In this document: positions 1 to 64,000 of the stretch, in pieces
Layout: each line of letters begins with the position of its first letter
Numbering within the stretch: the stretch's first letter is position 1
Source of the DNA: Candidatus Kaiserbacteria bacterium RIFCSPHIGHO2_01_FULL_46_22
GTDB lineage: Bacteria > Patescibacteriota > Minisyncoccia > Phycocordibacterales > UBA918
DNA: 64,000 nucleotides
NCBI GenBank assembly: GCA_001779595.1
Contig: MFKO01000002.1
Coordinates: forward strand, 22,279 to 86,278
Direction of reading: 5' to 3'
The notes under the pieces: generated by a model
What the model was told of the DNA's origin: nothing
Databases searched by the model: none
The model's input: only the letters and a program-made list of their open reading frames with translations
Position numbers and translations under genes: made by a program

Positions 1-50
1 ATCTTACAACTCGTTCGGTAGAATTTGTTGAGGTACTTTAGTTCCCAAGT

Positions 51-102
51 AAATTCCAACTTCGTCCAGACGGCCAGTAACAGCTTTTTAGTCTTATTTC
101 CA
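51..102 (+). repeat. Copy 1 of a ~50-nt intergenic repeat (core ...cgtccagacggccagtaacagctttttagtcttattt...), upstream of the peptidase S51 gene
   Basis: About 45/51 identical to 1706..1758 by eye; ends in GGCCAGTRACAGCTTTTTAG. Confidence 0.6.
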
Positions 103-128
103 GCTTAGATTCAGTTCGAGTCTTAGGT

Positions 129-728
129 TTGTTATACTCTCTGCACATGACTAAATATATCCTTCATGGTGGGTACACTAGTCCGGACAACGAATTGAAC
201 CGTACTTTCTACGAAGAGATTGCTCGTGATGTTCCAGATGGAGGCACAATATTACTTTGTTACTTTGCTTCTAAAGATGAAGACAACTCCCGAAGGTTTC
301 AAGAGGATAGTCAAAAACTAAGGGAGCAATCTCATGGTAAGACTTTCAAGTTCATACTTGCAAGCGAGGAAGACTTTTCTGAACAACTGAAGCAATCAGA
401 CGCTCTTCATATACGCGGAGGTAGTACCCCTAAACTTCTTGGGATATTGAATAAATATCCTGATCTCAAGGAAAATCTGAAAAATAAAACAATATCAGGA
501 TCTTCCGCCGGAGCATATGCAATTGGCGCTTATAGCGCTTTTCATGACGATGAATCTGGTGGGAAAATACGCAAAGGAGTCGGGCTTCTCCCAATAAGAG
601 TGGTTTGTCATTACGAAAGTAAAGACTTGCCCCCAAACCCAGAAGCATTAACCTCTTTAATGGAAATGGAGCAAGCACTTGATCTGGTGCTACTCAAAGA
701 CTTTGAATGGAAGGTGTTTAGAGTTTAA
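129..728 (+). CDS. Peptidase family S51 (dipeptidase E / cyanophycinase-like) protein
   Basis: IRGGSTPKLL (GGNT-like motif) and ISGSSAGAYA (GxSAG nucleophile motif); 199 aa. Confidence 0.6.
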   Translation: MLYSLHMTKYILHGGYTSPDNELNRTFYEEIARDVPDGGTILLCYFASKDEDNSRRFQEDSQKLREQSHGKTFKFILASEEDFSEQLKQSDALHIRGGSTPKLLGILNKYPDLKENLKNKTISGSSAGAYAIGAYSAFHDDESGGKIRKGVGLLPIRVVCHYESKDLPPNPEALTSLMEMEQALDLVLLKDFEWKVFRV

Positions 729-741
729 TAAAATTTTTACT

Positions 742-1665
742 ATGAATATGAAATGGCTTCTTATTGCGCTTGGCGCGATCATCGTACTCTTCGCGGGCTT
801 CTTTGCTTTTAACTCCTATATTTACAACGAGAAGCAGGCAGATACGGCAACCGATTATAAAAATGCTGAATATATTATCGACGGACAGCGCGTGAAGCTT
901 GAAGACGGCTTGGCCGAAATCGAAGCGGCACCTGGCTCCGCGTCAAAGATTGTTACTCGTTACTTCGGCAATGAGGTGATCCGAGACCTAAATGGTGACG
1001 GACGCGATGATGTTGTTTTCATTTTGACACAGCAGTCAGGTGGTAGCGGCACTTTCTTCTACGTTGTTGCGGCCCTTAATACTGAGGATGGATACATCGG
1101 ATCGGAAGCGTATCTTCTTGGCGATCGCATCGCTCCCCAGACCACGGAGCTAAGTCAGAACCCGAATCACCAGAATGTCATTGTCGTAAACTATGCAGAT
1201 CGTGCATCCGGCGAGGCTATGACAGTAGCACCTTCTGTGAGTAAGAGTGTATGGCTTAAACTTGATCCGGCCGCGATGCAGTTCGGCATAGTGGAACAGA
1301 ATTTCGAGGGCGAAGCTGAGCCTACTCGTATGTCGCTCGTTATGAAAGATTGGACTTGGATTTCAGCGCTCTACGAAGACGGTCGCAGTATTGAGCCGAA
1401 CCAACCTGATAGCTTCGTTCTTTCCTTTGACGAAGACGGCACTTTTTCTGCAACCACGGATTGTAACGGCGTGGGTGGAAAATATACTGTCAGTGGGAAT
1501 TCCATTTCATTCGGCGAGATGGTTACGACTTTGATGTTCTGTGAAGATTCAAAAGAGACTGAATTTCATCAGATTCTTGAAAACACAGCAGGGTACCACT
1601 TCACTTCGCGCGGCGAGCTGATTCTCGATCTTAAATTCGATAGCGGAACGGCGACGTTCAGATAA
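742..1665 (+). CDS. Membrane-anchored META/HslJ-like (DUF306) domain protein
   Basis: N-terminal TM helix (MNMKWLLIALGAIIVLFAGFF); C-terminal ...TTDCNGVGGKYTVSGNSISFGEMVTTLMFCEDSKETEFHQIL... typical of the META domain; ATG at 742 preferred over the ORF-track start at 679, which overlaps the upstream gene. Confidence 0.55.
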   Translation: MNMKWLLIALGAIIVLFAGFFAFNSYIYNEKQADTATDYKNAEYIIDGQRVKLEDGLAEIEAAPGSASKIVTRYFGNEVIRDLNGDGRDDVVFILTQQSGGSGTFFYVVAALNTEDGYIGSEAYLLGDRIAPQTTELSQNPNHQNVIVVNYADRASGEAMTVAPSVSKSVWLKLDPAAMQFGIVEQNFEGEAEPTRMSLVMKDWTWISALYEDGRSIEPNQPDSFVLSFDEDGTFSATTDCNGVGGKYTVSGNSISFGEMVTTLMFCEDSKETEFHQILENTAGYHFTSRGELILDLKFDSGTATFR

Positions 1666-1705
1666 TGTGGATAAAGAAGGTGGTTTGAGCAAGATTTAGT
1701 AACAA

Positions 1706-1758
1706 AAATTCTAACCTCGTCCCAGGCGGCCAGTGACAGCTTTTTAGGCTTATTTTTC
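1706..1758 (+). repeat. Copy 2 of the ~50-nt intergenic repeat, upstream of the 1791 gene
   Basis: Aligns to 51..102 with about 6 mismatches or indels. Confidence 0.6.
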
Positions 1759-1790
1759 AACGCAAATTACAAAGGTTGCGGTAGGTATTC

Positions 1791-2726
1791 ATGCTAAGAT
1801 TTACGAATATGTTATTAAAAATCACAGGCTCTATACTGCAAGGTTTTGGTCTACTCTACTTCCTCTTGTTCTCAGTTGGTGCTAGCGCGCTTAGCTTGTA
1901 CACATTATTTACAGGTCAATCTGGTGCTGTTACTACTGAACTCGGAGGTCTACTCACCGTACTTTCATTTTTTGGAGCAGTTCCTTTAGGGCTCCTTGTT
2001 GTTGGTTTTATCCTTGTAAAGAATGCAACGGGCAACTCCTACTTTCCCAATAAGGCGTTTGAAACTGTCGGCAAGCTTGCTTTTGTACCTATAAGTATTG
2101 CCCTCGGCAGCTCTTTTTTTATTATTACAGTTCCTTTTCTTATCTATACTTTTTATCGGTACAAAATGGGTGTAGAAACTAACACCGTACGTTTTATTAA
2201 GTGGGCGGTAAAAGACTGGTACATTACACTTTTTATCTATGCCGTTATCGTTGCCTGTACGGCGTTCTTCTTGTTTATTCAGGAGCCACCAACGCAAAGT
2301 AATAATGTGATTACAGAACGCGCTTACGATGTTTCCGAAACTGTGGTTGACTCAGAGCCAACAGATATGAAAAAGGAGTTTGCTAATGAGTACAGCATCA
2401 AAATCTCTAGCATTGATGATTCAAAACTTTATACTCTCGAATCTTCAATTCCAGTTACTTGGAACCTCTCAGGTGAATCTAAGTATCCTAATGTTGATGT
2501 ATGGGTGGGGTTTATGTTAGTTGATGCGGAAACTGGCGAAGAATTTTTTATAACAGATGCTTTATGGGACGAAAGTAGAAGTGTGAACGTTTCCCTGAAG
2601 GAAGCCGTAAGCGGTTCTAGCGTAATTGATACCGGTAAATATCAACTAAAAGCATACATATATGGCTCAGATCAACGCGAGTATCCTTCCGTGCTTAGTA
2701 ATCAATTCAATGTTGTTGTGAATTAA
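1791..2726 (+). CDS. Hypothetical polytopic membrane protein with C-terminal soluble domain
   Basis: Several hydrophobic helices in the first ~170 aa; no recognised domain. Confidence 0.4.
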   Translation: MLRFTNMLLKITGSILQGFGLLYFLLFSVGASALSLYTLFTGQSGAVTTELGGLLTVLSFFGAVPLGLLVVGFILVKNATGNSYFPNKAFETVGKLAFVPISIALGSSFFIITVPFLIYTFYRYKMGVETNTVRFIKWAVKDWYITLFIYAVIVACTAFFLFIQEPPTQSNNVITERAYDVSETVVDSEPTDMKKEFANEYSIKISSIDDSKLYTLESSIPVTWNLSGESKYPNVDVWVGFMLVDAETGEEFFITDALWDESRSVNVSLKEAVSGSSVIDTGKYQLKAYIYGSDQREYPSVLSNQFNVVVN

Positions 2727-2787
2727 TTCAGCCGCCACACTCTCGTTCCAGACAGACAAAAAAAGATCGCCATCATGATGATGGCGA

Positions 2788-3396
2788 TCAAATCCTGGAA
2801 TGCTCTAAGTAACTCAGAAATTTCTTATATTCTGGAGATGTACGCGACCACGGGAAGTAGTAAACGCCGTTTAGTAGGCAGTAGTCCGCCTTTCCTTGGC
2901 CGACATTTACCAGCACCGCGGTCCTGATAGTTGCGCCTTGAAGCGCTTCACGGCCAACCTCAAGTGTCAGACCTTTTGCTACAGCATCGTCTACGAGTAG
3001 TACCCGTTTGCCTTGGATGAACAGTCTGCTTGATTCACTTAGCCCCTTCTGCAAAACAGGTTTGGTAAACCTAAAAAGTATCCACCGAACTGCCAGTCTG
3101 AGAATAGACGGAAGTCTATTAATAAAGGGCATGTTGTAGATATCTCTGCAGACGTAGATGCTTAGGTGGGGGAGGCCTAATATTCTTGATATTTTTTCGC
3201 CTACGTATCGTCCACCGGTATCAATGCTTACGATGCATTCTGGCTCAAAGGTCTCGGTTGCGTAAGCAAGAGCCTTGCAGAGCGAATCGACTTTGAGAAA
3301 CGTAAGTTGTTTACTTCGAAACAACAACATGGACCCGCTCCTTTCTAACGAGAACTGACTAAGACATAAAATGTCACTCTGCCTTAAGTCTGTCAA
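2788..3396 (-). CDS. Phosphoribosyltransferase (type I PRTase) domain protein
   Basis: VLLVDDAVAKGLTL PRPP-binding-like motif. Confidence 0.5.
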   Translation of the reverse strand: MTDLRQSDILCLSQFSLERSGSMLLFRSKQLTFLKVDSLCKALAYATETFEPECIVSIDTGGRYVGEKISRILGLPHLSIYVCRDIYNMPFINRLPSILRLAVRWILFRFTKPVLQKGLSESSRLFIQGKRVLLVDDAVAKGLTLEVGREALQGATIRTAVLVNVGQGKADYCLLNGVYYFPWSRTSPEYKKFLSYLEHSRI

Positions 3397-3459
3397 GCAA
3401 GGCGGGCGTAACCTCGTCTGGGGCGGTCATCCGTGTGAACCTTTTGCTATACTTTTTAA

Positions 3460-3852
3460 ATGGTCAAAGAAATAAAGTCATATAACACAGCTCAGTCTAA
3501 AGAGGACAAAAAGATTTGTAACCTTCTTGCTGAGGTTATTGATACAAATCTCAAGAATGCTGAAAACAAAATTTGGCATCGACATCCGGTGTGGTTTCTT
3601 GAAGGCAACCCTATTGTTGGGTACAGCAAACTTAAAGCGGGTGTTCGGCTGATGTTTTGGAGCGGCGCTGACTTTGACGAAGATGAATTGAAGGTTGGCA
3701 CAGGAAAGTTCAAGGACGCTTCCATCAACTATACCGACGTGAATCAAGTCAGTGAGTCAGATCTAAAACGATGGTTGAAGAAAGCGGTGAAGATCCAGTG
3801 GGACTATAAAAATATAATAAAGAGAAAAGGGAAACTGGAGAGATTAAAATAA
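3460..3852 (+). CDS. DUF1801 (YdhG-like) domain protein
   Basis: Pattern ...NAENKIWHRHPVWFLEGNPIVGYSKLKAGVRLMFW... resembles DUF1801; 130 aa. Confidence 0.4.
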   Translation: MVKEIKSYNTAQSKEDKKICNLLAEVIDTNLKNAENKIWHRHPVWFLEGNPIVGYSKLKAGVRLMFWSGADFDEDELKVGTGKFKDASINYTDVNQVSESDLKRWLKKAVKIQWDYKNIIKRKGKLERLK

Positions 3853-3954
3853 ATTTCTTCATGAAGATTTTTAAATAAGAGAAAACCGTAAGGTCAAGAC
3901 ACTTCATGTAAATTACATGATAAAATTATTGTCAAAGAGGCACGGATTAAGCAA

Positions 3955-3978
3955 GCAGTGCTCCGGCACTGTTTTTTA
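3955..3978 (+). terminator. Rho-independent terminator
   Basis: cagtgc-tccg-gcactg hairpin followed by TTTTTT. Confidence 0.55.
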
Positions 3979-4019
3979 GTTGCTTCTGGATTAGAAATCG
4001 CAGTACAAAAAATAAAATC

Positions 4020-4901
4020 GTGATGAAAGAAGAACATACGCGGACCATCGACTTATCAACTATAATCGGTTTGCGTAATTGGAGCCTAGTGCTCCTATTG
4101 GCGGCAGCTTTGTTTGTGGGATTGCCTGGTGTTGCTGGGGCAACCACGGCTGCAAGTGTTGGCAGTGATTTTTACTACAACTTCAATTCATCTGGCACTT
4201 TGAATGAGTCAGGTAGCATGGATGAAAGCAATAGCCCTTACTTCTATCTAAATTCCGGCGGTCAATTCCTGATAGAAGGGGGTGTGGGCAAGACAATACA
4301 AGACGAATTGGCAGAGTCTACCCAGACTTACTTACTCTATGCTTTGTCTAACGCTCTTGATACTGACGGAGGTCATCAGCCGCAGAATCTATTCAGACTT
4401 TTGACCAGATCGAAGTGGGAAGACGCGTCTAATAAAGTGAGTTGGCGAATAACTGACTTGAACTTATCCTCGTCACCAAACCGCGATGGTCATAACGGCA
4501 TACTGTTGTTCAGTCGTTACCAAGATCAAGATAATCTTTACTATGCTGGTGTTCGAAGTGACGGCTCGGCAATCATTAAAAAGAAGATTGGCGGCACATA
4601 TTACACCTTGGCGAGTGTGCAGGTATTTGGCACTAAAGGAAAGTATGATCGTGATACCACGCCGTCGTTGCTACCTTTAGAGAGGTGGACTGGTATGAAG
4701 CTCGAAACTTACAACCTTAAAAACGGAGGGGTTAGGCTACGCTTGCTCTTGGATAGAGAAAATGATGGATCGTTTGTTTCGATACTGTCAGCAGATGACA
4801 CGGGGTTAAATGGAAATGCCTTTACCGAAGCAGGATATAGCGGAATAAGAACGGACTTTATGGACGTGGAATTCGATAACTATCGCTTGACTGGTATGTA
4901 G
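4020..4901 (+). CDS. Hypothetical secreted/membrane-anchored protein
   Basis: N-terminal hydrophobic segment LVLLLAAALFVGLPGVAGA; no recognised domain. Confidence 0.4.
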   Translation: MMKEEHTRTIDLSTIIGLRNWSLVLLLAAALFVGLPGVAGATTAASVGSDFYYNFNSSGTLNESGSMDESNSPYFYLNSGGQFLIEGGVGKTIQDELAESTQTYLLYALSNALDTDGGHQPQNLFRLLTRSKWEDASNKVSWRITDLNLSSSPNRDGHNGILLFSRYQDQDNLYYAGVRSDGSAIIKKKIGGTYYTLASVQVFGTKGKYDRDTTPSLLPLERWTGMKLETYNLKNGGVRLRLLLDRENDGSFVSILSADDTGLNGNAFTEAGYSGIRTDFMDVEFDNYRLTGM

Positions 4902-4915
4902 CAGAAGATAAAAAA

Positions 4916-4946
4916 CGCCCGGCCGCAAAGCGGCCGGGCGTTTTTT
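4916..4946 (+). terminator. Rho-independent terminator
   Basis: cgcccggccg-caaag-cggccgggcg perfect hairpin followed by TTTTTT. Confidence 0.8.
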
Positions 4947-5004
4947 GCAGTCATTCTAGGCCTATAAATATAGCCTAAGCGGATTATGTTAAAATTAGCT
5001 CACT

Positions 5005-5928
5005 ATGAAATATCTAGTTATTGCAGTTGTAGTGATCTTAGTTCTCGGTGTGGGAGGGTTCTTTGTCTACAAGAACATCGCCAATCGTGCAGACATGGAG
5101 AATGATCGAGCATTTGAGGAAGCGAAGCCTGATACAGCAGCAGAACAGGAAAAAACAGTGGACGATACCAAAACGGTTATCGGTAAGTCAGCAGACGGAC
5201 ACGAGATAACTGCGTATCACTATGGTAAGGGAGACACGAATCTTCTATTTATCGGTGGTATTCACGGCGGTTACTCATGGAATACCGCTCTCGTTGCATA
5301 CGAACTGATGGAATATCTTGAAAAGACTCCTGATGCTATTCCAGAGAATATGCGCGTGACAGTTATTCCAGTTATGAACCCTGATGGACTTAATACCGTC
5401 GTTGGAACCACAAGCCGCTTCTCTATGGCGGATGTTCCAGAAGAATCGGCAGACACTATACCGGGACGTTTTAACTCGAATGAAGTAGATCTCAACCGAA
5501 ACTTTGATTGTGATTGGCAGGCGGAGAGTAAATGGCAGAACCGCACAGTGAGCGGTGGCAGTGAAGCTTTCTCTGAGCCGGAGAGCAAGGCAGTGCGTGA
5601 CTTTATCGCAACAAGCAGTCCGGATGCTGTAGTGGTTTGGTACAGTTCTGCCGGCGGTGTATTTGCATCAAATTGTCACGATGGTGTATTGGCCGAGACG
5701 ACTGAGTTGACGAGCTTGTATGCGGAAGCTTCTGGATACCGCGCGTTTAAAGAATTTAATTTCTACGAGATCACTGGCGATATGGTGAACTGGATGGCAA
5801 AGCAGGGAATCCCAGCCATCAGCGTGCTCCTCACTACTCACCGCGATGTCGAATGGAACAAGAACCGAGCTGGTATTGAAGCGCTATTCAAACACTATTC
5901 CGATGAATCTGCCGACCTTCCTGAATAA
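5005..5928 (+). CDS. M14-family zinc carboxypeptidase-like protein, membrane-anchored (paralogue 1)
   Basis: N-terminal TM; GGIHGGYSWN, PVMNPDG, EVDLNRNFDCDWQ motifs. Confidence 0.6.
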   Translation: MKYLVIAVVVILVLGVGGFFVYKNIANRADMENDRAFEEAKPDTAAEQEKTVDDTKTVIGKSADGHEITAYHYGKGDTNLLFIGGIHGGYSWNTALVAYELMEYLEKTPDAIPENMRVTVIPVMNPDGLNTVVGTTSRFSMADVPEESADTIPGRFNSNEVDLNRNFDCDWQAESKWQNRTVSGGSEAFSEPESKAVRDFIATSSPDAVVVWYSSAGGVFASNCHDGVLAETTELTSLYAEASGYRAFKEFNFYEITGDMVNWMAKQGIPAISVLLTTHRDVEWNKNRAGIEALFKHYSDESADLPE

Positions 5929-6793
5929 AAAAGTTGTCACAGCAGGATTAATACTGCTAGTGATTTGTGTTGGTGTTTTCGTATTCTTCTTTAAGCAGAC
6001 GGAGGAATATATTCCTCAAGTTGTGAATGAACCAGAGGAAGCAATTACAGTTCGACACGAGGTTATAGGCACATCCGTTGAGGGTCGTACTATCGACGCT
6101 TACACTTATGGCGATGGTGAAACACATCTTCTGTTTGTGGGTGGAATCCACGGTGGGTACGAATGGAACAGTGTCGTGCTGGCATACGAAATGATGGATC
6201 ATTTTGAAGAAAATCCAGAGCTTATTCCGCAAAATGTGTCGGTCACTATTGTGCCCTCTGCCAATCCAGACGGTCTCTTTGCTCGGGTTGGTATAGAAGG
6301 CCGCATTACTTCACTCGACGTGCCAGCTGAAACAATAAGTGGCGAGGGACGGTTCAACGCCAATGATGTTGATCTTAATCGCAACTTCGACTGCAAGTGG
6401 CAGCCTGAAAGTATGTGGCGTGGAAAAGTTGTGAGTGCTGGAACAGCTGCATTCTCAGAACCGGAGGCGCAGGCTATACGTGATATCGTTTCTGCAACCA
6501 ACCCTGTGGTTGTGGTGTTCTGGCACAGTCAGGCAAATGCTGTTTACGCATCGGAATGTGAAGAGGGAATTTTGTCTGGCACGCGAGCGGCGATGAATGT
6601 GTATGCAACTGCCGCGGAATATCCGGCAGTGGATGTGTTTGACAGCTATCCGGTCACTGGCGATGCAGAAGGCTGGCTGGCGTCGATCGGCATACCGGCG
6701 ATTACAGTAGAATTGGCGACTCATGAAAGTACTGAATGGAGCCGGAATTTGGCCGGCGTGATTGCGCTAATAGCGTCTTATAAAGGAAACTAA
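5903..6793 (+). CDS. M14-family zinc carboxypeptidase-like protein, membrane-anchored (paralogue 2)
   Basis: Same motif set (GGIHGGYEWN, PSANPDG, DVDLNRNFDCKWQ); ATG at 5903 (MNLPTF...) chosen; overlaps the stop of paralogue 1 by ~26 nt in another frame. Confidence 0.55.
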   Translation: MNLPTFLNKKVVTAGLILLVICVGVFVFFFKQTEEYIPQVVNEPEEAITVRHEVIGTSVEGRTIDAYTYGDGETHLLFVGGIHGGYEWNSVVLAYEMMDHFEENPELIPQNVSVTIVPSANPDGLFARVGIEGRITSLDVPAETISGEGRFNANDVDLNRNFDCKWQPESMWRGKVVSAGTAAFSEPEAQAIRDIVSATNPVVVVFWHSQANAVYASECEEGILSGTRAAMNVYATAAEYPAVDVFDSYPVTGDAEGWLASIGIPAITVELATHESTEWSRNLAGVIALIASYKGN

Positions 6794-6826
6794 CGTTATC
6801 CGTTGGTGGTATATACTTGATTTGTA

Positions 6827-7249
6827 ATGCAAGAATTCTTTAGAAAAATATACGATTTTTTTGAAACTCTCCCTGATCGTCTTTATCCTTTTGCGAGTGA
6901 GATAGAAGGACGTTGGGTTAGAGGAAGGAGGTCTTACCTGCACGCGCTCAATCATGCTGTTCTAACTTATGGCCCGCATCGGTTTGGTTACAAGCTGACC
7001 GTCTATCGCGCTACTTTTCATTTTCTTGGAGCTGTATTATTTATCATATTTGCGGCGTTGATATCTCAAAAACTCCTTGGCAGTGAGGCGGCGCTTTATG
7101 TCCTGTTGGGTGCAGCAATAGTTGCGTTATTTCTTCAAGAATTTCATTTTCATCCAAAGCGGTACGGACAATCCAGACAAAAAGGCGTCATCGACTGGCT
7201 TACGTGGGTAATTCCAATGGTGGTCTATATTTCTATCCATACGTTATAG
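6827..7249 (+). CDS. Hypothetical small membrane protein
   Basis: Two or three hydrophobic helices; no recognised domain. Confidence 0.35.
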   Translation: MQEFFRKIYDFFETLPDRLYPFASEIEGRWVRGRRSYLHALNHAVLTYGPHRFGYKLTVYRATFHFLGAVLFIIFAALISQKLLGSEAALYVLLGAAIVALFLQEFHFHPKRYGQSRQKGVIDWLTWVIPMVVYISIHTL

Positions 7250-7309
7250 AGTCCGAGCAGGTGATTCATACGGTACTGTGAGAAACATCAATAACATTCA
7301 AATAAAAAA

Positions 7310-7344
7310 GCCGGGCGCGTGAGCGTCCGGCGTATTGTTTTTTT
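7310..7344. terminator. Rho-independent terminator (possibly bidirectional)
   Basis: gccgggcgc-gtga-gcgtccggc hairpin (one mismatch) followed by a T-run; sits between convergent ORFs. Confidence 0.65.
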
Positions 7345-7575
7345 GTCGATTCGTCACATCCGGCTCACATAGTGTCGCAATGCCGGAGTATATTCGGTCG
7401 ACATTTCCGCAAACACGACCGCGCTTATTACGAGACTGGCGCCTAGTGCGACCAAGATCAAGTTTCTCATTGGATTCCTCCTGACTTTACTCAGTACACA
7501 CCCGTTCATTGGTTGTGTCAAACACGGTAGTAATAAAAAACCATCGATCACTTCAGACTTAACCTCCATCACCGT

Positions 7576-8550
7576 ATGTTAAAATCGTGGCTAATGAAGA
7601 ATCTACTTCTCGGCATCATTGGATCCTGCGCGGTTGTTTGTATTACATGGTATCCAGCTACCGCTTCGGCCGTGATTTCGGTGCAAAATGAATCTTCACG
7701 CGCTGTCAGTGTTGCTGATGAGAAAAAAATACAAGATGCAACTGTAAATCTTTATTGTCGGACAAAGGTCGGCAACAAAGAAGTCAGCTCAACCGGTAGT
7801 GGCGTACTGATAGATTCTCGGGGCATCATTCTTACAAACGCTCACGTGGCCCAATATTTTCTCTTAAACGGTAAGGATTCGAAACTGACAGCTAATTGCA
7901 GTGTACGCACCGGTTCTCCGGCAAAAACGAGCTATAAAGCAGAAGTACTCTATATGCCAAAGAGTTGGCTGACGGAAAATGCTAGTAAATCAACAAAAGA
8001 ATTTTCTAAGAGCACTGGAGAAAATGATTTTGCCATACTTTACATTTCTGATGCAGAAAAAGGTGAGCTTCCAGAACAGTTTCCAACACTCGCACTTGGT
8101 ATCCTTGTACAGCTGAAGAAAGATGACGCCGCCACTGTGGCGGGGTATCCAGCCGGTAGTCTAAAATTCAATGATGTACGTAATAAATTAAAATTTCTTT
8201 CGGCCAGTACTACGATCACTACGACACAATCTTTTCAGTCCGGCACGGTTGATTTGATCAGTCTTTCTCCTTCCAAAGTAGCAAGTGCTGGAGTTTCAGG
8301 TGGTCCAGTGGTGTCGTCGAGTACTGTGATTGGTCTTGCGACCACTATGGGTACATCAAAAAAGAAAGAAGGAGCGAGCCTGCGTGCCATTACAGTTCCT
8401 TATATTGATAGGGTAGTGCGTGCGGAAACAGGTTTGTCGCTAATGTCTATATACAGCACAGATTTATCCAACCGGGCAGCGACTACACGAGCTGGCCTAT
8501 CAGCCAAAATGTTTACAGCTATCGAAAAACGTCTTCGGGCCACTAGGTAG
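7576..8550 (+). CDS. Secreted trypsin-like serine protease (S1 family)
   Basis: ILTNAHVA (His motif) and GVSGGPVV (GDSGGP-like Ser motif); N-terminal signal/TM. Confidence 0.55.
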   Translation: MLKSWLMKNLLLGIIGSCAVVCITWYPATASAVISVQNESSRAVSVADEKKIQDATVNLYCRTKVGNKEVSSTGSGVLIDSRGIILTNAHVAQYFLLNGKDSKLTANCSVRTGSPAKTSYKAEVLYMPKSWLTENASKSTKEFSKSTGENDFAILYISDAEKGELPEQFPTLALGILVQLKKDDAATVAGYPAGSLKFNDVRNKLKFLSASTTITTTQSFQSGTVDLISLSPSKVASAGVSGGPVVSSSTVIGLATTMGTSKKKEGASLRAITVPYIDRVVRAETGLSLMSIYSTDLSNRAATTRAGLSAKMFTAIEKRLRATR

Positions 8551-8617
8551 TTTTTTTTAAATAGTGCCTGGTTGACGTTGACGTAGTGCAGTAACCGGAC
8601 TTTAATGGATTGAAGTT

Positions 8618-9166
8618 ATGACTTGGATTGAAAGACACTATAGGCTACTTGGGGTTATTGCAGTACTCGTTACCTTAAACGTTTTTTTATTTTTTCTAGG
8701 ACCGCAACAAGTAGTGGATAGTATCGGTGTTAGTAATACTTATCTTATAGTTTTTATTATCGCCACTGTGGGCGGGATGTCCTCCTTCACCGGCGCTACT
8801 TACGCAAGTGCAGTAATTACCTTTACTGCAGGTGGCGCCAATCCTTGGCTGATTGGTCTGTGTGGAGGGGTGGGCGTGTTCATTAGTGACAGTCTGTTCT
8901 ATCTGTTAGCTGAATATGGCCGTCGCGTGGTGCCTCACGACTGGAAGCCAACGCTAGAGAGGGTAGCGAGAAAGATGCGGGTGCTCCCCACCAAGACGGT
9001 GCTTCTTTTAAGCTACGTATATCACTCGTTGCCACTTCCAAGTGATCTGATGATGTTAGCGCTTGTGCTGGGTAAATATAGCTATCGCACAGTAGCGCCG
9101 GTAATTTTCTTGGCCGCGCTAACTTATTCAATTTTGATAGCCCACTTCGGCAGCCTGTGGTCCTGA
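8618..9166 (+). CDS. Hypothetical membrane protein
   Basis: Multiple hydrophobic helices; no recognised domain. Confidence 0.35.
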   Translation: MTWIERHYRLLGVIAVLVTLNVFLFFLGPQQVVDSIGVSNTYLIVFIIATVGGMSSFTGATYASAVITFTAGGANPWLIGLCGGVGVFISDSLFYLLAEYGRRVVPHDWKPTLERVARKMRVLPTKTVLLLSYVYHSLPLPSDLMMLALVLGKYSYRTVAPVIFLAALTYSILIAHFGSLWS

Positions 9167-9178
9167 TTGATCAGTGTC

Positions 9179-9207
9179 TTGACAAGATTGCAATAACGGG
9201 TTAATTT
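9179..9207 (+). promoter_or_regulatory. Sigma-70-like promoter (TTGACA-17 nt-TAATTT) preceding the GC-rich cassette
   Basis: TTGACA at 9179-9184, 17-nt spacer, TAATTT at 9202-9207; a perfect 8-bp hairpin (ctttggcg-acag-cgccaaag) follows at 9214-9237 in the 5' UTR. Confidence 0.45.
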
Positions 9208-9253
9208 ATTGTCACTTTGGCGACAGGCGCCAAAGAAGATGAGGAGTTCTTCA

Positions 9254-9655
9254 ATGACCAAGACCACGCTGCCCCTGTATGCACTTTTGATCTCGACAGT
9301 ATCGTCCGTCGATGGTTCGCCCAAGTCGCTCGAGGACGCGAAGTTCGCGGCGAAACTCGCCGCCAACGGCGAAATCCCGGCCGACAAGCTGCCCGAAGTT
9401 GCGAGTGCCATCGACCAGCAGCTCGGCATGATCGCCGGCGGTGACGGCATCCATGTATGCGAAGCTCACCAGATGCTGATGCAGGCACGCGCGAGCATCA
9501 GCGGCCAGGTCGATTTCTACAAGCAGCAGCTCGATATGTTCGACGATGACAACCAGCTTTCGCTCGGTATCGACAACAAGCTCGGCGCGGCCGCCAGCAT
9601 CATGCCGACCGCCGGCATGATCCGCGATGGCGCGGTGCATCATCCCGCCGAATGA
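9254..9655 (+). CDS. Orphan 133-aa protein encoded in a GC-rich island
   Basis: GAGGAG, 7-nt spacer, ATG; strongly GC-rich third positions unlike the flanks; no family recognised. Confidence 0.4.
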   Translation: MTKTTLPLYALLISTVSSVDGSPKSLEDAKFAAKLAANGEIPADKLPEVASAIDQQLGMIAGGDGIHVCEAHQMLMQARASISGQVDFYKQQLDMFDDDNQLSLGIDNKLGAAASIMPTAGMIRDGAVHHPAE

Positions 9656-9688
9656 TCGGTCCTTGACAGCATTCGCTGTCGCATAACA

Positions 9689-9728
9689 GAGCCTTTCCCG
9701 ATACGTTATCGGGAAAGGCTCACTTTTT
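9689..9728 (+). terminator. Rho-independent terminator
   Basis: gagcctttcccgata-cgt-tatcgggaaaggctc perfect 15-bp stem followed by TTTTT. Confidence 0.8.
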
Positions 9729-9763
9729 AAGTCATACACAAACAAAGGGAGGAGGTGTTTAAA

Positions 9764-9910
9764 ATGTCGCATCCCCGTAATAAGTCCGATGGCGAACCCA
9801 ATCGGGCGAAACGGCGAAAGAAGGAGTTGAAGGAAAAGCAGGGCGGAATCCTGCAGCCGCGTGGCGCACCCGTTGGCCCAGGCAAGAAAAGAAGGGTCAG
9901 GAAGCCTTGA
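9764..9910 (+). CDS. Orphan 48-aa Lys/Arg-rich small protein (MSHPRNKSDGEPNRAKRRKKELKEKQGGILQPRGAPVGPGKKRRVRKP)
   Basis: AAAGGGAGGAGG Shine-Dalgarno 7 nt upstream of the ATG; 17 of 48 residues are K/R; flanked by exact-stem terminators on both sides; not in the ORF track because it is under 60 aa. Confidence 0.35.
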   Translation: MSHPRNKSDGEPNRAKRRKKELKEKQGGILQPRGAPVGPGKKRRVRKP

Positions 9911-9916
9911 TCCACA

Positions 9917-9952
9917 GGCCCGATCGCGATAGCGATCGGGCCATATTTTTTT
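9917..9952. terminator. Rho-independent terminator (bidirectional position)
   Basis: ggcccgatcgc-gata-gcgatcgggcc perfect stem followed by TTTTTTT. Confidence 0.8.
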
Positions 9953-10100
9953 AATCTCTTTTTTCCTTGTTAAACATTTCTCCAATAATCCCAAACATCA
10001 CACCAAGGAAAATGAAGCTCACTACATTATCTGTGAGAATGCCCATTACAGCTCCCACAAATGTACCTATAGCTATTACTGATCCCCAAGGAAGATTCAT
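9951..10100 (-). CDS. Possible small single-TM protein
   Basis: MNLPWGSVIAIGTFVGAVMGILTDNVVSFIFLGVMFGIIGEMF; weak RBS. Confidence 0.25.
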   Translation of the reverse strand: MNLPWGSVIAIGTFVGAVMGILTDNVVSFIFLGVMFGIIGEMFNKEKRD

Positions 10101-10185
10101 ATAAAAAACTGTACGCCTTTTTAGGTGAAGGAATAATGTAGGTATTTCCAATTTGCATCCATTATTTTTGCGTTATTATTGAATT

Positions 10186-10584
10186 ATGGAAAAAATACCG
10201 GCTGATCTTAAAAAAGCGCTTGCATCAGCACAGAAAGCAAAAACTATCTGGGACGGTCTGACACCTATTGCCCGCCGAGACTTCATTAGCTGGATAGAAA
10301 GTGCCAAGCAAGTAGAAACACGTAAGCGTCGCGTTGACAGCGTTCCTTCGAGACTTATATCAGGTAAACGTCGTCCGTGTTGTTACGCGCTGGTGCCGAT
10401 GAATCTTTATAAAGCAATTGGACTTAGCGCAAAAGCGAAAACTACTTGGAAAGCGCTTACTCCGGACGAGCGCAGAAATTTCAATGATTTTGTAAATGGA
10501 GTAAAGAATAAAGATCTGCAGAGTGAACGAATAGCAAAGGTTATTTATATACTGGCCTCCGGCAAGAAAAGTCTAGTGAAGTAA
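10186..10584 (+). CDS. YdeI/OmpD-associated family protein (DUF1905-associated)
   Basis: Duplicated KAKTxW..LTP..RR.F..W motif characteristic of the YdeI-like family. Confidence 0.45.
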   Translation: MEKIPADLKKALASAQKAKTIWDGLTPIARRDFISWIESAKQVETRKRRVDSVPSRLISGKRRPCCYALVPMNLYKAIGLSAKAKTTWKALTPDERRNFNDFVNGVKNKDLQSERIAKVIYILASGKKSLVK

Positions 10585-10666
10585 TGATGAAGATGGTAAT
10601 AGAGATCAGTAGGGGTCGTCATCACTATTGTAGGGAGATAGATTACTAACTAAATAACACGATACT

Positions 10667-10900
10667 ATGTTAAAGAATACGCCAGCCGTATTCTTGGCGG
10701 CGATTGTGGCTGTAATCGTAATAACCAGTCCATTAGGCATCAACTATGCCTCGGCCCGTGCTGTCTCCGACCAAGATATCGACTCCCAAGAGGTTGTTGT
10801 TCGAACCGCATCAAGAGAGATGATTGAAGAGTACACACGGTTGTTGCTCTATATGATCATTTTTAAGTTGGAGACCAGAATAGCGGACCAGCAAAAGTAG
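10667..10900 (+). CDS. Hypothetical small protein with N-terminal TM
   Basis: ORF only. Confidence 0.25.
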   Translation: MLKNTPAVFLAAIVAVIVITSPLGINYASARAVSDQDIDSQEVVVRTASREMIEEYTRLLLYMIIFKLETRIADQQK

Positions 10901-10977
10901 AGATTTGAATTGCAACGTTCACAATCTCCATACGCAAATGATGTTTGTCTAAATACAGTATAGACATCTGTGTAAGC

Positions 10978-11009
10978 AAAAAGCTCGCCTTGCATTGGCG
11001 AGCTTTTTG
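10978..11009 (+). terminator. Rho-independent terminator
   Basis: aaagctcgcc-ttgcattg-gcgagcttt hairpin followed by a T-run. Confidence 0.7.
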
Positions 11010-11085
11010 TATCATAGCCCACTATTTATGGGTAAGATACGCATATAATATTGAAAAGCTGACAAAGAGGTAATATTGTTTCAAT

Positions 11086-11415
11086 ATGACAAACACTAAA
11101 ATTATAGTAGCAACCACTGAAAAGATAGCCGGCAGAGAAGTGACAGAGATTTTAGGACTGGTCCGCGGCAACACCATAAGGGCAAGGCATATTGGCAGTG
11201 ATATCGGAGCGAGCCTGAAGAGTCTGGTCGGAGGAGAAATAAAAGGTTATGTAGTGGCAATGACTGACGCCCGCGAAGAGGCATTGTCCAGAATGCTTGA
11301 TGAAGCATCTTTGCTAGGCGCGGATGCGGTAATCGGAATGCGTTTCACTACTTCACAAATAATGACTGGTGCCGCGGAAGTTCTAGCGTACGGCACAGCG
11401 GTAAAATTAAATTAG
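11086..11415 (+). CDS. YbjQ/UPF0145 (DUF74) family protein
   Basis: 109 aa; ...VRGNTIRARHIGSDIGASLKSLVGGEI..YVVAMTDAREEALSRM...GADAVIGMRF... matches the UPF0145 pattern. Confidence 0.6.
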   Translation: MTNTKIIVATTEKIAGREVTEILGLVRGNTIRARHIGSDIGASLKSLVGGEIKGYVVAMTDAREEALSRMLDEASLLGADAVIGMRFTTSQIMTGAAEVLAYGTAVKLN

Positions 11416-11427
11416 CTTCTGACTAAG

Positions 11428-11787
11428 ATGAGTAATGTGTTCCGGACGGATAAAATGGTGGTACGTTATGACGACTATAAGAAAACCGCTGCTTTTCTAA
11501 GCAGGTGTGTGCTTTGTAATAAATCAGCACTCCAGGATTTTAAGTATTGGCGGATTACTAAAAACGACTTTCCTTACGATCGTATCGCAAAGGTGCACGA
11601 TATGATAATCCCGCTTCGTCACACGAATGAGGCCGGTTTGACTGCCGATGAGACAGCCGAATTGTTGATGATCAAACAGCAGTATTTGCAGGATTATGAA
11701 TACATAATAGAAGCAGCTGAAACACGTCGTTCAATACCGGAACATTTTCACTTACATCTTATACAGAGCAAGACTGAATACACCTAA
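11428..11787 (+). CDS. Hypothetical protein, possibly HIT-like
   Basis: C-terminal EHFHLHLIQ resembles an HxHxHxx histidine triad; N-terminal CxxC. Confidence 0.35.
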   Translation: MSNVFRTDKMVVRYDDYKKTAAFLSRCVLCNKSALQDFKYWRITKNDFPYDRIAKVHDMIIPLRHTNEAGLTADETAELLMIKQQYLQDYEYIIEAAETRRSIPEHFHLHLIQSKTEYT

Positions 11788-11816
11788 ACTTCATAAAGTA
11801 TTACTAGAATAATAAG

Positions 11817-12314
11817 GTGTATAATTTTGGTATGAAACCTACGATCATCATTTTCTTGGCGATGTCGTTGTTAGTGGGTGCAGGTTTTTTAACTTGGAGG
11901 AAAGATACAGCGTCTCTGAATGATGATGCGACAAAGAACATTCAGGCAGAAGATCAAAACCAGAGCTTGGAGTTGGAAGACAATGAGTGGGTGTGGCTCT
12001 ATACCGAACTACAGAATGGACAAAAGGTGACTGCGCCAGAAGGAAACGAATTTGTAATTTCTTTTGATTCAAAAGCCGGACGCATTGTCAGTCGTACAGA
12101 CTGCAATAGCTTGTCAGGTATTTTTGCCAAGGATGGAGAGGTGTTAAGTATGGGTGAATTCGTCTCTACTAAAATGTATTGCGAAGGATCTATGGAAGGC
12201 GTGTACGTCGATCATTTAGCGCTAGTTAACTCATTTGTTATTGAAGGCAAGACACTTCGCCTTATCCAGAATCGTGATTACGGCGTAATGGTTTTTGAGC
12301 TAGTCAGCTCATAA
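11817..12314 (+). CDS. META/HslJ-like (DUF306) domain protein (paralogue of 742..1665)
   Basis: N-terminal TM; ...VISFDSKAGRIVSRTDCNSLSGIFAKDGEVLSMGEFVSTKMYCEG... Confidence 0.5.
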   Translation: MYNFGMKPTIIIFLAMSLLVGAGFLTWRKDTASLNDDATKNIQAEDQNQSLELEDNEWVWLYTELQNGQKVTAPEGNEFVISFDSKAGRIVSRTDCNSLSGIFAKDGEVLSMGEFVSTKMYCEGSMEGVYVDHLALVNSFVIEGKTLRLIQNRDYGVMVFELVSS

Positions 12315-12324
12315 TGTAATTAGT

Positions 12325-12612
12325 ATGGATTGGATATATCAAAGTAATTTGAACGGAGGACCGGAATGGTTTGGTCTTGGTTTGTGGCCAGCCTTAACCA
12401 TTCTGCCATTGATTCTCTGGGGCTTAGGATGGAAAGGTTGGGCTATGTGGTTGGCAGCTCGGCGGGGAGAAACACCGTGGTTTATCGCCTTGCTCATCAT
12501 CAACACAGCTGGTCTTTTGGAAATCTTCTACATTTTTGTGATTGCCAAAAGAAAAGATACGGAAGAAGAAGCATTGAAAGTAGTGCCAGAGGAACAGTCT
12601 AATAAATCATAA
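12325..12612 (+). CDS. Hypothetical small membrane protein
   Basis: Two hydrophobic helices. Confidence 0.3.
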   Translation: MDWIYQSNLNGGPEWFGLGLWPALTILPLILWGLGWKGWAMWLAARRGETPWFIALLIINTAGLLEIFYIFVIAKRKDTEEEALKVVPEEQSNKS

Positions 12613-12616
12613 ATCT

Positions 12617-13195
12617 ATGAAAATTTTTGCTTTCATCGCGATAATAGTTGCGGCTATCGGTGTGTGGTATATCTGGGCGGCGATGCTAAATGGCGGTAGT
12701 AGTTTAGTCGATATAAATCCTGATCCATCACCGCAGGATATACGTTCTTTCGAGGATTGTGAGAAGGCTGGTTATCCGGTGATGGAAAGTTATCCTCGTC
12801 AGTGTGCCGTGCCAGACGGTCGCACTTATACAGAAGAAATTGTGGTTGAGGCCACTTATGAAAATGCCGATGAGGATATGATTGTAGTTGACCTACCTAA
12901 TCCTGGCGCAGTGGTAGGGAAGGAATTTAAAGTAATTGGTGAGGCGCGCGGCAATTGGTTTTTTGAAGCGTCGTTTCCTGTAGAAGTTGTGGCGGATAAC
13001 GGAACAGTGTTAGCGCGTACTTATGCCACAGCCGTCGGGGACTGGATGACAACTGAATTTGTAGATTTTACCTCTGATATCAAAGTTCCTGATTCATATA
13101 TTGGCCCAGCTACTTTGATATTGCGAAAAGATAATCCTTCAGGTTTGCCAGAAAATGACGCGTCGGTTTCTTTCCCGATTGTGATTGAGTACTAA
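12617..13195 (+). CDS. Gmad2 immunoglobulin-like domain protein, membrane-anchored
   Basis: ...GKEFKVIGEARGNWFFEASFPVEVVADNGTVLARTYATAVGDWMTTEFVDF... pattern of the Gmad2 domain. Confidence 0.45.
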   Translation: MKIFAFIAIIVAAIGVWYIWAAMLNGGSSLVDINPDPSPQDIRSFEDCEKAGYPVMESYPRQCAVPDGRTYTEEIVVEATYENADEDMIVVDLPNPGAVVGKEFKVIGEARGNWFFEASFPVEVVADNGTVLARTYATAVGDWMTTEFVDFTSDIKVPDSYIGPATLILRKDNPSGLPENDASVSFPIVIEY

Positions 13196-13210
13196 TAGAG
13201 AGGTATTAAG

Positions 13211-13507
13211 GTGAAAAATTTATCGTTCAAAGCAAAGGTATGGCTGTGGCCTGGGGAATCAGCTAGTTGGCATTTCACATCAGTGCCTAAGGAAGAAAGT
13301 GTTAAGTTGCGTGAGAAGTATAAAGGGCTACACCGCGGCTGGAACTCTATTAAAGTACAAGCAAAGGTTGGAAAAACAGTATGGGAAACATCCATCTTTT
13401 TCGACAGTAAGAGTGCGCAGTATATGTTGCCGCTCAAAGCTTCTGTCCGTAAAGCGGAAGGGATATTTCACGGTGATCCAATTCAGGTTAAACTAAAGAT
13501 TCTATAA
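13211..13507 (+). CDS. DUF1905 domain protein
   Basis: 98 aa; ...VWLWPGESASWHFTSVP... beta-rich small domain; GTG start likely. Confidence 0.45.
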   Translation: MKNLSFKAKVWLWPGESASWHFTSVPKEESVKLREKYKGLHRGWNSIKVQAKVGKTVWETSIFFDSKSAQYMLPLKASVRKAEGIFHGDPIQVKLKIL

Positions 13508-13508
13508 A

Positions 13509-14387
13509 TTGAAACTGTCAGATATGTTGAAGCCGGAAAATCGAACGGTTAAAGGATGGTCAGACTACGCCCTTTTGGACAGTGGTGAAGGAATGAAGTT
13601 GGAACGTTTTGGTGATCTCACTTTGGCGCGTCCAGACACCCAGGCGATTTGGCAAAAGCATTCTCCTAAAGAATGGCGTGAGGCCGACGCAACTTTCAGC
13701 TTGAAAGAAGGTAAGGGGCGATGGCAGAAAAAAGCATCCGCGCCGGAACGTGCTTTGATGAGCTTTGGCGATGTGCAGTTCAGTATTCGTCTTGGTAGCT
13801 TTAAACACATTGGTGTATTTCCTGAGCAAGCTGATAACTGGCGGTTCATCAAAGAACAAGTAGAAAAGCAGAAGGAGCCAAAGGTATTAAATCTTTTTGG
13901 TTATACCGGTGTAGCTACTTTGGTGGCAGCAAAAGCTGGCGCACACGTTACTCACGTTGATGCGTCTAAGCAATCTCTAGACTTGGCGAGTGCTAATGCT
14001 GGTTTATCGGAGTTGCCTAAAGATCGCGTGCGGTGGATTCCAGACGACGCTTTAGCATTTGTAAAGCGTGAGGCTCGACGCGGTACTCGTTACGACGGCA
14101 TTGTACTCGATCCACCAGCCTTCGGCCGTGGCGCCAAGGGACAGGTGTGGCATATTGAGCAGGATCTACCAAAGCTTTTAGTTGTTCTCAAAGACCTGCT
14201 ATCTGAAAAGCCCAGCTCGTTTTTGGTATTAAATGGGTATGCGGCCGGTTATAGCGCAACAACATTTTCTCAGCTAGTACTGGAACAGTTTCCGACTCTG
14301 AAGGGCACGTACGGCGAGCTACTACTGGCTGAAGAAAACGGAAATCGTCAGTTGCCGAGTGGTATCTATGTGCGTGGTCAGATATGA
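13509..14387 (+). CDS. Class I SAM-dependent rRNA methyltransferase (RlmI/RlmK-like)
   Basis: LNLFGYTGVATLVAAKAGAHVTHVD (SAM-binding) and IVLDPPAFGRG motifs. Confidence 0.6.
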   Translation: MKLSDMLKPENRTVKGWSDYALLDSGEGMKLERFGDLTLARPDTQAIWQKHSPKEWREADATFSLKEGKGRWQKKASAPERALMSFGDVQFSIRLGSFKHIGVFPEQADNWRFIKEQVEKQKEPKVLNLFGYTGVATLVAAKAGAHVTHVDASKQSLDLASANAGLSELPKDRVRWIPDDALAFVKREARRGTRYDGIVLDPPAFGRGAKGQVWHIEQDLPKLLVVLKDLLSEKPSSFLVLNGYAAGYSATTFSQLVLEQFPTLKGTYGELLLAEENGNRQLPSGIYVRGQI

Positions 14388-14710
14388 AGCGGAAAGTATT
14401 AGGAAAAACTTTTTCTGAAAGAGTAGTCGAACTAGCCTGTAGCGTGCCTTCAGGCCGAGTGACAACCTATGGTGACTTGGCGAGAGCGGCTGGCGGTACA
14501 CCAATGACAGCACAGGGGATTTCGGGAATTTTAGGTAAGGCAGAAAAAAACGGTGTGAAAGGTATTCCTTGGCATCGGATTGTTTATAGTGACGGTCGAG
14601 TTTGGCTTGATGAAGAACATCGAGATGCTCGATTGAAGCTTTATAAAAAAGAAAAAATTAAACTTGATGAAAAGAATCGAGTGATTGATTTTGATTTAAA
14701 AAGGTTTTAA
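14384..14710 (+). CDS. Alkyltransferase-like (ATL) protein: MGMT DNA-binding domain with Trp replacing the active-site Cys
   Basis: ...VTTYGDLARAAGG...GIPWHRIVYSDGRV; PWHR in place of PCHR. Confidence 0.6.
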   Translation: MKRKVLGKTFSERVVELACSVPSGRVTTYGDLARAAGGTPMTAQGISGILGKAEKNGVKGIPWHRIVYSDGRVWLDEEHRDARLKLYKKEKIKLDEKNRVIDFDLKRF

Positions 14711-14790
14711 CCTCGGTTTAATCGTGATAGGGTGTTTATAGAAGGACAGACTCGCTGTACTTCGCAAAAACCTGTACAAGGAGAATAGAA

Positions 14791-15144
14791 ATGTTACCTG
14801 ATTGGACAGGAAAGGCTGTGGCAGGTGCCGCAGTGGGCGCCGTAGCTGCTATGATCGTCGGCTTCGCGTGGGGTGGTTGGATGACCAGTGGGTCGGCTGC
14901 GACGATGGCGAAAGCCGAATCGCAGAAGGCAGTAGTTGCTGCCCTTACTCCGATCTGCGTCAAGCAGGCGGAAGTTGATCCGGAACGCACGGTGAAGCTC
15001 GCGGCGTTGGGCGCGTTATCTTCGTACCAGCGGAGCGACGAGCTCGTGAAGACCGGCTGGGCAACAATGCCTGGTCACGACAAGCCGGCCGACAGGGCCG
15101 TCATCTCAGCTTGTCTCAACGAACTGGCCAAGAGTCTGAAGTAG
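14791..15144 (+). CDS. Orphan 117-aa protein in GC-rich island; N-terminal Gly/Ala-rich TM helix
   Basis: AAGGAG, 7-nt spacer, ATG; GC-rich; GKAVAGAAVGAVAAMIVGFAWGGW helix; no family recognised. Confidence 0.4.
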   Translation: MLPDWTGKAVAGAAVGAVAAMIVGFAWGGWMTSGSAATMAKAESQKAVVAALTPICVKQAEVDPERTVKLAALGALSSYQRSDELVKTGWATMPGHDKPADRAVISACLNELAKSLK

Positions 15145-15163
15145 TTCAGACGAGAACACAATA

Positions 15164-15203
15164 GTGCGCCGTTCGGTTATACCGAACGGCGCATATTTTA
15201 TTT
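15164..15203. terminator. Rho-independent terminator (bidirectional position)
   Basis: gcgccgttcgg-ttata-ccgaacggcgc perfect stem followed by a T-run. Confidence 0.8.
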
Positions 15204-15935
15204 GTATGGGTCCTTTTGAGCGTAAATGGAGACGGTGCGACGCTTGCGGGCTTTGCCGTGAGCGCGATGCTTGTGTGAACGGTATATCTTTTTGACGATG
15301 AATTTTTCGGACAGAAATTCAAGCAACTCATTTTCGCCATAGGCGTGTTCGGGCACACCGATCACTGGGTGGATGTAGCTTCCAGGTTCATTGGCTGGAA
15401 ATTCTTTGAGTAATCGTATCGTGTGGAGGTCGTCGTCACGCAAGAAAGTTTTCATAAACAACCAACCACCTGGTCGTAAAACTCGATGTATTTCATTTCG
15501 TAGCACTTCGCGTTCGGACGCAACTAAAAAGTGCGATGTCATCATATCGAGAACAAGATCTTGCGAAGCGTCGGGAAGATCAATTGTTCCTGCAATACTG
15601 CGGGCCTCGTAAGTGATTGGCAGGCCTGAAGACAAGCGTTTAGCCTCAGCCACAGCCGCGGTTGAAAGGTCATAACCTACACCAGTGACGCCAAACTCAC
15701 GTGCCAAAAAAATGAGGTTACGGCCGTTGCCGCTGCCTAGGTCTAGAGCCTTGGCGTGCTTATTTAATGCCAGCTCATTTTTTTGGCGCGAGAGCCAACG
15801 TGTAAATTTGGCAAAGTCCTCGCTCTCGTCTTCTGACAACGCCAAATGCTCCCCGCCAGAGGCGTACTCGCTGTCCCAGAAAGTAACACCGTGTTGCTTT
15901 CGCTTCTGTTTTCGTATGAAAGGTCTCTTGGCCAT
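15198..15935 (-). CDS. Class I SAM-dependent methyltransferase
   Basis: ALDLGSGNGRNLIFLAREFGVTGVGYDLS motif I; basic C-terminal tail. Confidence 0.6.
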   Translation of the reverse strand: MAKRPFIRKQKRKQHGVTFWDSEYASGGEHLALSEDESEDFAKFTRWLSRQKNELALNKHAKALDLGSGNGRNLIFLAREFGVTGVGYDLSTAAVAEAKRLSSGLPITYEARSIAGTIDLPDASQDLVLDMMTSHFLVASEREVLRNEIHRVLRPGGWLFMKTFLRDDDLHTIRLLKEFPANEPGSYIHPVIGVPEHAYGENELLEFLSEKFIVKKIYRSHKHRAHGKARKRRTVSIYAQKDPYK

Positions 15936-15977
15936 ATAACAAGGCGAATCCTACCATATTATGCTAGGATTTGGCGG

Positions 15978-16721
15978 ATGGAAATCTATATATATGGCCG
16001 CCATGCCGTCGAAGAGGCTTTACAGCGCCGGCCTGACATTGTGCTTGGTGTGCATTTGGCGAGCGCTATCGCTATCGACCCGGATTTGTTAGGTGAATAC
16101 TTAAAGAAGGGAGGACGGGCTGATGACCTGACTAAGCGCGCATTATCGGAGATTCCTAAAGATGCCGCGCACCAGGGAGCAGTGGCTCGCCTCAATATCG
16201 ATAAATTCCTTATACCTTTTAAGGAGTTTAAGAATGATTTTGTCCCGACCCAGGACACCTCGATCATTGTGTTGGGTGAATTGACTGATCCACATAACGT
16301 TGGCGCGATTATTCGTTCCGCCGCCGCATTCGGCGTTAGTGCTGTGTTGATACCAGAGCACCGTCAGGCTCCGATTAACGGTACGGTTATAAAGGTATCA
16401 ACCGGCACCGCTTTTAGTATCCCGCTCGTTTTGGTTGGCAATGTGAACAGCGCACTTCGTGATCTCAAAGATAAAGGTTGCTGGGTCTATGGGCTCGATA
16501 TGGAAGGAGACGCTCCTTTACCAACTGAAGATTTCCGCCGGCCAAGTGTCTTTGTGGTAGGCAATGAAGGCAAGGGAATCCGTGAAAAGACAGTTGCATT
16601 GTGCGATTCAATTTTGACCATCCCTATTCATTCACGAGCGGAGTCATTAAACGCCGCAGCCGCAGCCGCGACAGTTATGTACGCCTGGAGTGCTCGACAC
16701 CCTGATGCTGTTAAGAAATAA
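15978..16721 (+). CDS. TrmH/SpoU family RNA 2'-O-methyltransferase (RlmB-like)
   Basis: DPHNVGAIIRSAAAFGV, VFVVGNEGKGI, IPIHSRAESLNAAAAAATVMY SpoU motifs; ATG at 15978 preferred over 15846. Confidence 0.7.
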   Translation: MEIYIYGRHAVEEALQRRPDIVLGVHLASAIAIDPDLLGEYLKKGGRADDLTKRALSEIPKDAAHQGAVARLNIDKFLIPFKEFKNDFVPTQDTSIIVLGELTDPHNVGAIIRSAAAFGVSAVLIPEHRQAPINGTVIKVSTGTAFSIPLVLVGNVNSALRDLKDKGCWVYGLDMEGDAPLPTEDFRRPSVFVVGNEGKGIREKTVALCDSILTIPIHSRAESLNAAAAAATVMYAWSARHPDAVKK

Positions 16722-16739
16722 GTTATAATATTTGTCATT

Positions 16740-17369
16740 ATGCTAAAGAAACATTTTTGGAAGATCGCCGCTCTTATTGCTGTTTTGGCTTTAGGCGGAG
16801 CAATTTATTACTCAAAACAAGCCTCAGAGAAAGCCAATGAAGGGGTAACTATTTCTTCTCACATCAAAGGCAATCCGGAAGCAAGAGTTGAACTTGTTGA
16901 GTATAGTGACTTTCAGTGTCCAGCCTGCGCTCAGTTCTATCCTTATGTAAAAGACTTGCTGGACGAACACGGATCATCAATACGTTTTGAATACCGACAC
17001 TTCCCGCTGGTGACAGTTCACCCCGTAGCTATCCCGGCAGCACGTGCCGCCGAAGCCGCCAGTCAGCAAGGCAAGTTTTGGGAAATGCATGACAAGTTGT
17101 TTGAAAACCAAAGTGCTTGGAGTAAGGCAAGTAATGCAAACGCACTTTTTGTTCAGTATGCCGAAGAACTTGATCTTGACGTCTCGTTATTCAAGAGTCA
17201 TATGAACGCTTCACTAATCGACGAAGCTATCAGCAAGAGCTTTGAGGACGCACGCACTCGCGGTTTCTCCGGTACTCCTACCTTCCTCCTAAACGGAGAA
17301 CTGATGCAGTTCACAACCTTCGACGAATTCCGAACAGCTATCGAGGAAGCAATTGCAGAGGCTTCATAG
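16740..17369 (+). CDS. DsbA-like thiol:disulfide oxidoreductase, membrane-anchored
   Basis: N-terminal TM; CPAC CxxC motif in a thioredoxin-like context. Confidence 0.6.
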   Translation: MLKKHFWKIAALIAVLALGGAIYYSKQASEKANEGVTISSHIKGNPEARVELVEYSDFQCPACAQFYPYVKDLLDEHGSSIRFEYRHFPLVTVHPVAIPAARAAEAASQQGKFWEMHDKLFENQSAWSKASNANALFVQYAEELDLDVSLFKSHMNASLIDEAISKSFEDARTRGFSGTPTFLLNGELMQFTTFDEFRTAIEEAIAEAS

Positions 17370-17459
17370 AGGTTTTTAGACTTTCAAAGAAAGCGTGTCC
17401 TAATGCGGGTGGAGTACAAGACCGTGTTAGGATTTTGCACACTTTAGCTATTGAACTAT

Positions 17460-18743
17460 ATGCCCAAGGCCAAAAAGAACATCATAGCCTATGTCTCCAG
17501 AGTGCCGTTGGAAGCGGTCGTCGATATTCGTGCTTGGGAAAAAGAAACCGGCGAGAAGTATCGGATAATGCTGATAGAGAATTCAGTCCGCAAATTAACC
17601 AAAAGGCAAAGCGGGGCTTCGCTATCAGGCGTTGATATCGTTTTATCTTTAGACTTTGACAGCGAGGATTCTTTGCAGGAAGGTATTGCTCCTTATCAAG
17701 ATCAGCTTTGTGCCATTTCGAGTCGAGTCGAGTCGTATTTGGCTGATTTCATAAAGATAATCCCCTTCGTACCGTATCTACATACACCAACACCTGAGTC
17801 TCTAAAGTGGGCTAGTGACAAACGCTTAATGCGTCGTCATTTCAAGATTGCCGATTCATCCCTTTCACCAAAATATACTTTGGTTAAAAGCGCGGAAGAT
17901 GCGGAGTTGGATAGGGTTATTAATAAGGTTGGCTTGCCACTTATTGTAAAACCCACCAACTTAGCTCAGAGCTTGCTGATCACTGTATGTCACCATCGTG
18001 ATGAACTGCGAAAAGCTGTAAAGGACATACTTAAAAATATCGACAAGGTGTACGAAGAAAACGGTCGTACCGAAAAACCACGTGTTATTGCCGAGCATTA
18101 TATGGAGGGCCTGCAGTATTCTATTGATGCGTACGTATCGGCTCGCGGAAAGGTTATTTGTTGCCCTCTGGTAAGACAAAAGACCGGTCACGATATAGGC
18201 CGTGATGATTTCTTTGGTTATTTGCAGTCAACTCCAACTGCTCTATCTTCTGCGACTGTCAACAAAGCGGAAGATGTTGTCCGAAGAGGAGTTTATGCTC
18301 TTGGTCTTCGCAATACCACCGTGCACGTAGAGTTGATGAGGATAGATAACGATTGGAAAATTATAGAAATTGGCGCACGTATAGGTGGTTTTCGGCCGCA
18401 GCTGCACCGACTCTCTTGTGGTATCAATCACGGCATGAACGACATCTTAGTTAGAATGGGTAAACCACCAGTGGTACCTCGTCGTTGCAAGCGTTTCTCT
18501 GCAGCAATCAAATACTATGCGAAAGAGGAGGGTGAAATAGTCAGTATTCTTGGTTTGAAGAAAATTGAAAAGCTGAACTCCTTTCACCAGATAGAAATGC
18601 GTAAAAAGCGTGGAGATAAAAGTGTGTTTGCCAAAAACGGCGGCGGCGCCATATTTGTCCTATATTTGGTTAATGACAGCCGCGCGGAACTTCTAGCTGA
18701 TATTCGTCGCGTTGAAGCAACAGTGAAAGTGGAAGTAGATTAG
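17460..18743 (+). CDS. ATP-grasp domain protein with N-terminal extension
   Basis: ...VGLPLIVKPTNLAQSLLITV..., ...VHVELMRIDNDWKIIEIGARIGG... ATP-grasp fold signatures; alternative TTG start at 17451. Confidence 0.5.
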   Translation: MPKAKKNIIAYVSRVPLEAVVDIRAWEKETGEKYRIMLIENSVRKLTKRQSGASLSGVDIVLSLDFDSEDSLQEGIAPYQDQLCAISSRVESYLADFIKIIPFVPYLHTPTPESLKWASDKRLMRRHFKIADSSLSPKYTLVKSAEDAELDRVINKVGLPLIVKPTNLAQSLLITVCHHRDELRKAVKDILKNIDKVYEENGRTEKPRVIAEHYMEGLQYSIDAYVSARGKVICCPLVRQKTGHDIGRDDFFGYLQSTPTALSSATVNKAEDVVRRGVYALGLRNTTVHVELMRIDNDWKIIEIGARIGGFRPQLHRLSCGINHGMNDILVRMGKPPVVPRRCKRFSAAIKYYAKEEGEIVSILGLKKIEKLNSFHQIEMRKKRGDKSVFAKNGGGAIFVLYLVNDSRAELLADIRRVEATVKVEVD

Positions 18744-18764
18744 TTTTACTCGTATCCATTATTT

Positions 18765-19640
18765 ATGAAAATCGCACTAGTTGCTGCTCGTCCGATATTC
18801 GAAATCAAAGAACTTCACAAAGAGTTGTCTTCGCGTGGACACGAAGTGGTCATGTGGCCTTTGGATGATCTGACACCGGAACAATTTGTAAATGGAAGCC
18901 TAGTTGAGGCCTGGAGCGGATTTGATTTGATCTATTACCGGTCGGGGATGTCAGACGCAGGAATCGAGATGTTGCCACGTCTTCTTGGAGACAGGCCAGA
19001 TCGACTCGTAAACCAGGTGTTCATAAAGTACCCTTTATCTCGACATAAAATTTACCAAGCGTTTGCAGCGATAGAGGGAGGTCTGCCTGTACCACCAATG
19101 TTTATAGGGCGTAATGTTCCATTCGCCAAGCTGACAGCCGAACTAGGATTACCTTTCATTGTTAAGGGTGCGCAAGGGATACAAGGTAACAGAGTATTCT
19201 TGGCTTCTGATGAACAAAACTATACGACTTTACTTGAAACTGTCGAAGGTGATGTTTTGATGCAAAAGTTCATCCCTAATAATGGTGACTATCGAGTCTT
19301 TACAATCGGAGGAGAAGTCTATCAGATATTTAAACGGGTAGCAGAGAACGGAAGTTTCAAAAACAACATGTCACTTGGTGCTAAAGGTGAACCAGTGGTT
19401 GACCTTGAACTGCGAGAGCGACTTGGCAACATAGCGACCAAGATTGTACGTGCTCTAAATATCGAAATCGGCGGCGTCGATATCATCGAGTCCGCAGTTG
19501 ATGGAAACTTGTTCTTCTTGGAGGTTAATGTGAACCCAGGTTGGGCTGGGCTTGATTCTACACTAGGTACAAATACCGCTTCAGCTATTGCTGACTATTT
19601 TGAATCTCGCATCAAATCATCTAGTACTGCTACGCTGTAG
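18765..19640 (+). CDS. RimK-like ATP-grasp ligase (alpha-L-glutamate ligase family)
   Basis: ...LPFIVKGAQGIQGNRVFL..., GDYRVFTIGGEV, FFLEVNVNPGW. Confidence 0.6.
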   Translation: MKIALVAARPIFEIKELHKELSSRGHEVVMWPLDDLTPEQFVNGSLVEAWSGFDLIYYRSGMSDAGIEMLPRLLGDRPDRLVNQVFIKYPLSRHKIYQAFAAIEGGLPVPPMFIGRNVPFAKLTAELGLPFIVKGAQGIQGNRVFLASDEQNYTTLLETVEGDVLMQKFIPNNGDYRVFTIGGEVYQIFKRVAENGSFKNNMSLGAKGEPVVDLELRERLGNIATKIVRALNIEIGGVDIIESAVDGNLFFLEVNVNPGWAGLDSTLGTNTASAIADYFESRIKSSSTATL

Positions 19641-20500
19641 GTTTTCTCTAGATCAAAGCCAACAAAAGGATTAAATATATCCATCTGTGGTGCCTTGTTA
19701 ACTTCAAACACTAAAGGTCCACGCGGAGAACGGACCAGATCTACACCAGCTAGACGCAACTGTGCTATCTCCGCTGCTTTGATGCATATATCGCGCTCTT
19801 GCTCGGAGATCTCTGCCTTTTCACCCTGACCGCCTTGTGAGAGGTTGTTATAGAAGCCATCTGCGCTACTTCTCCTTACAGCGGCTATTACCTTTCCATC
19901 CAATACGAAGACGCGTAAGTCGTAATCGTTTTCTATGTACTCCTGAATAAGTGTAAGGTTGTCGTCGGTTCCTAGTTTTTCTTCGAGCTCAGCCAGAGTA
20001 TTAACTTTCCAAACCTGCTTACCTTTCGAGCCGGTTTTTTTGATCACAGAAGGGAAGGTCAGATGAGTGGAGAGAAACTGCTGGTTTACTTTGTATGAGT
20101 GATTTGTCAATAAGATTGACTTCGGTACTTGTATGCCTGAAAGGGGTAGAAGGACACCGATTGTCATTTTGTCGGCAGTCTTGTCCGAAAGCAGATTTGC
20201 GTTGTCGATATAAGCAGGAGCTTGTTTGCTGAGGATTGTAGCAATCAGATAGGTTCGATAAGTGTCCTGATTGGTTCGTCTAAATACAAAACCGGTGTCT
20301 TTAGTGACTAAGGGAAGGTTGTTGTAGATGACGGAGACAGCCTTATTGTCCTCATTATGACCAATAGTTATAAGACAGTCTTTAGTGTCGATGTTCTCTG
20401 TAGTCAGACTCCGGGCAGCGGCTGCTTCGTGAAAAGTAGAAATGAAATGTTCCAGGTCACCGGCGTTCAATACAACTATTTGTTTCAACATAATGGTCAA
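19595..20500 (-). CDS. RimK-like ATP-grasp ligase (second, convergent copy)
   Basis: DYDLRVFVLDGKVIAAVRR, GVDLVRSPRGPLVFEVNKAPQM; 3' end overlaps the previous gene by 46 nt. Confidence 0.6.
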   Translation of the reverse strand: MTIMLKQIVVLNAGDLEHFISTFHEAAAARSLTTENIDTKDCLITIGHNEDNKAVSVIYNNLPLVTKDTGFVFRRTNQDTYRTYLIATILSKQAPAYIDNANLLSDKTADKMTIGVLLPLSGIQVPKSILLTNHSYKVNQQFLSTHLTFPSVIKKTGSKGKQVWKVNTLAELEEKLGTDDNLTLIQEYIENDYDLRVFVLDGKVIAAVRRSSADGFYNNLSQGGQGEKAEISEQERDICIKAAEIAQLRLAGVDLVRSPRGPLVFEVNKAPQMDIFNPFVGFDLEKTYSVAVLDDLMRDSK

Positions 20501-20549
20501 ATCTTATGTTTATTATGAAGGATGGTCAATCTTTTGTTATAATAGCCAT

Positions 20550-21101
20550 ATGATACGCACGCGTGATTTTTTGCTGTTTGGAGCAGTCGTGCTCTTTCTT
20601 TTTACTGGCCTAAGCGTGACTGTGTTGATGGATGCATGGCAGGAAGGAGGTCAATTGGCTACTGTGGTTGAATTTGAACGACCTAAGGAAGTTGCGGGCG
20701 CTGAGGCAGAAGATCAAGTTAAAGACTACGAAGGCAATGCTGAACGTTTACGGGGCAAAATTGCACAAGGGGAAGGTATCGTAGCAGGCGGTCCGGTGTT
20801 TACATCGGTCGATGACTTGATGGCTGCGTCCAGCACGACAATTACCGATCAGACTGCGCCGACTTCAATTTTGATCGGACAAACAATGGATGGTTCACCT
20901 TTATCGAGCGATGAGCTTTGGCGCTATGTGGGTTTTACACAAACCGATCAAATTGGTGTTGCGATAAATGGTTACCCGATCTTCGGTTCTCATTCGAACG
21001 TGGCAGTACTTGATGCTTGCGGGGGAGTTGATGAGGGATCAGGTTATCGTTACTACATACAGCCGGGCAAAGAGGTTGCTGAGGGGTGCTTTGTGAAGTA
21101 A
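20550..21101 (+). CDS. Hypothetical membrane-anchored protein
   Basis: N-terminal TM (FLLFGAVVLFLFTGLSVTVLM); ATG at 20550 preferred. Confidence 0.35.
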   Translation: MIRTRDFLLFGAVVLFLFTGLSVTVLMDAWQEGGQLATVVEFERPKEVAGAEAEDQVKDYEGNAERLRGKIAQGEGIVAGGPVFTSVDDLMAASSTTITDQTAPTSILIGQTMDGSPLSSDELWRYVGFTQTDQIGVAINGYPIFGSHSNVAVLDACGGVDEGSGYRYYIQPGKEVAEGCFVK

Positions 21102-21130
21102 TATCCCAGATTGATTTAGTATTGTAAATG

Positions 21131-21139
21131 TGTTATAAT
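21131..21139 (+). promoter_or_regulatory. Extended -10 promoter element (TGtTATAAT)
   Basis: TG at 21131-21132, TATAAT at 21134-21139, ~17 nt upstream of AGGAGG. Confidence 0.45.
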
Positions 21140-21167
21140 ACAGAAAGTCTGCACGCAGGAGGAAAAA

Positions 21168-21668
21168 TTGGATTGGATCAATGTACGTCCACTGAGCAAG
21201 CCTGAAAAATTGGCTGACGTCGCAATGGCTCCGTTGATGCGAGTCATTTCTGGAGCACCCAGTGAAGTTCCCCAAAGTACGCATCGTTGGAACAATGCAA
21301 AGCTAGATGCTGAGATTTGTTCCAGTTTTCGTGATGATTGTATGGTCGAGATCGCTGGTGACCCGGCCGCCAAGAGAATGTGGTACGGCTCACTCCCTCT
21401 TTTTCATTTACCCATTCTGGGTGGATGGAAAAGATATGTTGTACTTCAGTCAGAAAGACCACACATCAAATGGTATGTGGGCTGGATAACACAGGAAGTT
21501 TGCGGCTACTCGAGAATACCGAGTCTAGGAGCAACGCGATCATTGATTGGACCGGGGAATGTGAAATTCTTTGGTCTGAACGCCGCTGGTCTCCAGATAC
21601 CAATCCGCATGGTCGGTGAGGGAAAGATCGGCGACGGTGGGGAGTGGCGGAATTTGCCGCTACGCTGA
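21168..21668 (+). CDS. Orphan 166-aa ORF (TTG start) of uncertain coding status
   Basis: AGGAGG then a 5-nt spacer then TTG; Trp/Cys-rich sequence without recognisable domain; region carries overlapping 60-85-aa ORFs on both strands. Confidence 0.3.
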   Translation: MDWINVRPLSKPEKLADVAMAPLMRVISGAPSEVPQSTHRWNNAKLDAEICSSFRDDCMVEIAGDPAAKRMWYGSLPLFHLPILGGWKRYVVLQSERPHIKWYVGWITQEVCGYSRIPSLGATRSLIGPGNVKFFGLNAAGLQIPIRMVGEGKIGDGGEWRNLPLR

Positions 21669-21673
21669 GGTTG

Positions 21674-21702
21674 GGGCGCGAGAAAATACTCGCGCCCTTT
21701 TA
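21674..21702 (+). terminator. Rho-independent terminator
   Basis: gggcgcgag-aaaata-ctcgcgccc perfect stem followed by TTTT. Confidence 0.75.
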
Positions 21703-21718
21703 CGTATCAGGCATCTGC

Positions 21719-21724
21719 TATAAT
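21719..21724 (+). promoter_or_regulatory. -10 box (TATAAT) 6 nt upstream of the GH1 ATG; possible leaderless transcript
   Basis: TATAAT at 21719-21724, ATG at 21731. Confidence 0.3.
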
Positions 21725-21730
21725 TTTGCT

Positions 21731-22960
21731 ATGCAAAGTAAGCGAATTTTTCCGGAAGGCTTTTATTGGGGTTCTGCAACATCAAGTTTTCAGACAGAGG
21801 GTGGCGTGGAAAATATGGACTGGGCCAAAGGCGCAAAGGAGGGCCGAGTACCAATGATTGGACGTGCTTGTGATTTCTACAATCGTTATGAAAGTGATTT
21901 TGATATCGTAAAGGAGCTTGGGCATAACTGTCATCGTATTTCCATAGAGTGGGCTCGAGTCGAGCCAGAGGAGGGAAAATTTGACGAAAATGAAATTCAG
22001 CACTATTTGAAAGTGTTGGCCGCAATGCGAGAGCGTCGTATTAAACCTTTTATAACCATTTGGCATTTTTCACTACCGCTTTGGTTTTCTGAGAGTGGCG
22101 GTTTTGAACGCAGTGATTCTCCTGAGATTTTTGCTCGTTTTTGCGGTTATGTAGCCAAAAAGCTTGGCAATGACTGTCGCCATTTTTCTACCATCAATGA
22201 ACCCACTGTTTTAGCCAGCAATGGTTGGGTGCGTGGTACCTGGCCGCCATTTAAGGAAGTGCCAGGTATGGGTTGGGCATTATCTAATGTTCCTGGACAT
22301 CAAGAAAACAAAAAAGATAAGGGCTGGCGAAATTTGTTTTTATACTTGCGTGTGCTCAAAAATCTTGCCCGTGCCCATAACGCCGCTTACGACGCAATAA
22401 AGAAAAATGCTTTCGGCGCTGAAGTGAGTATTGTGCATCACATTATCCTTTTTCATGCCAATTGGAATCCGATAAATAAATTCAAAGCTTGGTTTATGAA
22501 TTGGTTTTGGACGCACCGCTTTATTAAGCAAGTGTACAAAAAATGCGATTCAATCGGTGTTAACTATTACTTACACAAGAAGTTTGGAGGCACAGAAACT
22601 TACGCCAAGACTGATATGAATTGGGATGTCTACCCTGAAGGTTTGTGTGGCGCACTAAAGATGGTTGGTAGATACGGAAAACCGCTTTGGGTGGCGGAGG
22701 CTGGAGTGGCTGATGCTGATGACGATATTCGCGGTGACTACATCAAGGGTTTAGTGAGCTGTATGTATACCGCAATTGAACAAGGTGTCGATCTACGCGG
22801 CTATATGTACTGGTCTCTTCTTGATAACTACGAATTGGCACACGGATACGACAAGCGTTTTGGTCTAGTTGAAATTGATTACGATACTTTGGAGCGAAAG
22901 ATTCGTCCGTCTGCATATGTGTACAAGCAGATAATTGAGAACAACGGGTTGGTAGAATAG
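21731..22960 (+). CDS. Glycoside hydrolase family 1 (beta-glucosidase-like)
   Basis: FYWGSATSSFQTEGG N-terminal signature, TINEP acid/base motif, ...WVAEAGVAD nucleophile region. Confidence 0.75.
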   Translation: MQSKRIFPEGFYWGSATSSFQTEGGVENMDWAKGAKEGRVPMIGRACDFYNRYESDFDIVKELGHNCHRISIEWARVEPEEGKFDENEIQHYLKVLAAMRERRIKPFITIWHFSLPLWFSESGGFERSDSPEIFARFCGYVAKKLGNDCRHFSTINEPTVLASNGWVRGTWPPFKEVPGMGWALSNVPGHQENKKDKGWRNLFLYLRVLKNLARAHNAAYDAIKKNAFGAEVSIVHHIILFHANWNPINKFKAWFMNWFWTHRFIKQVYKKCDSIGVNYYLHKKFGGTETYAKTDMNWDVYPEGLCGALKMVGRYGKPLWVAEAGVADADDDIRGDYIKGLVSCMYTAIEQGVDLRGYMYWSLLDNYELAHGYDKRFGLVEIDYDTLERKIRPSAYVYKQIIENNGLVE

Positions 22961-22966
22961 ATCTAA

Positions 22967-23899
22967 ATGTCTTGGATTCTTCTTGCGACCAGCGCGCAGT
23001 TTATAAACGCGGTTGTTGCTGTTGCAGATAAATACTTAGTGTCGGACGAGAAGCGGATGCCTCGGCCGTTTGTTTATGCTTTTTACACCTGTCTAGTGAC
23101 GGGGTTTTGGCTTGTCATTTATCTTTTTGGGTTTATACCGGGCTTGTCGGCGTTAGGAGTGCCTAGTTTTTCCAACATCAAAATTCCTACCCTAGAGGTA
23201 GTGGCGCTTTCTTTCTTTGCAGCGTACACATTCTTCATTGCTGTCGTGTCTCTGTACGGTAGTTTGAAACGGGCAGACACTTCTGATGTGATGCCGGTAA
23301 TTGGTGCTATATCTGCCGCTGCCTCTTTTGGCCTGACTTATATCTTCTGGGAGGTCAGCTATTCGCCAAATTTTATTTGGGGCATAGTGCTATTAGCGAC
23401 AGGCACTTTTGCTGTTTCTAGTATTCGCTTTTCTACCAATATCGCTCTGGCGGCCATTCATAGCGGTTTATTTTTTGCACTCCACTACATTGCAATGAAA
23501 GGGTTGTTTGAAACGAGCAATTTTGATAACGGATTTTTCTGGTCTCGGGTGGCGTTAGTACTGTTCGCCCTATCTTGGCTCTTGGTACCTAATTATCTAG
23601 AGCTTATAAAAGAACAAAACCAGAAGACAAGCAAACGCACGGGGATGTTGGTGTTTGGTACCAAGATTCTTGCTGGCGTGGCTGCATTTATGATTCTTAA
23701 AGCAACTGATCTGGGTGACGTGGCCGTTGTACAGGCTTTGGATGGCGTGAAATTTGTATTTATCCTGTTCATTACTTTCTTCTTGGGACGATGGCTTCCG
23801 GAGTCTGTTGGTGAACGCTACAGTGACTCCAAAACATTAGTACAAAAATTTGTTTACGTTACCATTATCTGTCTAGGGTTTACTCTTTTGTTTTTATAA
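22967..23899 (+). CDS. Polytopic membrane protein (possibly DMT/EamA-like transporter)
   Basis: About 10 predicted hydrophobic helices, 310 aa; assignment to DMT is weak. Confidence 0.35.
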   Translation: MSWILLATSAQFINAVVAVADKYLVSDEKRMPRPFVYAFYTCLVTGFWLVIYLFGFIPGLSALGVPSFSNIKIPTLEVVALSFFAAYTFFIAVVSLYGSLKRADTSDVMPVIGAISAAASFGLTYIFWEVSYSPNFIWGIVLLATGTFAVSSIRFSTNIALAAIHSGLFFALHYIAMKGLFETSNFDNGFFWSRVALVLFALSWLLVPNYLELIKEQNQKTSKRTGMLVFGTKILAGVAAFMILKATDLGDVAVVQALDGVKFVFILFITFFLGRWLPESVGERYSDSKTLVQKFVYVTIICLGFTLLFL

Positions 23900-23902
23900 A
23901 CA

Positions 23903-24919
23903 ATGAAGAAAAACAAAAAAACTAATAAATGGTTCTGGTGGATTGCGGTTCCGGTTTTGGTACTCGCCTTGATAGCCGTGTTTGTATGGTGGTTATCAGA
24001 GAAGCCAGTGCCTAAAAAAATAGTGTACGGAATGTCGTTTAATACACTTTACGCCAGAGAGCTCAATCTGGATTGGCGAGAAGTTTACGACGCTATTCTT
24101 GATGATCTTGGAGTGCGCCATCTTCGTTTGGCCGCGCATTGGCCGATGGTTGAACCCTCGCCTGGAGTTTATAACTGGACGGAACTTGATTACCAGATTG
24201 AGAAAGCGGAGGCAGTAAATGCCGATGTGATTTTTGCTGTTGGTCGTCGTTTGCCGCGCTGGCCAGAATGCCATGTACCGGAATGGGGTACTAATTTATC
24301 CTGGGATGAGCAAAAGGAAGAAATCCGTGAATATCTCAAAGCGGTTGTAGAACGATATAAAGACAGCCCGGCCATTGTGTATTGGCAAGTAGAAAACGAA
24401 CCTTATCTAGAAGTGTTTGCAAAAGAACACTGTAATGAATTGGACGAAGAATTTCTAATTGAAGAAATTAAACTTGTCCGCGCACTTGATCCGACTAGAC
24501 CGGTCCTCGTGACTGATAGTGGTAACTTAGGTTTATGGGCAGATGCGTACAAACATGGTGATGCTTTTGGGACGAGTGTCTATGTTTATTTTTGGAATCC
24601 GGAGCTAGGTCAGTTCAAAACAGCGTTGCCGCCGTGGTTTTATCGAGTAAAAGAAAATTTCATTAAACTTTTCTACGGTGATAAGCCGACTTTTCTAATC
24701 GAATTATCTGCCGAACCGTGGTTGGTGGAGCCGATAACGAATGTCGATTTGGAGACTCAATATTCCCGAATGGATCTAAGTAAAATTAATGAGATCATTG
24801 ATTATGCAAGGGAAACCCGTTACGATAAACAATATCTATGGGGAGCCGAATGGTGGTACTGGCTTAAGGTTCAGGGGCATACAGAAATTTGGGATAGAGG
24901 AAAAGAGTTGTATAAATAA
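23903..24919 (+). CDS. Membrane-anchored TIM-barrel glycoside hydrolase (GH5-like, ENEP motif)
   Basis: N-terminal TM; ...WQVENEPYLE... catalytic acid motif. Confidence 0.5.
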   Translation: MKKNKKTNKWFWWIAVPVLVLALIAVFVWWLSEKPVPKKIVYGMSFNTLYARELNLDWREVYDAILDDLGVRHLRLAAHWPMVEPSPGVYNWTELDYQIEKAEAVNADVIFAVGRRLPRWPECHVPEWGTNLSWDEQKEEIREYLKAVVERYKDSPAIVYWQVENEPYLEVFAKEHCNELDEEFLIEEIKLVRALDPTRPVLVTDSGNLGLWADAYKHGDAFGTSVYVYFWNPELGQFKTALPPWFYRVKENFIKLFYGDKPTFLIELSAEPWLVEPITNVDLETQYSRMDLSKINEIIDYARETRYDKQYLWGAEWWYWLKVQGHTEIWDRGKELYK

Positions 24920-24938
24920 TTAAAAGCAGAAATTTAAA

Positions 24939-26087
24939 ATGAAAAACCAAACTTTAAGATTTGCACTAGCGGGCGGCAGTATTTGCCTGTCGATCGGTAT
25001 AGTGGCCGCTTTTATGCTGGCCATTGTTCCACTTTACGCGTCAGCCGAGACAGTGGTTCGTACTGGTGGAGATGTATCAATAAACGCCGGGCAAGTTGTA
25101 GAGAATGATTTTTATGCAGCAGGCGGAGGAGTCGTGCATTCTGGTGAAGTGCAAGGTGATATGTATGTTGCCGCTGGTTCGGTCACAGTGAATGGCGAGG
25201 TTGGTGAGGACTTGACGGTGCTCGGCGGAACGATAAACGTACATAACACTATCGGTGACGACTTGCGAGTAGTAGGCGGAGAAGCTGTTATTGCTGGAGA
25301 AGTTAAGGACGACGTTTTTGTTCTGGGTGGCAAATTACACATCCTATCTACAGCTAAGATTGGCGGTAATGTTTATTTCTATGGTGGGGAAGCAGTGATA
25401 GATGGTGAAGTATTGGGTACTGTAATGGGTCACGCAGAGCGCTTCACTATCAATTCTGCTGTTAGTGGCGTTGATGTGGTTGGCGTTTTAGAGTTGCAGG
25501 ACAATGCTTCAGTTAAAGGCGATGTTCGCTACCAAAGTGAAAAGGAAATTACTCGTTCACAGAGTGCAGCAGTATCAGGACAGATAGTTCGTGGAGACGC
25601 TGCTGATGCGGAAAGTAGTAAGAAAAGTAATTTTGGTTTGTTTGCTTTGTTGGCATGGTTTTTCACAACACTTTGTTTGTTTTTCTTGTTCCGAGGTAAG
25701 CTCGAACAACTTTGGCGTCGTCTTCGACGAGAGCCAGCAAAAAGTGGCATCTTTGGTTTGGTCGCCATTATCGCTGGGCCGATCCTAACCTTTATTTTAT
25801 TTGTGACTGTTTTAGGTGCTTGGCTCGGCTTACTTACTTTGATAGCACTGACCGCATTAATACTTGTAGGTATGCTGTTGTTGCCAATAATGTTGGGCCG
25901 ACTAACTGTTTCGATTTTCCCACAATGGGACAAAATGAATTTTGGTACGGTTTTGGTTGGTTTTATTGGTACCGCTCTTCTTTGCTCTTTGCCTTGGTTT
26001 GGAGGGTTGTTGATCTTCGCAGCTCTAGTGATAACTATGGGCGGCTTATTGCTTGTTGTGTATCGGGGCATTAAAGACCAGTTTTAG
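24939..26087 (+). CDS. Bactofilin/CcmA-like beta-helical repeat protein with C-terminal TM segments
   Basis: Repeated GGxVxVxGEVxGD units (…GDMYVAAGSVTVNGEVGEDLTVLGGTINVHNTIGDDLRVVGGEAVIAGEVKDDVFVLGG…); 4-5 C-terminal hydrophobic helices. Confidence 0.45.
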   Translation: MKNQTLRFALAGGSICLSIGIVAAFMLAIVPLYASAETVVRTGGDVSINAGQVVENDFYAAGGGVVHSGEVQGDMYVAAGSVTVNGEVGEDLTVLGGTINVHNTIGDDLRVVGGEAVIAGEVKDDVFVLGGKLHILSTAKIGGNVYFYGGEAVIDGEVLGTVMGHAERFTINSAVSGVDVVGVLELQDNASVKGDVRYQSEKEITRSQSAAVSGQIVRGDAADAESSKKSNFGLFALLAWFFTTLCLFFLFRGKLEQLWRRLRREPAKSGIFGLVAIIAGPILTFILFVTVLGAWLGLLTLIALTALILVGMLLLPIMLGRLTVSIFPQWDKMNFGTVLVGFIGTALLCSLPWFGGLLIFAALVITMGGLLLVVYRGIKDQF

Positions 26088-26212
26088 GAAGGACTGAGTG
26101 AATTGGTATCAGGTTGTTAAAGTAGCATTGACTTTAGTCATTTTTTGATTTAGTGTTCGTTACAGACCATTCCATGAGGAGTGGCAAATGCACCTAGAAA
26201 AGGAGAATATCA

Positions 26213-26593
26213 ATGGGGATACTTATTAGGAGGTCAGATGGACTTCGGATTCGTGTGACCGGCACCGGCGTGGATGGTGACCCGATCGGTGAGGTTATCG
26301 ACGATCAGGACAGCATCGTCACGGTCCGTCGCCTCAACTTGGCCGAAAGGGACGCCTACTACCGCGCCCAGAAAAGCGGGAAGATAGAAGTTGCGGTTAT
26401 CAAACACCACAACGGCGTCATCAAGACTCAGCGCTACTGGAGCCCGAGCAGCGGGAAACGTTCCGTTGCTCCGCAGAGATCTTCTCTGCGGAGCAACAAA
26501 TCCTCGACCACTTACAGGGTCGTCGAGATCGAAAGCCAGTTTTCTGTGCGGATCGGCACCAAGCACTTGGACTTTCCGAAGGGTCTCTATTGA
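26213..26593 (+). CDS. Orphan 126-aa protein in GC-rich island
   Basis: AGGAG, 7-nt spacer, ATG; GC-rich; contains a 15-bp-arm inverted repeat; no family recognised. Confidence 0.4.
   Translation: MGILIRRSDGLRIRVTGTGVDGDPIGEVIDDQDSIVTVRRLNLAERDAYYRAQKSGKIEVAVIKHHNGVIKTQRYWSPSSGKRSVAPQRSSLRSNKSSTTYRVVEIESQFSVRIGTKHLDFPKGLY
26465..26497 (+). repeat. Perfect inverted repeat inside the orphan ORF (15-bp arms, 3-nt spacer)
   Basis: gttgctccgcagaga-tct-tctctgcggagcaac. Confidence 0.8.
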
Positions 26594-26653
26594 TCTGATT
26601 CCAAGCTTACTGAGGTAAGCGCAAAGCCATTCGGTTTTTGCTACAATTATTGT

Positions 26654-27340
26654 ATGCAGAAACCGGTGGCTTTTTTTGATATAGATGGAACGGTCTTTCG
26701 CTCAAGCTTATTAATTGAGTTGGTAGAGAAGCTGGTAGAACATAAAATCTTTCCGGCCGAGGCCGAGGAATATTATTTAGAGGCTAAACAGAACTGGATT
26801 GATCGTGAAGGCGACTACGAAACATACATTGATGCAGTTGTAGAGTCTTTTCGGCATAATATCAAAGGCGTTTTTTATGGTGACTTGGCAGACATAGGTC
26901 GCGAAGTCGTTTCACTTCATAGTAAACGCGTTTACCGCTATACTCGTGACTTAATCGCTTCACTTAAAAGGGAAGGTTACTACTTAGTTGCTATATCGCA
27001 GTCGCCAAAAACTGTGCTGGATGAGTTTTGTCGTCAGTACGGTTTTGATAAGGTCTATGGCCGCATTTATGAAATTGGTCCACAGGATCGCTTTACCGGC
27101 GTGGTAGAAGGCGAGCATTTGATTGCCAACAAAGCCAATATAGTAGCCCGTGTTTTAAGTGAAGAAGGATTAACAGACAAAGGCTCAATTGGAGTTGGAG
27201 ATACTGAAGGTGATATGTCTTTGCTTGAAGCTGTAGAAAATCCGATTTGTTTCAATCCCAACCAAACGCTTTTCACTCACGCAAAACGTCGCAACTGGAA
27301 AGTTGTAGTGGAAAGAAAGGACGTGATTTATGAACTATAG
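26654..27340 (+). CDS. HAD-superfamily hydrolase (HAD-IB / SerB-like)
   Basis: FFDIDGTV motif I, GVGDTEGDMSLLE motif IV. Confidence 0.65.
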   Translation: MQKPVAFFDIDGTVFRSSLLIELVEKLVEHKIFPAEAEEYYLEAKQNWIDREGDYETYIDAVVESFRHNIKGVFYGDLADIGREVVSLHSKRVYRYTRDLIASLKREGYYLVAISQSPKTVLDEFCRQYGFDKVYGRIYEIGPQDRFTGVVEGEHLIANKANIVARVLSEEGLTDKGSIGVGDTEGDMSLLEAVENPICFNPNQTLFTHAKRRNWKVVVERKDVIYEL

Positions 27341-27355
27341 TTTACAATTAGTTCT

Positions 27356-28021
27356 ATGGAGATCGATAGGCACCAGAAACATAAATCGCAGGCAGGAATG
27401 AAGTCGTTGCCGGCCCGTACCTACATCATCAGGACTCTGACTGCTAATGATGTGGCATTCTGGGGCGCGGATGCATTTGTGTCAGTAGCACTGGCCCTGT
27501 TTGTAGTTTCTTTTATTGAAGGCGCAACAATACTTAATGTTGGTGTTGCTTTGATGATACATCGAGTGGTTGGAGCGTTTGCAGCGATTCCGATCGGGCG
27601 TTGGTTTGATAAACATAAAGGTCATCTGGACGAAGTCTGGGGCTTGTCTATTGCGTGTATGTTAGGTGGCTTCACTTACGTACTGCTTAGTTTTTCTACA
27701 GCGGTTTGGCAACTGTACGTAGCGATGTTCTTTTTGGGCATTTTTGCGGTCGTCAATCTTGCCTCTTGGCGCATTCTTTTTTATAGCAACGTCGATAGTG
27801 ATCAATTTGGACAAACAGTAGGTATTTATCAGACGATGTATTCCTTTGGCATTGGTCTTTTTTTGGTGATTGGAGGTTTTACCGGGGAACGTTTCGGCTA
27901 CGACACTGTACTGCTTGTGGGCGGATTGTTAATGGTTTTTGGCAGCACCTTGCCACTTCTGATCAGGGGATATTTCGATGAAGGAAACAAGAGTCATCGT
28001 CGGTCGAAGCGTTTAAAGTAA
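27356..28021 (+). CDS. Hypothetical membrane protein (about 6 TM)
   Basis: Hydrophobic helices; start uncertain. Confidence 0.35.
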   Translation: MEIDRHQKHKSQAGMKSLPARTYIIRTLTANDVAFWGADAFVSVALALFVVSFIEGATILNVGVALMIHRVVGAFAAIPIGRWFDKHKGHLDEVWGLSIACMLGGFTYVLLSFSTAVWQLYVAMFFLGIFAVVNLASWRILFYSNVDSDQFGQTVGIYQTMYSFGIGLFLVIGGFTGERFGYDTVLLVGGLLMVFGSTLPLLIRGYFDEGNKSHRRSKRLK

Positions 28022-28056
28022 TTTCATTTTGCCAGTGGCATTAATTGCATCCAACA

Positions 28057-28593
28057 ATGAACCTACTCAACTTACGACAATCTGCAAAAGGCTTCACTTT
28101 GATCGAATTGCTGGTGGTTATTGCAATTATTGGCATCTTAGCGAGTGTGGTAGTAGCGAGTCTTAGTACTGCCAGAGCAAAAAGTCGAGATGCCTGGAAG
28201 AAGAGCCAGCTTAAAACCATGCAAACTGCATTGGAGTTGTATTTTACTGACAACGGTCGTTATCCTGCGGGTGGTTGCGACAACGGTTCATGGTCACGAT
28301 CTTCTGATTGTCCGACAACATATATAACCGGTTTATCTTCTCAAATGTCTACGTTGCCTACTGGTCTGCAAACCGGCCACTCTTTCTTGTACTCTGCGCG
28401 TGCCAGCGACAATTATCAGAGCTATAAGTTGATGTACAGTCTTCCAGAAACAGAAACAGTTGATGGATCGCATCCTTTGGCTCGTTGTTCAAGTTCCTGC
28501 GCCGCAGGCACGTGGTGTATAACCACTGGTCTTTCTAGTAACCCGAGTTACTACGCAGTCGCAGCTGGAACAAATGCTGCTTGTAACTACTAA
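28057..28593 (+). CDS. Type IV pilin / pseudopilin (prepilin N-terminal methylation domain)
   Basis: AKG|FTLIELLVVIAIIGILASVVVASL class III signal peptide. Confidence 0.7.
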   Translation: MNLLNLRQSAKGFTLIELLVVIAIIGILASVVVASLSTARAKSRDAWKKSQLKTMQTALELYFTDNGRYPAGGCDNGSWSRSSDCPTTYITGLSSQMSTLPTGLQTGHSFLYSARASDNYQSYKLMYSLPETETVDGSHPLARCSSSCAAGTWCITTGLSSNPSYYAVAAGTNAACNY

Positions 28594-28602
28594 GGTTCAA
28601 AA

Positions 28603-28636
28603 AAGCCGCCGCGTCTGACGCGGCGGCTTTTTATTT
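28603..28636. terminator. Rho-independent terminator between convergent pilin and RNase J genes
   Basis: agccgccgcgtc-tga-cgcggcggct followed by TTTTT. Confidence 0.8.
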
Positions 28637-28644
28637 GTTTAAAT

Positions 28645-30672
28645 TTAGATACCAATCAGTACTGGAATCACCATCGGAGTCTTGTTGGTCTTTTGCATTA
28701 GGAAGCCAGAAACAGTGTTGGAAAGTTCATCCTTCACATAATCTAGATCAAGAGGATGCATTTTCTCAGTATGCTTCTCAACAGTTTTTTTGATGAGAAT
28801 GCGGGCTTCTGATAGTAGCTGTTGGTTCTCACGCAAGTAAACGAAGCCACGAGAAATAATGTCAGGCGACTTACGCAGCTTTCCGTTCTTGGTATTGACG
28901 GTCGCGATGATAACGAACATACCGTCTTCAGCGAGTGTCTGGCGGTCACGCAGCACCACTTCCTGCTTGGTGCCCACTGTGAAGCCATCTACCATCACAA
29001 GTTCGGTAGGGGCCTTTGCTTTTTGTACGGTCATCTCACCATTCTTGAAGTCGATTAGGAAGCCGTTGTCTGGTACCACAATGTTTTCGCGAGGGAAACC
29101 GTTTTCGATTGCCGTATACATATGGCTCTTCAAGTGGTAATGGTGGCCGTGTACTGGGATCAAGAATTTCGGACGAATCGCCTGACGTACCCAATTTAGT
29201 TCACCAGCATTACCGTGGCCAGAGGAGTGCACTGCCGCGCTGCGGTAGTTGATAACCTTCACATTCTTGCGGTAGATATTGTCCTTTAATTTCTGAACAG
29301 CAATCTCGTTACCGGGAATCACCGATGAAGACAACACAATAGTGTCGCGTTCAGTTAGTGTGATCTGCTTATGCTTATCGGTTGCGATTCGCATCAGAGC
29401 AGCAAATTCCTCACCCTGCGCACCAGTGGAAAGGATAACGATGCGATCTGATGGGTAGTCGCCCATATCACCAGCATTGATAAATATTTTATCGTCAACT
29501 TCCAATAGTTTTGCTGTCCGAGCGATGTCTATGTTGGTTTTGATACTGCGACCTTCCAGTACGACTTTTTTGCCGTATTTCTCGCAGGATTTTATGATCG
29601 AAGTTAGTCGCTCAAATTGTGAAGCAAACGTACCAATGATCATACGGCCGGTACTGTTTTTGATGATGGCATCAAGATTTGAAAGAACCAAACCTTCCGA
29701 TGCAGAAAATCCCTCACGGTCAGCATTGGTCGAGTCACAAATCAAAACTAGGTTGTTGTTTTTGCCCATCTTCTCCCAGCTCTCACGTTCATCCAAATCC
29801 ACTTCACCATCTTCATGAGTAAGGCGGATGTCACCAGTGATTACAATATCGCCCTGGTTGGTCTCCACAGATACTCCCATCGCGTCAGGAATTGAGTGAG
29901 TGACAGGGAAGGTTTTGATTCTCATCTTGCCAACAGTGAAAGAATCACCCTCTTTGACAACGTGCATATCAACAGGGTCTAGATGAGGAAATTCTTCTTG
30001 ACGCTTCTTGATCATTAGTGAGGTCAAGTACTGGGTGTAAATTGGCGGGTTACCAATACGTTCCATTACAAATGGAATACCACCGATGTGATCGAGGTGT
30101 CCGTGAGTGACTACTAGAGCTCGGATCTTATGCTTTCGTTCCTCGACATACTGAGTATTAGGCAAGATGTAGTTGATACCTGGAGCGTTAGATTCTTCGG
30201 ATACGAATTGAAAACCAATGTCGAAAATAACCATGTCGTCCTTTGTTTCAACCACTGTCATGTTACGACCGATTTCTTCAACGCCGCTCATCGGAATCAC
30301 ACGTACAGTCTCGTCATCAGTAATTTCTGGCAGGCGAGGAGATTTCTCGTCAGTGACAGAAATACGGTGTTGAAGAGCCGGCGCTTTGTTGGAGCGGCGT
30401 TTGTTCGCAAAGCGAGAAGGACGGCGAGAGCCACCGCGTCGCTCGCCGGCACTGTCATTGGTGCGGCCAGCAGGGCGGGGTGCGGCGCTTTTTGTTTCTG
30501 TGCTGACACCAGTAGCACTACCTGTGCCTGTACCAGCTACATTGTTGCGGGAGGGCGCACCACGATAGTTACTGCGTGAGCCAAAACGGGTTCGGCTTCC
30601 GCCGCTACCACCAAATGGACGTCGGCGACTACCGCCTGTGGCCTTTGGTCCATTATTTTGATTATTATCCAT
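28645..30672 (-). CDS. rnj: Ribonuclease J (beta-CASP metallo-beta-lactamase) with ~110-aa Arg/Gly/Ser-rich N-terminal extension
   Basis: VTHGHLDHIGGIP HxHxDH motif and beta-CASP region; N-terminus MDNNQNNGPKATGGSRRRPFGGSGGSRTRFGSRSNYRGAPSRN... Confidence 0.8.
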   Translation of the reverse strand: MDNNQNNGPKATGGSRRRPFGGSGGSRTRFGSRSNYRGAPSRNNVAGTGTGSATGVSTETKSAAPRPAGRTNDSAGERRGGSRRPSRFANKRRSNKAPALQHRISVTDEKSPRLPEITDDETVRVIPMSGVEEIGRNMTVVETKDDMVIFDIGFQFVSEESNAPGINYILPNTQYVEERKHKIRALVVTHGHLDHIGGIPFVMERIGNPPIYTQYLTSLMIKKRQEEFPHLDPVDMHVVKEGDSFTVGKMRIKTFPVTHSIPDAMGVSVETNQGDIVITGDIRLTHEDGEVDLDERESWEKMGKNNNLVLICDSTNADREGFSASEGLVLSNLDAIIKNSTGRMIIGTFASQFERLTSIIKSCEKYGKKVVLEGRSIKTNIDIARTAKLLEVDDKIFINAGDMGDYPSDRIVILSTGAQGEEFAALMRIATDKHKQITLTERDTIVLSSSVIPGNEIAVQKLKDNIYRKNVKVINYRSAAVHSSGHGNAGELNWVRQAIRPKFLIPVHGHHYHLKSHMYTAIENGFPRENIVVPDNGFLIDFKNGEMTVQKAKAPTELVMVDGFTVGTKQEVVLRDRQTLAEDGMFVIIATVNTKNGKLRKSPDIISRGFVYLRENQQLLSEARILIKKTVEKHTEKMHPLDLDYVKDELSNTVSGFLMQKTNKTPMVIPVLIGI

Positions 30673-30713
30673 ATTAGTTAGTTAAATTTTTAATTAAGTT
30701 GATTTTCAATAAG

Positions 30714-32450
30714 TTAGTTTTGCTCGGTAAAAAATGGCCAAACTCCATTCTCGTTGGTGTACCATTTTGTTACGTTGGCGAATCGTTCGCTCGGTCGCTG
30801 CAATCGTTTCATCTCCGTAGTCTTGATGCGAGAACTTACAACGTATTCAAAAGAGGGAGCAAATAAGAAGGTGGCCGGTTGTTCATTGGCGATCTCGGTA
30901 GCAAAGCGTCCTAATAGATCGTTGCGTGAATCGCTGGATGTGGCAGTACGTAGTTCTGCTACTAGTTGATCAACTGCGATGTTGGCGTAAAGAGAGACGT
31001 TCAGTCCTGGGTCTTCTCTTTGTGATGAGTGCCAAAACGGATAGAGATCAAGCGAGCGTCCAATGTCAGCTCCGAAAAGCAAAACCTGATAGTCACGTGG
31101 TCGAATGATAGTTTGCACTAGGTCACTCTGTTCGTATAGTTCCACTGATACATCTACTCCTAGTTCCTGCCAGACCCTTGTCAGATAGCTGCTAACCGTT
31201 TCGAAAAGCAGACTGTTTCCTGAACGCATAGTCAATGTTAGCGGAGTGTCGATGTCGTCGATATTCTTTTCATAGCGGCCGTTTTCACCGATTGACCAAC
31301 CGCCAGCTTCAAGGATTTGTCGAGCGGCCTGTATACGTTCTTCTTCTGTGGAATAACCTGATTCCGTCTCTGGTATATCAGTGAAGTCAGGAGGAAGAGG
31401 AGAGTTGGCGACTCGGCCATAACCGTTCACAGCAAGCTTGAGTAACTCGTTGCGGTCAACCACTACAGATAGTGCTTCACGAACCGCCTTGTCTCGCAGG
31501 GCAGAGTTTTTGTTCTGGTTATAAAAAACTGAAAAGATGCGCGGAAGTGGTTCGCTGATGAAATTAAAATCAGCTCGGGGTACCTCTGGAAGCCAACGTT
31601 CCGTCAGAGCCGCAGTGGCGTTGATCTCGCCTTCTTTAAGTGCATTTAAAATTGCTTCTTCGTTTTGATAGAAACGAATAGTTATATGATTGAGATTGGT
31701 TTTCTCATTGTAGTGCGGCGATACGCGTAGCTTGTATTCAGATACCAATCCGGCTGGATTACGGCCGATTTCTTCAACTTCGTAAGGACCGCTACCAATT
31801 GGCTCGATATTGCGTTGGCTGAATGGCAACTCTTCATCAGACAATGTCTCCCAGATGTGTTTTGGCAAGATGCCAACAGTTAGGTTTTCTGCGAACGGCG
31901 CATAGGGGTTTTCCAACACAAAGTTTATTTCGTGTCGCCCAATTAGTTCTACCGTCACGCCGCTCCAGTTGCCCAAAAGCGGGGATTTCAAACTAGGATT
32001 CTGAATTAAGGCCACTGTGTAAGCGACGTCTTCAGCCGTTACTGATGAACCGTCATGCCATTTGCGATCTTGGCGCAAAATAACGTTATAGACCCTTCCA
32101 TCATCTGAGACTGTGACTGACTCAGCCAAATCATTCTCGAACTCACCCGTTGGAGACAGCTTTAGGATTCCGCTGTAAGTGAGCGCGACTAAGTCATGAT
32201 CAGCGCGGGTAATTGCAAGGACAGGATTAATGAAACGCGGACTACCTACAGAGCCTTCTACCAAACGTCCACCATCTTCGGGAACGCTCACCAAAAAGGA
32301 CCGGTTGAGAGAAACAACGTTGATGATAAGTGAGACAAAAAAGATCAGAAATAACGCACCGAAAATTAGTCGGTCGAAAGGTCTTAGTTGGTCAAGATAG
32401 TTGAACCAGCGGTCCAACCAGCTTGAGCGAGGGAGTAGGGGCAGGCTCAT
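30714..32450 (-). CDS. ABC transporter substrate-binding protein, family 5 (peptide/nickel type), membrane-anchored
   Basis: Size, N-terminal TM and overall SBP_bac_5-like pattern. Confidence 0.55.
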   Translation of the reverse strand: MSLPLLPRSSWLDRWFNYLDQLRPFDRLIFGALFLIFFVSLIINVVSLNRSFLVSVPEDGGRLVEGSVGSPRFINPVLAITRADHDLVALTYSGILKLSPTGEFENDLAESVTVSDDGRVYNVILRQDRKWHDGSSVTAEDVAYTVALIQNPSLKSPLLGNWSGVTVELIGRHEINFVLENPYAPFAENLTVGILPKHIWETLSDEELPFSQRNIEPIGSGPYEVEEIGRNPAGLVSEYKLRVSPHYNEKTNLNHITIRFYQNEEAILNALKEGEINATAALTERWLPEVPRADFNFISEPLPRIFSVFYNQNKNSALRDKAVREALSVVVDRNELLKLAVNGYGRVANSPLPPDFTDIPETESGYSTEEERIQAARQILEAGGWSIGENGRYEKNIDDIDTPLTLTMRSGNSLLFETVSSYLTRVWQELGVDVSVELYEQSDLVQTIIRPRDYQVLLFGADIGRSLDLYPFWHSSQREDPGLNVSLYANIAVDQLVAELRTATSSDSRNDLLGRFATEIANEQPATFLFAPSFEYVVSSRIKTTEMKRLQRPSERFANVTKWYTNENGVWPFFTEQN

Positions 32451-32539
32451 TTAAGTAAGCGAAGTTGTTAACAAAACCCGTTTAGGGTCAATACAATACA
32501 TTCCAAGGAAATTCGACCGTCTGCCGAAGGGAAATTGGT

Positions 32540-32782
32540 CTAGAAGGCTATGTTGAGGAGTGCGGAAAGCACAAACAAAACCGCCAAGACTATGGTAAGA
32601 CGGAAAAGGAAAAGTTCACTGCCGCGGCGCTTATGAAAAGCCGCAGAGAAATTATCACCTCCAAAAGCTCCGCCCAAGCTCGATCCGCGTTGCTGCAATA
32701 GAATAGTTGCAATCAATAATACGGAGAGAGCGATCTGGATGTAAGGCAGTACCGGAAGTACGACTGATCGGACGAATTCCAT
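32540..32782 (-). CDS. secG: Preprotein translocase subunit SecG
   Basis: ...ILLQQRGSSLGGAFGG... and second TM ...RLTIVLAVLFVLSALL...; internal Met chosen as start (81 aa). Confidence 0.65.
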   Translation of the reverse strand: MEFVRSVVLPVLPYIQIALSVLLIATILLQQRGSSLGGAFGGDNFSAAFHKRRGSELFLFRLTIVLAVLFVLSALLNIAF

Positions 32783-32965
32783 GTCGTTGACAACGATATC
32801 ATAGCGACTTAAAAACGGCAAACGAACAAGGGGTGGTCAAAATATACCCGGAAATATTGAGATCGTTGAGAGTTTATACAGTTTCAACTATAATCAGTGC
32901 GCTACGGTGGAGTGTGTCCGAAATGTCTTGGTCTACCGAGTATTAAAATTAAAACTTTTTTATCT

Positions 32966-33277
32966 ATGTCAGAAATCAATCTCAAGCCACTCGCTGATCG
33001 TGTTGTGGTCCGTCCGCTGACCGATGAAGAAGCGGGAAACGTGTCTGCATCCGGAATCATTATTCCTGATACTGCAAAGGAGGAAAAACCAGAGCAGGGT
33101 GTGGTAATGGCAGTAGGTGCTGGTAAGTGGGACGAAGATGGCGAAAAGCGTTTGCCACTCGATGTAAAGGTGGGTGACCGGATAGTGTTTTCGAAGTATG
33201 GCTACGACGAAGTGAAGTTGAGCGGTGAAAAGTACTATATTCTGTCTGAAACAAGTATCTTAGCGATTATTAACTAG
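32966..33277 (+). CDS. groES: Co-chaperonin GroES
   Basis: MSEINLKPLADRVVVRP...GDRIVFSKYG; directly upstream of groEL. Confidence 0.85.
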   Translation: MSEINLKPLADRVVVRPLTDEEAGNVSASGIIIPDTAKEEKPEQGVVMAVGAGKWDEDGEKRLPLDVKVGDRIVFSKYGYDEVKLSGEKYYILSETSILAIIN

Positions 33278-33304
33278 ACCTGAAAGTAAAACCAAATAAA
33301 AAAT

Positions 33305-34960
33305 ATGGCAAAGCAGGTTATTTTCGATGAAGAGGTAAAGAAGAAGCTCAAGGCTGGTGTTGATACTGTCGCCAATGCTGTGAAAGTAACACTGGGTCCG
33401 CGCGGCCGTAATGTGGTTCTTGATAAAGGTTATGGCGGCCCTACTATCACGAACGATGGTGTTTCGATTGCTAAAGAGATCACTCTCCGCGACAAATTTG
33501 AAAATATGGGTGCGGAGATTGTGAAGGAAGTTGCCAACAAGACCAATGAACAAGCTGGCGACGGTACTACTACTGCTACTGTTCTGACTCAGGCATTGGT
33601 ACACGAAGGTCTGCGGCAGACTTCGATGGGCCTTAATTCAATGGCGGTTCGTCATGGAATGGAGCATGCGGCCGCTGACGTGGTAGAGACTTTGCGTAAG
33701 ATGGCGACGCAGGTTTCAAATTCCGACGAGATCAAACAAGTCGCTACCATCTCAGCAGAATCAGCCGAGATTGGTGAGAAGATTGCTGAAACCATTGAAA
33801 AGGTTGGTAAAGACGGTGTGGTAACTGTAGAGGAAGGCCAGACAATGGGCATCGAAACTGAATACACCGAAGGAATGGAATTCGATAAGGGATTTGTCTC
33901 GGCTTATATGGTGACCAATACCGAGAGAATGGAAGCTGAGTACAAAGACGCGCAAATTCTGATTACTGACAAGAAGGTTTCCAGTGTTAAAGATATCTTG
34001 CCACTATTGGAAAAGGTGGCGCAGGCTGGCCGCAAAGAACTCGTCATTATTGCTGACGATGTTGATGGGGAAGCACTGACCACTTTTGTTGTGAATAAGT
34101 TGAAAGGTGGATTCTCAGTATTGGCTATCAAGGCCCCGGGCTATGGCGACCGAAAGAAAGAGATGTTGCAAGACATCGCGGCTTTAACTGGAGGTCAGTT
34201 GGTCAGCGAAGAACTTGGCCGTAAGCTTGAAAACACGGAACTTTCCGATCTTGGTCGGGCCGATCGTGTTACCTCTAATAAAGACAAAACCATTATCGTT
34301 GGTGGCGCAGGTGACAAGAAAGCAATCGAAGACCGGGTGGCTTCTTTGCGAAAGATATTGGAGGATACAACTTCCAAATACGATAAAGAAAAACTAGAAG
34401 AACGGATTGCAAAACTCACGGGCGGAGTGGCTGTACTTCGAGTTGGTGCTGCGACTGAGACAGAAATGAAGTATCTAAAGCTCAAGATCGAAGATGCTGT
34501 TAATGCTACTAAGGCAGCTCTCGAAGAAGGTATTGTGCCAGGCGGCGGTATTGCGCTCACTCGTGCCGCGGCGATCGTTGAAAAAGAAATTCTTGATAAA
34601 AAAGATCTAGAGCGTGAAGAGATGGTTGGTTACAACATTGTGCTAAAGGCACTTGAAGTGCCTTTGCGACAGATTGCAGACAACACCGGCAAGATTGACG
34701 GTGCCGTCGTGGTGCAAAAAGTTAAAGAATCCGGTGGCAACAGTGGTTACGATGCTTACAAAGGCGAGTTTGTGGAAGATATGATTGCAGCTGGCATCAT
34801 TGACCCAGTTAAGGTAGAACGCGCGGCGGTACAAAATGCTGTGTCGGCCGCTGCTATACTGCTCACTTCGGAAGTGGCGATTGCTGATGAGCCGGAAGAT
34901 TCTAAACATTCACATGGTGGAGGCGGTGGAGGAATGCAAGATATGGGTGGGATGTATTAA
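33305..34960 (+). CDS. groEL: Chaperonin GroEL
   Basis: [10 protein letters not shown]...[11 protein letters not shown]...; C-terminal [14 protein letters not shown] tail. Confidence 0.95.
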
Positions 34961-35102
34961 AACTTTCAAAATCCGCCCATAAGCACCAGTTTCGGAAATT
35001 TTACTCGGTCAATGTAGGAGCCTCTACACCTCCCTCATAAAATTTCCTCCAACTGGCACTTCTGCATCCAATTTTGAAAGCTTTAAAATTTGAGAATAAT
35101 AA

Positions 35103-35146
35103 AACGGGGCGAGACTCATCTGAGTCCGCCCCGTTTGCGTTTATTC
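35103..35146. terminator. Rho-independent terminator (bidirectional position)
   Basis: acggggcgagactca-tc-tgagtccgccccgt stem with one bulge, followed by a T-rich run. Confidence 0.75.
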
Positions 35147-35587
35147 TCGCGCGATCCTTGCGATTGTCTCGGCAAGAACCTTTGAGACGACCGGAGTTCG
35201 TATGAACTCAACTCTTGCCTTGTTGAAGTCAAAGTTGAACAATGTCTCCCTTTCGGGGGTCATAAAGAGAATCGGTCCATCCTTCCAATTTGTGTTTCGT
35301 AGATGTTGGATGTCCCTTATGCCGACCTGCCGACTGGCGATCCAGTCGTAAACGACAACCAATTTAAACTCGCCGAACGCGGTGGTTTCGGTGAGTTCGA
35401 TCAGTTTCTCCGCTACTTCTCCGGAGGGACTGAAAACAACCCTACAACCTACATTGGACAGGTTGGTTTGTGCCTCGTGCGATTCTCCAATGCATAAGAC
35501 TTTGACCATTTGCTCAAACATCGCGCATTCTCCTTGTTGCGAGGTGACAATCTGGCCGTATCGTACAATAACTTGCATTTGTGTCAA
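35141..35587 (-). CDS. Possible receiver (REC)-like domain protein, likely pseudo-receiver
   Basis: KVLCIGES...KLVVVYDW...ILFMTP... follows the REC-fold spacing but with Glu in place of the first acidic pair. Confidence 0.35.
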   Translation of the reverse strand: MTQMQVIVRYGQIVTSQQGECAMFEQMVKVLCIGESHEAQTNLSNVGCRVVFSPSGEVAEKLIELTETTAFGEFKLVVVYDWIASRQVGIRDIQHLRNTNWKDGPILFMTPERETLFNFDFNKARVEFIRTPVVSKVLAETIARIARE

Positions 35588-35634
35588 AAATGCTAAAATG
35601 AAGGTATTAAAATAATTTCCTAATAATTCTCTCT

Positions 35635-36222
35635 ATGAGCCCAATGATTATTGCTGTAGTTGTCCTAGTTGTTGTTGGAGTGTGGATAGTTTGGGCGTAC
35701 AACCGTTTTGTTCGTTTGGTTCAACACACTAGCGAAGCTTGGGCGGACATTGATGTGCAGTTGAAGCGACGTTACGACCTCATTCCAAACTTGATCGAGT
35801 CGGTAAAAGGTTATATGGGTCATGAGCGAGGAACTTTGGATGATGTTACTGAAGCACGCGCCAAGGCTACTCAAGTTCATGTTGATCCAACTAACATAAC
35901 TCCAGATCAGATTAGAGCCATGGCAGAGTCAGAAGGTGCTCTATCTGCTTCGCTTGGAAAGTTGCTGGCAGTAGCGGAAAGTTACCCTGACCTTAAAGCC
36001 AGTCAGAACTTCGTTGAGCTGCAACGGGAACTTACCGATACTGAAAACAAAATCCAAGCTGCTCGCCGCTTTTACAACGGCAATGTGCGCGACCTTGGTA
36101 TTGCACTAGAGTCATTCCCAAATAATATCATCGGCAATGCATTCAACTTCAAAGGTCGAGAATACTTTGAACTTGGTGAAAACGAAGAAGCTGCTCGTGA
36201 ACCAGTGAAGGTACAATTCTAA
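35635..36222 (+). CDS. lemA: LemA family protein
   Basis: N-terminal TM then ...AWADIDVQLKRRYDLIPNLIESVKGY...NFVELQRELTDTENKIQAARRFYN... Confidence 0.8.
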   Translation: MSPMIIAVVVLVVVGVWIVWAYNRFVRLVQHTSEAWADIDVQLKRRYDLIPNLIESVKGYMGHERGTLDDVTEARAKATQVHVDPTNITPDQIRAMAESEGALSASLGKLLAVAESYPDLKASQNFVELQRELTDTENKIQAARRFYNGNVRDLGIALESFPNNIIGNAFNFKGREYFELGENEEAAREPVKVQF

Positions 36223-36228
36223 TCAGTT

Positions 36229-36654
36229 ATGAAGCGCTACACGGTAGGGTTGATATTTAACTCAACTTTAACTGAGGTGGTGTTGATGGATAAGACTCAT
36301 CCTGATTGGCAGAAAGGAAAGCTAAATGGAATCGGTGGTCGCATTGAGGATGGAGAGTCTAGCGTAGATTGTATTGTGCGCGAAACAAGGGAGGAGACTG
36401 ATCTGGAAACCATATCTTCGAATTGGCAGTTGTTTGCAACTATCGCAGAAGGTGACTCCGAGGTTGATTTTTTTGGTTTAGTACATTTTGGCTCAAAAGA
36501 TGATATCAAAACAGTTACTGATGAAAAAGTGAGTTGGTATCCAGTCAAAGCAATACCTGAAAATGCGATCATGAACATACATTGGCTTATTCCGATGGCG
36601 ATGGAAAAGTTGAAGGGAGGAATTTTTGATATTGCAAAAATAAAGTATAAATAG
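36229..36654 (+). CDS. NUDIX hydrolase
   Basis: Nudix box GIGGRIEDGESSVDCIVRETREETDL. Confidence 0.7.
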   Translation: MKRYTVGLIFNSTLTEVVLMDKTHPDWQKGKLNGIGGRIEDGESSVDCIVRETREETDLETISSNWQLFATIAEGDSEVDFFGLVHFGSKDDIKTVTDEKVSWYPVKAIPENAIMNIHWLIPMAMEKLKGGIFDIAKIKYK

Positions 36655-36657
36655 AAT

Positions 36658-37557
36658 ATGGCCACTCTATATACACAACAGTCAAAGAATGTGCGAAAGA
36701 CTTGGTTCTTGATGGCAATGTTTTTTGCGATCGTGATAGCAATTGGATATTTTCTCAATTGGTACTATGGCAATCCATTAATAATGTATGTGGCGATTGG
36801 TTTTGCTCTCTTTATGAACATCGCGAGCTACTGGTGGAGTGACAAGCTCGTTATAAAGATGACTGGTGCAAAGGAGGCTGATCCGCGCGAGCATTATGAT
36901 CTTATTAAAGTGGTAGAAAATCTTTCTATTACTGCCGGCCTGCCAATGCCTAAGGTGTACTTTGTAGAAGATCCTGCACCTAATGCTTTTGCGACTGGTC
37001 GTGATCCTAAACATGCTGTAGTGGCTGCAACCACAGGCCTTTTGGCTATTCTTGATCGCACCGAATTGGAAGGGGTGATGGCACACGAACTTTCGCACGT
37101 TGGTAACCGCGATATGCTAGTTTCCACAGTGGCGGTTGTGCTAGCTGGCTTTGTAGCGATAGTGGCGGATATGTTTATGCGCTCAATGCTGTGGGGCGGC
37201 AATGACCGAGATAACAAAGCAGGCGCAATCCTACTTATAGTAGGCATTGTCGGTATCATTCTTGCACCGATCGCCGCGCAACTCATACAAATGGCGATTT
37301 CACGAAAGCGTGAGTATTTGGCTGATGCGACTGGTGCACTGCTTACTCGTTATCCAGAAGGTTTGGCTTCGGCTCTTGAAAAGATCAATGCCTATGGCCG
37401 ACCGATGGCCCGCGCTAACAACGCCACCGCACACCTTTTTATCGCTGACCCTTTTGGTCCAGAAAAGCACACATTGGGGCAGAAGATTTCCAATCTTTTC
37501 CAGACGCATCCGCCAGCAGGCGAACGTATTCGTATTCTTCGCGAAATGAATCATTGA
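36658..37557 (+). CDS. htpX: Zinc metalloprotease HtpX (M48)
   Basis: HELSHVGNRD HExxH motif; TM topology; C-terminal ...HPPAGERIRIL... Confidence 0.85.
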   Translation: MATLYTQQSKNVRKTWFLMAMFFAIVIAIGYFLNWYYGNPLIMYVAIGFALFMNIASYWWSDKLVIKMTGAKEADPREHYDLIKVVENLSITAGLPMPKVYFVEDPAPNAFATGRDPKHAVVAATTGLLAILDRTELEGVMAHELSHVGNRDMLVSTVAVVLAGFVAIVADMFMRSMLWGGNDRDNKAGAILLIVGIVGIILAPIAAQLIQMAISRKREYLADATGALLTRYPEGLASALEKINAYGRPMARANNATAHLFIADPFGPEKHTLGQKISNLFQTHPPAGERIRILREMNH

Positions 37558-37714
37558 GATTGGTGAAAATCGCGATCTGCGTCGTTGAGCTACGGAAAAT
37601 AACACTCACTGAACAGTCCTAGTTCACCTCGTGTTATTTTCCTTACTCGCCTTGCATCTCATCGATTTTCAACAATCTCAAACATAAGATGCCTTTGTGT
37701 TATAAAGTAAGTAT

Positions 37715-38068
37715 ATGGTCCGCCGCCACAGCATAAAAAGAGAAAAAGTCCTGAACGTGCTTCAACGTCACCACGGTGCTCTTTCTGCGGCAGAGATTCA
37801 CTTGAAGCTTAAAGATATGGACATCACTACGGTTTACCGTAATCTCGAATTGTTCGTAAAAGATGGGACAATCAAGAAGTTAAACCTGGGAGGAGATGAG
37901 GCGCAGTACGAATACACAAAAGAACCGCACCATCACGCGATTTGCAGTGACTGCAATAGAGTTCTACATTTTTCAGTGCCTACAGATATGTTGAAAGAAT
38001 TGCTCAAGCTGCCGGACTTTGAAACCAAATCAATAGAAATCACAGTCCGTGGGAACTGCAAGCATTAA
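37715..38068 (+). CDS. Fur-family transcriptional regulator
   Basis: Winged-helix N-terminus and HHHAICSDCNRV metal-site motif. Confidence 0.75.
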   Translation: MVRRHSIKREKVLNVLQRHHGALSAAEIHLKLKDMDITTVYRNLELFVKDGTIKKLNLGGDEAQYEYTKEPHHHAICSDCNRVLHFSVPTDMLKELLKLPDFETKSIEITVRGNCKH

Positions 38069-38079
38069 GAAAATAAAGA

Positions 38080-38112
38080 AAACCGCCGCATCAGATGCGG
38101 CGGTTTTCTTCG
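38080..38112. terminator. Rho-independent terminator
   Basis: aaccgccgcatc-aga-tgcggcggtt followed by TTCTT. Confidence 0.75.
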
Positions 38113-38123
38113 CTGTAATTGAG

Positions 38124-38510
38124 CTACATAAAGTACGCACTCCAGGTGAGATACACACCGATTATAGCTATTATCGCGCTGGCGATAATAAGCATTTGAG
38201 AATTTTCAGTCATCCACTTGCCAGAGCGCTCGGCCCAGGCCGGCATTATTGTGCAAGCCAAACCTTTGAGTAGAAGAAGCCAACCGAAAAGACTCAACAG
38301 CATTTCCGGTAATGTCTCCCACATATTATGTGCATTGATTTGGGCTACACCGATGACAATCGCCGCCATACCAAACAACCAGACTGCGAATGGTTCTCTT
38401 CCGAATTCACGATAGATTTTTATGTAGTGGTCACGATTGATAAACATACCAAGTCCTACGGCCAACATAGCTGGTCCCCAGAGCCCGGCGAGGAACATAG
38501 TTATCTCCAT
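38124..38510 (-). CDS. Hypothetical membrane protein (4 TM)
   Basis: Hydrophobic helices; no recognised domain. Confidence 0.35.
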   Translation of the reverse strand: MEITMFLAGLWGPAMLAVGLGMFINRDHYIKIYREFGREPFAVWLFGMAAIVIGVAQINAHNMWETLPEMLLSLFGWLLLLKGLACTIMPAWAERSGKWMTENSQMLIIASAIIAIIGVYLTWSAYFM

Positions 38511-38692
38511 ACGTTTGAAATTAGTTTTTAATATCCGTCACTTATATTTTAATCCTTTCATCACACGAATTATGCTTTCGCAAGTTGGAAAGTGTGCATA
38601 AGTCACGAGTAATTTCATGCACTCTTCATGCTTGTTGCTCATTTAGTGCATGCTAATCTGATAACAGGAAAGAAAATTCAAGGGAGGAGTAG

Positions 38693-39004
38693 ATGATTCA
38701 TGTCTACGTACAAATAATCGATGTGCCTCCCGGCTTTGCTCCGCCGGAAATCAGGGAGCAGTGGAAGAAGATTGTTCTTCCTGTAATTACTGAGAGTGAA
38801 ATGGCGACTAATCCTCCCAATACGAGATACGGGGTGGACGCCGCAAATGTGGGAGGGTTTACAGTGTCTAGACCCAGGGCAGTGGCCGCTTTAACAAAGC
38901 GTGGCAGAAGCGAAGCCGCTGGATTTTGGACAGGATTCCCATTTGGTCCTTATTTGCAGTTCAGGAAAGATGTCTGTCGGGTGATAAGAGTGGTCAGCCG
39001 ATGA
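38693..39004 (+). CDS. Orphan 103-aa protein next to tRNA-Ser
   Basis: GGGAGGAG Shine-Dalgarno immediately upstream; own terminator; no family recognised. Confidence 0.3.
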   Translation: MIHVYVQIIDVPPGFAPPEIREQWKKIVLPVITESEMATNPPNTRYGVDAANVGGFTVSRPRAVAALTKRGRSEAAGFWTGFPFGPYLQFRKDVCRVIRVVSR

Positions 39005-39022
39005 AAGGTCTGCACAAAGTTA

Positions 39023-39056
39023 AAACCGCCGGCAAGCTTACCGGCGGTTTATGTTT
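39023..39056 (+). terminator. Rho-independent terminator
   Basis: aaccgccgg-caagctta-ccggcggtt followed by TTATGTTT. Confidence 0.65.
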
Positions 39057-39057
39057 G

Positions 39058-39072
39058 GCGGAGGGTGAGGGA
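39058..39072 (-). repeat. 15-nt direct copy of the tRNA-Ser 3' end (gcggagggtgaggga)
   Basis: Identical to 39216..39230. Confidence 0.6.
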
Positions 39073-39146
39073 ACTTTTCTCTTACAGAGCAGTACACCTT
39101 TTGGCTAAAATTTTCTTAAAATTAATTTTAGCTCAAAAGGTTTTCA

Positions 39147-39170
39147 AATCCCTCCCGTCTCACTCAAAAT
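39147..39170 (+). repeat. Degenerate inverted fragment resembling the tRNA-Ser T-arm/acceptor (gttttcaaatccctcccgtctcac)
   Basis: 12/12 match to TTCAAATCCCTC of the tRNA in the opposite orientation. Confidence 0.45.
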
Positions 39171-39216
39171 ATAATCACACAAAACTCCAGATGTTCGTTT
39201 TGTGTTCATTATTTTG

Positions 39217-39303
39217 CGGAGGGTGAGGGATTTGAACCCTCGAAGGAGTTTCCCCCTTACCGCCTTTCCAAGGCGGCGCACTAGACCACTATGCGAACCC
39301 TCC
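39217..39303 (-). tRNA. tRNA-Ser (anticodon GGA), type II with long variable arm
   Basis: Reverse complement folds as a cloverleaf: acceptor GGAGGGT/ACCCTCC, anticodon stem CCGCC/GGCGG with loop TTGGAAA, long variable arm, T-arm GGGTTCAAATCCC; CCA not encoded. Confidence 0.8.
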
Positions 39304-39394
39304 TAATGTTGCGGTCGTTATGATAGCGCAAAGTAGTTCCTTTACCAACCTTGAGAAGGGTAGATTCGTTTGTACTCAATGTATAATTTACCTA

Positions 39395-39961
39395 ATGAAA
39401 CGTGATGATTGGATGCTCCTTACTCTGACCTTCTTAACTGGTGCAGCGATTGGAATGTATATGTATGTTGCGGTCTGGAAGCCGGTTTATTTTCCTGAAG
39501 ATTTAGGAAATGAAGAAGCAGAGGCTTCTGATTGGAGTATCGTCGGTGAAAGACGGCAAGGTGGAGCCACCGAAGCTTCTTTCCGACTTCTTTCGGATGG
39601 TAGTTATAGTTATATAGCCATTGACGATCTCTCTGGTGAGCCAGAAGCGCGCAAAGAAGGATCAATCAAGAAAACGCTGGTTAAGGAATTGATGGTGTCG
39701 GAAGATGAGATTGCTTCTTACGAAGAAGAAACAGAGTGTCTGGCATCAGATAAAGTTGAATATGAGTATCGTTTTACAATCGACAACTACACTTATTTGC
39801 TCGATACTTGCAACACTGAACTTGGACACGACACCGAGTTGTCTCTCTTATTGAAAAAAGCGTGGCATCAAATGGAAGGTAGTGTTGACGGAACTGCTAC
39901 GCCGTCAGAATGGCTAACGAACTGGCTTAACGAAAGGATTGGAGCAAATAAAAATAATTGA
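39395..39961 (+). CDS. Hypothetical membrane-anchored protein
   Basis: N-terminal TM (MLLTLTFLTGAAIGMYMYVAVW); ATG at 39395 preferred. Confidence 0.35.
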   Translation: MKRDDWMLLTLTFLTGAAIGMYMYVAVWKPVYFPEDLGNEEAEASDWSIVGERRQGGATEASFRLLSDGSYSYIAIDDLSGEPEARKEGSIKKTLVKELMVSEDEIASYEEETECLASDKVEYEYRFTIDNYTYLLDTCNTELGHDTELSLLLKKAWHQMEGSVDGTATPSEWLTNWLNERIGANKNN

Positions 39962-39971
39962 AAGTAAGTAC

Positions 39972-40004
39972 AAAGCCGGCCACGTCTAACGTGGCCGGCT
40001 TTTG
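39972..40004 (+). terminator. Rho-independent terminator
   Basis: agccggccacg-tcta-acgtggccggct followed by TTTT. Confidence 0.8.
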
Positions 40005-40104
40005 AAATACAAAATATATCTGTGCGTAACAATAACCGAGGCGATCAGGATAATGCAGATCAATCGCCTTTCCGTAACGCAGAGTTAATCAATATTTCAT
40101 CTCT

Positions 40105-40758
40105 ATGAACTTAAGATCAGTATTAATCCCAGTGGCAGCGTTTGCTGTTACTGTGACTGGCGCTAGCGCCTTTAATAGCGAGCTCTTGCAAAAAGCAGGA
40201 CTCACAGAGGATCAAATCAGTGCTTTCGAGGAAGCCAAAGAACTTCGTGAAGCAGGTGATTTAGATGCGGCCCGAGATGTGCTCGAAGAAGCTGGAGTTG
40301 ATGAGGGTGTAATGGAGCGACTTCGCGACACGATGCACGGCCACCATAAAGCACTCAGGGCTGCGATCGAGGACAATGATTACGAAGCTTTCCGTGAAGC
40401 AATCGAAGGCTCACCTCTTGCTGACATCATTAATACTGAGGAAGAATTCGAACGTTTCGTTGAGGCTCACAATCTAATTAAGAATGGTGACAAAGAGTCT
40501 GCCAAAGAAATTTTTGATGATCTAGGAATCGAAGGTCCAGGTAAGCACATCAAAATGTTCAACGGTGACAAGGAACCTCCATTCTTTGAACAGTTAACAG
40601 ATGAACAAAAAGAAGAGCTTAAAGCAGCTTTTGAGTCACGTGATCACGACAAAGTGAAGGAACTACTCGCTTCGTATGGCATAGAATTGCCGGAGAAATC
40701 AGAAGGGAAAGGCTTTGGTTTTGGTCGGGGAATGCATAAAGAAATGAATAACGATTAG
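40105..40758 (+). CDS. Secreted acidic alpha-helical protein (hypothetical)
   Basis: Signal peptide MNLRSVLIPVAAFAVTVTGASA; E/D-rich. Confidence 0.4.
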   Translation: MNLRSVLIPVAAFAVTVTGASAFNSELLQKAGLTEDQISAFEEAKELREAGDLDAARDVLEEAGVDEGVMERLRDTMHGHHKALRAAIEDNDYEAFREAIEGSPLADIINTEEEFERFVEAHNLIKNGDKESAKEIFDDLGIEGPGKHIKMFNGDKEPPFFEQLTDEQKEELKAAFESRDHDKVKELLASYGIELPEKSEGKGFGFGRGMHKEMNND

Positions 40759-40928
40759 GCAACCGATCGACTTAATAAAAAGGCCGGCAACCTGCGGGGT
40801 GGAGACTTCTGCGACTCCATCTCGCGGGCTGCCGGCTTTTTTGTAATTTAGTGGACAATACGATGATTTTAATGTAGGATTTCGTGCACTTACAGCTGTG
40901 CCCGAGGGCACTTTTTCTTTTTTTGATT

Positions 40929-42710
40929 ATGGAAATACGCAATATCGCAATCATCGCTCACGTGGACCACGGTAAGACAACCCTTACTGATGCTTTAATG
41001 GAGCAGACCGGCGCCCGTGCCGAAGGACAGTCAATGGACTCAAACGCTCTTGAAAAGGAACGCGGCATTACTATTTATGCCAAAAACACCTCCATTGAGT
41101 ACAAGGGTACCAAGATCAACATCGTTGACACTCCAGGCCACGCCGACTTCGGCAGTGAAGTGGAGCGTGTTTTGCGTTCGATCGACTCTGTTTTGCTCGT
41201 AGTGGACGCTCAGGAAGGTCCGATGCCACAGACACGTTTCGTACTTAAAAAGTCGCTTGAGCTTGGTCTTAAGCCGATTGTGGTCATTAATAAGATCGAC
41301 AAGCCTGCCGCTAACCCACATCACGCTGAGGAGCAGGTTCTCGAACTCTTCCTAGAACTTGGCGCAAATGATGAACAGTCCAATTTCACTACCGTATTTG
41401 CTATCGGACGTGAGGGTATCGCTAAGCGGTCTCTTGAAGACGATTCAAAGGACCTTTCACCACTCCTAGACGTCATCTTGGAGCAGGTACCAGCAGCTAA
41501 GGCCTACGTAGAGGGCGAGCCGCTAGCAGCTCAGGTCTTCAATCTTGGTTACGACAACTTCCTCGGCCGTTTGGCAGTAGCGCGTGTTTACAGCGGAAAG
41601 TTGAGCAAGGGACAGACTTTGTTTGTTGCTGCGGAAGGAAAGGAAAAATGGAGTAGCAAGGTAGTTAAAATTTCTACCTTCAAAGGCACTAGTCAGGTGG
41701 AATCCGATACCGTTTACGCTGGTGATATCGCATTGATCGCTGGTTTTTCTAAAATCGACATCGGTGAGACATTGGTGGACAACGAAGCGACTGAACCGCT
41801 AACTGCCATTCACGTTGATGAGCCGACTATCGGCCTCAGCTTTATGCCAAATGCTTCGCCTTTCGCTGGGCGAGAAGGTAAGTTTGTTACTGGTCGCCAG
41901 ATCAGAGAGCGTCTTGAAAAGGAACTCGAAATTAACGTGGGTCTTAAAGTAGACTTTTCAAAGGGAGACTTTTTTGAAGTATACGGACGTGGAGAAATGC
42001 ACATCTCTATCTTGTTGGAAAACATGCGTCGAGAAGGTTACGAAATGGCCGTGTCTCAGCCGCAAGTAATCATTAAGGAGGAAAACGGACAAAAAACTGA
42101 ACCGTTTGAAGAAGTAGTTGCTGATATTCCGTCTGAATTCCAGGGACCGGTAATCGAAAAGTTATCGAACCGTGGTTTCGTGATGCAGAATATGATCACT
42201 CACGAAAATCAGGTTCGTTTGGTCTTCGTTGGTCCTACACGAGGTCTTCTTGGTTACAAAGGTCAGTTCATTATCGACACCAGAGGTGAAGGAATTTTGG
42301 CTTCACAATTCGTTGGCTTCCGTCCATACGCTGGTGAGATCAAGAAGCGTCAGGCTGGCAGTATGGTTTCAATGACGGCAGGTAAAGCACTTGGATTTTC
42401 ACTTTGGAATTTGCAAGATCGCGGACAGCTCTACATCAACCCAGCCACAGAAGTATATGAGGGTATGGTGATCGGAAATACTTCTAAGGGTGAAGAAATG
42501 ATGGTAAACCCGACTAAGGGTAAGCAGCTCACCAACATGCGCTCTTCGGGAGCTGATGAGGCAATCAACCTTACTCCACCACGAATCCTTAGTATTGAAA
42601 TCGGTTTGGAAACAATGGCTGACGATGAGTATTTGGAAGTAACACCACAAAGTGTACGTTTGCGTAAAGCTCTTTTGAAAGAGAGTGAGCGTAGGAAGGG
42701 TGGTAAATAA
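40929..42710 (+). CDS. typA: Translational GTPase TypA/BipA
   Basis: [23 protein letters not shown]1 motif, [13 protein letters not shown]. Confidence 0.9.
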
Positions 42711-42722
42711 TATTGGGTATTA

Positions 42723-42757
42723 AAACAGCCGGCCCCGAAGGGGCCGGCTGTTTTAAT
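42723..42757 (+). terminator. Rho-independent terminator
   Basis: acagccggcccc-gaa-ggggccggctgt followed by TTTT. Confidence 0.85.
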
Positions 42758-42859
42758 ACCCATACACAACGGCCACATTGACACTTTTTAATACTGTAAT
42801 ACTCTGGTTGGTACCAGGCAATAACGCACTGGTAACGCCAACCAAAAAGGAGTTTTTCG

Positions 42860-43003
42860 ATGACCTGGAAAACGCATTTTTCGGCCAACTTCAGCCCCCA
42901 TATCGGCGACACCACTTCTTTGGCCCGCGCGCAGAATTCGCACAGCGTCGCTATCGGCACCGGCGTGTCGGACGGTTCGGTCAAGGACATCTCCAAGAAC
43001 TGA
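42860..43003 (+). CDS. Orphan 47-aa ORF in GC-rich island (MTWKTHFSANFSPHIGDTTSLARAQNSHSVAIGTGVSDGSVKDISKN)
   Basis: AAGGAG, 7-nt spacer, ATG; GC-rich; followed by a second SD-like site (AAAGGGGA, 7 nt, ATG at 43040) and a 21-codon ORF (43040..43105). Confidence 0.3.
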   Translation: MTWKTHFSANFSPHIGDTTSLARAQNSHSVAIGTGVSDGSVKDISKN

Positions 43004-43196
43004 TTCAAGGCCAGGGTCTCCCAGAAAGGGGAAACGCACATGTCTATCCGCAAGGGTATGGTGAGACGATATTCGTCTCAAGGTGATCAGGTTCTTTCTG
43101 TCTGAAATTTTTCAGACTCGAGCACAAAAGGGCGATCGTGAGTTATCTCCGAACGCCCTTTATTATTTTTTTATACCCTCACTTCGGCGAGGTTTT

Positions 43197-43898
43197 TTAA
43201 ACCATCCCCAACGCTTTCAAAAAATCTTTAAGCTCTTTTCCAACAATCTTTCTATATTGATTCGGTTTCAGTTTGCCTAGTTCAATATTCACAATGCGAA
43301 CACGTTTCAAATTATCTACTTGCCAGCCGAGAGCGGCGCACATTCGTCTGATTTGGTGTTTTTTGCCCTCAGTCAGTACCAGACGAAAGACATTTCGTCC
43401 TTTTGGTACTGCTAGCGCTGGCTTAGTCTTGTAACCTTCAATGTTCACACCAAGCGCCAGTTGTTTCAATAGACCAATTGTCACCGGTTTATCTACGGTC
43501 ACTTCGTACTCTTTCTCGTTGTCATTTTCAGAGTCTAGAAGTGGTCCGGTAATGAGACCGTCGTCAGTAATGATAAGAAGACCTTCTGAAGCTTTATCTA
43601 GTCGACCGATCGGGAAAAGACCAGACAGTCCGTAGTCTTTCTTGAGGCGAGTGATTACATCAACTTCGCCCTCGCTCGGTGAGTGGGTAATGATACTAAC
43701 GCCTTTGTAGTAGGCGAGATAGGTGCGCGGCTTGGTAGCGCCGGGAGCCAGGCGAACTATGTCGTCATCTCCAATTTGTTGCCCTAGGGTGGCCTTTTTA
43801 CCGTTTACCAGCACCTTGCCTTCGGCAATCAGTCTATCTGCTTCGCGCCTAGAAGCGAGTTTTCTATCCGCCAAATATTTATTCAAACGAACAGCCAT
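43197..43898 (-). CDS. rRNA pseudouridine synthase (RsuA/RluB family) with S4 domain
   Basis: N-terminal S4 (...LNKYLADRKLASRREADRLIAEGKVLVNGK...), catalytic GRLDKASEGLLIITDDG. Confidence 0.8.
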   Translation of the reverse strand: MAVRLNKYLADRKLASRREADRLIAEGKVLVNGKKATLGQQIGDDDIVRLAPGATKPRTYLAYYKGVSIITHSPSEGEVDVITRLKKDYGLSGLFPIGRLDKASEGLLIITDDGLITGPLLDSENDNEKEYEVTVDKPVTIGLLKQLALGVNIEGYKTKPALAVPKGRNVFRLVLTEGKKHQIRRMCAALGWQVDNLKRVRIVNIELGKLKPNQYRKIVGKELKDFLKALGMV

Positions 43899-43934
43899 CG
43901 CAGTATTCTAGCACTAATAGATTGAAATATTTAC

Positions 43935-44531
43935 TTGAGAAAAGCGTATAATTTCAAGATGGCCGCAGAGACAGCATCGCCCTCGGACAACGAGGTAGTC
44001 AAACTAGCGCTCGAAGAGCGGTCGTCCTTTGGCCTTATCGTAGAGCGGTATCAGGAAAAGTTGTCCCGTTATGTTACCCGTCTCGGAATCAAGGATTCGG
44101 ACGACCGCGATGATGTTCTTCAGGAAGTGTTTATAAAAGTTTATCGCAACTTAAATGATTACGATGAGCATTACTCATTTTCTGCTTGGATTTACCGCAT
44201 TGCGCACAACGAGGCAATTTCTTGGTATCGTAAGAAGAAGGTAAGGCCAGAGGGCAACTTGGTGGTGGACAGTGAAGAGGTTTTGGCTTTTTTAAATAAT
44301 AATGAAGAAGACGCCGCTGTGCGTCTTGATCAAAAAATCAACGCTGCATATTTAGAGGACGCGCTTGCAAAGCTTGATCCTAAATACCAAGCCGTATTAA
44401 TTCTCCGATATTTTGAACATCTTGAGTATGAAGAAATATCTGATGTGCTTGAGTTGCCGACCGGTACAGTTGGCACTTTAATTCATCGTGCCAAGAAGCA
44501 GCTTCGTGAAGCCTTAGAAAAATATGAGTGA
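43935..44531 (+). CDS. ECF-type RNA polymerase sigma factor (sigma-70 family)
   Basis: Region 2 (...VFIKVYRNLNDYDEHYSFSAWIYRIAHNEAISWYRKK...) and region 4 (...EEISDVLELPTGTVGTLIHRAKKQLRE...). Confidence 0.75.
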   Translation: MRKAYNFKMAAETASPSDNEVVKLALEERSSFGLIVERYQEKLSRYVTRLGIKDSDDRDDVLQEVFIKVYRNLNDYDEHYSFSAWIYRIAHNEAISWYRKKKVRPEGNLVVDSEEVLAFLNNNEEDAAVRLDQKINAAYLEDALAKLDPKYQAVLILRYFEHLEYEEISDVLELPTGTVGTLIHRAKKQLREALEKYE

Positions 44532-45477
44532 TACACAAAAACAACCAAATAAAGACTTAAAAGAAAGTGTTCTTTCACGCTTGGAGAAAGAGGGAATTGA
44601 GCCCCGCTCACGCCTTTATTGGCTTTCACACGAATACGCCCTTTGGGGCGCTTGGGGTCTTGCGGTATTGTGCGGCGCCTTGGCGCTTTCGGTAGCTTCT
44701 TTTGCCTCTTTGCACATAGGCTACGCACTATATGAGGCTTCACATAACGATTTTCTAACCTTCGTCTTTGACGCCCTGCCTTATCTCTGGCTGGTAGCTT
44801 TCTTCTTACTAATAGCTGTTTCCTATTTCAATCTCAGGCACACTAAAAGAGGCTATCGCTACCCGATCATTCTAGTGGTGGGCAGTAGTATTGGTTTTAG
44901 TGTTCTTGGCGGTGGTTTCCTTCACTGGCTGGGTGCTGGTTGGTATTTTGATCAAATGTTGGGTGAAATAGTGCCTGCGTATCAATCAAGGGCTAAGTTT
45001 GAAGAGGAAATCTGGCAAAAACCGATGGCGGGACGTTTAGTTGGTAAAGTGGTTCAGCAGCCCGAAGAAGTTGATTATGCTGCTTTTGTAGATGCAGAAG
45101 GAGAGTATTGGCGTCTTAATACTGAAGAGTTGCGTGAACATGACGTTGATTTACTTCAAAGCGGTCGAAAGGTCCGCATCTTGGCCGCTACCTCCAGCGA
45201 GTTCGCTGAAGGTTCGCTTTATGTCTGTGCCGTTTTTCCTTGGATACTCGACCACGCTCCCGGTCTCAAGGAATGGCGCGCTGATCGGGCAGGGTTTATC
45301 GAAGACGTAAAGGCGTCTAAGGAAATGATCCACATCATACGTACTCCATCAGGTGAGGGCAGACCAAACGATATTCCTCCACCTGAAGTGATGGAAAAAG
45401 TTGCTTCAGAAACCTCTTCACGTTGCTACAACTTGTCCGTTTTCAAACGCGCCAGGCCGGGCATTGTGGCGGAATAG
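44524..45477 (+). CDS. Putative membrane-spanning anti-sigma factor (by position)
   Basis: Start overlaps the sigma stop by 8 nt; 4-5 TM helices; no recognisable domain. Confidence 0.35.
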   Translation: MSDTQKQPNKDLKESVLSRLEKEGIEPRSRLYWLSHEYALWGAWGLAVLCGALALSVASFASLHIGYALYEASHNDFLTFVFDALPYLWLVAFFLLIAVSYFNLRHTKRGYRYPIILVVGSSIGFSVLGGGFLHWLGAGWYFDQMLGEIVPAYQSRAKFEEEIWQKPMAGRLVGKVVQQPEEVDYAAFVDAEGEYWRLNTEELREHDVDLLQSGRKVRILAATSSEFAEGSLYVCAVFPWILDHAPGLKEWRADRAGFIEDVKASKEMIHIIRTPSGEGRPNDIPPPEVMEKVASETSSRCYNLSVFKRARPGIVAE

Positions 45478-45694
45478 TGCCAAAAAGTACGGCAAAGAAA
45501 ACATAGTCACGACTTAATTATGGATTACTGTCAAGCTTACTAAGTTCTGGCGTACTGCTAGAATGCAGACATTATGAACGCAGAACTCATACCTCTTCGG
45601 GGGTCTGTTTTACGAAAGCATCTCGGCATTTTTTAATTGCCTAGATGCTTTTTGCGTTCAAATATCCAAATTTAAAAATTTTTATACCAATTAT

Positions 45695-48600
45695 ATGAAT
45701 TCCCACACCGCGCACTTCTTGAACCGAGTTCTTTCATTTGTGACCATAATCGCTCTCGTTTTGGTCATGGTGCCGGTTTGGCCACAGATAGCACATGCAG
45801 ATAATCTTTTTTCCACGAGCTTCGAAGGAACTCCGCCACTTGATGAATGGACAAGTGACGATCCTCATTGGGGAGTAAACGCGAGTGATTCAAGAACTGG
45901 CTCAAAGCAGGCGCAAGCAGTGGGAAGTAATTCTGGCGCCGGGACTCTTCTCAAAGAAGTCAGTACGGAGGGCTACGAAAACATCTCTCTAAGTTTTTGG
46001 TACAAACAGCTAGGCATGGACGTTGGCGATAGTATTACAGTGGAATGGTTTGATGGATCAAGTTGGAACCCTGTAACCGCAATCAATGGGCTTGAACTTG
46101 AGGCGGACGACGATGCTGTGTGGGTTGAGTGGTCAGGACTTCTGGGTTCCGAAGCTGACGACAACACCGCCTTTGCCGTAAGGTTTGTGTCGAATATGAA
46201 TTCCGCTGGGAACGATAAGTTTTTCTTAGAGGACGTTAATCTAGAGGGTGAAGAGGAAGAAGTTGTGGGGCCTGTTCCAGATTGTAGTCTCACAGACAGC
46301 GTGTCGATGACTACTTTTGACACTTTTGCTACAGGTACTGTAAATGCGCAAAACTCATGGAGCTCAACTGGCTCTTATGACCAGGAGGTTGTTCCAAATA
46401 CTTATGGCTTTGAAGAGTTCGGTTGTAAATCACTTCGCATCTCAAATGCTGTAACAAGCGGTGCTTTCGGGAATCAGACGTTTGCCGCTCCAACTGCGGG
46501 TACAGCAGGCGAATCAAGTGTTGCGGCCAATAATCATTTTGAGGCAGAGTTTGATATTGCTTCAACAATGCCTGGTTTGCAGTCAGGTCTGACACTTTCA
46601 GTGTCTCCTGATGACGGAAATGGTTCACGTATGAGCTATTTGAGCTTCACTGACACCGCAGATGGTATCGATGTGGTCTTTTATGACGTAACAAACACCG
46701 GCCCTCTTCCGAGCGTAACTTCATGGAATGATACAGAAGTTGCAACACTTGATCGCGATGAGTCCCATACAATCAAATTTGTAATGGACTTCGTAGATGG
46801 TCCAGGTAACGATGTTGTGAAGATTTATATAGATGACGTACTTGCACATACAGGCACCAGCTGGGAGGACTATTATCGCTATGACGCAGAACAAAACGGC
46901 AACGGAAACGCATTGTTCGGAGTAGATACTCTTATCTTCCGTGCTGGAGGGACAGCTGTTCCTGCAAACGATAGCAACGGTTTCCTGTTCGACAATATGT
47001 CTATGTCAGTTTCAGACATTAGTTCTGGCAGCAGTACTTCTGAAACCATAGTGGTTTCCAGCAACACATCTGCAGGTGAGAATCTACCAGGATGGATGTT
47101 CAACCGTGATCCAGGCACAGATACTCCATTTGTGTTCAACACTGATCAATCATCTATCGGTGCTGGTAGTCTCTACGTGTTGCCGATTGGCTCATCTAGC
47201 CCAAGCGATAAATTTATCGCGGAGAACTTCATCAATGCACCAATTGCCGATGTCGATTCTATTTCTTACGACTTTATGATCGGCAGTGGCGGCGAGAACA
47301 CTGATGAGGAACAGTTCTATATGAATGTATACGCCAACTTCGGCGTATCTGACGACAATAAGTTTTACGACTGTCGATACAACATCGTGCCAACAACTGG
47401 TTCTACTGGCGGATTTACGACTGTTACATTTGACCCAAATCAGAGCTATCCAGTTACCACCCGAACCGGAGGCTCTGCGTCACCATTTACCTGTCCTTCT
47501 GTACCAGCTCAGATGGATAACTTAAGTCCAGGCTCCAATATCCGTGTCTTCTCCCTAAATCTTGGTGATACCACCGTGAGCGATGAAGGTATAGACGGTT
47601 ACTTTGATCGAGTGGTTACAGTTATTGACGATGGAGACAATACTCATACCACCACTTATGATTTCGATCCTGAATCTGAAGCTCCAACTGCCGCTGTAAC
47701 AATGTGTAAGTACAATCCATCTGAACAGACAATGGATGGTTGGACTTTGATGTTGGAGGGTGAACATATAGAAGACGTTGTTGTGCCAGCTGGCGCTATT
47801 GGAGGTATAGACACCACCGCTTCTCTTGAGGCTGGTAAGTCCTACTTCGCGGTAGTAAATGGCGTATGGCTAAACGATCGTACTCCTGACAATCACGTGG
47901 ATGCAGAGTACTCAACTGAAGACAGTTGGCTTACTCAAATGGACGGATTCACTGGTTACGGTGAAAACATTCTTGATCTACAAGTAGGAGAAGAGTTTGT
48001 AGAATGGGGTCCATACAACAGCACTCATACTTACTCAGCATCATTCACTCCAAGTGTTGATGGCTCTGTGAACTTCCGTATCTTTGACGGTACAGGCGAC
48101 ACACCGAATGCTTCTTGGTACGGAGATAACTCTGGTTCACTCAGCGTATCTATTTATGAAGGTTTTGCCGGAGTAACTGACGATGGTTGTGTTACTTTCG
48201 ATGCTGTACCTTACGGTTCCTATGAAGTTGACGAAGTGATGCAGGAAGGTTGGGTCAACACATTTGGTCTTGTAGAGGTTGAAGTAGATGAACCGACTGA
48301 AGAGTTCAATGTAGTAAACGATGAGATTGGCGAACCAGAAATGTGTTACGTGACAGTTGTTTCAGATGAGAGCAACTATGTAGAAGAAACTGAAGACGAT
48401 GCGGAATTGACTTGGGCGCATCCAGCCTGGACTGCTGTGATCGACTTGGCTGAATGGATCTGGGGTACTGAAAATGTAGAAGATCCAACTGTTACTGAAG
48501 TACAGACTTTTGTTAAAACATTTGAATGGAGCGGCGGTGTTGCATCTTCATCACTTGTAATCGCTACTGATAACTTCTATGAAGTTTACCTAAACGGCAA

Positions 48601-50524
48601 CTTCGTAGCTTCGAGTACAGAAGCCAGCCTCTTCACTGATGCAAACAAGGACACGATTGATGTTTCTGGCTTTATTGAGATGGGAGAAAACACTTTGGAG
48701 ATCAAGGTTACCAACCTCGGTGTTCCAGGCAGCTCACCTACCAGCAATCCAGCTGGTTTGAAATACAACCTCACTGTTGTATCAGACGAAGAGGGTGAAG
48801 ATTGTATGTATGCTCCTGACGAACCTAGTCTTGAGATCACTAAGCCAGAAATAGATGACATGGTACTGGCTGGTATTTACACCTTTGAAGCTGAATACGT
48901 TGATGCAGATGAAAACCCTGATCCTGTACAGTGGGCGATCCGTGCTGGTACTTGTAACGCAGGTACAAACACTGTTGCAGGAAACGTTGATGGATTCTTT
49001 AGCTCATCAACACCACACACATGGAATGGAGCAAGCTTCTCTAGCACCATTGATATGAGTGACTGGGATGATGGCGAATACTGTTTCGTCGTTAATCCAA
49101 CTGAAGATGGCGGCACAAACTTCCGTGAGACTCGTCTATTTACTCTTGAAAACGCTGCACCTACACAATGTCTAGTAGTGAGCGACACAAGTACTGTAGT
49201 GGTAGAGAACAACAATTACGCTGTTGCTACTTGGGATGAGCATCATAACTGGACTCATGACATTCTTGGAGCTACTTGGATCTGGGATAACCTCTACGTT
49301 GTAGATCCTGAGGCTACAACCACGTTAACCTTCAAAGAATCATTTACTGCAACTGATATTGAAGAAGCGTCGTTTGAAATCGCAACCGACAATGCATACA
49401 AGGTATTCATTAACGGTGTATTGCGATATGAGCAGTCAAACTCCAACAACTTCCAAACTCCTGATGAGCATGAGGACGTCCTCGACTTCCTAACTGAAGG
49501 AGAAAACGAACTACTTGTAGAAGTGACCAACTTCGCAGTGGAAGACAGTATTCCTAAGACCAACCCAGCTGGAGCGTTGTTCAAACTAGATATGGAAGTT
49601 GGTGGTGTTTGTGAAATCACTACTGACCTAGAGGATGAATCAGAACCTCAGCCTGAAATCGGAGAGAATGAAGTCTTTGGCTTCGTCTGGGTGGACGATA
49701 ATGAAGATACCTCTAAGAATAACGACGAAGACTATCGCTCAGGTATCGGTATTTCGATTAATAATGGTTCAACCACAGTTTCTACCAGCACTGATGCAGG
49801 TGGTCGTTACTTCTTTAACATCGATGATGGTAGCTGGACTATCAGTGCCACAACTGGAGGAGAGTGGAGTCTAACTTACCCGTCTGATAACGGTGGTGAA
49901 CACGACGTCAGTGTAAGCACTAGCTCTGGTCCTTATGACTTCGGTATTGTCGAAAACGGTTCTACCGATGGAGGTGGTGACGGTGATGGGGATGGCAATG
50001 GCGATGGGGACGGTGATGGCGACGAAGGTGGCGGAACTGGTGGTGGCGACACAACTATCGATTCACCTAGTGGCGATGCCGGCGGTAACCCACAAATAGC
50101 TGGCGTTACGACAAGTGGCGGCCTCTTCTCACGTGGAGATTCTGGTCCGGACGAAAAGGTATTGGGTGAAAGTACTTCGACCGAAGATGGAACAGATGAC
50201 TCTATTGAAGAATCGACATCCACAGCAAAAGCTTTGACTGCAATGGTAGATTGGATTGATGAGTGCTGGTACTGGTGGCTCTTGGTCTTCGCTTGGATCG
50301 TATCAAGCGGCGTTGTTTACTACTGGAAAGGTTGGAGCAATGAACCAATTTCTCTAATGAGCGTTGAACTATTGTTCAGTATTCTTGGATTGCTTGGACT
50401 GATGTCCTACCTAGTGTTTGGCTTACATTGTGCATTGTGGCCTTCTCTAATCACTATGTTGGGCTCAGCGATACTGTACTATGTCAATAACCGTGAGATC
50501 CCTTCGTCCAAGACCGTGCTATGA
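45695..50524 (+). CDS. Giant (1609 aa) cell-surface protein with N-terminal signal/TM, internal duplicated beta-rich domains, DG/NG repeat and C-terminal TM anchor
   Basis: Signal-like N-terminus; two ~120-aa paralogous segments; (DG)n/(NG)n low-complexity; C-terminal hydrophobic helices. Confidence 0.6.
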   Translation: MNSHTAHFLNRVLSFVTIIALVLVMVPVWPQIAHADNLFSTSFEGTPPLDEWTSDDPHWGVNASDSRTGSKQAQAVGSNSGAGTLLKEVSTEGYENISLSFWYKQLGMDVGDSITVEWFDGSSWNPVTAINGLELEADDDAVWVEWSGLLGSEADDNTAFAVRFVSNMNSAGNDKFFLEDVNLEGEEEEVVGPVPDCSLTDSVSMTTFDTFATGTVNAQNSWSSTGSYDQEVVPNTYGFEEFGCKSLRISNAVTSGAFGNQTFAAPTAGTAGESSVAANNHFEAEFDIASTMPGLQSGLTLSVSPDDGNGSRMSYLSFTDTADGIDVVFYDVTNTGPLPSVTSWNDTEVATLDRDESHTIKFVMDFVDGPGNDVVKIYIDDVLAHTGTSWEDYYRYDAEQNGNGNALFGVDTLIFRAGGTAVPANDSNGFLFDNMSMSVSDISSGSSTSETIVVSSNTSAGENLPGWMFNRDPGTDTPFVFNTDQSSIGAGSLYVLPIGSSSPSDKFIAENFINAPIADVDSISYDFMIGSGGENTDEEQFYMNVYANFGVSDDNKFYDCRYNIVPTTGSTGGFTTVTFDPNQSYPVTTRTGGSASPFTCPSVPAQMDNLSPGSNIRVFSLNLGDTTVSDEGIDGYFDRVVTVIDDGDNTHTTTYDFDPESEAPTAAVTMCKYNPSEQTMDGWTLMLEGEHIEDVVVPAGAIGGIDTTASLEAGKSYFAVVNGVWLNDRTPDNHVDAEYSTEDSWLTQMDGFTGYGENILDLQVGEEFVEWGPYNSTHTYSASFTPSVDGSVNFRIFDGTGDTPNASWYGDNSGSLSVSIYEGFAGVTDDGCVTFDAVPYGSYEVDEVMQEGWVNTFGLVEVEVDEPTEEFNVVNDEIGEPEMCYVTVVSDESNYVEETEDDAELTWAHPAWTAVIDLAEWIWGTENVEDPTVTEVQTFVKTFEWSGGVASSSLVIATDNFYEVYLNGNFVASSTEASLFTDANKDTIDVSGFIEMGENTLEIKVTNLGVPGSSPTSNPAGLKYNLTVVSDEEGEDCMYAPDEPSLEITKPEIDDMVLAGIYTFEAEYVDADENPDPVQWAIRAGTCNAGTNTVAGNVDGFFSSSTPHTWNGASFSSTIDMSDWDDGEYCFVVNPTEDGGTNFRETRLFTLENAAPTQCLVVSDTSTVVVENNNYAVATWDEHHNWTHDILGATWIWDNLYVVDPEATTTLTFKESFTATDIEEASFEIATDNAYKVFINGVLRYEQSNSNNFQTPDEHEDVLDFLTEGENELLVEVTNFAVEDSIPKTNPAGALFKLDMEVGGVCEITTDLEDESEPQPEIGENEVFGFVWVDDNEDTSKNNDEDYRSGIGISINNGSTTVSTSTDAGGRYFFNIDDGSWTISATTGGEWSLTYPSDNGGEHDVSVSTSSGPYDFGIVENGSTDGGGDGDGDGNGDGDGDGDEGGGTGGGDTTIDSPSGDAGGNPQIAGVTTSGGLFSRGDSGPDEKVLGESTSTEDGTDDSIEESTSTAKALTAMVDWIDECWYWWLLVFAWIVSSGVVYYWKGWSNEPISLMSVELLFSILGLLGLMSYLVFGLHCALWPSLITMLGSAILYYVNNREIPSSKTVL
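48419..48790 (+). repeat. Intragenic domain repeat, copy 1 (…HPAWTAVIDLAEWIWG…TNPAGLKYNLTV…)
   Basis: Shares WxxxxxxxxxWIW, …FExxxxxxxSSLxIATDNxYxVxxNGxxV…, …KDTxDxSxFxxxGENxLxxxVTNxxV…TNPAG… with copy 2; approximate coordinates. Confidence 0.55.
49240..49615 (+). repeat. Intragenic domain repeat, copy 2 (…HHNWTHDILGATWIWD…TNPAGALFKLDM…)
   Basis: See copy 1; approximate coordinates. Confidence 0.55.
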
Positions 50525-50547
50525 TTTAGGAGACATTAGTCTCCACT

Positions 50548-51537
50548 ATGAAGGATTATTCTAGGCGTCTATTCGTTCCGAACGAAGCCAATAATTTCCA
50601 ACCCCACAGTCTGCAGAAAGCAGCTATGGTAGGGATGTTGGTGTTGACCCTGATTACCTTCTCAGTAGTGAATTTACAGTCGATACTTTGGCTGGCATCT
50701 GAATATTTGGTGGCCGCTGTACTGCCAGCTGTCGTACTCGAAGAGACAAATGCGTCGCGTGAACGCGAGCAACTACCGACGCTTCGAAGAAATTCAGAGC
50801 TCGATGAAGCGGCGCGTTTAAAGGCAGAGAATATGGCCGAGGTAGGATACTTCTCACACTGGAGTCCGGATGGTATTTCTCCGTGGCATTGGTTTGAAGA
50901 GGTAGGATATAGCTACGCTCATGCAGGAGAAAATTTAGCCGTGCACTTCACTGATTCTACCGCGGTCGTGGATGCCTGGCTCAATTCTCCTTCGCACCGC
51001 GCCAATATATTGAACGAGCAGTACACAGAAATGGGAATCGGTACGGCAGTAGGGCAGTTTGAAGGTTATGACACAGTGTTCGTGGTCCAATTGTTCGGTG
51101 CGCCCGCGGCGGCCATACCGGTCGTGGAGCCCGCTGATACCCTAGGCGCTACGGCGGATACTCCCCTTACGGAGGACGTGGCCGCCGCAGGCGCACCGAC
51201 AATCGCTGGAGAAAGTGATGATGTAAGAAATGTCGAATTAACAGAATCTGGGACAGTGGTTTTGGAAAGTTTTGCTACCACTTCCGACAAGACAGCTCTG
51301 GCTGCCACAGCAGCCCCGTCTGGATTTTGGAAGTTAGCCACATCTCCGCGTATGGTTCTGCAGATTGTGTATTCGATGATCGGACTGTTTGTAATGGGTG
51401 CGCTACTAATGGCTCTGGTACTCGAATGGCGACGGCATCATCCAATACAGATCGCTTACAGCGCAGCGCTACTTGCTGTAATGATCGTACTTTTTGAGAT
51501 ACACCTAGTTTTCTCTGGTGCCGTTACGATAGCTTAA
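50548..51537 (+). CDS. CAP/SCP (cysteine-rich secretory protein-like, YkwD-type) domain protein with C-terminal TM anchor
   Basis: ...GYFSHWSPDG...YAHAGENLA...AWLNSPSHRANIL...EMGIG... CAP motifs. Confidence 0.65.
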   Translation: MKDYSRRLFVPNEANNFQPHSLQKAAMVGMLVLTLITFSVVNLQSILWLASEYLVAAVLPAVVLEETNASREREQLPTLRRNSELDEAARLKAENMAEVGYFSHWSPDGISPWHWFEEVGYSYAHAGENLAVHFTDSTAVVDAWLNSPSHRANILNEQYTEMGIGTAVGQFEGYDTVFVVQLFGAPAAAIPVVEPADTLGATADTPLTEDVAAAGAPTIAGESDDVRNVELTESGTVVLESFATTSDKTALAATAAPSGFWKLATSPRMVLQIVYSMIGLFVMGALLMALVLEWRRHHPIQIAYSAALLAVMIVLFEIHLVFSGAVTIA

Positions 51538-51576
51538 TGACTTAGGTAGCAAGACGCGGAGGAGCTCTAATCTTAT

Positions 51577-51879
51577 ATGGGAAAGGTTTTTAACGTGATG
51601 AAAGACGAAACGAATGATCGACCTCTCGACATTCATGACTACTTAGTAAAACATCCAGCCTCCACATTTTTTATGAAGATGGAAGGAGACGGTCCTGAAG
51701 GAAGTGGTATTGAGGAAGGAGATGTATTGGTAGTTGATCGCTCTGTAACCGCAAAGCGCGGCAGTATTGTTGTGATGACTGAAGATGGTGAATTAAAGGT
51801 CACTAAATTTCCTTCATCAGATGACTCTGCAGAGTCATCTTTGTGGGGTGTAGTAATAGGATTACTGCGTAATTTTTAA
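51577..51879 (+). CDS. umuD: UmuD'-like (peptidase S24 C-terminal domain) protein lacking N-terminal arm and with Gly at the nucleophile position
   Basis: Aligns to E. coli UmuD from about residue 30: KHPASTFFMKMEGDGPEGSGIEEGDVLVVD vs [30 protein letters not shown]; Ser of GDSM is Gly here; Lys (KVTKF) retained. Confidence 0.6.
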   Translation: MGKVFNVMKDETNDRPLDIHDYLVKHPASTFFMKMEGDGPEGSGIEEGDVLVVDRSVTAKRGSIVVMTEDGELKVTKFPSSDDSAESSLWGVVIGLLRNF

Positions 51880-51895
51880 AGCGTATAATTCCTAG

Positions 51896-53155
51896 GTGAA
51901 TCTTTTTGGATTGGTGGATTGTAATAATTTTTTCGTCTCGTGTGAGCGGTTGTTTAGACCTGACCTAATTGGTCGGCCGGTAGTCGTACTCGGTAGTAAT
52001 GATGGCGTAGTGGTGTCGCGAAGCGAAGAAGCCAAAAAGTTTGGCGTGCCGATGGGCGTTCCGTTTTTTAAAGTGAGAGATATTGTGAAAGATAATAAGA
52101 TCACTCTTTTCTCATCCAACTTTGAACTATATCGAGATGTGTCCGACCGGATTATGTTTGTGCTCCAAGAAGAGCTTGGTGAAATTTACCAATACTCTGT
52201 CGACGAAGCGTTTTTTCAGTTTACAGAGAAAAGCAGCGCCGTGGCGAAAATACAACTCACCGATTTAAAACAGACTATTGAAAAGAAAATTGGAGTACCT
52301 GTCTCGCTTGGTGCTGGCAAAACCATGACAATCGCCAAGTACGCTAGTGAAATGGAAAAAAGAAAAAGTGGCGTATGTGTTCTTTCAGGCACGGCGTGGC
52401 AAAAGTTAACGCCGCAGATACCACTTAGTGAAATTTGGGGCATTGGTGGGAAAACCTCCGTTAATATGCGTAATCATAAACTCAACTTCGTAGCGGATTT
52501 GTTATCCGCACCTGAAAGTTTCATTAAGGAAGAGTATGGCGTGCACGGGCTCCGACTTCGTTCAGAATTGTCCGAAAATCCTGCCCATCAACCTACTGAA
52601 CGTGAAGGACTGCAGAAAAGTATTATGCATACTCGGTCGTTTTCTAAAACGACAGAATCCTTAGCCGCCTTAGAAACTGCTGTGACATTCCATATTGAGC
52701 GGGCGGCCGAAGAACTGAGAGCTATTGGAGGAAAGGCTGGGTCACTTTCGGTGCAAATTCAAACGAGCCGTCATGGTGATTGGCTTCTTCAGAGCGGTAG
52801 ACAAGAAATAATTCTGCCAGCACCGATGTCTGACACCAGAACTTTGTTGCGCTATGCGTTGTCTTTGACAAAAGCTCTGTATCGCAGTGGGGTGCCGTAC
52901 AAAAAAGCTGGTGTCGTGTTGGGCCGCATCATATCCGAAAATTTTGTACCGGTATCACTGTGGGATCAGTATGAAAAAACTGATGAAGATGCGCTGCTGA
53001 TGAATGTTATAGATAATCTAAATGCAGAATGGGGGAATGACGCAGTAACTTTCGGTCGTCTGAAAAAAGGGGGTCAACTGGATCACGATCAACATCGTTC
53101 ACCCAGGTACACTACTAGCTGGAATGAAGTGCGAAAAGTTGAAAGAAAAATATGA
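51896..53155 (+). CDS. umuC: Y-family DNA polymerase (UmuC/DinB-like)
   Basis: MNLFGLVDCNNFFVSCERLFRPDLIGRPVVVLGSNDGVVV... Y-family N-terminal signature; immediately downstream of umuD'. Confidence 0.8.
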   Translation: MNLFGLVDCNNFFVSCERLFRPDLIGRPVVVLGSNDGVVVSRSEEAKKFGVPMGVPFFKVRDIVKDNKITLFSSNFELYRDVSDRIMFVLQEELGEIYQYSVDEAFFQFTEKSSAVAKIQLTDLKQTIEKKIGVPVSLGAGKTMTIAKYASEMEKRKSGVCVLSGTAWQKLTPQIPLSEIWGIGGKTSVNMRNHKLNFVADLLSAPESFIKEEYGVHGLRLRSELSENPAHQPTEREGLQKSIMHTRSFSKTTESLAALETAVTFHIERAAEELRAIGGKAGSLSVQIQTSRHGDWLLQSGRQEIILPAPMSDTRTLLRYALSLTKALYRSGVPYKKAGVVLGRIISENFVPVSLWDQYEKTDEDALLMNVIDNLNAEWGNDAVTFGRLKKGGQLDHDQHRSPRYTTSWNEVRKVERKI

Positions 53156-53159
53156 AAGG

Positions 53160-53197
53160 CTAACGGCCGGCCTGCAGGCCGGCCGTTAACTAATTTT
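53160..53197 (+). terminator. Rho-independent terminator
   Basis: taacggccggcctgcaggccggccgtta perfect palindrome followed by a T-rich run. Confidence 0.8.
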
Positions 53198-53255
53198 TAT
53201 TCACTAAATAATTATCCACTGCAAAAAATAATTTTATAAGCATTACATTTGTATA

Positions 53256-54284
53256 ATGAATGCAATAGTTATGCGCGCTCTTCTTTCGTTTGGTTTTGCA
53301 AGTCTACTACTCTCTCCTTTTTTTGCGCTTGCACAGATTGCCGAAATAACACCGGAAGAACTTTATGCTGGAGGCCCTGAAGCGCCGACCATTTTATCTT
53401 CTACCCACCCAGATCCTGATCGTTGGTATAAAAGCGGGCCGGTAGAATTCAGCTGGGATTTGCCATCAGATATAACTGCTATTGCGGCGGACATCTTTAT
53501 ATCCTCGGGCCGTGAGCCGATGCAGCCGTATCGGCCTGCAGTCGACACTCTTTCATTCACGGCTGAGGATCTGTCTGAAGGAATCAACTACTTAGTTGTT
53601 CAATTTCGTAACTTTGACAAGTGGGGAATGATCGCAGAACGGACAATTAAGATTGACGACACTGCTCCGAGCGTACCGGTTATAGATGTCAGTCAATTTG
53701 ATAAAGAAGGGGGTATGTTGGTTAAACTAACAGCTAGTGACCAATTGTCCGGCTTATCTCATTTTGAATTAGCTTTTGGAGATCGCCAGTCAAAACGATT
53801 GGATGTAGCAGAGGCGTCGCGCGGACATCTACTCACGCTGACTCCAGGACAATCTTCTCGACTGCAGGTCACTGCTTACGACCAGGCTGGTAACAGTAGT
53901 GAAGCCTCGCTCATTGTCTGGCCAACGTCCTATAACGCATCCTCTATCGCCGCTACAATGGCAGATGAGCCGGCTTCCTTCTTGGTCACGTTGCTGACCT
54001 TTCTCTTAACTTTGATGTTTGGATACTTAATTTACGAACGCCTGCGATACGCTCGGGCACTCGCTGCATTGCGTAAAGAAACAGCCGATGTTCATAATCA
54101 AATGATTCGTATCTTTACCGCTCTTCGTGAAGAGATATATGATCAAATACGTGGTATCTCAAAGAAATCCCGTCTGTCCAAAGGCGAGAAACAGGCTGTT
54201 GATGGGTTAAATCAGGCTTTAGCCGTGTCAGAATCTCTTCTTGAAAAAGAGGTTAAGGATGTAAAGAAGCTTCTGGCTCCGTAA
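53256..54284 (+). CDS. Hypothetical secreted protein with C-terminal TM and coiled-coil tail
   Basis: Signal peptide; TM near residue 240; no recognised domain. Confidence 0.35.
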   Translation: MNAIVMRALLSFGFASLLLSPFFALAQIAEITPEELYAGGPEAPTILSSTHPDPDRWYKSGPVEFSWDLPSDITAIAADIFISSGREPMQPYRPAVDTLSFTAEDLSEGINYLVVQFRNFDKWGMIAERTIKIDDTAPSVPVIDVSQFDKEGGMLVKLTASDQLSGLSHFELAFGDRQSKRLDVAEASRGHLLTLTPGQSSRLQVTAYDQAGNSSEASLIVWPTSYNASSIAATMADEPASFLVTLLTFLLTLMFGYLIYERLRYARALAALRKETADVHNQMIRIFTALREEIYDQIRGISKKSRLSKGEKQAVDGLNQALAVSESLLEKEVKDVKKLLAP

Positions 54285-55373
54285 TTGCGCTTTTGGCCGA
54301 ATAGGCTACTATTTCAAATAAATATGCTACTGAATCGGATGGTTGAATACGTTTTCTTTTTCGGCCTGATGGCCGTGATTGGTTATTTGATATGGCTGAT
54401 GTTTTCTCCTTTTATCACGGCGCTGGCCTTGTCAGCGGTGATTGTGACCATTTGTTACCCGATATACGAATATATTCAAAAGAGAATACCTCGTCAGAAC
54501 GAAACAGCTGCTGCATTTCTCACCACCATTCTAGTCTTAACGATCGTGGTCCTTCCTTTGGTTTGGCTTACTTCAATTTTGGTTAGCGAAGCGGTATCTA
54601 TTTATAAGATATTGGGCAACGGACAATACTCGTTGGTAGGTACCTTGAATGACCTAGAAGAGTTAGCAAGAACGCTGGTTCCTGGACTTGAGCTGGATTT
54701 GGCAAGTTATTTACGTCAGGGTGCCCGCTGGTTTGCTGGTAATCTCGGGGCAATCTTTGCTGGTACTGCAGCTACTTTGTTTTCGTTTTTTATTGCCTTG
54801 ATCGGCTCTTTCTACTTTTTTCGAGATGGTAAGCGCTTCACCAAGTCATTAGTTAAGATTAGTCCACTTTCTGATCTAGATGACACTTTGATTTTGCACA
54901 GAATGGCTATGGCGGTGCGTGGAGTAGCAACAGGAACTGTTTTGATCGCCATTATTCAAGGCACTTCAGCGGCCATCGGCTTCACTTTGTTTGGTTTTGA
55001 GCGAGCTGTCTTATTTGGCACAGTTGTAGCGCTAACTGCCTTGGTGCCTGGGATTGGTGCATCGGCTGTCTTTTTGCCAGCTGCTGGATATTTGGCATTT
55101 ACAGGCGAATACGTCGCTGCGGGTGGATTGTTGGTATGGTGGCTTTTGGCAGTTTCTATTGTAGACAATATCCTAGGTCCATACTTAATGAGCCGTTCAC
55201 ATCCAATGCATCCTTTTTTGGTTCTACTTTCAGTGCTTGGTGGTTTGGTGTTGTTTGGACCAATCGGTTTCATTGTTGGTCCCGTGGTGACAAGTGTCTT
55301 CTTGGTGTTGTTGGAGATTTATGCCTTACATATCGCTCCAGACAAAGTGGATGACGATGAGTTAGTTGCTTGA
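54285..55373 (+). CDS. AI-2E family transporter (PerM/YhhT-like)
   Basis: 8 TM, ~350 aa, ...IGSFYFFRDGKRF... signature region. Confidence 0.6.
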   Translation: MRFWPNRLLFQINMLLNRMVEYVFFFGLMAVIGYLIWLMFSPFITALALSAVIVTICYPIYEYIQKRIPRQNETAAAFLTTILVLTIVVLPLVWLTSILVSEAVSIYKILGNGQYSLVGTLNDLEELARTLVPGLELDLASYLRQGARWFAGNLGAIFAGTAATLFSFFIALIGSFYFFRDGKRFTKSLVKISPLSDLDDTLILHRMAMAVRGVATGTVLIAIIQGTSAAIGFTLFGFERAVLFGTVVALTALVPGIGASAVFLPAAGYLAFTGEYVAAGGLLVWWLLAVSIVDNILGPYLMSRSHPMHPFLVLLSVLGGLVLFGPIGFIVGPVVTSVFLVLLEIYALHIAPDKVDDDELVA

Positions 55374-55815
55374 TTCTATTATGATCGATCGCAGTTACCT
55401 TGAAAGAATATTGAAGATGAATGGCTCGTCTCCGACTGCGCCAGATGAGGAAATACGTTCTGTTTTAATTTCTGCCCGCTGGAAGAAGGATGATGTTGAA
55501 AGCGCGATCACTGTTTTGCGTGAAAACGTAAACACTCACCAGAGTCGAATTGAGCGTGTTGACAATGTGTTTCTTACCGACAAAAGACTTAGCCCTGAGG
55601 CTATTCACGCTCTCTTAGGTATAGACGTTAAAGTAAATGCTGAAGACCTCTCTACGCTTCGGGCTCGTCAAAGCTTTATGTATTGGGCACAGGTTAGTTC
55701 TATTTTTGTGATAGCTTTTGTTATAGCGGCGGCATCCTTGCTGGGCGTTATGTATGCACAAGGTGTTGGAATCTTTCATCCTTCATCCTCTAGCCATTTT
55801 CCTGCTAATAAGTAA
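55366..55815 (+). CDS. Hypothetical protein with C-terminal TM
   Basis: ORF with start overlapping the previous stop. Confidence 0.3.
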   Translation: MLDSIMIDRSYLERILKMNGSSPTAPDEEIRSVLISARWKKDDVESAITVLRENVNTHQSRIERVDNVFLTDKRLSPEAIHALLGIDVKVNAEDLSTLRARQSFMYWAQVSSIFVIAFVIAAASLLGVMYAQGVGIFHPSSSSHFPANK

Positions 55816-55827
55816 GATAGCTGTCAA

Positions 55828-56904
55828 ATGAATATTTCATTGTTCAAGACCATTTTGCTGGGAGTCTCTATAGTTTTACTTTTTTCGGCCACTGCTGTAG
55901 TTGGCTATTCTTTTTACCAACTTCATTTTAAAACTCTGGTTGGTGAATCACTTTCTATTAAACAAGGATTTTTGGAAGTTGTTTATAATTCTGCCGAAGA
56001 AGATGACGAAAAAATTATCCTTACAGGCGACATAATGCTGGCGCGAGATGTAGAGAGGCGACAGTCTCTGCTGTCGCCAGGGCACTCGCTGAGCGAACTA
56101 GAAGACTTGTTTAAGTCCAGCATTGTTGTCGGCAACTTTGAGGCCAGCATTCCAGTTCTTCATGAGCCTACACCTAGTATGGTTATGAAATTTTCTGTGA
56201 CGCCACAGAATCTCGATATTCTCGTTCAGGGAGGACTCACACACCTATCGCTCGCTAACAATCATTCGCTTGATCATGGTTTGCTTGGTTACGAAAATAC
56301 TTTAACTGAACTGCATGAACGTGGTTTTGTTGCAGGAGGTTACCCGGTCGGTTTGTCTAGCTCCTCAGTTTCCTATGTGGAAGCAAATGATAAAAAATTC
56401 GCGTTGGTTTTTATAAACGCCACTTTCAGTTACCCTGATACGGCAATTTGGCATCCGTTTATAAAACAGGCTGAATCAAGTAGCGATGCTGTAATTGTTT
56501 ATATTCATTGGGGAGACGAATATGAACTAATACACAACAATGCGCAGGAAAGGCTGGCCCATGAGCTTATTGATGCCGGAGTTGATTTAATTGTTGGGCA
56601 TCATCCCCATGTGGTGCAGGATATTGAGCTGTATAAGGGTAGATTAGTTTTTTATTCTCTTGGCAATTTGGTTTTTGATCAGTATTGGAACAATGATGTC
56701 TCTGAAGGTCTAATATTAGAGCTGGAGAAGGTTGATGCTATGTGGCGGGCTGAACTCCATCCTGTGGAAAGTCGTACGGTTAAGACACAGCCACAGGAAA
56801 TGACGGCGGAAGAAAGCCAAGCTTTCTTCCGCCGCCTCGCAGAGCGCAGTGACGAGGCACTTTATGAGCAAATCCTCGACGGTTCTCTCTCGTTGCAATT
56901 TTAG
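55828..56904 (+). CDS. CapA/PGA_cap family metallophosphatase-like protein, membrane-anchored
   Basis: ...ILTGDIMLARDV..., LSLANNHSLDHG, IVYIHWGDEY, LIVGHHPHVVQ, SLGNLVFDQ. Confidence 0.7.
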   Translation: MNISLFKTILLGVSIVLLFSATAVVGYSFYQLHFKTLVGESLSIKQGFLEVVYNSAEEDDEKIILTGDIMLARDVERRQSLLSPGHSLSELEDLFKSSIVVGNFEASIPVLHEPTPSMVMKFSVTPQNLDILVQGGLTHLSLANNHSLDHGLLGYENTLTELHERGFVAGGYPVGLSSSSVSYVEANDKKFALVFINATFSYPDTAIWHPFIKQAESSSDAVIVYIHWGDEYELIHNNAQERLAHELIDAGVDLIVGHHPHVVQDIELYKGRLVFYSLGNLVFDQYWNNDVSEGLILELEKVDAMWRAELHPVESRTVKTQPQEMTAEESQAFFRRLAERSDEALYEQILDGSLSLQF

Positions 56905-56930
56905 ACAGTCTATTCTATTCTGATGCCATT

Positions 56931-57473
56931 ATGTTAAAGCTGAACAAATATGAAGCGGCGGGTATAGGTTTGTCGATCGGTGCGATGGCCCTAGCTCTGT
57001 TCGTTATGCGATTTGACGGTACTTTAGAAAATCAAGTTGCTCTAATAGATCGTTTGTTTGCTGAAAATCAGACAGCTGGAGTTGTCTTTTCCGAAGGGGG
57101 AGTTGAGGGCGCACCAGCTGCACTAGCGAGCGCTATGTCTGGCAATCGAGTTGCGAAGCTTGTTGTTACTGACGTTAAGATTGGTAGCGGCGATGCTGTG
57201 GCAAAAGGAGACACTGTTGAGGTGAACTTCATCGGTACTTTGCAGAACGGTCAGGAGTTCGACAACACTTACAAAAAGGGTGAGACTTTTACATTCACCG
57301 TAGGTGATGAAAAAGTAATCAAGGGTTGGGAAGAAGGTGTGGTTGGTATGCAGTTGGGTGGTCAGCGTATCTTGGTCATTCCATCGGAAATGGCCTACGG
57401 CAGTGAAGGTTATGGCCAGATCCCAGGCAACGCCACTGTTGTCTACGCAATTGAACTGGTTTCTATTAAGTAA
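56931..57473 (+). CDS. FKBP-type peptidyl-prolyl cis-trans isomerase, membrane-anchored
   Basis: GDTVEVNFIGTLQNGQEFDNTYKKGETFTFTVGDEKVIKGWEEGVVGMQLGGQRILVIPSEMAYG. Confidence 0.8.
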   Translation: MLKLNKYEAAGIGLSIGAMALALFVMRFDGTLENQVALIDRLFAENQTAGVVFSEGGVEGAPAALASAMSGNRVAKLVVTDVKIGSGDAVAKGDTVEVNFIGTLQNGQEFDNTYKKGETFTFTVGDEKVIKGWEEGVVGMQLGGQRILVIPSEMAYGSEGYGQIPGNATVVYAIELVSIK

Positions 57474-58681
57474 TGCAGCAAACTCCGATCTCATTTGAAA
57501 TAGTGAAGCGTCAGCCCGGGTCTATGGCCCGGGCTGGTGTTATTCATACTCCACACGGCGACATTGAAACGCCGGCCTTTGTGACTGTTGGTACCAAAGC
57601 GACAGTAAAGGCCCTCAAGTCAGAAGATTTGAAAGACTGGGTAGGTGCTCAAGTTGCCTTAGCTAATACCTATCATCTTTATTTGCAGCCAGGTCACGAA
57701 ATAATTAAAGAAGCTGGAGGATTGCAGAAATTCGCCAATTGGGATTTGCCGACCATGACCGATAGTGGTGGCTTTCAAGTGTTTTCGCTTGGAGCGGCTT
57801 TTGGTAAAGGTGTTACCAAATTTGCCAAAGGCGAAGTGGAAGATGATGAAAAGCCACACGTGCATGGACTCAATGTGTATTCACGAGCCTTGGCAGAGAG
57901 TCACGGCAAACTTTGTGTAGTTGATGAGGAAGGTGTGACGTTTACTTCGCATCACGACGGTTCTATGCATCGCTTTACAGCTGAGCGTTCGATTGAAATT
58001 CAGCACGCAATCGGTGCGGATATCATTGTTGCTTTTGACGAATGTACCAGCCCGACTGCAGATTTTGATTATCAAAAAGAAGCGATGGAGCGTACGCATC
58101 GTTGGGCAAAGCGCTCAATAATGGCTCATAAGCAAAACTACGAAGCCCTAAAGAAACAAGGGCTTTACGGTGTGGTGCAAGGCGGACGCTTTCTAGACCT
58201 CCGTCTAGAAAGCGCCCGTACCCTCGCTTCTATGGACTTCGACGGCTTCGGCATTGGTGGGAGTTTCTCCAAAGAAGACTTAGGTGATGCTCTTAAGGTT
58301 GTGAATGAAAACCTGCCGGAAGATAAGCCACGGCACTTGCTTGGTATCGGTGAGCCAGAAGATATTATGGAGGGAGTACGACTCGGTTGCGATACTTTCG
58401 ACTGTGTGGCGCCTACGCGTATTGGACGCACTGGTACTATCTATATCCATACCAGAGACGGAATTAAAAAAGTCAGTATCAAGAAAAGCGAATACGCACG
58501 GGACTTCAGTAAGTTGGACGAGGGTTGTGACTGTATGGTTTGCCAACGTTATACAAAGGCTTACGTATCGCACTTAGTACGCTCAGGTGAGATTTTAGGT
58601 GGCCATCTTTGTTCGATTCATAATCTTTATACGATAGTCAATTTCACCAAGCAGCTGCGTGAGAGTATTTTGCGCTCCTAA
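57473..58681 (+). CDS. tgt: Queuine tRNA-ribosyltransferase
   Basis: ...LANTYHLYLQPG..., catalytic region, zinc site CDCMVCQRYTKAYVSHL. Confidence 0.9.
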   Translation: MQQTPISFEIVKRQPGSMARAGVIHTPHGDIETPAFVTVGTKATVKALKSEDLKDWVGAQVALANTYHLYLQPGHEIIKEAGGLQKFANWDLPTMTDSGGFQVFSLGAAFGKGVTKFAKGEVEDDEKPHVHGLNVYSRALAESHGKLCVVDEEGVTFTSHHDGSMHRFTAERSIEIQHAIGADIIVAFDECTSPTADFDYQKEAMERTHRWAKRSIMAHKQNYEALKKQGLYGVVQGGRFLDLRLESARTLASMDFDGFGIGGSFSKEDLGDALKVVNENLPEDKPRHLLGIGEPEDIMEGVRLGCDTFDCVAPTRIGRTGTIYIHTRDGIKKVSIKKSEYARDFSKLDEGCDCMVCQRYTKAYVSHLVRSGEILGGHLCSIHNLYTIVNFTKQLRESILRS

Positions 58682-58773
58682 CAAACATGCTAGACTTTAT
58701 ATGTAACCGAGGACCTGGGCCCGCCATGGCCCTTCCGCCCTCGGTCGCAGAGCATACCAACCTACGAATCCTG

Positions 58774-58807
58774 GCGGGCAACTCAAATTGCCCGTCTTTT
58801 TTTATTG
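58774..58807 (+). terminator. Rho-independent terminator
   Basis: ggcgggcaa-ctcaaa-ttgcccgtc (one G.U pair) followed by TTTTTTTTAT. Confidence 0.75.
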
Positions 58808-58832
58808 CCCAACTTCGGATACACTGAGGCCA

Positions 58833-60866
58833 ATGAAATTTGAGCTCGCAACTGACAAAACACCAGCTGGTGATCAGCCACAAGCTATAGAGAAGCTAAT
58901 CGCTGGATTGAAGGCTGGAGCAGAACACCAGACCCTACTTGGTGTGACTGGCTCCGGTAAGACCTTTACCGCGGCCAATGTGATAGCTTCTGTGCAGAAG
59001 CCTACTTTGGTGATCGCCCATAACAAAACTTTGGCTGCTCAGCTAGCGCAAGAATATCGTGACTTTTTTCCTAATAACGCAGTGCACTACTTCGTTTCTT
59101 ATTACGACTACTACCAGCCGGAAGCCTATATGCCGGTGTCCGACACCTATATTGAGAAAGAAGCTCAAATCAATAAGGAAATCGACCGCCTACGTCATGC
59201 TAGTACTCAGGCATTGCTGACGCGCAAGGATGTAATTATCGTAGCTTCGGTTTCTTGTATCTATGGTTTAGGTTCACCGATTGAGTACGAAAAAGTACAT
59301 AAAAAATTTGAGAAAGGTTTTAAAACCAATCGAGCAGAACTTTTGCGCACTTTAGTTTCGATGTATTTTGAACGAACTACCGCTGATCTGATGCCGGGCC
59401 ATTTTCGCGCTGTCGGCAACACTGTGGAAATAATGCCCACCAACGAGAAGGCAATCTATCGCCTAAGCTTTGATGGTGATGTCGTCTCCAGTATCACTAA
59501 GATTGATGCAACGACGCGAGCTATCATTGAAGAATCGGAAAACTTTTTTCTTTTTCCTGCTAAGCATTTCGTTACTCCAGAAGCAGAAAGAGCACGAGCG
59601 ATTGAAGACATTAAGTTAGAACTAGACGAGCAGCTAAAGAAATTTAAGAAGGAAGAAAAGCTGTTGGAAACAGAGCGTTTAAAGCGTCGTACTGACTACG
59701 ACCTCGCAATGATTCGAGAGATCGGTTACTGCAATGGCATTGAGAACTACTCAAGGCATTTCGATGGACGACAGGTGGATGAACCGCCTTATACCTTGCT
59801 CGATTATTTCCCACACAAAGCGGATGGATCTGCAGACTTTCTAACCATTATCGATGAGTCGCACGTAACTATTCCTCAGATCGGTGGTATGTACGCTGGA
59901 GACCGCGCGCGCAAGGATACTTTGGTTGACTATGGTTTTCGCTTGCCAAGTGCAAAAGATAACCGACCGCTGAAGTTTGATGAGTTTGAAAAACGAGTTG
60001 GTCAGCGTATTTACACCTCTGCAACGCCAGGCAAATACGAGTTTGAGAAAGCAGAGACCACGGGATTTCCGATGGTTGAGCAAATCATCCGCCCGACTGG
60101 CTTGGTAGATCCAGAAATTGACCTGCGACCGATTGTTGAGAAAGGCAGTTACCCCGGACAGGTAAAGGATTTCATTGAGGAAGCTGAAAAAATAATCAAA
60201 GGGGGAGCACGCGTGCTTACTACTGTACTCACCAAACAGATGGCTGAAGACTTGGCTGAATTCCTTGAAGGAAAAGGAATCAAAACCAAATACATTCACA
60301 GCGATGTTGAGACATTGGAGCGAATTGAAATTTTGACAGACTTCCGCAAAGGAGTGTTTGACTGTCTCGTTGGAGTGAACCTACTTCGTGAAGGACTCGA
60401 CTTACCAGAGGTTGAGCTTGTGGCAATTCTAGATGCTGACAAGACGGGTTTCTTGCGCAGTGAGACGGCCTTGATTCAGACTATCGGTCGTGCCGCACGT
60501 AACGTAAATGGTCGCGTGATTCTATATGCTGACGAAATCACAAAAGCTCTAGAATTTGCGATAGGCGAGACTAATCGCCGCCGTAGCATCCAGCTGGCTT
60601 ACAACAAAGAACACGGCATTACACCGCAAACCATCAAGAAAGAAATAAAATCAATTGCCGATCAACTCCGAACTGTACACGACGAAACTGTTCATACGCT
60701 GCTTACTGTAGATATGGATTTGTTTAAAAAGAATCCTAAGAAAGTTCTGAAAGAAAAACGCCAGCAAATGAACGAGGCGGTTTCTCTTCTCGACTTCGAA
60801 ACCGCCGCCATCATTCGAGACGAGATCAAAGTTTTGGAGGAGTCTGCCAATCGCAAGAAAAAATAA
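58833..60866 (+). CDS. uvrB: Excinuclease ABC subunit B
   Basis: ...LLGVTGSGKTFTAANVIA... Walker A, helicase motifs, C-terminal UvrB/UvrC-interaction helix; ATG at 58833 preferred. Confidence 0.9.
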   Translation: MKFELATDKTPAGDQPQAIEKLIAGLKAGAEHQTLLGVTGSGKTFTAANVIASVQKPTLVIAHNKTLAAQLAQEYRDFFPNNAVHYFVSYYDYYQPEAYMPVSDTYIEKEAQINKEIDRLRHASTQALLTRKDVIIVASVSCIYGLGSPIEYEKVHKKFEKGFKTNRAELLRTLVSMYFERTTADLMPGHFRAVGNTVEIMPTNEKAIYRLSFDGDVVSSITKIDATTRAIIEESENFFLFPAKHFVTPEAERARAIEDIKLELDEQLKKFKKEEKLLETERLKRRTDYDLAMIREIGYCNGIENYSRHFDGRQVDEPPYTLLDYFPHKADGSADFLTIIDESHVTIPQIGGMYAGDRARKDTLVDYGFRLPSAKDNRPLKFDEFEKRVGQRIYTSATPGKYEFEKAETTGFPMVEQIIRPTGLVDPEIDLRPIVEKGSYPGQVKDFIEEAEKIIKGGARVLTTVLTKQMAEDLAEFLEGKGIKTKYIHSDVETLERIEILTDFRKGVFDCLVGVNLLREGLDLPEVELVAILDADKTGFLRSETALIQTIGRAARNVNGRVILYADEITKALEFAIGETNRRRSIQLAYNKEHGITPQTIKKEIKSIADQLRTVHDETVHTLLTVDMDLFKKNPKKVLKEKRQQMNEAVSLLDFETAAIIRDEIKVLEESANRKKK

Positions 60867-60921
60867 AGAGTCTTTTTGCTGGATTGAAAAAAGACTCTAA
60901 AAGGGAAAGAACAAACAGTTT

Positions 60922-61641
60922 CTATTGAGTAAAGGCTGACGCTGAACCGTAGCTTACAGCAGCTATGTTGGTCCGGCGAAAGTCGAACTCCAGTTGTTTT
61001 TTACGGAAACGGAAGACCGGCGCGCATGAGAAGACGCCGTCAGCATCGGGAGCATACTCGTCTCCGGCAAAGTCTATCCAGAGGTCGTTGTTATCCTCTA
61101 CAAATTCTGGGAAACGTTCCGGATGAGTGAGTAGTATAATGCCGCCCGCAAATGCACCAAGTCCGAATTCGTTGTGAGCGAATTTTTCCCGCGAAAGACG
61201 AGTGGAATGTCCGCGGTACTTTATGCCTGTTTGTGCCGGGAGCAGAATAACATTGCTTTTCTGTTTTCGGCCCAACCTTCTCCAGGCATTTTCAGACCTT
61301 ACAGACTGCCGAAGCTCACCTTTGCCAAATGAATACTTCTGGTAATTGTAGAAATTACCATCGTAGCGTTTTTCCAGCTTATCCAGCAGCATTTTTAATG
61401 CTTCGTTGTAGCTGGGTGAAAACGTCTCGAATCTAGGGATCAGAAACGCCCCGTCTGCACCGGGCGCGCTGTAGTTTGCGTCCAGATTGCCAGTGACGTG
61501 TTCGATGCCTGTAAATTCCTTCCGCAAAATCCGCATTTGCTCTGCTAAAGGCTTCGGTTTGTATTCCGACGGGTATTTGTACTCCGAGGCCACGTGCTCA
61601 CTCTCGAACTTTCCGGTGGTATTTTGTACAACCTTGTTCAT
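60922..61641 (-). CDS. Hypothetical protein
   Basis: 239 aa from internal Met (MNKVVQ...); no recognised domain. Confidence 0.4.
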   Translation of the reverse strand: MNKVVQNTTGKFESEHVASEYKYPSEYKPKPLAEQMRILRKEFTGIEHVTGNLDANYSAPGADGAFLIPRFETFSPSYNEALKMLLDKLEKRYDGNFYNYQKYSFGKGELRQSVRSENAWRRLGRKQKSNVILLPAQTGIKYRGHSTRLSREKFAHNEFGLGAFAGGIILLTHPERFPEFVEDNNDLWIDFAGDEYAPDADGVFSCAPVFRFRKKQLEFDFRRTNIAAVSYGSASAFTQ

Positions 61642-61800
61642 AGCGCATCTCCGTTTCTGTTGTAAGGTACCGCCTAGTAAAAATATGAACCTTATACATT
61701 TAAGCGTCAAGTCTCTCCTCATCTGTGCCAGAAAAAACACTTTATGCTATACTCGCTTCCGTAATAAAACCTTCGGCTCCAACCGGAGGCGGTGTGCTAT

Positions 61801-64000
61801 ATGGCTGTAAAAAAGACCAAAACAGAGATGAACGAAAGAAGCGAGAAAATCGTGGTGCGTGGTGCGCGTACCCATAATTTGAAGAACATTGACGTTGAGA
61901 TGCCTCGCGGGAAAATGATTGCCATCACCGGACCATCTGGTAGCGGCAAGTCTTCGCTGGCATTCGACACCATTTTTGCTGAAGGACAGCGTCGTTATGT
62001 GGAATCGCTTTCGCCTTACGCACGACAGTTTTTGAACAAACTGCAAAAGCCAGATGTCGATGAGATCAGCGGTCTTTCACCGGCTATCTCGATCGATCAG
62101 AAGTCTGCTAGCCGCAACCCGCGCTCCACTGTTGCAACTATTACGGAGATTTATGATTACCTTCGTATTCTTTATGCTCGAGTTGGTCAACCATACTGTC
62201 TTACCGAAGATGTGGCGATCGAGAAGCTTTCACAAGATGAGATTCTTGGCATTGTACTGAAGTCAATCGAAGAGCATGAAGTGAAGGACGCGAAGAAGGA
62301 AAAAGTGTTGGGAATTGAAGTTTCGAAAGGAAAGGTGGCAATTTTTGCACCATTGGTTGTTGGTCGTAAAGGCGAGTACTACCAGTTGCTTTATGATTTG
62401 CTCAACAAAGGTTACGAAACAGTGAAGATCGACGGACAAGTTAAACAACTTCGTGAACGAATTGAACTGAAGAAAAATCAACGACACGATATCGACGTGA
62501 TGATTGATGCTATTTACGTGAGCGAATTCACTGATGATGCCCGAGGTTCACGCGAACGATTGTCAGAAGCAGTCGAATTGGCACTCAAAGAATCGAATGG
62601 TTTGGTAAAAGTGGAGCGACCGGATGGTACTGACCGAACGCTTTCAGCCAAATTCATTTGCCCTATTGACGGCTCGTCTTTTCCAGAGGTTGAACCGCGA
62701 CTCTTTTCATTCAACTCACCTTACGGAGCTTGTCCAGAATGTAACGGTCTTGGAGTCGTAGGTATTTTCCAATCTGATGAGTGTCCGGCCTGTAAGGGTG
62801 CACGTCTGCGTCCAGAAGCCCTTCGTGTTTATCTAGGTGGTGGACCGAAAGACGGAAAGAACGTCGTTGATTTCACTAATATGTCGGTCAATGAGGCGAG
62901 TGACTTTATTGCAAAGTTAAAACTCACTAAGCAACAGCAGGATATCGCTTGGCCAGCCTTGCGCGAGATCATTGAACGCCTAGAGTTTATGAAAAACGTC
63001 GGTATCCAATACCTGACTCTCAATCGTCGTGCCAACACACTTTCTGGCGGCGAGGCACAACGTATTCGTCTTGCTTCTCAGTTAGGAAGTGGATTAGTTG
63101 GCGCGCTTTACGTGCTTGATGAACCTACTATTGGTCTTCACCAACGTGATAATGATCGTTTGATCAGCACGCTCACTTCACTCCGCGATCTCGGCAACAC
63201 CATCATTGTGGTGGAGCACGATGAGGACACTATTTACGCTGCAGACTACCTCATCGATATTGGTCCTGGCGCCGGTGTACATGGAGGAGAAGTAGTAGTA
63301 GCTGATTACTTGGAAAAACTACTCTCTGATAAGAAGAATGAGTCTGGTTCAATTACACTCGATTACTTGCGTGGAGATAAAAAGATCGAGATACCAGAGC
63401 GTCGAGACAGCGAGAAGGGCAAGATTCAGATTAAAGGCGGCAAGGCTTTTAATATCAAGAACTTAAATGTCGATATTCCTCTTGGTCGGTTGATTGCAAT
63501 CACTGGCGTGTCTGGTAGTGGCAAGTCCACTTTTATGTACGAGATTTTGCATAAAAATCTTTTGGCGCGGCTGGAGCGTCGTTATCGTACGGCGAAAACA
63601 TTCAACGTAGCTTCGATCACTGGCACCGAATACCTTGGCCGTTCAGTTCTTATTGACCAATCACCGATCGGACGAACACCACGTTCGAACCCGGCTACAT
63701 ACACCGGTGCCTTCACTCATATACGAGATATGTTTGCCGCTACGGGAGAAGCACGAGCCCGCGGTTGGAAACCTGGACGCTTCTCATTCAATGTTAAAGG
63801 CGGACGCTGTGAGGCTTGTCAGGGTAATGGCGAGATTGCAGTTGAGATGCACTTTTTGCCAACTGTGTATGTGACCTGTGATGTTTGTGACGGAAAACGA
63901 TTTACAAAGGAAACTCTCGAGGTTACTTATCGTAAGAAAAATATTTACGAAGTTCTTCATCTTACTATTGAAGAGGCTTACAACTTTTTTAATGATGTTC
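61801..64000 (+). CDS. uvrA: Excinuclease ABC subunit A, 5' part (continues past window end)
   Basis: MAVKKTKTEMNERSEKIVVRGARTHNLKNIDVEMPRGKMIAITGPSGSGKSSLAFDTIFAEGQRRY...; later LSGGEAQRIRLASQLGSGL and GVSGSGKST; no in-frame stop seen to 64000 (absent from the ORF track, presumably because it is open-ended). Confidence 0.9.
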   Translation, partial: MAVKKTKTEMNERSEKIVVRGARTHNLKNIDVEMPRGKMIAITGPSGSGKSSLAFDTIFAEGQRRYVESLSPYARQFLNKLQKPDVDEISGLSPAISIDQKSASRNPRSTVATITEIYDYLRILYARVGQPYCLTEDVAIEKLSQDEILGIVLKSIEEHEVKDAKKEKVLGIEVSKGKVAIFAPLVVGRKGEYYQLLYDLLNKGYETVKIDGQVKQLRERIELKKNQRHDIDVMIDAIYVSEFTDDARGSRERLSEAVELALKESNGLVKVERPDGTDRTLSAKFICPIDGSSFPEVEPRLFSFNSPYGACPECNGLGVVGIFQSDECPACKGARLRPEALRVYLGGGPKDGKNVVDFTNMSVNEASDFIAKLKLTKQQQDIAWPALREIIERLEFMKNVGIQYLTLNRRANTLSGGEAQRIRLASQLGSGLVGALYVLDEPTIGLHQRDNDRLISTLTSLRDLGNTIIVVEHDEDTIYAADYLIDIGPGAGVHGGEVVVADYLEKLLSDKKNESGSITLDYLRGDKKIEIPERRDSEKGKIQIKGGKAFNIKNLNVDIPLGRLIAITGVSGSGKSTFMYEILHKNLLARLERRYRTAKTFNVASITGTEYLGRSVLIDQSPIGRTPRSNPATYTGAFTHIRDMFAATGEARARGWKPGRFSFNVKGGRCEACQGNGEIAVEMHFLPTVYVTCDVCDGKRFTKETLEVTYRKKNIYEVLHLTIEEAYNFFNDV

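Follow-up and report, generated by a model that had tools for sequence, protein, structure and literature searches.

A short interval of Candidatus Kaiserbacteria DNA, much richer in GC than its surroundings and framed by clear expression signals, raises the question of whether it is a freshly imported cassette or a resident gene of the lineage. The interval lies in a 64,000-nucleotide stretch of a contig, referred to here as the window. A first-pass annotation had described it as a GC-rich two-gene cassette with complete consensus expression signals, placed between low-GC housekeeping-style genes. We consider it probable that the segment 9179–9728 is instead a single autonomous monocistronic unit encoding a 133-residue protein (ORF133), restricted to one clade, resident since before the split of sister species and transcribed into an mRNA that is probably stabilised.

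Composition and signals of the GC-rich interval

Direct reading of the sequence located all the annotated features at their expected coordinates (Table 1), with two exceptions of detail. The Shine–Dalgarno-like sequence AAAGGGAGGAGG ahead of ORF48 is present, but its spacing to the ATG is 8 nt and not 7. The promoter elements lie where they had been placed, but calling them consensus was an overstatement: the −10 hexamer agrees with TATAAT at just three of six positions and is weak by E. coli standards, which is why the promoter escaped a consensus scan. Terminators 1 and 2 are the best two terminator-like sites between positions 7 and 12 kb of the window. The T-run of terminator 2 shares positions with the stop codon of the Gly-zipper gene, which runs convergently on the minus strand (9951–10151).

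Table 1. Features of the GC-rich interval, in window coordinates
Feature	Position	Strand	Description
−35 box TTGACA	9179–9184	+	Direct reading; same in 9/9 family members
−10 region GGT-TAATTT	9199–9207	+	Hexamer TAATTT at 9202–9207; family consensus RGT-TAnnnT; 17-nt spacer after the −35 box
Leader RNA hairpin, 5′-proximal	9215–9235	+	8-bp stem CTTTGGCG (9215–9222)/CGCCAAAG (9228–9235), loop ACAGG
Shine–Dalgarno sequence GAGGAG and spacer	9241–9253	+	GAGGAG at 9241–9246; 7-nt spacer TTCTTCA, conserved in the family
ORF133	9254–9655	+	133 aa, start ATG at 9254; small acidic helical protein of an unnamed family
Intrinsic terminator 1	9689–9728	+	Perfect 15-bp stem (9689–9721), 3-nt loop, T5; ACTTTTT after the stem
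Strong Shine–Dalgarno-like sequence ahead of ORF48	9744–9755	+	AAAGGGAGGAGG; 8 nt before ATG 9764
ORF48	9764–9910	+	48 aa, lysine/arginine-rich; unconserved, coding status doubtful; in a variable GC-rich segment
Intrinsic terminator 2	9917–9952	+	11-bp stem (9917–9942) and T7 run
Antisense shadow ORF, no gene	9251–9994	−	247 aa; codon-aligned antisense frame of ORF133

The compositional anomaly reported for the interval is confirmed. GC content is 0.62 over the interval and 0.61 in ORF133, compared with 0.455 for the window, and the peak in 400-bp windows (0.6175) is the maximum of the 64 kb (mean 0.455, s.d. 0.033). By codon position, the GC content of ORF133 is 0.63/0.41/0.79, and its third-position value (GC3) of 0.79 compares with 0.44 ± 0.067 across 69 window ORFs. 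The neighbouring genes encode a trypsin-like protease, a VTT/DedA-like membrane protein (VTT), a Gly-zipper protein and OmdA. The last three are accessory genes and not housekeeping genes, contrary to the initial description of the flanks.

GC content changes abruptly at either end of the interval, as it would if the DNA of a GC-rich organism had been joined into a low-GC contig during assembly, a concern already raised by the first-pass annotation. However, wherever they overlap, three independent assemblies built from different samples agree at 100% identity, the junction at 9170 being spanned by all three and that at 9955 by two of them. Furthermore, the same VTT-to-gene junction occurs with a homologous promoter in a sister species. 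An assembly chimera is excluded for practical purposes, and we give it virtually no weight.

ORF133 represents a narrow protein family

A word-indexed protein search with ORF133 returned the query alone, and the family emerged from an exhaustive HMMER scan together with the retrieval of syntenic loci. The full scan, covering 1.84 billion proteins, yielded eight further representatives of 123–142 aa. All the family contexts examined are Kaiserbacteria-like, with YkuD, Peptidase_C39_2, DsbB, TspO, MgtE, Fpg, Grx, S30AE, Fmt and Def as recurrent neighbours. ORF133 belongs to a narrow, undescribed family confined to Kaiserbacteria-like candidate-phyla bacteria. In agreement with the first-pass annotation, both predicted proteins fall outside described families, with no match in Pfam, NCBIfam, PHROGs or PADLOC, nor, for ORF133, in the PDB.

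With the family sequences as input, AlphaFold2 modelled ORF133 with a pLDDT of 75.7 overall and of about 90 over residues 1–100, with four helices. The single-sequence model was poor (pLDDT 51), and a Foldseek search starting from it was meaningless. ORF133 is thus predicted to be a soluble, acidic four-helix domain of ~100 residues with a disordered C-terminal tail, and it would most probably act through protein–protein contacts. No specific structural match was found for the AlphaFold2 model. A lead from one member towards a TerB-like helical domain (PF05099) was not reproduced, and the profile test on the members was negative. A signal peptide or double-glycine leader at the N-terminus was also rejected: a G-(S/A/T) motif occurs in just four of the nine members, and AlphaFold2 packs helix 8–17 into the domain with pLDDT above 90.

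ORF133 resembles the DUF-type, lineage-specific hypothetical proteins of Patescibacteria in being small, in belonging to one clade with no Pfam or NCBIfam model, and in having a helical fold that is confident only once family sequences are supplied. It differs from them in a family GC3 above that of every host genome and in an unusually conserved leader.

The family comparison also settles the coding strand. A real or additional overlapping gene on the minus strand, with GC3 richness serving to preserve its reading frame, might be suspected from the codon-aligned antisense frame, which in each of the nine members is free of stops over 83–100% of the gene length. This frame is open because A-ending codons are scarce in these GC3-rich genes, with zero or one TTA, CTA or TCA per gene and none in ORF133 itself. 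Internal antisense stops occur in three of nine members, and the extents of the frame vary. Synonymous sites show saturation (pS 0.57). In 33 of 36 pairs the sense sequences are more alike than the antisense ones, and the third sense codon position is the least conserved, with a dN/dS of 0.37 for ORF133. In the window, the 247-aa ORF runs across two terminators and two Shine–Dalgarno sites, and its sole Pfam match is sub-threshold. We regard an antisense gene as extremely unlikely, in line with the original reading of this ORF as a by-product and of the plus-strand ORF as the real one.

ORF48 does not travel with ORF133

The proposed pairing of ORF133 with ORF48 in one cassette is contradicted by the comparison. 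No homologue of ORF48 was found in the protein database, among viral contigs or at any of the loci retrieved, and the ORF is uncalled in both assemblies that cover its site (L001 and L002). In the sister species represented by L005 and L008, which keep ORF133 at this site, ORF48 is absent and other genes take its place. Within the window, the 15-bp-stem terminator 1 separates ORF48 from ORF133, and direct reading revealed no promoter between this terminator and the ORF48 Shine–Dalgarno sequence. The sequence GGGAGGAGG occurs only once in the window, but chance alone often places GGAGG ahead of a start codon. The coding status of ORF48 is doubtful, and it is at best a young orphan. The downstream 220 bp, comprising ORF48 and terminator 2, is probably a separate lineage-specific filler in a hotspot of gene gain and loss.

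The speculation that the two ORFs form a toxin–antitoxin, nucleic-acid-binding or phage-derived pair likewise finds no backing. In addition to the four databases named above, viral, phage and plasmid sequences gave no match, and ORF133 is acidic. For a toxin–antitoxin pair in particular, ORF48 is missing beside every other family member, a terminator lies between the two ORFs, and no toxin–antitoxin domain was matched in Pfam, NCBIfam or PADLOC.

A conserved promoter and a covarying leader hairpin

All nine members share a common leader architecture, with a promoter, a 5′-proximal hairpin and GGAG-TTCTTC-ATG, and each carries a GC-rich stem of 11–21 bp with a T-run at the position of terminator 1. 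The promoter has the form TTGACA-N14-RGTTAnnnT. TTGACA is invariant (9/9), and GTTA and the final T of the −10 hexamer are kept in 8/9, the exception being L015 (TATTTG). In the MAFFT alignment A3, where L015 has a one-base gap, G22, T23, T24, A25 and T29 are invariant. The motif is found once in the window, even when one mismatch is allowed, and once per gene-bearing locus apart from L015, which has no match; it has zero occurrences in the loci that lack the gene. The conservation of TTGACA and of the −10 region supports promoter function. Both promoter and leader are low in GC and conserved along with the gene in nine lineages. At the start codon, GGAGTTCTTC(A/G)ATG is near-invariant, and a weak helix between the Shine–Dalgarno sequence and TTCTTC is predicted in most members. 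A literature search on promoters of Patescibacteria gave nothing pertinent.

A minimum-free-energy hairpin is present in all nine leaders, beginning 6–10 nt past the −10 hexamer (8 nt in the window). The whole-leader MAFFT alignments A3 and A4 mis-registered the 3′ arm, and pairing was assessed in a hairpin-only alignment (A5). There, 86% of cells are paired, compared with 73% after shuffling, with none of 500 shuffles reaching the observed value and slid controls at or below 49%. Double changes are seen at six of the nine pairs, and a manual alignment gives 73 of 77 cells paired. The structure of the hairpin, and not its sequence, has been maintained in evolution. At the gathering threshold, Rfam detected only a tRNA in the whole window, and at permissive E-values the region 9100–10200 gave only noise (E above 1). 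Readings of the hairpins as an integron attC site or a CsrA site were ruled out on sequence.

An inverted repeat between the −10 hexamer and the Shine–Dalgarno sequence is also what a DNA operator for a dimeric repressor would look like, with no RNA element involved. The family has a 9-bp repeat at the place where operators of the CIRCE/HrcA type are found, and the repeat sequence (CTTTGGCGG/CCGCCAAAG) is more conserved than the protein in several lineages. Unlike such operators, however, it has a spacer that varies from 3 to 8 nt, bulges confined to one arm, and extensive compensatory change, the replacements on both sides including C–G to G–C swaps. Such changes are neutral for an RNA helix, yet they would shift the spacing or identity of the half-sites for a DNA-binding dimer, which makes the operator reading distinctly improbable.

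Age of the gene at its site and origin of its high GC3

In L005 and L008, an ORF133 orthologue with 50% amino-acid identity lies directly after VTT, itself 79–81% identical. Between the window and L008 copies, dS is about 1. The shared site and this divergence indicate that ORF133 already occupied its present position before the two lineages split. The site is empty in L004 (Kaiserbacteria RIFOXYB1_FULL_46_14), where VTT is followed by 150 bp and then the orf77 homologue. The gene is missing at the site in L004, L006 and L007 (VTT 69% identical) and present in the closer L005 and L008. Conservation of the interval in related genomes, which the first-pass annotation itself had named as counter-evidence, is thus found in part: the interval is empty in L004 but not in the sister species.

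These comparisons bear on the recent horizontal gain of a foreign GC-rich two-gene cassette, as implied by the first-pass annotation. Such a gain would fit the empty site in L004, the standing of the interval as the top GC and GC3 outlier of the window, and a codon usage like that of high-GC organisms (CTG/CTC, GCC/GCG, GGC, ATC, CAG). In addition, GC-rich genes of foreign origin do enter this genome: ORF117 (14791–15144) has homologues on alphaproteobacterial plasmids (44–52% identical) and is absent at the syntenic L004 site. ORF117 is a genuine proteobacterial import, and it serves as a positive control for the search for foreign relatives. ORF133 shares with a foreign gene the deviation from host composition; donor-matching relatives outside the clade, however, were not found. 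No homologue occurs outside Kaiserbacteria-like contexts among the 1.84 billion representatives, and synteny is often conserved within them. Phages, plasmids and viral contigs gave no match in blastn, tblastn, leader-pattern and protein scans, the family alignment being too divergent for a pattern scan. Together with the presence of the gene at the same site in the sister species, the co-conservation of a low-GC promoter and leader over nine lineages and the independence of ORF48, this largely refutes the "recent" and "two-gene" parts of the import reading, which we consider very improbable as a whole.

High GC3 goes with the family whatever the host and is no mark of recent import. It ranges from 0.67 to 0.93 in all members, with host GC of 0.43–0.57, and in the 0.56-GC hosts L015 and L019 the member's GC3 is just slightly above that of its neighbours. 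The high GC3 may be held by selection or reflect the slow amelioration of an old transfer; at a dS of about 1, GC3 values of 0.67–0.79 would also fit a gene that started from about 0.9 and has been partly ameliorated. Expression-linked codon bias was ruled out as the source, as GroES/EL of the window has a GC3 of 0.44. Synonymous-codon shuffles revealed no specific selected fold in the coding sequence (mean z −0.7), and any role of GC richness in RNA stability would therefore act via bulk composition only. A literature search on GC content and horizontal transfer in Kaiserbacteria gave nothing pertinent.

The position of the gene differs between genomes: it lies after VTT in the window, beside MgtE in L009, L015, L016 and L019, and upstream of YkuD in L013, the difference between L013 and L009 arising even inside one conserved neighbourhood. 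Mobility of the unit is therefore conceivable. Transfer among Kaiserbacteria-like genomes could have spread a self-expressing, moron-like module or replaced it time and again, for instance by carrying it from higher-GC lineages, in which its composition is nearly native, into lower-GC ones. In agreement with this, the unit is everywhere equipped with a promoter, leader and terminator of its own, and its GC3 is about 0.8–0.9 whatever the host, near the neighbours' level in L015 and L019. Identities among the proteins are not in step with those of MgtE and Fpg, but the strong divergence (saturation) of the protein keeps this comparison from being decisive. The site 3′ of the gene is, moreover, a hotspot for foreign DNA, with DUF4189-like and Piscirickettsia/Legionella-like genes in L008. 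On the other hand, the immediate surroundings of the gene in the window and the fetched loci show no transposase, integrase, flanking repeats or phage genes, and viral contigs are without any match. Four genomes keep the gene immediately upstream of the convergent (TspO-)MgtE-Fpg-Grx genes, and the exact site is common to the window and L008. We regard this module as possible though unlikely.

Phage morons share several traits with the ORF133 unit, namely a promoter and an intrinsic terminator around a single ORF, a GC content deviating from the flanks, and a location between two genes that a relative has side by side. The ORF133 unit differs from them in being chromosomal, without phage genes and without a PHROG, phage or viral match, and in its conserved synteny over several genomes. 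An integron gene cassette consists of a promoterless ORF and an attC site, an imperfect repeat with RYYYAAC/GTTRRRY cores and extrahelical bases. ORF133, in contrast, has its own conserved promoter and perfect stems with T-runs, and no GTTRRRY core.

A probably stabilised monocistronic message

The reading that we favour, a resident monocistronic unit, orders the elements as a sigma-70-type promoter, a 5′-proximal stem-loop, a strong Shine–Dalgarno sequence, the 133-aa ORF and a long-stem intrinsic terminator. The hairpin would begin at, or a few nucleotides from, the predicted 5′ end of the transcript. Together, the hairpin, the strong Shine–Dalgarno sequence and the long 3′ stem most likely guard the mRNA against 5′-end-dependent decay and 3′ exonucleases. 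From this anatomy and from known mechanisms we infer the position of the transcription start, the half-life of the message and the abundance of the protein, and the predicted outcome is a long-lived, heavily translated mRNA.

Stabilisation of mRNA by 5′ stem-loops and by 3′ terminator hairpins is established (reviewed in PMC7509114). The ORF133 leader resembles 5′ stem-loop stabilisers of the E. coli ompA, B. subtilis aprE and ermC type in having a stable hairpin near the predicted 5′ end, with a strong Shine–Dalgarno sequence close behind it and a long terminator hairpin at the 3′ end, in a host that encodes RNase J (28645–30672 in the window). Unlike in those systems, the hairpin, whose sequence is unrelated to theirs, is tied to one narrow candidate-phyla protein family, is not in Rfam, and is placed relative to a predicted start site.

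Implications

Even with perfect-looking expression signals, a sharp GC island is not necessarily a recent foreign insertion. Within the same window, the ORF133 island belongs to a clade-restricted family with high GC composition in every host, and the ORF117 island to an import. Direct evidence on what promoters look like in Kaiserbacteria is rare, and the conserved sigma-70-like promoter provides some. The analysis further yields a protein family, so far unnamed, whose fold is predicted with confidence, and a covariation-supported 5′-UTR hairpin that is absent from Rfam; family, promoter and hairpin are modest but concrete handles for metatranscriptomics and proteomics.

A bolder version, which we hold to be rather improbable, is that of a "hyper-stable message" held by selection in AT-leaning genomes, or alternatively of a chromosomal, phage-independent moron hopping between Kaiserbacteria genomes. 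The message would combine a conserved 5′-terminal hairpin and a strong Shine–Dalgarno sequence with a GC-rich body depleted in AU and a 3′ stem of exceptional length, and would give one abundant acidic protein from a very long-lived mRNA. If either were true, the gene-specific elevation of GC3 against mutational bias would offer a way of recognising a new class, regulatory or mobile, in candidate-phyla bacteria. A long-lived mRNA of this kind might matter in the starvation or host-detached phases of these episymbionts.

Expression signals and integrity of the GC-rich interval

The signals and reading frames that the first-pass annotation had listed around two small genes, ORF133 and ORF48, are all present in the sequence (see the table), with two corrections. 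The gap between AAAGGGAGGAGG and the ATG of ORF48 is 8 nt rather than 7, and the description of the signals as complete consensus was overstated: the −10 hexamer matches TATAAT at three of six positions, and a consensus scan does not list the promoter. No terminator-like site between 7 and 12 kb is stronger than terminators 1 and 2, which follow ORF133 and ORF48, respectively. TTGACA recurs without mismatch at 9664-9669, 9 nt 3′ of the stop of ORF133. This copy lacks an acceptable −10 hexamer at a distance of 15–18 nt and has no conserved counterpart in L008, a sister-species locus; it is probably a chance occurrence.

Features of the interval, of compared loci and of other genes in the window
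Feature	Position	Strand	Description
−35 box TTGACA	9179-9184	+	read in sequence
−10 hexamer TAATTT	9202-9207	+	17 nt from −35 box
Leader hairpin	9215-9222, 9228-9235	+	perfect 8 bp; CTTTGGCG, loop ACAGG, CGCCAAAG
Shine-Dalgarno GAGGAG	9241-9246	+	7 nt, then ATG 9254
ORF133	9254-9655	+	133 aa
Terminator 1	9689-9721	+	15-bp stem, then T-run
SD-like AAAGGGAGGAGG	9744-9755	+	5′ of ORF48
ORF48	9764-9910	+	48 aa
Terminator 2	9917-9942	+	11-bp stem, then T7
Antisense ORF	9251-9994	−	247 aa
VTT–orf77, window	9166-10667		ORF133, ORF48 segment, Gly-zipper (−), OmdA
VTT–orf77, L008	480-2816		ORF133-family gene, DUF4189-like (−), 251-aa gene (−), Gly-zipper (−)
VTT–orf77, L004	6558-6709		empty, 150 bp alone
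ORF117	14791-15144	+	117 aa, N-terminal TM helix, GC 0.61, GC3 0.67
Third GC3-rich ORFan	26128-26593	+	126 aa, GC3 0.69
RNase J	28645-30672	−	
GroES/GroEL	32897-34960	+	
BipA/TypA	40884-42710	+	
Y-family polymerase (IMS)	51896-53155	+	
tRNA-guanine transglycosylase	57473-58681	+	
UvrB	58788-60866	+	

The GC-rich interval is not an assembly artefact. Three contigs that come from different samples and assemblers (ENA ERZ27254767, 64 kb; JGI 3300025323, 17.7 kb; ENA ERZ28564264, 712 bp) encode the ORF133 protein, each 100% identical to the window over the overlap. Concerning a possible chimera, the left junction is spanned by all three contigs and the right one by two. The 712-bp scaffold of the third sample corresponds to window 9030-9741 and stops 13 nt past terminator 1, the exact point where the window and L008 lineages begin to diverge. 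This may reflect strain heterogeneity there, or merely low coverage.

A clade-specific family

ORF133 is not an orphan. A word-indexed search returned the query alone, and relatives were found by two other routes. Loci fetched through the neighboring VTT/DedA-like membrane protein (VTT) comprised L004, from Candidatus Kaiserbacteria bacterium RIFOXYB1_FULL_46_14 (VTT identity 69%), and four metagenome contigs. In the sister-species loci L005 and L008, where VTT is 79–81% identical, a 133-aa homolog (50% identity) lies directly 3′ of VTT. An exhaustive HMMER scan of 1.84 billion representatives gave eight further proteins of 123–142 aa, with identities of 30–50%, and one spurious repeat protein. 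ORF133 has no match in phage, plasmid or viral collections, nor in Pfam, PHROGs, NCBIfam, PADLOC or PDB sequences.

Recurring neighbors of the relatives are YkuD, Peptidase_C39_2, DsbB, TspO, MgtE, Fpg, glutaredoxin, S30AE, Fmt, and Def. One such locus, L009, encodes a YkuD and a C39_2 that share 67% and 42% identity, respectively, with their counterparts on L004, the Kaiserbacteria contig. The family gene is placed immediately 5′ of a convergent (TspO-)MgtE in four genomes, on the opposite side of YkuD-C39_2 in L013, and after VTT in the window and L008 lineage. Fpg is split into two ORFs in GCA_040903565.1 (L016 6856-7732) and intact in the near-identical GCA_040879215.1 (L017 5410-6273), the split being a probable frameshift or assembly error.

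On the coding strand, the evidence bears out the first-pass view that the 247-aa antisense ORF is a shadow. The GC content of ORF133 by codon position (0.63/0.41/0.79) is the pattern of a plus-strand gene; in the antisense ORF, GC peaks at the first codon position (0.67). The latter occupies the codon-aligned antisense frame, closable only by sense TTA, CTA or TCA, none of which occurs in ORF133. All nine family members keep this frame open, though to varying extents and with an internal stop in three. Amino-acid identity is higher in the sense than in the antisense frame in 33 of 36 pairs, the third sense codon position is the least conserved, and dN/dS between the window and L008 is 0.37 (dS about 1). 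ORF133 and ORF48 share one reading frame, their starts being 510 nt apart with TGA 9653 and TAA 9728 between them, so that a single codon-aligned antisense ORF can span both.

Conserved promoter and leader hairpin

A common upstream layout is observed in all nine members. TTGACA is present in every one, followed 14 nt on by (G/A)GT-TAnnnT in eight (TATTTG in L015) and, after a further 6–10 nt, by a leader hairpin. A purine-rich stretch and GGAG-TTCTTC-(A/G)-ATG come next, and each gene closes with an 11–21-bp GC-rich stem and a T-run. Allowing one mismatch, the promoter motif occurs once in the 64-kb window; it is found once per gene-bearing locus, L015 excepted, and is absent from gene-less loci.

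Each leader alone folds into the hairpin. The nine hairpins were aligned with MAFFT, and covariation was evaluated for a named 9-bp helix with 500 shuffles. Helix cells are paired in 86.4% of cases compared with 72.6% after shuffling (0/500 reach the observed value), double-sided changes occur in six of nine helix pairs (2/500), and the covariation score is 0.423 versus 0.186 (0/500). Pairing with a slid partner does not exceed 49%, and a manual alignment permitting one-sided bulges pairs 73 of 77 cells. The hairpin is under structural selection. Its loop varies from 3 to 8 nt among members, its bulges are confined to one arm, and C-G to G-C swaps are present, making an RNA helix a better fit than an operator on the DNA to which a symmetric dimer would bind. 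The hairpin has no Rfam match. Weak pairing of the SD with the conserved TTCTTC is also predicted in most minimum-free-energy folds, in a sequence too nearly invariant to be informative on covariation.

Origin of the elevated GC3

The compositional anomaly noted at first pass is real. The interval is the top GC peak of the window (0.6175 over 400 bp; mean 0.455, sd 0.033), and the GC3 of ORF133 is 0.79 against 0.44 ± 0.067 for 69 window ORFs, about five standard deviations away. High GC3 is a family trait, with values of 0.67–0.93 in surrounding host DNA of 0.43–0.57 GC. In the 0.56-GC hosts L015 and L019 the family gene (0.83–0.87) is slightly higher than MgtE/Fpg (0.71–0.79), and in 0.43–0.46-GC hosts the gap is 0.3–0.4.

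General expression-linked codon bias was rejected as the cause, GroES/EL having the GC3 of bulk window genes (0.44). The search for highly expressed controls identified the genes listed from RNase J to UvrB, all with ordinary GC3 of about 0.43–0.44. A specific fold of the coding sequence was likewise rejected (mean z of −0.7 against synonymous-codon shuffles). Two explanations are left: gene-specific selection for GC-rich synonymous sites, or origin in higher-GC clade members followed by transfer or slow amelioration. With dS of about 1 since the window–L008 split, decay from a GC3 of about 0.9 to 0.67–0.79 is arithmetically possible, and the data fit either explanation.

ORF117, 5 kb from the ORF133 unit, served as a positive control for genuine import. 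It has its own AAGGAG and terminator (about 15166-15194), and its insertion separates an MGMT-like gene from a convergent methyltransferase; in L004 these two genes are 12 bp apart, with no ORF117 between them. Its relatives (44–52% identity) reside on alphaproteobacterial plasmids of Sinorhizobium, Rhizobium, Paracoccus, and Roseibium, and it looks like a genuine horizontal acquisition. The 126-aa ORFan, with no Pfam, NCBIfam, PADLOC or plasmid match, has the layout of ORF133 (promoter-like TTGACT-17-TAGTGT at 26128-26156, 7-bp hairpin at 26167-26184, AAGGAG) with an unrelated leader sequence.

ORF48 and the VTT–orf77 interval

The segment between VTT and the homolog of orf77, a 77-aa gene, differs in each lineage and is a hotspot of gene gain and loss. 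Where the window has ORF48, L008 carries a likewise GC-rich insert (1147-2391, minus strand) of two genes with signal-peptide-like N-termini. One product has 122 aa and matches DUF4189 weakly; the other, of 251 aa, shares about 37% identity with plasmid-borne hypothetical proteins of Piscirickettsia salmonis and Legionella. Further downstream, where the window has YbjQ, L004 carries instead an LRR protein together with an ORF of cupin size, both identified by eye.

ORF48 has no homolog in a 5.8-billion-cluster database, in viral contigs or in any fetched locus, and the two assemblies that cover it, L001 and L002, carry no gene call for it. It lies behind terminator 1 without a promoter of its own, and its basic character stems from a purine-rich stretch. 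Its SD-like GGGAGGAGG occurs nowhere else in the window; however, chance alone commonly places a start codon and 30–50 open codons after GGAGG. In our view ORF48, set in lineage-specific filler, is doubtful or very young as an ORF and is not a partner of ORF133.

Proposed role and significance

The ORF133 unit is self-contained and monocistronic. Transcription would start about 7 nt past the −10 hexamer, placing the hairpin at the 5′ terminus of the transcript. Stem-loops in this position protect mRNAs from 5′-end-dependent decay (review PMC7509114, citing Emory 1992 and Hambraeus 2002), and RNase J is encoded in the window. A ribosome-loaded strong SD and the 3′ terminator hairpin would add protection (PMC7509114), and the predicted outcome is a stable, heavily translated message.

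A single-sequence AlphaFold2 model of ORF133 was poor. With the nine-sequence alignment, pLDDT was 75.7 overall and about 90 over residues 1–100, with predicted helices 8–17, 23–38, 43–60, and 66–99 and a disordered tail (100–133). A cleaved signal peptide seems unlikely, because the N-terminal helix packs into the modeled domain. The protein is acidic (17 Asp+Glu, 9 Lys+Arg). Our best guess is that it would be soluble and abundant, acting through protein–protein contacts.

Toxin–antitoxin pair, integron cassette, and recent import were each rejected for this unit. As an autonomous promoter–gene–terminator unit of deviant composition it resembles a moron, but the defining phage context is missing. 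The initial picture of a foreign two-gene cassette gives way to a clade-specific family represented by ORF133, beside a doubtful ORF48. What is most interesting, and lay beyond the reach of the first-pass annotation, is the combination of a conserved promoter and leader with persistently elevated GC3 in an unnamed, clade-specific family.

Follow-up and report, generated by a model that had tools for sequence, protein, structure and literature searches.

The window analyzed here, a 64,000-nucleotide stretch of a groundwater/aquifer metagenome scaffold from a Candidatus Kaiserbacteria-like organism (Paceibacterota/CPR), contains four dispersed GC-rich islands, raising the question of what these segments encode and how they came to reside in this chromosome. 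A sequence-only reading had suggested a common origin for them, with horizontally acquired micro-cassettes from a high-GC donor, chimeric assembly, and engineered inserts as possible explanations. As argued below, the islands are probably horizontally acquired, small foreign protein genes of high GC3, carried as self-contained units in a Kaiserbacteria-like chromosome.

The GC content of 300-nt windows averaged 0.455 (sd 0.038) and peaked at 0.63 at both 9.1–9.9 kb and 14.7–15.3 kb (z 4.7 each) and at 0.58 at 26.2–26.6 kb (z 3.3). Island 4 was too short to reach 0.54 in any 300-nt window, yet its ORF had a GC content of 0.58. Further GC peaks at the N terminus of RNase J (30.2–30.7 kb) and in a CAP-domain gene (50.9–51.4 kb) reflected amino-acid composition, not GC3. 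The five island ORFs (I1a, I1b, I2, I3, and I4a) had GC3 values of 0.63–0.79 compared with 0.43 (sd 0.054, maximum 0.57) in 65 native genes, bearing out the proposed GC-rich islands, and the suggested codon-usage check set them apart from the native genes: in a leave-one-out likelihood ranking of 72 ORFs, they took the first five places. They also displayed strong three-base GC periodicity, with GC3 well above GC2. The composition of the islands is foreign and high in GC3. An island-versus-island comparison detected no similarity among their proteins, and a single common origin found no support; what the islands have in common is composition and expression architecture, not protein ancestry.

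Island 1 (9167–9950; like all island features, on the + strand), with GC up to 0.63, is a variable intergenic locus between a VTT-domain gene and a Gly-zipper gene and contains I1a and I1b. In Ca. Kaiserbacteria RIFOXYB1_FULL_46_14 (L024), only ~150 bp correspond to the stretch 9167–10666, and a sister species (L187) carries different SD-led genes 3′ of its I1a orthologue. The promoter-like site of I1a (9179–9207) consists of a −35 TTGACA (9179–9184), a 17-nt spacer, and a −10 TAATTT (9202–9207), and the layout TTGACA-N17-TAATGT/TAGTAT was kept in 5/5 I1a-family members. The leader, with a folding energy of −14.7 kcal/mol (RNAfold), contains a 5′ stem-loop (9215–9235; CTTTGGCG / ACAGG / CGCCAAAG). 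A hairpin was present at the equivalent position in L187, L192, L196, and L198, and since the stem sequence differs in each, pairing was preserved via compensatory changes. The SD GAGGAG (9241–9246) is followed by the 7-nt spacer TTCTTCA and ATG; L192 retains 'GAGGAGTTCTTCR-ATG' unchanged, L187 and L196 almost unchanged. The I1a ORF (9254–9655; 133 aa; GC 0.61, GC3 0.79) is predicted to encode a four-helix bundle whose C-terminal tail is disordered. Its AF2 model had a pLDDT of ~90 over residues 8–99, and a PDB fold comparison of the model gave no significant match. Nine relatives were found among 1.84e9 cluster representatives. Members of this rare family also form a GC-rich island elsewhere in the chromosomes of other Paceibacterota: in L192 and L198 (genomes of ~44–47% GC), they sit at a different locus, have a GC3 of 0.75–0.76, and carry the matching TTGACA-N17 promoter, covarying 5′ hairpin, SD, and spacer. 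The orthologue P0004, at the equivalent locus in the sister species, was 50% identical (pN 0.30, pS 0.56). A terminator with a perfect 15-bp hairpin and a 3-nt loop (9689–9721), conserved in L187, ends the unit and possibly doubles as a stem-loop at the 5′ end of an I1b transcript, because a TTGACA lies at 9663–9668. I1b (9764–9910; 48 aa; GC3 0.63) would encode a very basic protein (17 K+R); its SD, GGGAGGAGG (9747–9755), lies 8 nt 5′ of the ATG, and its terminator (9917–9942) has a perfect 11-bp stem, a 4-nt loop, and a T7 run. No annotation pipeline called I1b as a gene, and no orthologue was present in L187; its SD, GC3, and codon likelihood rank suggest that it is coding.

Island 2 (14714–15194), located between the convergent stops of an MGMT-like gene and a methyltransferase gene, is an insert of ~481 bp relative to L024, which has a clean empty site (alignment A5). 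The I2 ORF (14791–15144; 117 aa; GC 0.60, GC3 0.67) is preceded by the SD AAGGAG (14778–14783) with the 7-nt spacer AATAGAA and followed by a terminator (15165–15193) with a perfect 13-bp stem, a 3-nt loop, and a T-rich tail. Its product appears to have an N-terminal transmembrane helix (maximum hydropathy 2.02) followed by a soluble domain with two Cys residues. Relatives with 43–52% identity occurred on Rhizobiales and Rhodobacterales plasmids; 103 alphaproteobacterial plasmids carry relatives, the genes having a GC content of 0.59–0.62. I2 is a member of an alphaproteobacterial gene family whose members match it in GC. These relatives are translationally coupled inside an operon. The AT-rich promoter and leader of I2 cannot derive from that operon context; its signals must therefore have been supplied or have evolved in the recipient. 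The L187 orthologue at the equivalent locus was 81% identical (pN 0.13, pS 0.60; dN/dS ~0.12), and its leader was ~85% identical.

Island 3 (26088–26630) occupies the gap between a DUF8173 gene and a leaderless HAD gene. In the outgroups L109 and L110, these two genes abut, 6–24 bp apart; at this site L104 carries an unrelated SD-led 60-aa cassette and L105 has 220 bp of non-coding DNA. The site seems to have been filled at least twice, by unrelated cassettes. A promoter-like site (26128–26156; TTGACT, 17-nt spacer, TAGTGT) and the SD AAGGAG (26200–26205; 7-nt spacer AATATCA) precede the I3 ORF (26213–26593; 126 aa; GC 0.56, GC3 0.69), for which only three relatives were found. Its orthologue P0015, between the DUF8173 and HAD genes of the sister species, was ~61% identical (pN 0.24, dN/dS ~0.13). 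Despite a gene-wide pS of 0.71, the 12-bp core stem of a perfect 15-3-15 palindrome within the ORF (26465–26497) was 24/24 identical in the L197 orthologue.

Island 4 (42758–43191), flanked by the BipA terminator on one side and the end of a pseudouridine-synthase gene on the other, is an insert of ~434 bp relative to L104, in which alignment A4 revealed a clean empty site. The I4a promoter-like site (42778–42805; TTGACA, 16-nt spacer, TACTCT) is followed by a leader hairpin (TACCAG...CTGGTA), the SD AAGGAG (42847–42852; 7-nt spacer TTTTTCG), and the ORF (42860–43003; 47 aa; GC3 0.79), which had the highest codon likelihood score. Homologue searches found none, and I4a may be a truncated remnant. 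The 20–21-aa protein proposed at 43040–43105 (I4b) found no independent support; it lies in the I4a frame after a single TGA. A terminator-like hairpin (43127–43161) has 12-nt arms with 92% complementarity and then a T-run.

All five island ORFs but only 3/65 native starts were preceded by an SD core of 5 nt or more (Fisher p=4.6e-6). GGAG, exactly 7 nt, and ATG, which had been claimed for all islands, were indeed found in I1a, I2, I3, and I4a, but not in I1b, with its 8-nt spacer. Among native genes, −10 hexamers were most frequent 6–9 nt 5′ of the ATG (18/65 genes), and a recognizable −35 box occurred in only 1/19 leaderless-type promoters. TTGACA was depleted across the window (24 observed vs 46±7 expected), with 6 of the 24 copies upstream of SD-led ORFs. 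Native genes are mostly leaderless (a −10 box only, without −35) or have SD-less starts within operons, and the islands are conspicuous because host genes mostly lack ribosome-binding sites. The islands' common expression grammar is a −35 TTGACA, a leader hairpin, an SD, 7 nt, and ATG; I2, with no clear −35, is an exception. Judging from sequence, these promoters and SDs are presumably in use. The identical promoter and SD grammar was also present in genes of native composition (Pribosyltran, X7, and a 38-aa ORF); therefore, the grammar alone is no mark of foreignness. Across 49 related loci, a crude survey that was compromised by spurious ORF calls found no significant association of SD-led ORFs with GC3 outliers (p=0.17). 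Exact-stem terminators, claimed for three of the four islands, were confirmed after I1a, I1b, and I2; the I4 hairpin contains one mismatch, and no terminator was found at I3. Since perfect-stem hairpins with stems of 10–23 bp close at least eight native genes, such terminators are not island-specific.

X7 (35141–35587, − strand), a related SD-led unit, combines TTGACA (35582–35587), a 16-nt spacer, TACGAT, and AAGGAG with an 8-nt spacer ahead of a 126-aa ORF. It is intermediate in both composition (GC3 0.57) and codon likelihood and is conserved in L104 (50% aa identity). Two further orphan cassettes, O5 and O6, had been likened to the islands; both are SD-led, but their GC3 (0.47) and codon usage are native-like, and they did not cluster with the islands. 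O5 (21102–21697, +; 166-aa ORF), with homologues at 41–46% identity, is missing from L024, which yet retains ~25 nt of its 3′ end plus the terminator; O5 is probably ancestral. O6 (38693–39050, +), a 103-aa orphan ORF with a terminator, adjoins tRNA-Ser. Searches found no O6 homologue, and in L104 a leaderless DUF305 gene takes its place.

The empty-site search in relatives that had been proposed gave clean empty sites for I2 (L024) and I4 (L104) and no gap at the I3 site in L109/L110. Orthologues at the same loci, which were to count against the sequence-only reading, were present for I1a, I2, and I3 in the closest sister, and the next species out had none. The islands are lineage-specific insertions, and their acquisition was not recent. 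The micro-cassette explanation accordingly survives in part: the islands are insertions relative to relatives and I2 has GC-matched alphaproteobacterial kin, but they are neither recent nor of a single origin. The further suggestion of anti-defence genes was not upheld, as there were no Pfam, PHROG, or PADLOC matches. The searches gave no donor for I1a, I3, I1b, or I4a and turned up neither a transfer vehicle nor an integrase, attachment site, or target duplication.

Could the islands be artifacts? Across every island, at least six independent assemblies covering several samples matched the window at 100% identity, and therefore both chimeric assembly and engineering, the other two proposals, were rejected. 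That reads of a high-GC organism were stitched into a Kaiserbacteria scaffold is extremely improbable. Contigs of several assemblies do end inside I1b (9824, 9847, 9983) and I2 (about 14830/14837, 15015), but other independent assemblies, ENA, JGI, and Logan records of separate runs among them, cross the junctions at 100% identity, every island is flanked on both sides by Kaiserbacteria sequence, and diverged orthologues with matching flanks exist in another species; the independent assemblies and these orthologues effectively refute a chimera. Engineered or synthetic inserts, which the textbook-like signals (TTGACA, AAGGAG with a 7-nt spacer, perfect hairpins) might bring to mind, are practically inconceivable here: the lineage is uncultivated, the source is an aquifer metagenome taken from the environment, and native genes, too, end in perfect hairpin terminators. 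Such inserts are refuted by diverged natural orthologues, 50–81% identical, in other wild populations. Hardly more credible is that the patches are structured non-coding RNA genes instead of ORFs. GC-rich stretches of an AT-richer genome frequently turn out to be RNA genes, and conserved hairpins occur in the leaders and I3; however, only tRNA-Ser reached the Rfam gathering score, the GC content has strong three-base periodicity, orthologues keep intact ORFs with pN below pS, and I1a and I2 have protein homologues.

Two biological alternatives carry more weight. Native genes whose high GC3 and SD-led TTGACA expression are kept by selection, for example on mRNA stability or rare-codon translation rate, are unlikely but would account for several observations: GC3 is still 0.59–0.79 in both sister species despite a pS of 0.56–0.71, the I1a family is GC-rich in all genomes examined, native-composition genes share the grammar, and a hairpin within I3 has kept its nucleotide sequence. 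Against this stand the clean empty sites in related species and outgroups, the broad alphaproteobacterial family of equal GC for I2, a GC3 of just 0.44–0.47 in GroEL, GroES, and BipA, native genes for which high expression would be expected, and a GC3 of I1a and I3 that is 0.10–0.12 lower in the sister species, as decay would give. A less remote, though still doubtful, alternative is a CPR-specific gene pool in which GC-rich self-contained units move among Paceibacterota, for instance on a phage or plasmid or through natural transformation in which the flanks guide replacement, and repeatedly reach the same hot spots. Among the five of nine I1a-family members whose genomic context was read, the whole transcription unit was kept in at least five genomes and at two unrelated loci, always with a GC3 of 0.67–0.85. 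Cassettes also diverge far beyond their flanks (P0006 and P0009 share 32% identity, whereas the neighboring DsbB is, by eye, far more similar; I1a is 50% identical to its sister orthologue vs 80–90% for the flanks), unrelated cassettes filled the I3 site at least twice, and published gene transfer in groundwater Patescibacteria is mostly Patescibacteria-to-Patescibacteria (PMC12455944). Conversely, searches of viral contigs found no relatives, PHROG gave no matches, the island borders have no recombinase or repeat signature, and I2 indicates a donor outside CPR.

Under the preferred reading of foreign, horizontally acquired genes, a few permissive intergenic sites of the chromosome would receive foreign small genes, the direction and vehicle of transfer being what we infer. 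Each island would be a monocistronic unit with a sigma-70-type promoter, mostly with a strong −35 TTGACA; a 30–50-nt leader, usually opening with a stem-loop, would lead into an A-rich stretch carrying an AAGGAG-type SD 7 nt before the ATG, followed by the ORF and, in most islands, an intrinsic terminator. This layout would be position-independent and SD-dependent, unlike that of the host's own genes, and the 5′ hairpins may stabilize the mRNA against RNase J. I1a, I2, and I3 would have been gained after the L024/L104 lineage split and before the last speciation, and since inherited vertically and retained as proteins under purifying selection while evolving faster than their neighbors. Their origins would be separate, I2 coming from an alphaproteobacterial family and I1a from a rare family whose entire unit, from promoter through leader and SD to ORF, recurs as a GC-rich island in other Paceibacterota. 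Island GC3 is high in both sister lineages though synonymous sites look saturated, and simple amelioration explains this lasting high GC3 only partly. Individually transferred genes and islands have been reported in groundwater Patescibacteria (PMC12455944). Gene transfer into Patescibacteria itself is already known, and the islands described here are moron-like.

Base composition in 300-nt windows averaged 0.455 GC (sd 0.038) and peaked at 0.63 in island 1, 0.63 in island 2 and 0.58 in island 3. Five ORFs, two of them with start positions corrected by one nucleotide, occupy the four GC-rich islands: I1a (9254–9655, 133 aa) and I1b (9764–9910, 48 aa) in island 1, I2 (14791–15144, 117 aa), I3 (26213–26593, 126 aa) and I4a (42860–43003, 47 aa). 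Their third-position GC content (GC3) was 0.63–0.79, against 0.43 ± 0.054 with a maximum of 0.57 for the native set, which comprised 65 genes from public gene calls. A leave-one-out test on synonymous codons ranked the ORFs of the islands first to fifth among 72 ORFs. Conversely, the SD-led ORFs O5 (21102–21697) and O6 (38693–39050) and the phosphoribosyltransferase (Pribosyltran) gene fell within the native range, with the SD-led unit X7 (35141–35521, minus strand) in between. The codon-usage comparison of six ORFs that the sequence-only reading had proposed therefore set apart the island ORFs but not O5 and O6. Two other GC peaks, the Arg/Gly/Ser-rich N-terminal extension of RNase J and the Ala/Thr-rich linker of a CAP-domain protein, reflect amino-acid composition rather than codon choice; the former is ~110 aa long (30330–30672, minus strand) and peaks at 0.61. 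GC climbs from ~0.4 to 0.65 across ~20 nt on passing from the AT-rich leader, which stops exactly where the ATG begins, into the I2 ORF. Only one TGA separates I4a from the 21-codon ORF that follows in the same frame, so I4 may represent a gene of 82 codons in decay.

The exact sequences of the island-flanking proteins were found on public metagenome contigs, the longest of which (396,679 bp) was ENA ERZ28563803 'ANAN16-1_SAMN03842431 ... scaffold_31'; others were in JGI 3300025323 and 3300002502, ENA ERZ27254767, ERZ4903137 and ERZ27254754, and the Logan assemblies SRR2090153, SRR3989344 and SRR3989338. By BLASTN, the public contigs were 99.9–100% identical to the window over the islands and their junctions. 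The nearest named genome was 'Candidatus Kaiserbacteria bacterium RIFOXYB1_FULL_46_14' (locus L024), with 89% amino acid identity in the RlmI-like methyltransferase and a nucleotide identity of ~70–78%, and the gene content of the window was typical for CPR/Paceibacterota. Because independent assemblies are identical and a Kaiserbacteria relative exists, the islands are part of the natural genome of an uncultivated bacterium. Chimeric assembly and engineered or synthetic insertion, which had been raised as explanations, were set aside on this ground and because natural orthologues exist. Several independent assemblies have contigs that end inside I1b or I2 (window positions 9824, 9847, 9983 and ~14830–15015), suggesting strain-level variation or graph branching at these cassettes (promoter–leader–SD–ORF units). 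A 99%-identical variant of I3 (P0013) was also detected.

The islands and the native genes differ in how translation appears to start. All five island ORFs, but only 3 of the 65 native starts, were preceded by an SD core ≥5 nt long and 3–13 nt from the start codon (p=4.6e-6), so that the contrast in start signals noted from the sequence was real, if understated. GGAG stood exactly 7 nt from ATG in I1a, I2, I3 and I4a; the spacing in I1b was 8 nt, and the uniform 7-nt spacing described earlier accordingly applies to four of the five. Of 16 such cassettes in the window genome and its relatives, 12 had a 7-nt spacing and the other 4 an 8-nt one; a spacing of 7–8 nt is about the usual optimum. In the native genes, TATAAT-like hexamers clustered 6–9 nt before the start codon (18/65 genes; for example, at the starts at 3460, 11832, 20550, 21731, 26654, 39395, 43959 and 51896), at about five times their density at other upstream positions, a pattern characteristic of leaderless mRNAs, which it implies to be widespread. 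Only 1 of 19 native leaderless-type promoters matched the −35 consensus at 4 or more of 6 positions, and 8 of 19 had the extended −10 'TG'. A literature search for leaderless or SD usage in CPR bacteria returned nothing specific.

The cassettes follow a different order: a −35 box, a 16–17-nt spacer, a weak −10 box, a 32–53-nt leader in which a hairpin usually comes first, then A-rich sequence and finally the SD. Exact TTGACA occurred 45–100 nt upstream of I1a, I1b, I4a, X7, the Pribosyltran gene and a 38-aa ORF (7354–7470, minus strand). This hexamer is depleted in the window (24 found versus 46 ± 7 expected), and a quarter of its copies lie in these promoters. TTGACA-16/17-TAnnnT sites were predicted, at the consensus level, upstream of I1a, I3 (as a TTGACT variant) and I4a. 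The 38-aa ORF encodes a hydrophobic peptide (MRNLILVALGASLVISAVVF...), belongs to the stretch 7354–7521 (minus strand) within the gap 7249–7576, and is uncalled or variably called; AGGAGG is found 6 nt before its ATG and the exact TTGACA 46 nt upstream.

At their 3′ ends, I1a, I1b, I2 and I4 carry a hairpin plus a T-run; the I4 hairpin contains a mismatch, and I3 lacks a terminator. Perfect 10–23-bp stems, mostly with 3-nt loops, likewise end at least eight native genes (2765–2789, 4910–4946, 10977–11009, 28600–28632, 38076–38110, 39972–40002, 42714–42762 and 53161–53188). Exact-stem terminators, previously taken as a trait of three of the four islands, were therefore rejected as an island hallmark. 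Many of the native perfect hairpins are bordered by an A-run and a T-run and could act as bidirectional terminators. Among the three native SD-like starts is that of an S24 peptidase gene (LexA/UmuD-like), with GGAGGAG 12 nt before ATG; it is paired with a Y-family polymerase gene (51577–53155). For an ORF of 1609 aa (45695–50524) no Pfam family is recorded; an ECF-type sigma factor gene (43959–44531) and a 317-aa gene lie upstream of it.

Comparison with related loci revealed both empty and occupied sites. Where the window carries the 481-bp I2 insert, L024 has just a few bases separating the convergent stop codons, and the 434-bp I4 insert has left no trace in L104, a metagenome contig with a 94%-identical GroEL. 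The I3 site in L104 instead holds a different, unrelated 60-aa ORF (GC3 0.69) with the signals TTGACA-17-TACAAT, a 5′ hairpin and 'AAAAGGAGAAT-cccg-ATG'. This GC-rich, SD-led cassette spans L104 2975–3260; the O6 site of L104 is occupied by a leaderless DUF305 gene (14470–14845). In the more distant L109 and L110, the DUF8173 and HAD genes that flank I3 are 6–24 bp apart; since these loci have no gap, emptiness is the ancestral state of the I3 site, which has been occupied on at least two occasions. Conversely, a sister species represented by L187–L190 and L197 retains three of the ORFs. An exhaustive profile search identified P0004, a 50%-identical relative of I1a that follows the same VTT-domain gene in the Kaiserbacteria population L187–L190; its contig also carries an I2 orthologue (81% identity) after the same MGMT-like gene, and in the same sample DUF8173 and HAD flank an I3 orthologue (P0015, ~61% identity). 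Empty sites in relatives, which the sequence-only reading had proposed to seek, were thus found for I2 and I4, with no gap for I3 in L109/L110. In the sister species, I1a, I2 and I3 have orthologues at the same loci, an outcome that this reading had named, should it hold for each island, as evidence against its proposal of a common origin. Flanking proteins of the sister species were closer to those of the window than were those of L024 (Gmad2, 85% versus 64%; VTT, 81% versus 69%), placing the L187–L190 species nearer to the window. The gain of I1a, I2 and I3 thus falls after the split from L024/L104 and before the last speciation.

The orthologues of I1a, I2 and I3 kept the SD and the 7-nt spacing, with GC3 of 0.59–0.68. 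Nei–Gojobori pN/pS values were 0.30/0.56 for I1a, 0.13/0.60 for I2 and 0.24/0.71 for I3, which marks them as proteins under purifying selection, although the ratios are rough because dS is saturated; their dN was 3–8 times that of their neighbours. For I1a and I3, GC3 is lower in the sister species than in the window, which hints at slow decay, and it remains high in both sister lineages despite the saturated synonymous divergence. The I3 ORF also holds a perfect 15-3-15 palindrome (26465–26497) encoding APQRSSLRS, whose 12-bp core stem is identical at 24/24 positions in L197, where the gene is only ~70% identical (pS 0.71); this conservation points to nucleotide-level selection on a putative RNA or DNA structure.

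O5 and O6 have other histories. O5, which has distant homologues, is absent from L024, yet ~25 nt of the 3′ end of its ORF and the terminator are left there, suggesting deletion in that lineage. The O6 site in L104 is the one taken by the leaderless DUF305 gene. At the island-1 locus of L187, I1b and OmdA are missing and two different SD-led genes take their place (1147–1506 and 1636–2391, minus strand), one encoding a 119-aa secreted protein (GC3 0.71) with a DUF4189 match below the Pfam cutoff and the other 251 aa. Across 49 related loci, the association between SD-led starts and GC3 outliers had an odds ratio of 2.2 (p=0.17), as obtained with a home-made ORF caller whose antisense or spurious ORFs displaced real genes.

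Next, we considered where the island ORFs came from. All-against-all BLASTP of the island proteins gave no match below E=0.2, and the islands shared no sequence of 14 nt or longer; the k-mers common to them were confined to the SD region (AAGGAGAAT) and one 13-mer in I3 and I4a. Paralogy among the islands was accordingly rejected, and the common origin suggested from the sequence is not supported: as their proteins lack mutual similarity, the island ORFs are not derived from one gene. I2 matches, over its full length including the transmembrane segment and both Cys residues, an alphaproteobacterial conserved hypothetical family (~115 aa; motifs GFxWGGW and VxAxxPxCV), with relatives on 103 plasmids, nearly all of which belong to Rhizobiales and Rhodobacterales (43–52% identity over 74–98% of the length). 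In the three plasmids examined, the I2 relative comes second in a two-gene operon and overlaps the first gene, which encodes ~100 aa and contains its SD; the plasmid genes have a GC of 0.59–0.62 and a GC3 of 0.58–0.70. The composition of the I2 ORF is that of these relatives, and the ORF stands alone in the window, between the MGMT-like and methyltransferase genes. Judged from this arrangement, its AT-rich leader cannot come from the alphaproteobacterial operon context.

Among 1.84 billion cluster representatives, only 9 members of the I1a family could be detected. P0006 and P0009, two of these, belong to other Paceibacterota genomes of ~44–47% GC, where they occupy a different locus, between DsbB and MgtE; in these hosts, too, the native genes lack SDs and the family members form GC-rich islands (GC3 0.75–0.76). 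They share with I1a the promoter TTGACA-N17-TA(A/G)T(G/A)T, and starts in the family are 'GAGGAGTTCTTCG-ATG' or 'AAGGAG' with 8 nt, while the stem sequence of the 5′ hairpin differs in every member. P0006 and P0009 are 32% identical to each other; the N-terminal parts of the adjacent DsbB proteins are, by eye, far more similar. In this family it is the transcription unit as a whole that is conserved and that seems portable. For I3, only its orthologues were found as homologues, and none was found for I4a or O6. Another contig, L105 (ERZ761601 NODE-15), has a GroEL 87% identical to that of the window, an overall GC of 53.5% and a GC3 of ~0.65–0.79; higher-GC Kaiserbacteria thus exist and could be donors of GC-rich genes.

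The island proteins had no match in Pfam and none in PHROG or PADLOC at E≤0.01, a result that leaves the suggested anti-defence role without database backing. I1a was predicted to form a four-helix bundle (residues 8–99, pLDDT ~90) with a disordered tail; the bundle is generic, and the model had no match in the PDB at E<0.05. I2 has one predicted N-terminal transmembrane helix and two conserved Cys residues, and its structure model was unusable (pLDDT 45). I1b is a highly basic 48-residue peptide, and neither it nor I4a is hydrophobic. We conjecture that the islands serve accessory roles, for example as envelope or interaction factors, because small size, fast evolution and patchy presence fit such roles. 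Non-coding RNA was rejected as an identity for the islands, as the Rfam gathering scan and ARAGORN returned tRNA-Ser alone.

We also searched for a vehicle of transfer. Mobile-element borders were tried and rejected: neither terminal repeats nor target duplications at the island borders were convincing, the sole terminal inverted repeat being a weak 19-nt pair (79% complementary) around island 1. An unproven near-repeat, TTTTAATACCC / TTTTTATACCC, brackets most of the I4 insert. Exactly at the left edge of I4, both arms of the BipA terminator palindrome are longer in the window than in L104 (TGGGTAT ... ATACCCA; 42705–42770 versus 18575–18625), and the extended palindrome and the near-repeat may be an insertion footprint. 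No integrase-type Pfam family was present among the called genes within the window. A viral reservoir was likewise rejected, as four scans of viral contigs returned no relatives.

On these observations, the shared architecture most likely reflects what function requires rather than shared descent. For a foreign ORF landing in an intergenic gap, the leaderless mode would need a −10 box exactly 6–7 nt before ATG, whereas a promoter–leader–SD module would be independent of position. The host can evidently read such a module, since the native-composition Pribosyltran gene, X7 and 38-aa ORF use the same one. Horizontal transfer itself is ordinary. A broader reading, which we advance tentatively and consider rather unlikely as a whole, is that Paceibacterota have two expression dialects: leaderless, −10-only residents, and mobile GC-rich micro-cassettes of fixed design (−35 TTGACA, 5′ hairpin, AAGGAG, 7 nt, ATG) that pass from one CPR genome to another along an unrecognised route and repeatedly reoccupy particular intergenic hot spots as chromosomal 'morons', some built around ORFs from Proteobacteria that may be hosts. 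In the locus itself, what merits pursuit is the clean contrast of two grammars, together with the portability of the I1a-type unit and the repeated use of insertion sites. CPR bacteria (Patescibacteria) have tiny genomes and depend on other cells, and little is known of how they gain and express genes; at this locus, single small genes entered a compact, largely leaderless genome as complete SD-dependent units and were kept beyond a speciation event. If the pattern is general, looking for an SD combined with outlying GC3 would be an easy way to screen CPR genomes for acquired genes and could point to donors, maybe hosts, as I2 does to Alphaproteobacteria. The promoter and initiation contrast within one genome is directly testable with metatranscriptomic 5′-end data.

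Several known systems resemble the islands in part. Integron cassettes, too, are small and hold a single ORF; each brings a ribosome-binding site and has a 3′ end that forms a hairpin, and one cassette can replace another at a given site. However, they are promoterless, arrayed and recombined through attC at attI by IntI, whereas the islands are dispersed, each with its own promoter-like site in place of a common Pc promoter and with no integrase nearby; the 3′ structures are short, GC-rich, perfect 11–15-bp stems with T-runs, and hence terminators. Classical genomic islands and integrative elements are marked by an integrase or recombinase, att repeats, often a neighbouring tRNA gene, and a length of several kb; the inserts here measure 0.43–0.8 kb and have no convincing flanking repeats, and only O6 adjoins a tRNA gene. 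The terminal inverted repeats, target-site duplication and near-identical copies of IS elements and MITEs were not found. I1b and I4a, not being hydrophobic, differ from the small toxin peptides of type I toxin–antitoxin systems. Bacteria with RNase J have 5′-stabilised leadered mRNAs, as in B. subtilis aprE and ermC and the B. thuringiensis cryIIIA STAB-SD. In the islands, likewise, a stem-loop at the 5′ end or close to it is accompanied by a strong SD, a resemblance in sequence only, and the window genome encodes RNase J (28645–30672); by analogy with Firmicutes, the 5′ hairpins probably protect the leaders from this enzyme.

In groundwater Patescibacteria, acquisition gene by gene and in small genomic islands, mostly old, has been described, the donors being for the most part other Patescibacteria and now and then Pseudomonadota (PMC12455944). 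The islands share habitat, phylum and the gene-by-gene mode with the transfers covered there. The portions of that account considered here do not describe the cassette anatomy (−35 TTGACA, 5′ hairpin, SD at 7 nt) or the contrast with a leaderless host. For three of the five island ORFs (I1b, I3 and I4a), neither a donor nor a family could be identified beyond close relatives. The islands also resemble phage morons, which by definition are additional genes that deviate in GC and bring a promoter and terminator with them (Cumby et al. 2012, PMC3594210). Like morons, the islands are single extra genes between conserved neighbours, deviant in composition (GC3 0.63–0.79 versus 0.43) and patchy among relatives (empty sites in L024 and L104, no gap in L109 and L110), and a promoter and terminator of their own, which would make their expression independent, are predicted at the level of consensus sequence. 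Morons, however, sit in phages, whereas the neighbours of the islands are BipA, pseudouridine synthase, MGMT-like, methyltransferase and HAD hydrolase genes, housekeeping by their Pfam labels, with no PHROG match and no viral relatives. The islands thus behave like morons, yet they are not members of that class, because they are not in a phage.

What the first reader, a model, noticed from the sequence alone, without database searches (positions are those of the whole stretch)
14775..15203. Second GC-rich single-gene cassette: orphan 117-aa protein with Gly/Ala-zipper TM helix
Seen: AAGGAG-7 nt-ATG at 14791, a GC-rich ORF, then an exact 11-bp-stem terminator (gcgccgttcgg/ccgaacggcgc) followed by a T-run that abuts the convergent methyltransferase gene. 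The protein begins with a GxxxG/AxxxA-rich helix (GKAVAGAAVGAVAAMIVGFAWGGW) followed by a ~90-aa soluble tail. It lies between an ATL DNA-repair-like gene and a methyltransferase gene, and its composition is unlike either.
Basis: partly seen in the sequence, partly recalled or inferred. Interest (0 to 1): 0.55.

Follow-up and report, generated by a model that had tools for sequence, protein, structure and literature searches.

The report
Foreign membrane-protein gene in Kaiserbacteria
A small GC-rich gene wedged between two housekeeping genes of a low-GC Kaiserbacteria (CPR) genome is a real, old horizontal acquisition, and it is not an orphan: it encodes a membrane-anchored, outward-facing helical protein from a large, uncharacterised family that is common in high-GC Alphaproteobacteria and their plasmids.

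Summary
AAGGAG lies 7 nt before the ATG at 14791. The 117-aa ORF has 60.5% GC (GC3 0.67) in a 45.5% GC window, and it ends with a strong hairpin terminator abutting the convergent methyltransferase gene.

"Orphan" is wrong. The protein belongs to a family with about 2,400 50%-identity clusters. The family has no Pfam or NCBIfam model and no solved structural relative. It is abundant in Alphaproteobacteria (at least 578 species genomes and 88 plasmids) and also occurs in Rokubacteria and NC10.

Foreign origin is well supported:
- Close Kaiserbacteria relatives have an empty slot, with the ATL and MTase stop codons about 12 nt apart.
- Other relatives carry the cassette, a cupin gene, or both in that slot.
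- The four Kaiserbacteria copies form one clade (87% bootstrap) among copies from higher-GC bacteria.
- The Giovannonibacteria copy is a separate acquisition.
- In non-CPR hosts the gene's GC matches the host; in CPR hosts it is 10–17 points higher.

The gene is old and functional: dN/dS is about 0.11 and dS about 1.3 against the nearest relative.

The protein is predicted to be N-in/C-out. It has a glycine-zipper-like anchor, a four-helix ectodomain with two invariant cysteines, and an invariant GWATMPG loop.

Its function is unknown. Donor-lineage neighbours (hflKC, groESL, a Crp/Fnr regulator) hint weakly at envelope stress or proteostasis. Interest is modest.

The parts
14384..14710 (+). 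Left flank, not part of the insert: a 108-aa ATL/MGMT-like DNA-binding protein gene. Its stop codon marks the left edge of the variable slot.
   Evidence: PF01035 at E=4.6e-14. Orthologues at 71-92% identity lie next to the slot in L001, L101, L103, L104, L122 and L123.
14711..14790 (+). Leader of the insert. Its GC is host-like (42.5%). It contains the Shine-Dalgarno AAGGAG at 14778-14783, 7 nt before the ATG, and presumably the promoter.
   Evidence: It is absent from the empty-site relatives L101 and L104 and conserved in L001 (alignment A2). GC. No sigma-70 consensus promoter was found, and no Rfam family matched.
14791..15144 (+). 117-aa ORF with 60.5% GC and GC3 of 0.67. It is a member of a large uncharacterised family of bitopic membrane proteins.
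   Evidence: dN/dS is 0.11-0.13 against the L001, L122 and L123 copies.
14815..14880 (+). Signal-anchor TM helix, residues 9-30. It has a small-xxx-small face (G12, G16, A20, G24, G28) and the family motif GF-x-WGGW at the outer interface.
   Evidence: Hydropathy maximum of 2.02 at residues 9-27. The N-flank net charge is +1.7 against -0.5 after the TM segment over 191 family members. G24 and F25 are invariant, and W27, G28, G29 and W30 are at least 90% conserved.
14956..14958 (+). Invariant Cys56 in the PICV motif on ectodomain helix 1.
   Evidence: Invariant in alignments A1 and A3. 183 of 191 family members have exactly two ectodomain cysteines.
15055..15075 (+). The GWATMPG loop, residues 89-95. 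It is the most conserved element of the ectodomain and lies between helices 3 and 4.
   Evidence: W90, A91, T92, P94 and G95 are invariant, and G89 and M93 are at least 90% conserved. It is a loop in both AF2 models.
15112..15114 (+). Invariant Cys108 on the last helix, the inferred disulfide partner of Cys56.
15164..15204 (+). Intrinsic terminator: a hairpin at 15164-15194 followed by ATTTTATTTG. Its tail overlaps the methyltransferase stop codon at 15198-15200. It marks the right edge of the insert, at about 15195.
   Evidence: The hairpin is kept in L001 and, through compensatory changes, in L122 and L123. It is absent from the empty sites.
15198..15935 (-). Right flank, not part of the insert: a convergent 245-aa class-I SAM methyltransferase gene.
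   Evidence: PF08241 and PF13649 at E~1e-14. Orthologues at 48-90% identity were used to recover 22 related loci.

Best explanation
The ~485-bp segment at 14711-15195 is a horizontally acquired accessory gene. It was inserted between the stop codons of two convergent housekeeping genes (ATL-like and methyltransferase) in an ancestor of a Kaiserbacteria sub-lineage. The donor was a bacterium with higher GC; the nearest named relatives are Alphaproteobacteria.

Shown:
- The insert is self-contained, with a leader carrying a strong SD, one ORF and a strong intrinsic terminator.
- It has been kept under purifying selection for a long time.
- The slot it occupies is variable among relatives: empty, cupin gene, cassette, or cupin plus cassette.

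Predicted from sequence: the product is a type-II (N-in/C-out) bitopic membrane protein. It has a short cytoplasmic N-terminus and one TM helix with a glycine-zipper-like face ending in the conserved GF-x-WGGW interface motif. Its ~85-residue extracytoplasmic domain has four helices, displays the invariant GWATMPG loop, and is probably pinned by a Cys56-Cys108 disulfide. A DsbA-like gene lies 1.6 kb away.

Inferred with low confidence: the unusually conserved TM and juxtamembrane segment, together with the loop, acts as a binding module. It would dock onto itself or onto a conserved membrane partner at the outer face of the cytoplasmic membrane, in envelope stress or membrane-protein quality control. 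The reason is that in donor-type lineages the gene sits in plasmid-borne islands next to hflK-hflC, groES-groEL and a Crp/Fnr regulator. No conserved acidic or histidine residues are present, which argues against catalysis or metal binding.
For: Composition:
- The ORF is 60.5% GC against 45.5% for the window (z = 4.3) and GC3 is 0.67 against 0.44.
- Only half of the excess is explained by amino-acid content.

Empty site:
- In L101/L102 (flanking proteins 83-90% identical) and L104 (74-78%), the ATL and MTase stops are about 12 nt apart and there is no cassette.
- L103 has a Cupin_2 gene there instead.
- L123 has the cupin gene plus the cassette, and L122 and L001/L100 have the cassette alone.

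Phylogeny and distribution:
- The four Kaiserbacteria copies are monophyletic in 174 of 200 bootstraps. A Kaiserbacteria plus Giovannonibacteria grouping was recovered in 0 of 200.
- The nearest sequences come from non-CPR contigs and Alphaproteobacteria at 47-56% identity.
- In non-CPR hosts the gene's GC (59-68%) is about the host's (55-73%). In CPR hosts it is 54-62% against 40-45%.
- The family is on 88 alphaproteobacterial plasmids, 55 of them predicted conjugative.

Age and function:
- dN/dS is 0.11-0.13. The cassette's dS of 1.3 is similar to that of its flanks (1.2-2.0), so there has been no recent exchange.

Protein architecture:
- One hydrophobic segment, a positive-inside charge bias, and exactly two ectodomain Cys in 183 of 191 members.
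- The AF2 models give a TM helix plus four helices, with ectodomain pLDDT of about 78-85.
- Invariant residues are listed.

Donor context:
- Annotated plasmid loci show the family member immediately upstream of hflK-hflC and near groES/EL, a Crp/Fnr regulator and nhaA.
- In S. meliloti pSymA it lies 74 bp downstream of groEL.
- Within +/-5 kb in 80 species genomes: Crp/Fnr 46, GroEL 23, HflK plus HflC 14.
Against: - The donor clade is not resolved. The sister (P0011) is recovered in only 87 of 200 bootstraps, the alignment has only 115 columns, and only NJ was used.
- Gain and loss cannot be told apart for individual lineages. No cassette remnant is seen in L103. A single old gain needs at least three clean losses.
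- Cassette GC3 is still 0.67-0.68 in both the window and L001 despite near-saturated synonymous divergence, and polarised changes are balanced. Simple neutral amelioration does not predict this.
- The functional inference rests on gene neighbourhood in related Alphaproteobacteria and their plasmids, so the cases are not phylogenetically independent. It is absent in the Rokubacteria, NC10-like and other contexts and in the CPR loci themselves.
- The 104-aa partner gene that is translationally coupled to the family member in 56 of 80 alphaproteobacterial loci was not co-transferred.
- No fold or profile match supports any function.
- The disulfide and the topology are predictions.
Confidence: 0.7

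Rival explanations
1. The gene is a native, vertically inherited Kaiserbacteria gene. Its GC-richness comes from an Ala/Gly-rich protein and gene-specific codon selection, and relatives that lack it have simply lost it.
For: - The gene sits in the same slot in four lineages. Its tree ((W, L001), (L122, L123)) is congruent with flank divergence.
- About half of the GC excess is due to amino-acid composition.
- GC3 shows no net decay on the window and L001 branches, as expected if the gene's own equilibrium GC is high.
Against: - Observed GC3 is 0.67, against 0.46 expected with host codon usage.
- Empty slots with about 12 nt between the stop codons occur in relatives as close as L001.
- The family is overwhelmingly found in higher-GC, non-CPR bacteria and on their plasmids. 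In CPR it was seen only in this Kaiserbacteria group and, separately placed, in Giovannonibacteria.
- The L122 and L123 copies have drifted to GC3 of 0.52-0.53, which argues against a fixed gene-specific optimum.
Confidence: 0.1
2. The cassette is cargo of a dedicated mobile element, such as an integron gene cassette with an attC-like palindrome, a MITE or IS remnant, or a phage moron. The element delivered it site-specifically.
For: - The layout is a single ORF followed by a perfect palindrome at the 3' end, sitting in a slot that holds different genes in different relatives.
- The hairpin arms contain GTTCGGT / ACCGAAC, each matching 6 of 7 positions of the attC core consensus (GTTRRRY / RYYYAAC; consensus recalled from my own knowledge, sequence).
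- Four IMG/VR contigs encode relatives.
Against: - There are no target-site duplications or terminal inverted repeats at the insert boundaries.
- The order of the two core-like heptamers is the reverse of attC. The stem is perfect with a 3-nt loop and a T-run, which is the anatomy of an intrinsic terminator.
- Unlike a typical integron cassette, the insert carries its own 80-nt leader with an SD.
- There are no hits in 50,697 phage genomes or in PHROGs.
- No transposase or integrase gene is adjacent.
Confidence: 0.05
3. The architecture is the same but the role is different. The protein is a surface-exposed immunity, exclusion or host-interface factor, for example an orphan immunity protein against a periplasm-acting toxin or a mimic of a host envelope protein. 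It would have been acquired by the episymbiotic CPR cell from its bacterial host or neighbours.
For: - It is a small, exported, disulfide-stabilised helical domain on a membrane anchor, with one invariant loop and otherwise fast evolution (dN about 2.6 times that of its flanks).
- It is usually a stand-alone gene in variable contexts outside the Alphaproteobacteria.
- CPR lineages captured it independently.
- The Giovannonibacteria copy lies among DpnI, MazE-like and SocA/Panacea genes.
- It is carried on plasmids.
Against: - PADLOC gave no hit.
- There is no structural similarity to any solved immunity protein.
- No toxin or effector gene is adjacent in any locus examined.
- The strongly conserved TM segment and loop across about 2,400 clusters are atypical of arms-race proteins.
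- The recurrent neighbours are chaperone and protease-modulator genes.
Confidence: 0.1
4. The GC-rich segment is an assembly or binning artefact, that is, a chimeric join of foreign DNA into a CPR contig.
For: The window comes from a metagenome-assembled genome (named), and the composition jump is abrupt.
Against: - The identical protein is recorded on 5 contigs, one of them 397 kb long.
- The 79%-identical copy is in the same slot on 6 contigs from independent ENA, JGI and Logan assemblies.
- Both junctions are colinear with host genes. The cassette has diverged in step with its flanks (dS 1.3 against 1.2-2.0).
Confidence: 0.02

Closest known systems
Uncharacterised 'hypothetical protein' family of Alphaproteobacteria, Rokubacteria and NC10. 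Examples: WP_072506908.1 (Phaeobacter porticola pP97_c), WP_057821648.1 (Roseovarius indicus pRIdsm_03), WP_101754711.1 (Paracoccus pPZ02), and the 129-aa ORF downstream of groEL on S. meliloti pSymA.
   Same: The length is about 115-140 aa. Members share the N-terminal TM helix ending in GF-x-WGGW-x-TGG, PIC(V), GWATMPG and a C-terminal Cys. Identity to the window protein is 35-56%, with E-values down to 1e-27.
   Different: - In Alphaproteobacteria the gene is usually translationally coupled to an upstream 104-aa partner and embedded in a Crp/Fnr, hflKC and groESL island. In the window it is alone, between housekeeping genes.
- In those hosts the gene's GC matches the host's.
- No member has a described function.
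Horizontally acquired single-gene islands in CPR/Patescibacteria genomes (a general phenomenon; stated from my own knowledge).
   Same: It shows atypical composition, patchy distribution, an empty site in close relatives, and insertion into an intergenic spot between convergent genes.
   Different: The acquisition is old, with dS > 1 against the nearest relative, yet GC3 is still 0.67. The same family was captured at least twice by different CPR lineages.
Small accessory membrane proteins encoded next to SPFH/FtsH-modulator genes, such as NfeD/YbbJ with QmcA or YqiJ with YqiK (from my own knowledge of these operons).
   Same: In Rhodobacterales and Roseibium plasmids the family member lies immediately upstream of hflK-hflC, in the same orientation. 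It is a small bitopic protein facing the same compartment as the HflKC cage.
   Different: There is no sequence or fold relationship. NfeD has a beta-rich OB-fold soluble domain, whereas this domain is all-alpha, and there is no Pfam hit. The adjacency is seen in only 14 of 80 genome loci and not at all in CPR.
Glycine-zipper membrane helices (GxxxGxxxG).
   Same: G12, G16, A20, G24 and G28 line one helix face. G24 and G28 are invariant or nearly so.
   Different: G12 and G16 are replaced in the long-form homologues, including the NC10 and Rokubacteria-type copies. No Pfam Gly-zipper model is hit. Oligomerisation has not been tested.

Membership tests
Orphan (ORFan) gene | No detectable homologues outside the genome or its closest relatives | tested here: not met
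   There are 287 homologues at E<=0.01, 2,426 50%-identity cluster representatives at E<=1e-3 and 1,349 at E<=1e-10, and at least 578 species-representative genomes.
GF-x-WGGW / GWATMPG family (unnamed; no Pfam or NCBIfam model) | An N-terminal TM helix ending in G-F-x-W-G-G-W | tested here: met
   The window protein has residues 24-30 GFAWGGW. G24 and F25 are invariant, and W27, G28, G29 and W30 are at least 90% conserved.
GF-x-WGGW / GWATMPG family (unnamed; no Pfam or NCBIfam model) | Two conserved ectodomain cysteines and the GWATMPG loop | tested here: met
   C56, C108, W90, A91, T92, P94 and G95 are invariant. 183 of 191 members have exactly two ectodomain Cys.
Horizontally transferred gene | Composition atypical for the host at synonymous sites | tested here: met
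   GC3 is 0.67 against 0.44 +/- 0.07 for the host, and 0.46 is expected for this protein with host codon usage.
Horizontally transferred gene | An empty site in close relatives | tested here: met
   In L101/L102 and L104 the ATL and MTase stops are about 12 nt apart.
Horizontally transferred gene | Recipient copies nested within a donor clade in the gene tree | tested here: inconclusive
   The Kaiserbacteria copies are monophyletic (87%) and sit inside a clade of alphaproteobacterial and unassigned higher-GC sequences in the NJ tree. The sister relationship is weak (P0011, 87 of 200), and no ML tree was made.
Intrinsic (Rho-independent) terminator | A GC-rich stem-loop directly followed by a U-run downstream of the stop codon | tested here: met
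   The stem has 14 pairs (9 of them G-C) with a 3-nt loop, followed by AUUUUAUUU. It folds at -26.4 kcal/mol with z = -6.6. It is conserved with compensatory changes in L122 and L123. Termination itself has not been shown.
Integron gene cassette | An attC site with R''(RYYYAAC)...R'(GTTRRRY) in that order and extrahelical bases, a promoterless ORF, and an integrase with attI nearby | tested here: not met
   The heptamers occur in the reverse order, each matches only 6 of 7 positions, and the stem is perfect. The cassette has its own 80-nt leader. No integrase-like ORF lies among the neighbours. The attC consensus is recalled from my own knowledge.
Phage-derived small membrane protein (holin, superinfection exclusion) | Homologues in phage genomes or phage protein families | tested here: not met
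   PHROGs gave no hit. There is no tblastn match in 50,697 phage records. Only 4 of 2.9 million IMG/VR contigs carry a relative.
Known anti-phage defence proteins | A match to a PADLOC model | tested here: not met
   No hit at E<=10.
NfeD-like partners of SPFH proteins | The NfeD (PF01957) C-terminal OB-fold domain | tested here: not met
   There are no Pfam hits for the window protein or for 69 family members. The predicted domain is all-alpha.
Type-II (N-in/C-out) signal-anchor membrane protein | A single uncleaved TM segment, a positive-inside charge bias, and an exported C-terminal domain | tested here: inconclusive
   There is one hydrophobic segment. The charge is +1.7 in the N-flank against -0.5 after the TM segment. 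Long, charged N-extensions occur in homologues, and the Cys pair is conserved. The -3 position of the only AxA-like site is K or Q in homologues, which argues against cleavage. No experimental topology is available.

The most novel reading that the evidence does not exclude
The family would be an undescribed, widespread envelope factor: a membrane-anchored periplasmic binding module that works with membrane-protein quality control (FtsH-HflKC or chaperone stress islands). It travels on alphaproteobacterial plasmids and has been captured at least twice independently by CPR bacteria. In those hosts some force other than neutral drift keeps its GC-rich codons after saturating divergence, such as selection on codons or mRNA, or repeated re-import from host bacteria.
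Probability: 0.12. Interest if true: 0.55.

Novelty: new member of a known kind. Interest (0 to 1): 0.3.

Why it matters
The locus is a clean, datable example of gene flow from larger-genome, higher-GC bacteria into the reduced genomes of CPR bacteria. It offers an occupied site, an empty site and alternative occupants of the same slot.

It also flags a large protein family, about 2,400 clusters at 50% identity, found in model organisms such as S. meliloti and on Roseobacter-group plasmids. That family has no Pfam or NCBIfam model, no structure and no known function, so it is a reasonable candidate for a new DUF and for a simple knockout or interaction study.

Beyond that, the finding is ordinary. 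It is one accessory membrane-protein gene, already deposited as a hypothetical protein.

Tried and rejected
- Family libraries: Pfam, NCBIfam, PHROGs and PADLOC scans of the protein gave nothing. Ten longer family members showed no fused domains. Scanning 69 members for consistent weak hits gave none. Alphaproteobacterial members also gave nothing.
- RNA: Rfam on the cassette gave only chance-level hits.
- Promoter: the sigma-70 scan of the leader found none.
- Mobile-element signatures: no boundary repeats were found. The attC reading of the hairpin was rejected on heptamer order and stem geometry.
- A correction of my own: I first took the ~104-aa gene upstream of the family member in Alphaproteobacteria for a tandem paralogue, an artefact of naive ORF clustering. 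The family profile does not hit it, so I withdrew the claim. It is a distinct partner with no Pfam, NCBIfam or PDB match.
- Cassette remnant: a search of L103's spacer found none.
- Literature: searches on the S. meliloti locus found no functional data.
- Technical: the first bootstrap run timed out and was redone with a numpy NJ.
Full report
1. THE OBSERVATION

AAGGAG lies at 14778-14783, followed by a 7-nt spacer and ATG at 14791. The ORF is 117 aa and ends at 15144. A hairpin follows whose arms are 13 nt and perfectly complementary (15165-15177 / 15181-15193), or 14 pairs at 15164-15194. It folds at -26.4 kcal/mol, z = -6.6 against shuffles. After it comes ATTTTATTT, which runs into the stop codon of the convergent 245-aa methyltransferase ORF (15198-15935).

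The flanking genes are as stated. The left one matches PF01035, an ATL/MGMT DNA-binding domain, and the right one matches class-I methyltransferase domains.

The composition contrast is statistically real. The ORF is 60.5% GC against a window mean of 45.5% (z = 4.3), and only 0.23% of equal-length windows are as GC-rich. GC3 is 0.669 against 0.441 +/- 0.066 for 69 window ORFs. I split the excess into two parts. The same protein written with the host's codon usage would be 53.7% GC with GC3 of 0.46. So about half of the excess comes from the Ala-rich protein (20.5% Ala against 8.0%) and half from GC-rich synonymous codons. The 80-nt leader has host-like GC (42.5%).

2. NOT AN ORPHAN

The identical protein is deposited as a hypothetical protein of Candidatus Kaiserbacteria bacterium RIFCSPHIGHO2_01_FULL_46_2x. 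A word-indexed search found 287 homologues. An exhaustive profile search over 1.84 billion cluster representatives found 2,426 at E<=1e-3 and 1,349 at E<=1e-10. A scan of one genome per species found at least 578 genomes with a relative. The best 80 are all Alphaproteobacteria, including the Roseobacter group, Kiloniellales, Rhodospirillales, Inquilinus, Microvirga and Roseibium. Named hits also include NC10 and Rokubacteria.

The family is on 88 alphaproteobacterial plasmids, 55 of them predicted conjugative and 48 of them Sinorhizobium records, S. meliloti 1021 pSymA among them. It is on no phage record, and only 4 of 2.9 million IMG/VR contigs carry a relative. Every annotated copy is called 'hypothetical protein'. 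There is no Pfam, NCBIfam, PHROGs or PADLOC model.

3. THE INSERTION AND ITS HISTORY

The neighbouring methyltransferase was used to fish out related loci, and the other flanking proteins were mapped onto them. This recovered all states of the slot between the ATL and MTase stop codons:
- Empty, with about 12 nt between the stops, in L101/L102 (flanking proteins 83-90% identical to the window's) and in L104 (74-78%) (alignment A2).
- An unrelated low-GC Cupin_2 gene in L103.
- The cassette in L001/L100 (protein 79% identical) and in L122 (66%).
- The cupin gene plus the cassette in L123 (62%).

Alignment A2 delimits the insert in the window to about 14711-15195. It comprises the leader, the ORF and the terminator. 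The terminator hairpin is retained in L001 and, through compensatory substitutions, in L122 and L123. No direct or inverted repeats mark the boundaries.

In all four occupied loci the gene is GC-elevated: 55-62% against 40-45% for the rest of the contig. The same is true of the Giovannonibacteria copy, at 53.9% against 44.0%. In non-CPR hosts the gene's GC (59-68%) tracks the host's (55-73%).

In an NJ tree with 200 bootstraps the four Kaiserbacteria copies are monophyletic (87%), window plus L001 pair at 99%, and L122 plus L123 at 92%. A Kaiserbacteria plus Giovannonibacteria grouping was never recovered. The surrounding clade holds alphaproteobacterial and unassigned higher-GC sequences, and the sister, P0011, lies on a 54.6% GC non-CPR-like contig. 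The sister relationship is weak, so the donor is identified only as a higher-GC bacterium, most similar to Alphaproteobacteria.

The gene is old and functional. dN/dS is 0.11-0.13 in all resolvable comparisons. The cassette's dS between the window and L001 is 1.3, like its flanks (1.2-2.0). Its protein evolves about 2.6 times faster than those of the flanks.

The simplest history is one acquisition in an ancestor of this Kaiserbacteria group, with later losses or recombinational spread through the conserved flanks. I could not tell these two apart, because no remnant is left in L103.

An assembly artefact is excluded. The cassette recurs on independent ENA, JGI and Logan contigs, and it has diverged in step with its flanks.

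4. AN UNEXPLAINED DETAIL

Synonymous divergence between the window and L001 is near saturation, with third-position identity of 51%. Even so, both copies keep GC3 of 0.67-0.68. Polarised third-position changes on these two branches are balanced: 9 GC->AT against 10 AT->GC. The L122 and L123 branches lean AT-ward, 24 against 13.

The counts are small and the outgroups are saturated, so this is only suggestive. A simple neutral amelioration model would need an implausibly GC-rich ancestor at the window/L001 split (my estimate). Either the timing and route of spread among Kaiserbacteria is more complicated than assumed, or something maintains GC-rich codons in this gene.

5. THE PROTEIN

The family alignment shows:
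- a variable, often Lys/Arg-rich N-terminus of 0-60 residues;
- a TM helix that is unusually well conserved at its outer end (G24 and F25 invariant; W27, G28, G29, W30, T32 and G34 at least 90%);
- the PIC(V) motif with invariant C56;
- the invariant loop G-W-A-T-M-P-G at residues 89-95;
- invariant C108.

There is one hydrophobic segment, at residues 9-27. Across 191 members the N-flank net charge is +1.7 against -0.5 after the TM segment, and 183 of 191 have exactly two ectodomain cysteines. The only AxA-like site has K or Q at position -3 in homologues, so the helix is a signal anchor rather than a cleaved signal peptide. The predicted topology is N-in/C-out.

The AF2 models give a TM helix followed by four helices, with ectodomain pLDDT of about 78-85 and pTM of 0.63 for the domain alone. 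GWATMPG lies in the loop before the last helix. A C56-C108 disulfide is inferred from conservation and compartment. A DsbA-like gene lies at 16740-17369 (ORF), and its L001 orthologue hits PF13462 and PF01323.

Only G24 and G28 are family-wide.

6. FUNCTIONAL CONTEXT

In CPR and in most non-alphaproteobacterial loci the gene is a stand-alone unit in unrelated neighbourhoods.

In Alphaproteobacteria it is part of a recurrent island that is often plasmid-borne. The island runs nhaA, groES-groEL, a Crp/Fnr regulator, two small divergent unknowns, a 104-aa unknown whose stop overlaps the family member's start, the family member, hflK-hflC, a Cys-rich repeat protein, and transglutaminase-like genes. 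This was read from Paracoccus pPZ02, Phaeobacter pP97_c, Roseovarius pRIdsm_03 and a Roseibium plasmid. In S. meliloti pSymA the gene lies 74 bp downstream of groES-groEL, near csp and cbpA/cbpM.

Within +/-5 kb in the 80 species genomes, the counts are: 104-aa partner 56, Crp/Fnr 46, transglutaminase-like 38, GroEL 23, and HflK plus HflC 14. These loci are phylogenetically related, so the counts are not independent.

This is the only functional lead. It points, weakly, to envelope stress or membrane-protein quality control.

My best mechanistic guess is a membrane-anchored extracytoplasmic binding module. Its conserved TM and juxtamembrane segment and its GWATMPG loop would dock onto itself or onto a conserved membrane partner. 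I put about 25% on the proteostasis link specifically. A surface immunity or host-interface role is a live alternative at about 10%.

7. COMPARISON, NOVELTY AND VERDICT

The gene is a bona fide member of an unnamed, uncharacterised family, and all of the family's defining motifs are present. The following readings were tested and not met:
- an orphan gene;
- a phage gene;
- a known defence gene;
- an integron cassette (the heptamers are in the wrong order, the stem is perfect and is followed by a T-run, and the cassette has its own leader);
- an NfeD-type SPFH partner.

As a phenomenon it is a well-documented instance of an ordinary kind: horizontal acquisition of an accessory membrane-protein gene by a CPR genome, into a variable slot between convergent genes. 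What adds some value is the very clean series of occupied, empty and alternative sites, the apparent persistence of GC-rich codons, and the size of the unannotated family. Interest is 0.3.

Noticed in passing
The 148-aa ORF has no Pfam hit. The relative L001 has a counterpart region (L001 1-1029, 69% nt identity) with two GC-rich genes of 59% and 61% GC. So this island too predates the window/L001 split.
   Followed up: partly
window 26213-26593 (+): A 126-aa ORF with the highest GC3 in the window (0.69, against 0.44 on average) and no Pfam hit. It may be another foreign single gene.
   Followed up: partly
window 30237-30684 (within ORF 28645-30672, minus strand): This GC-rich patch is only the Gly/Arg/Ser-rich, low-complexity N-terminal tail of a 675-aa ORF. 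It is a composition effect and not an insert. Domain identity was not tested.
   Followed up: partly
L103 4892-5260 (-) and L123 336-704 (+): A 122-aa Cupin_2 gene (PF07883, E=7.7e-14), with host-like GC, occupies the same ATL/MTase slot in two relatives, once alone and once together with the cassette. The slot is therefore a recurrent landing or retention site for accessory genes.
   Followed up: yes
window 16740-17369 (+): A 209-aa ORF with an N-terminal hydrophobic segment. Its L001 orthologue hits Thioredoxin_4 and DSBA. This is a DsbA-like oxidoreductase 1.6 kb downstream, which could form the predicted disulfide in the cassette protein. The proximity is probably coincidental, since it is also present next to the empty sites.
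   Followed up: partly
L124 5687-5995, L125 5684-5998, L126 5609-5923, L129 6621-6920: A conserved ~100-104-aa protein with no Pfam, NCBIfam or PDB match is translationally coupled to the family member in Alphaproteobacteria, with stop and start overlapping. It is present in 56 of 80 species loci and was not co-transferred to CPR.
   Followed up: partly
L124-L126 and L129 (alphaproteobacterial plasmids): A recurrent plasmid-borne island of mostly unknown genes with nhaA, groES/EL, a Crp/Fnr regulator, hflK-hflC, a Cys-rich repeat protein and transglutaminase-like genes. It looks like a mobile stress or proteostasis island. I found no paper describing it.
   Followed up: partly
L127 7878-8267 (S. 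meliloti 1021 pSymA 65729-66118, minus strand): The S. meliloti family member is 129 aa and lies 74 bp downstream of a groES-groEL operon. A transcriptome paper reports a small new gene at 65258-65494 that is co-transcribed with upstream SMa0121 (PMC2396165). That suggests this stretch is expressed. I could not confirm which ORF is SMa0121.
   Followed up: partly
L005-L008 (Giovannonibacteria-type contigs), gene at L005 6001-6369: The independently acquired Giovannonibacteria copy (53.9% GC against 44.0%) lies among DpnI, MazE-like and HTH/SocA-Panacea genes, which is a variable, defence-like neighbourhood.
   Followed up: no
L131-L134 (IMG/VR contigs): Four viral-collection contigs encode relatives at 36-51% identity. 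I did not examine whether these are true phage genes or host DNA at prophage ends.
   Followed up: no
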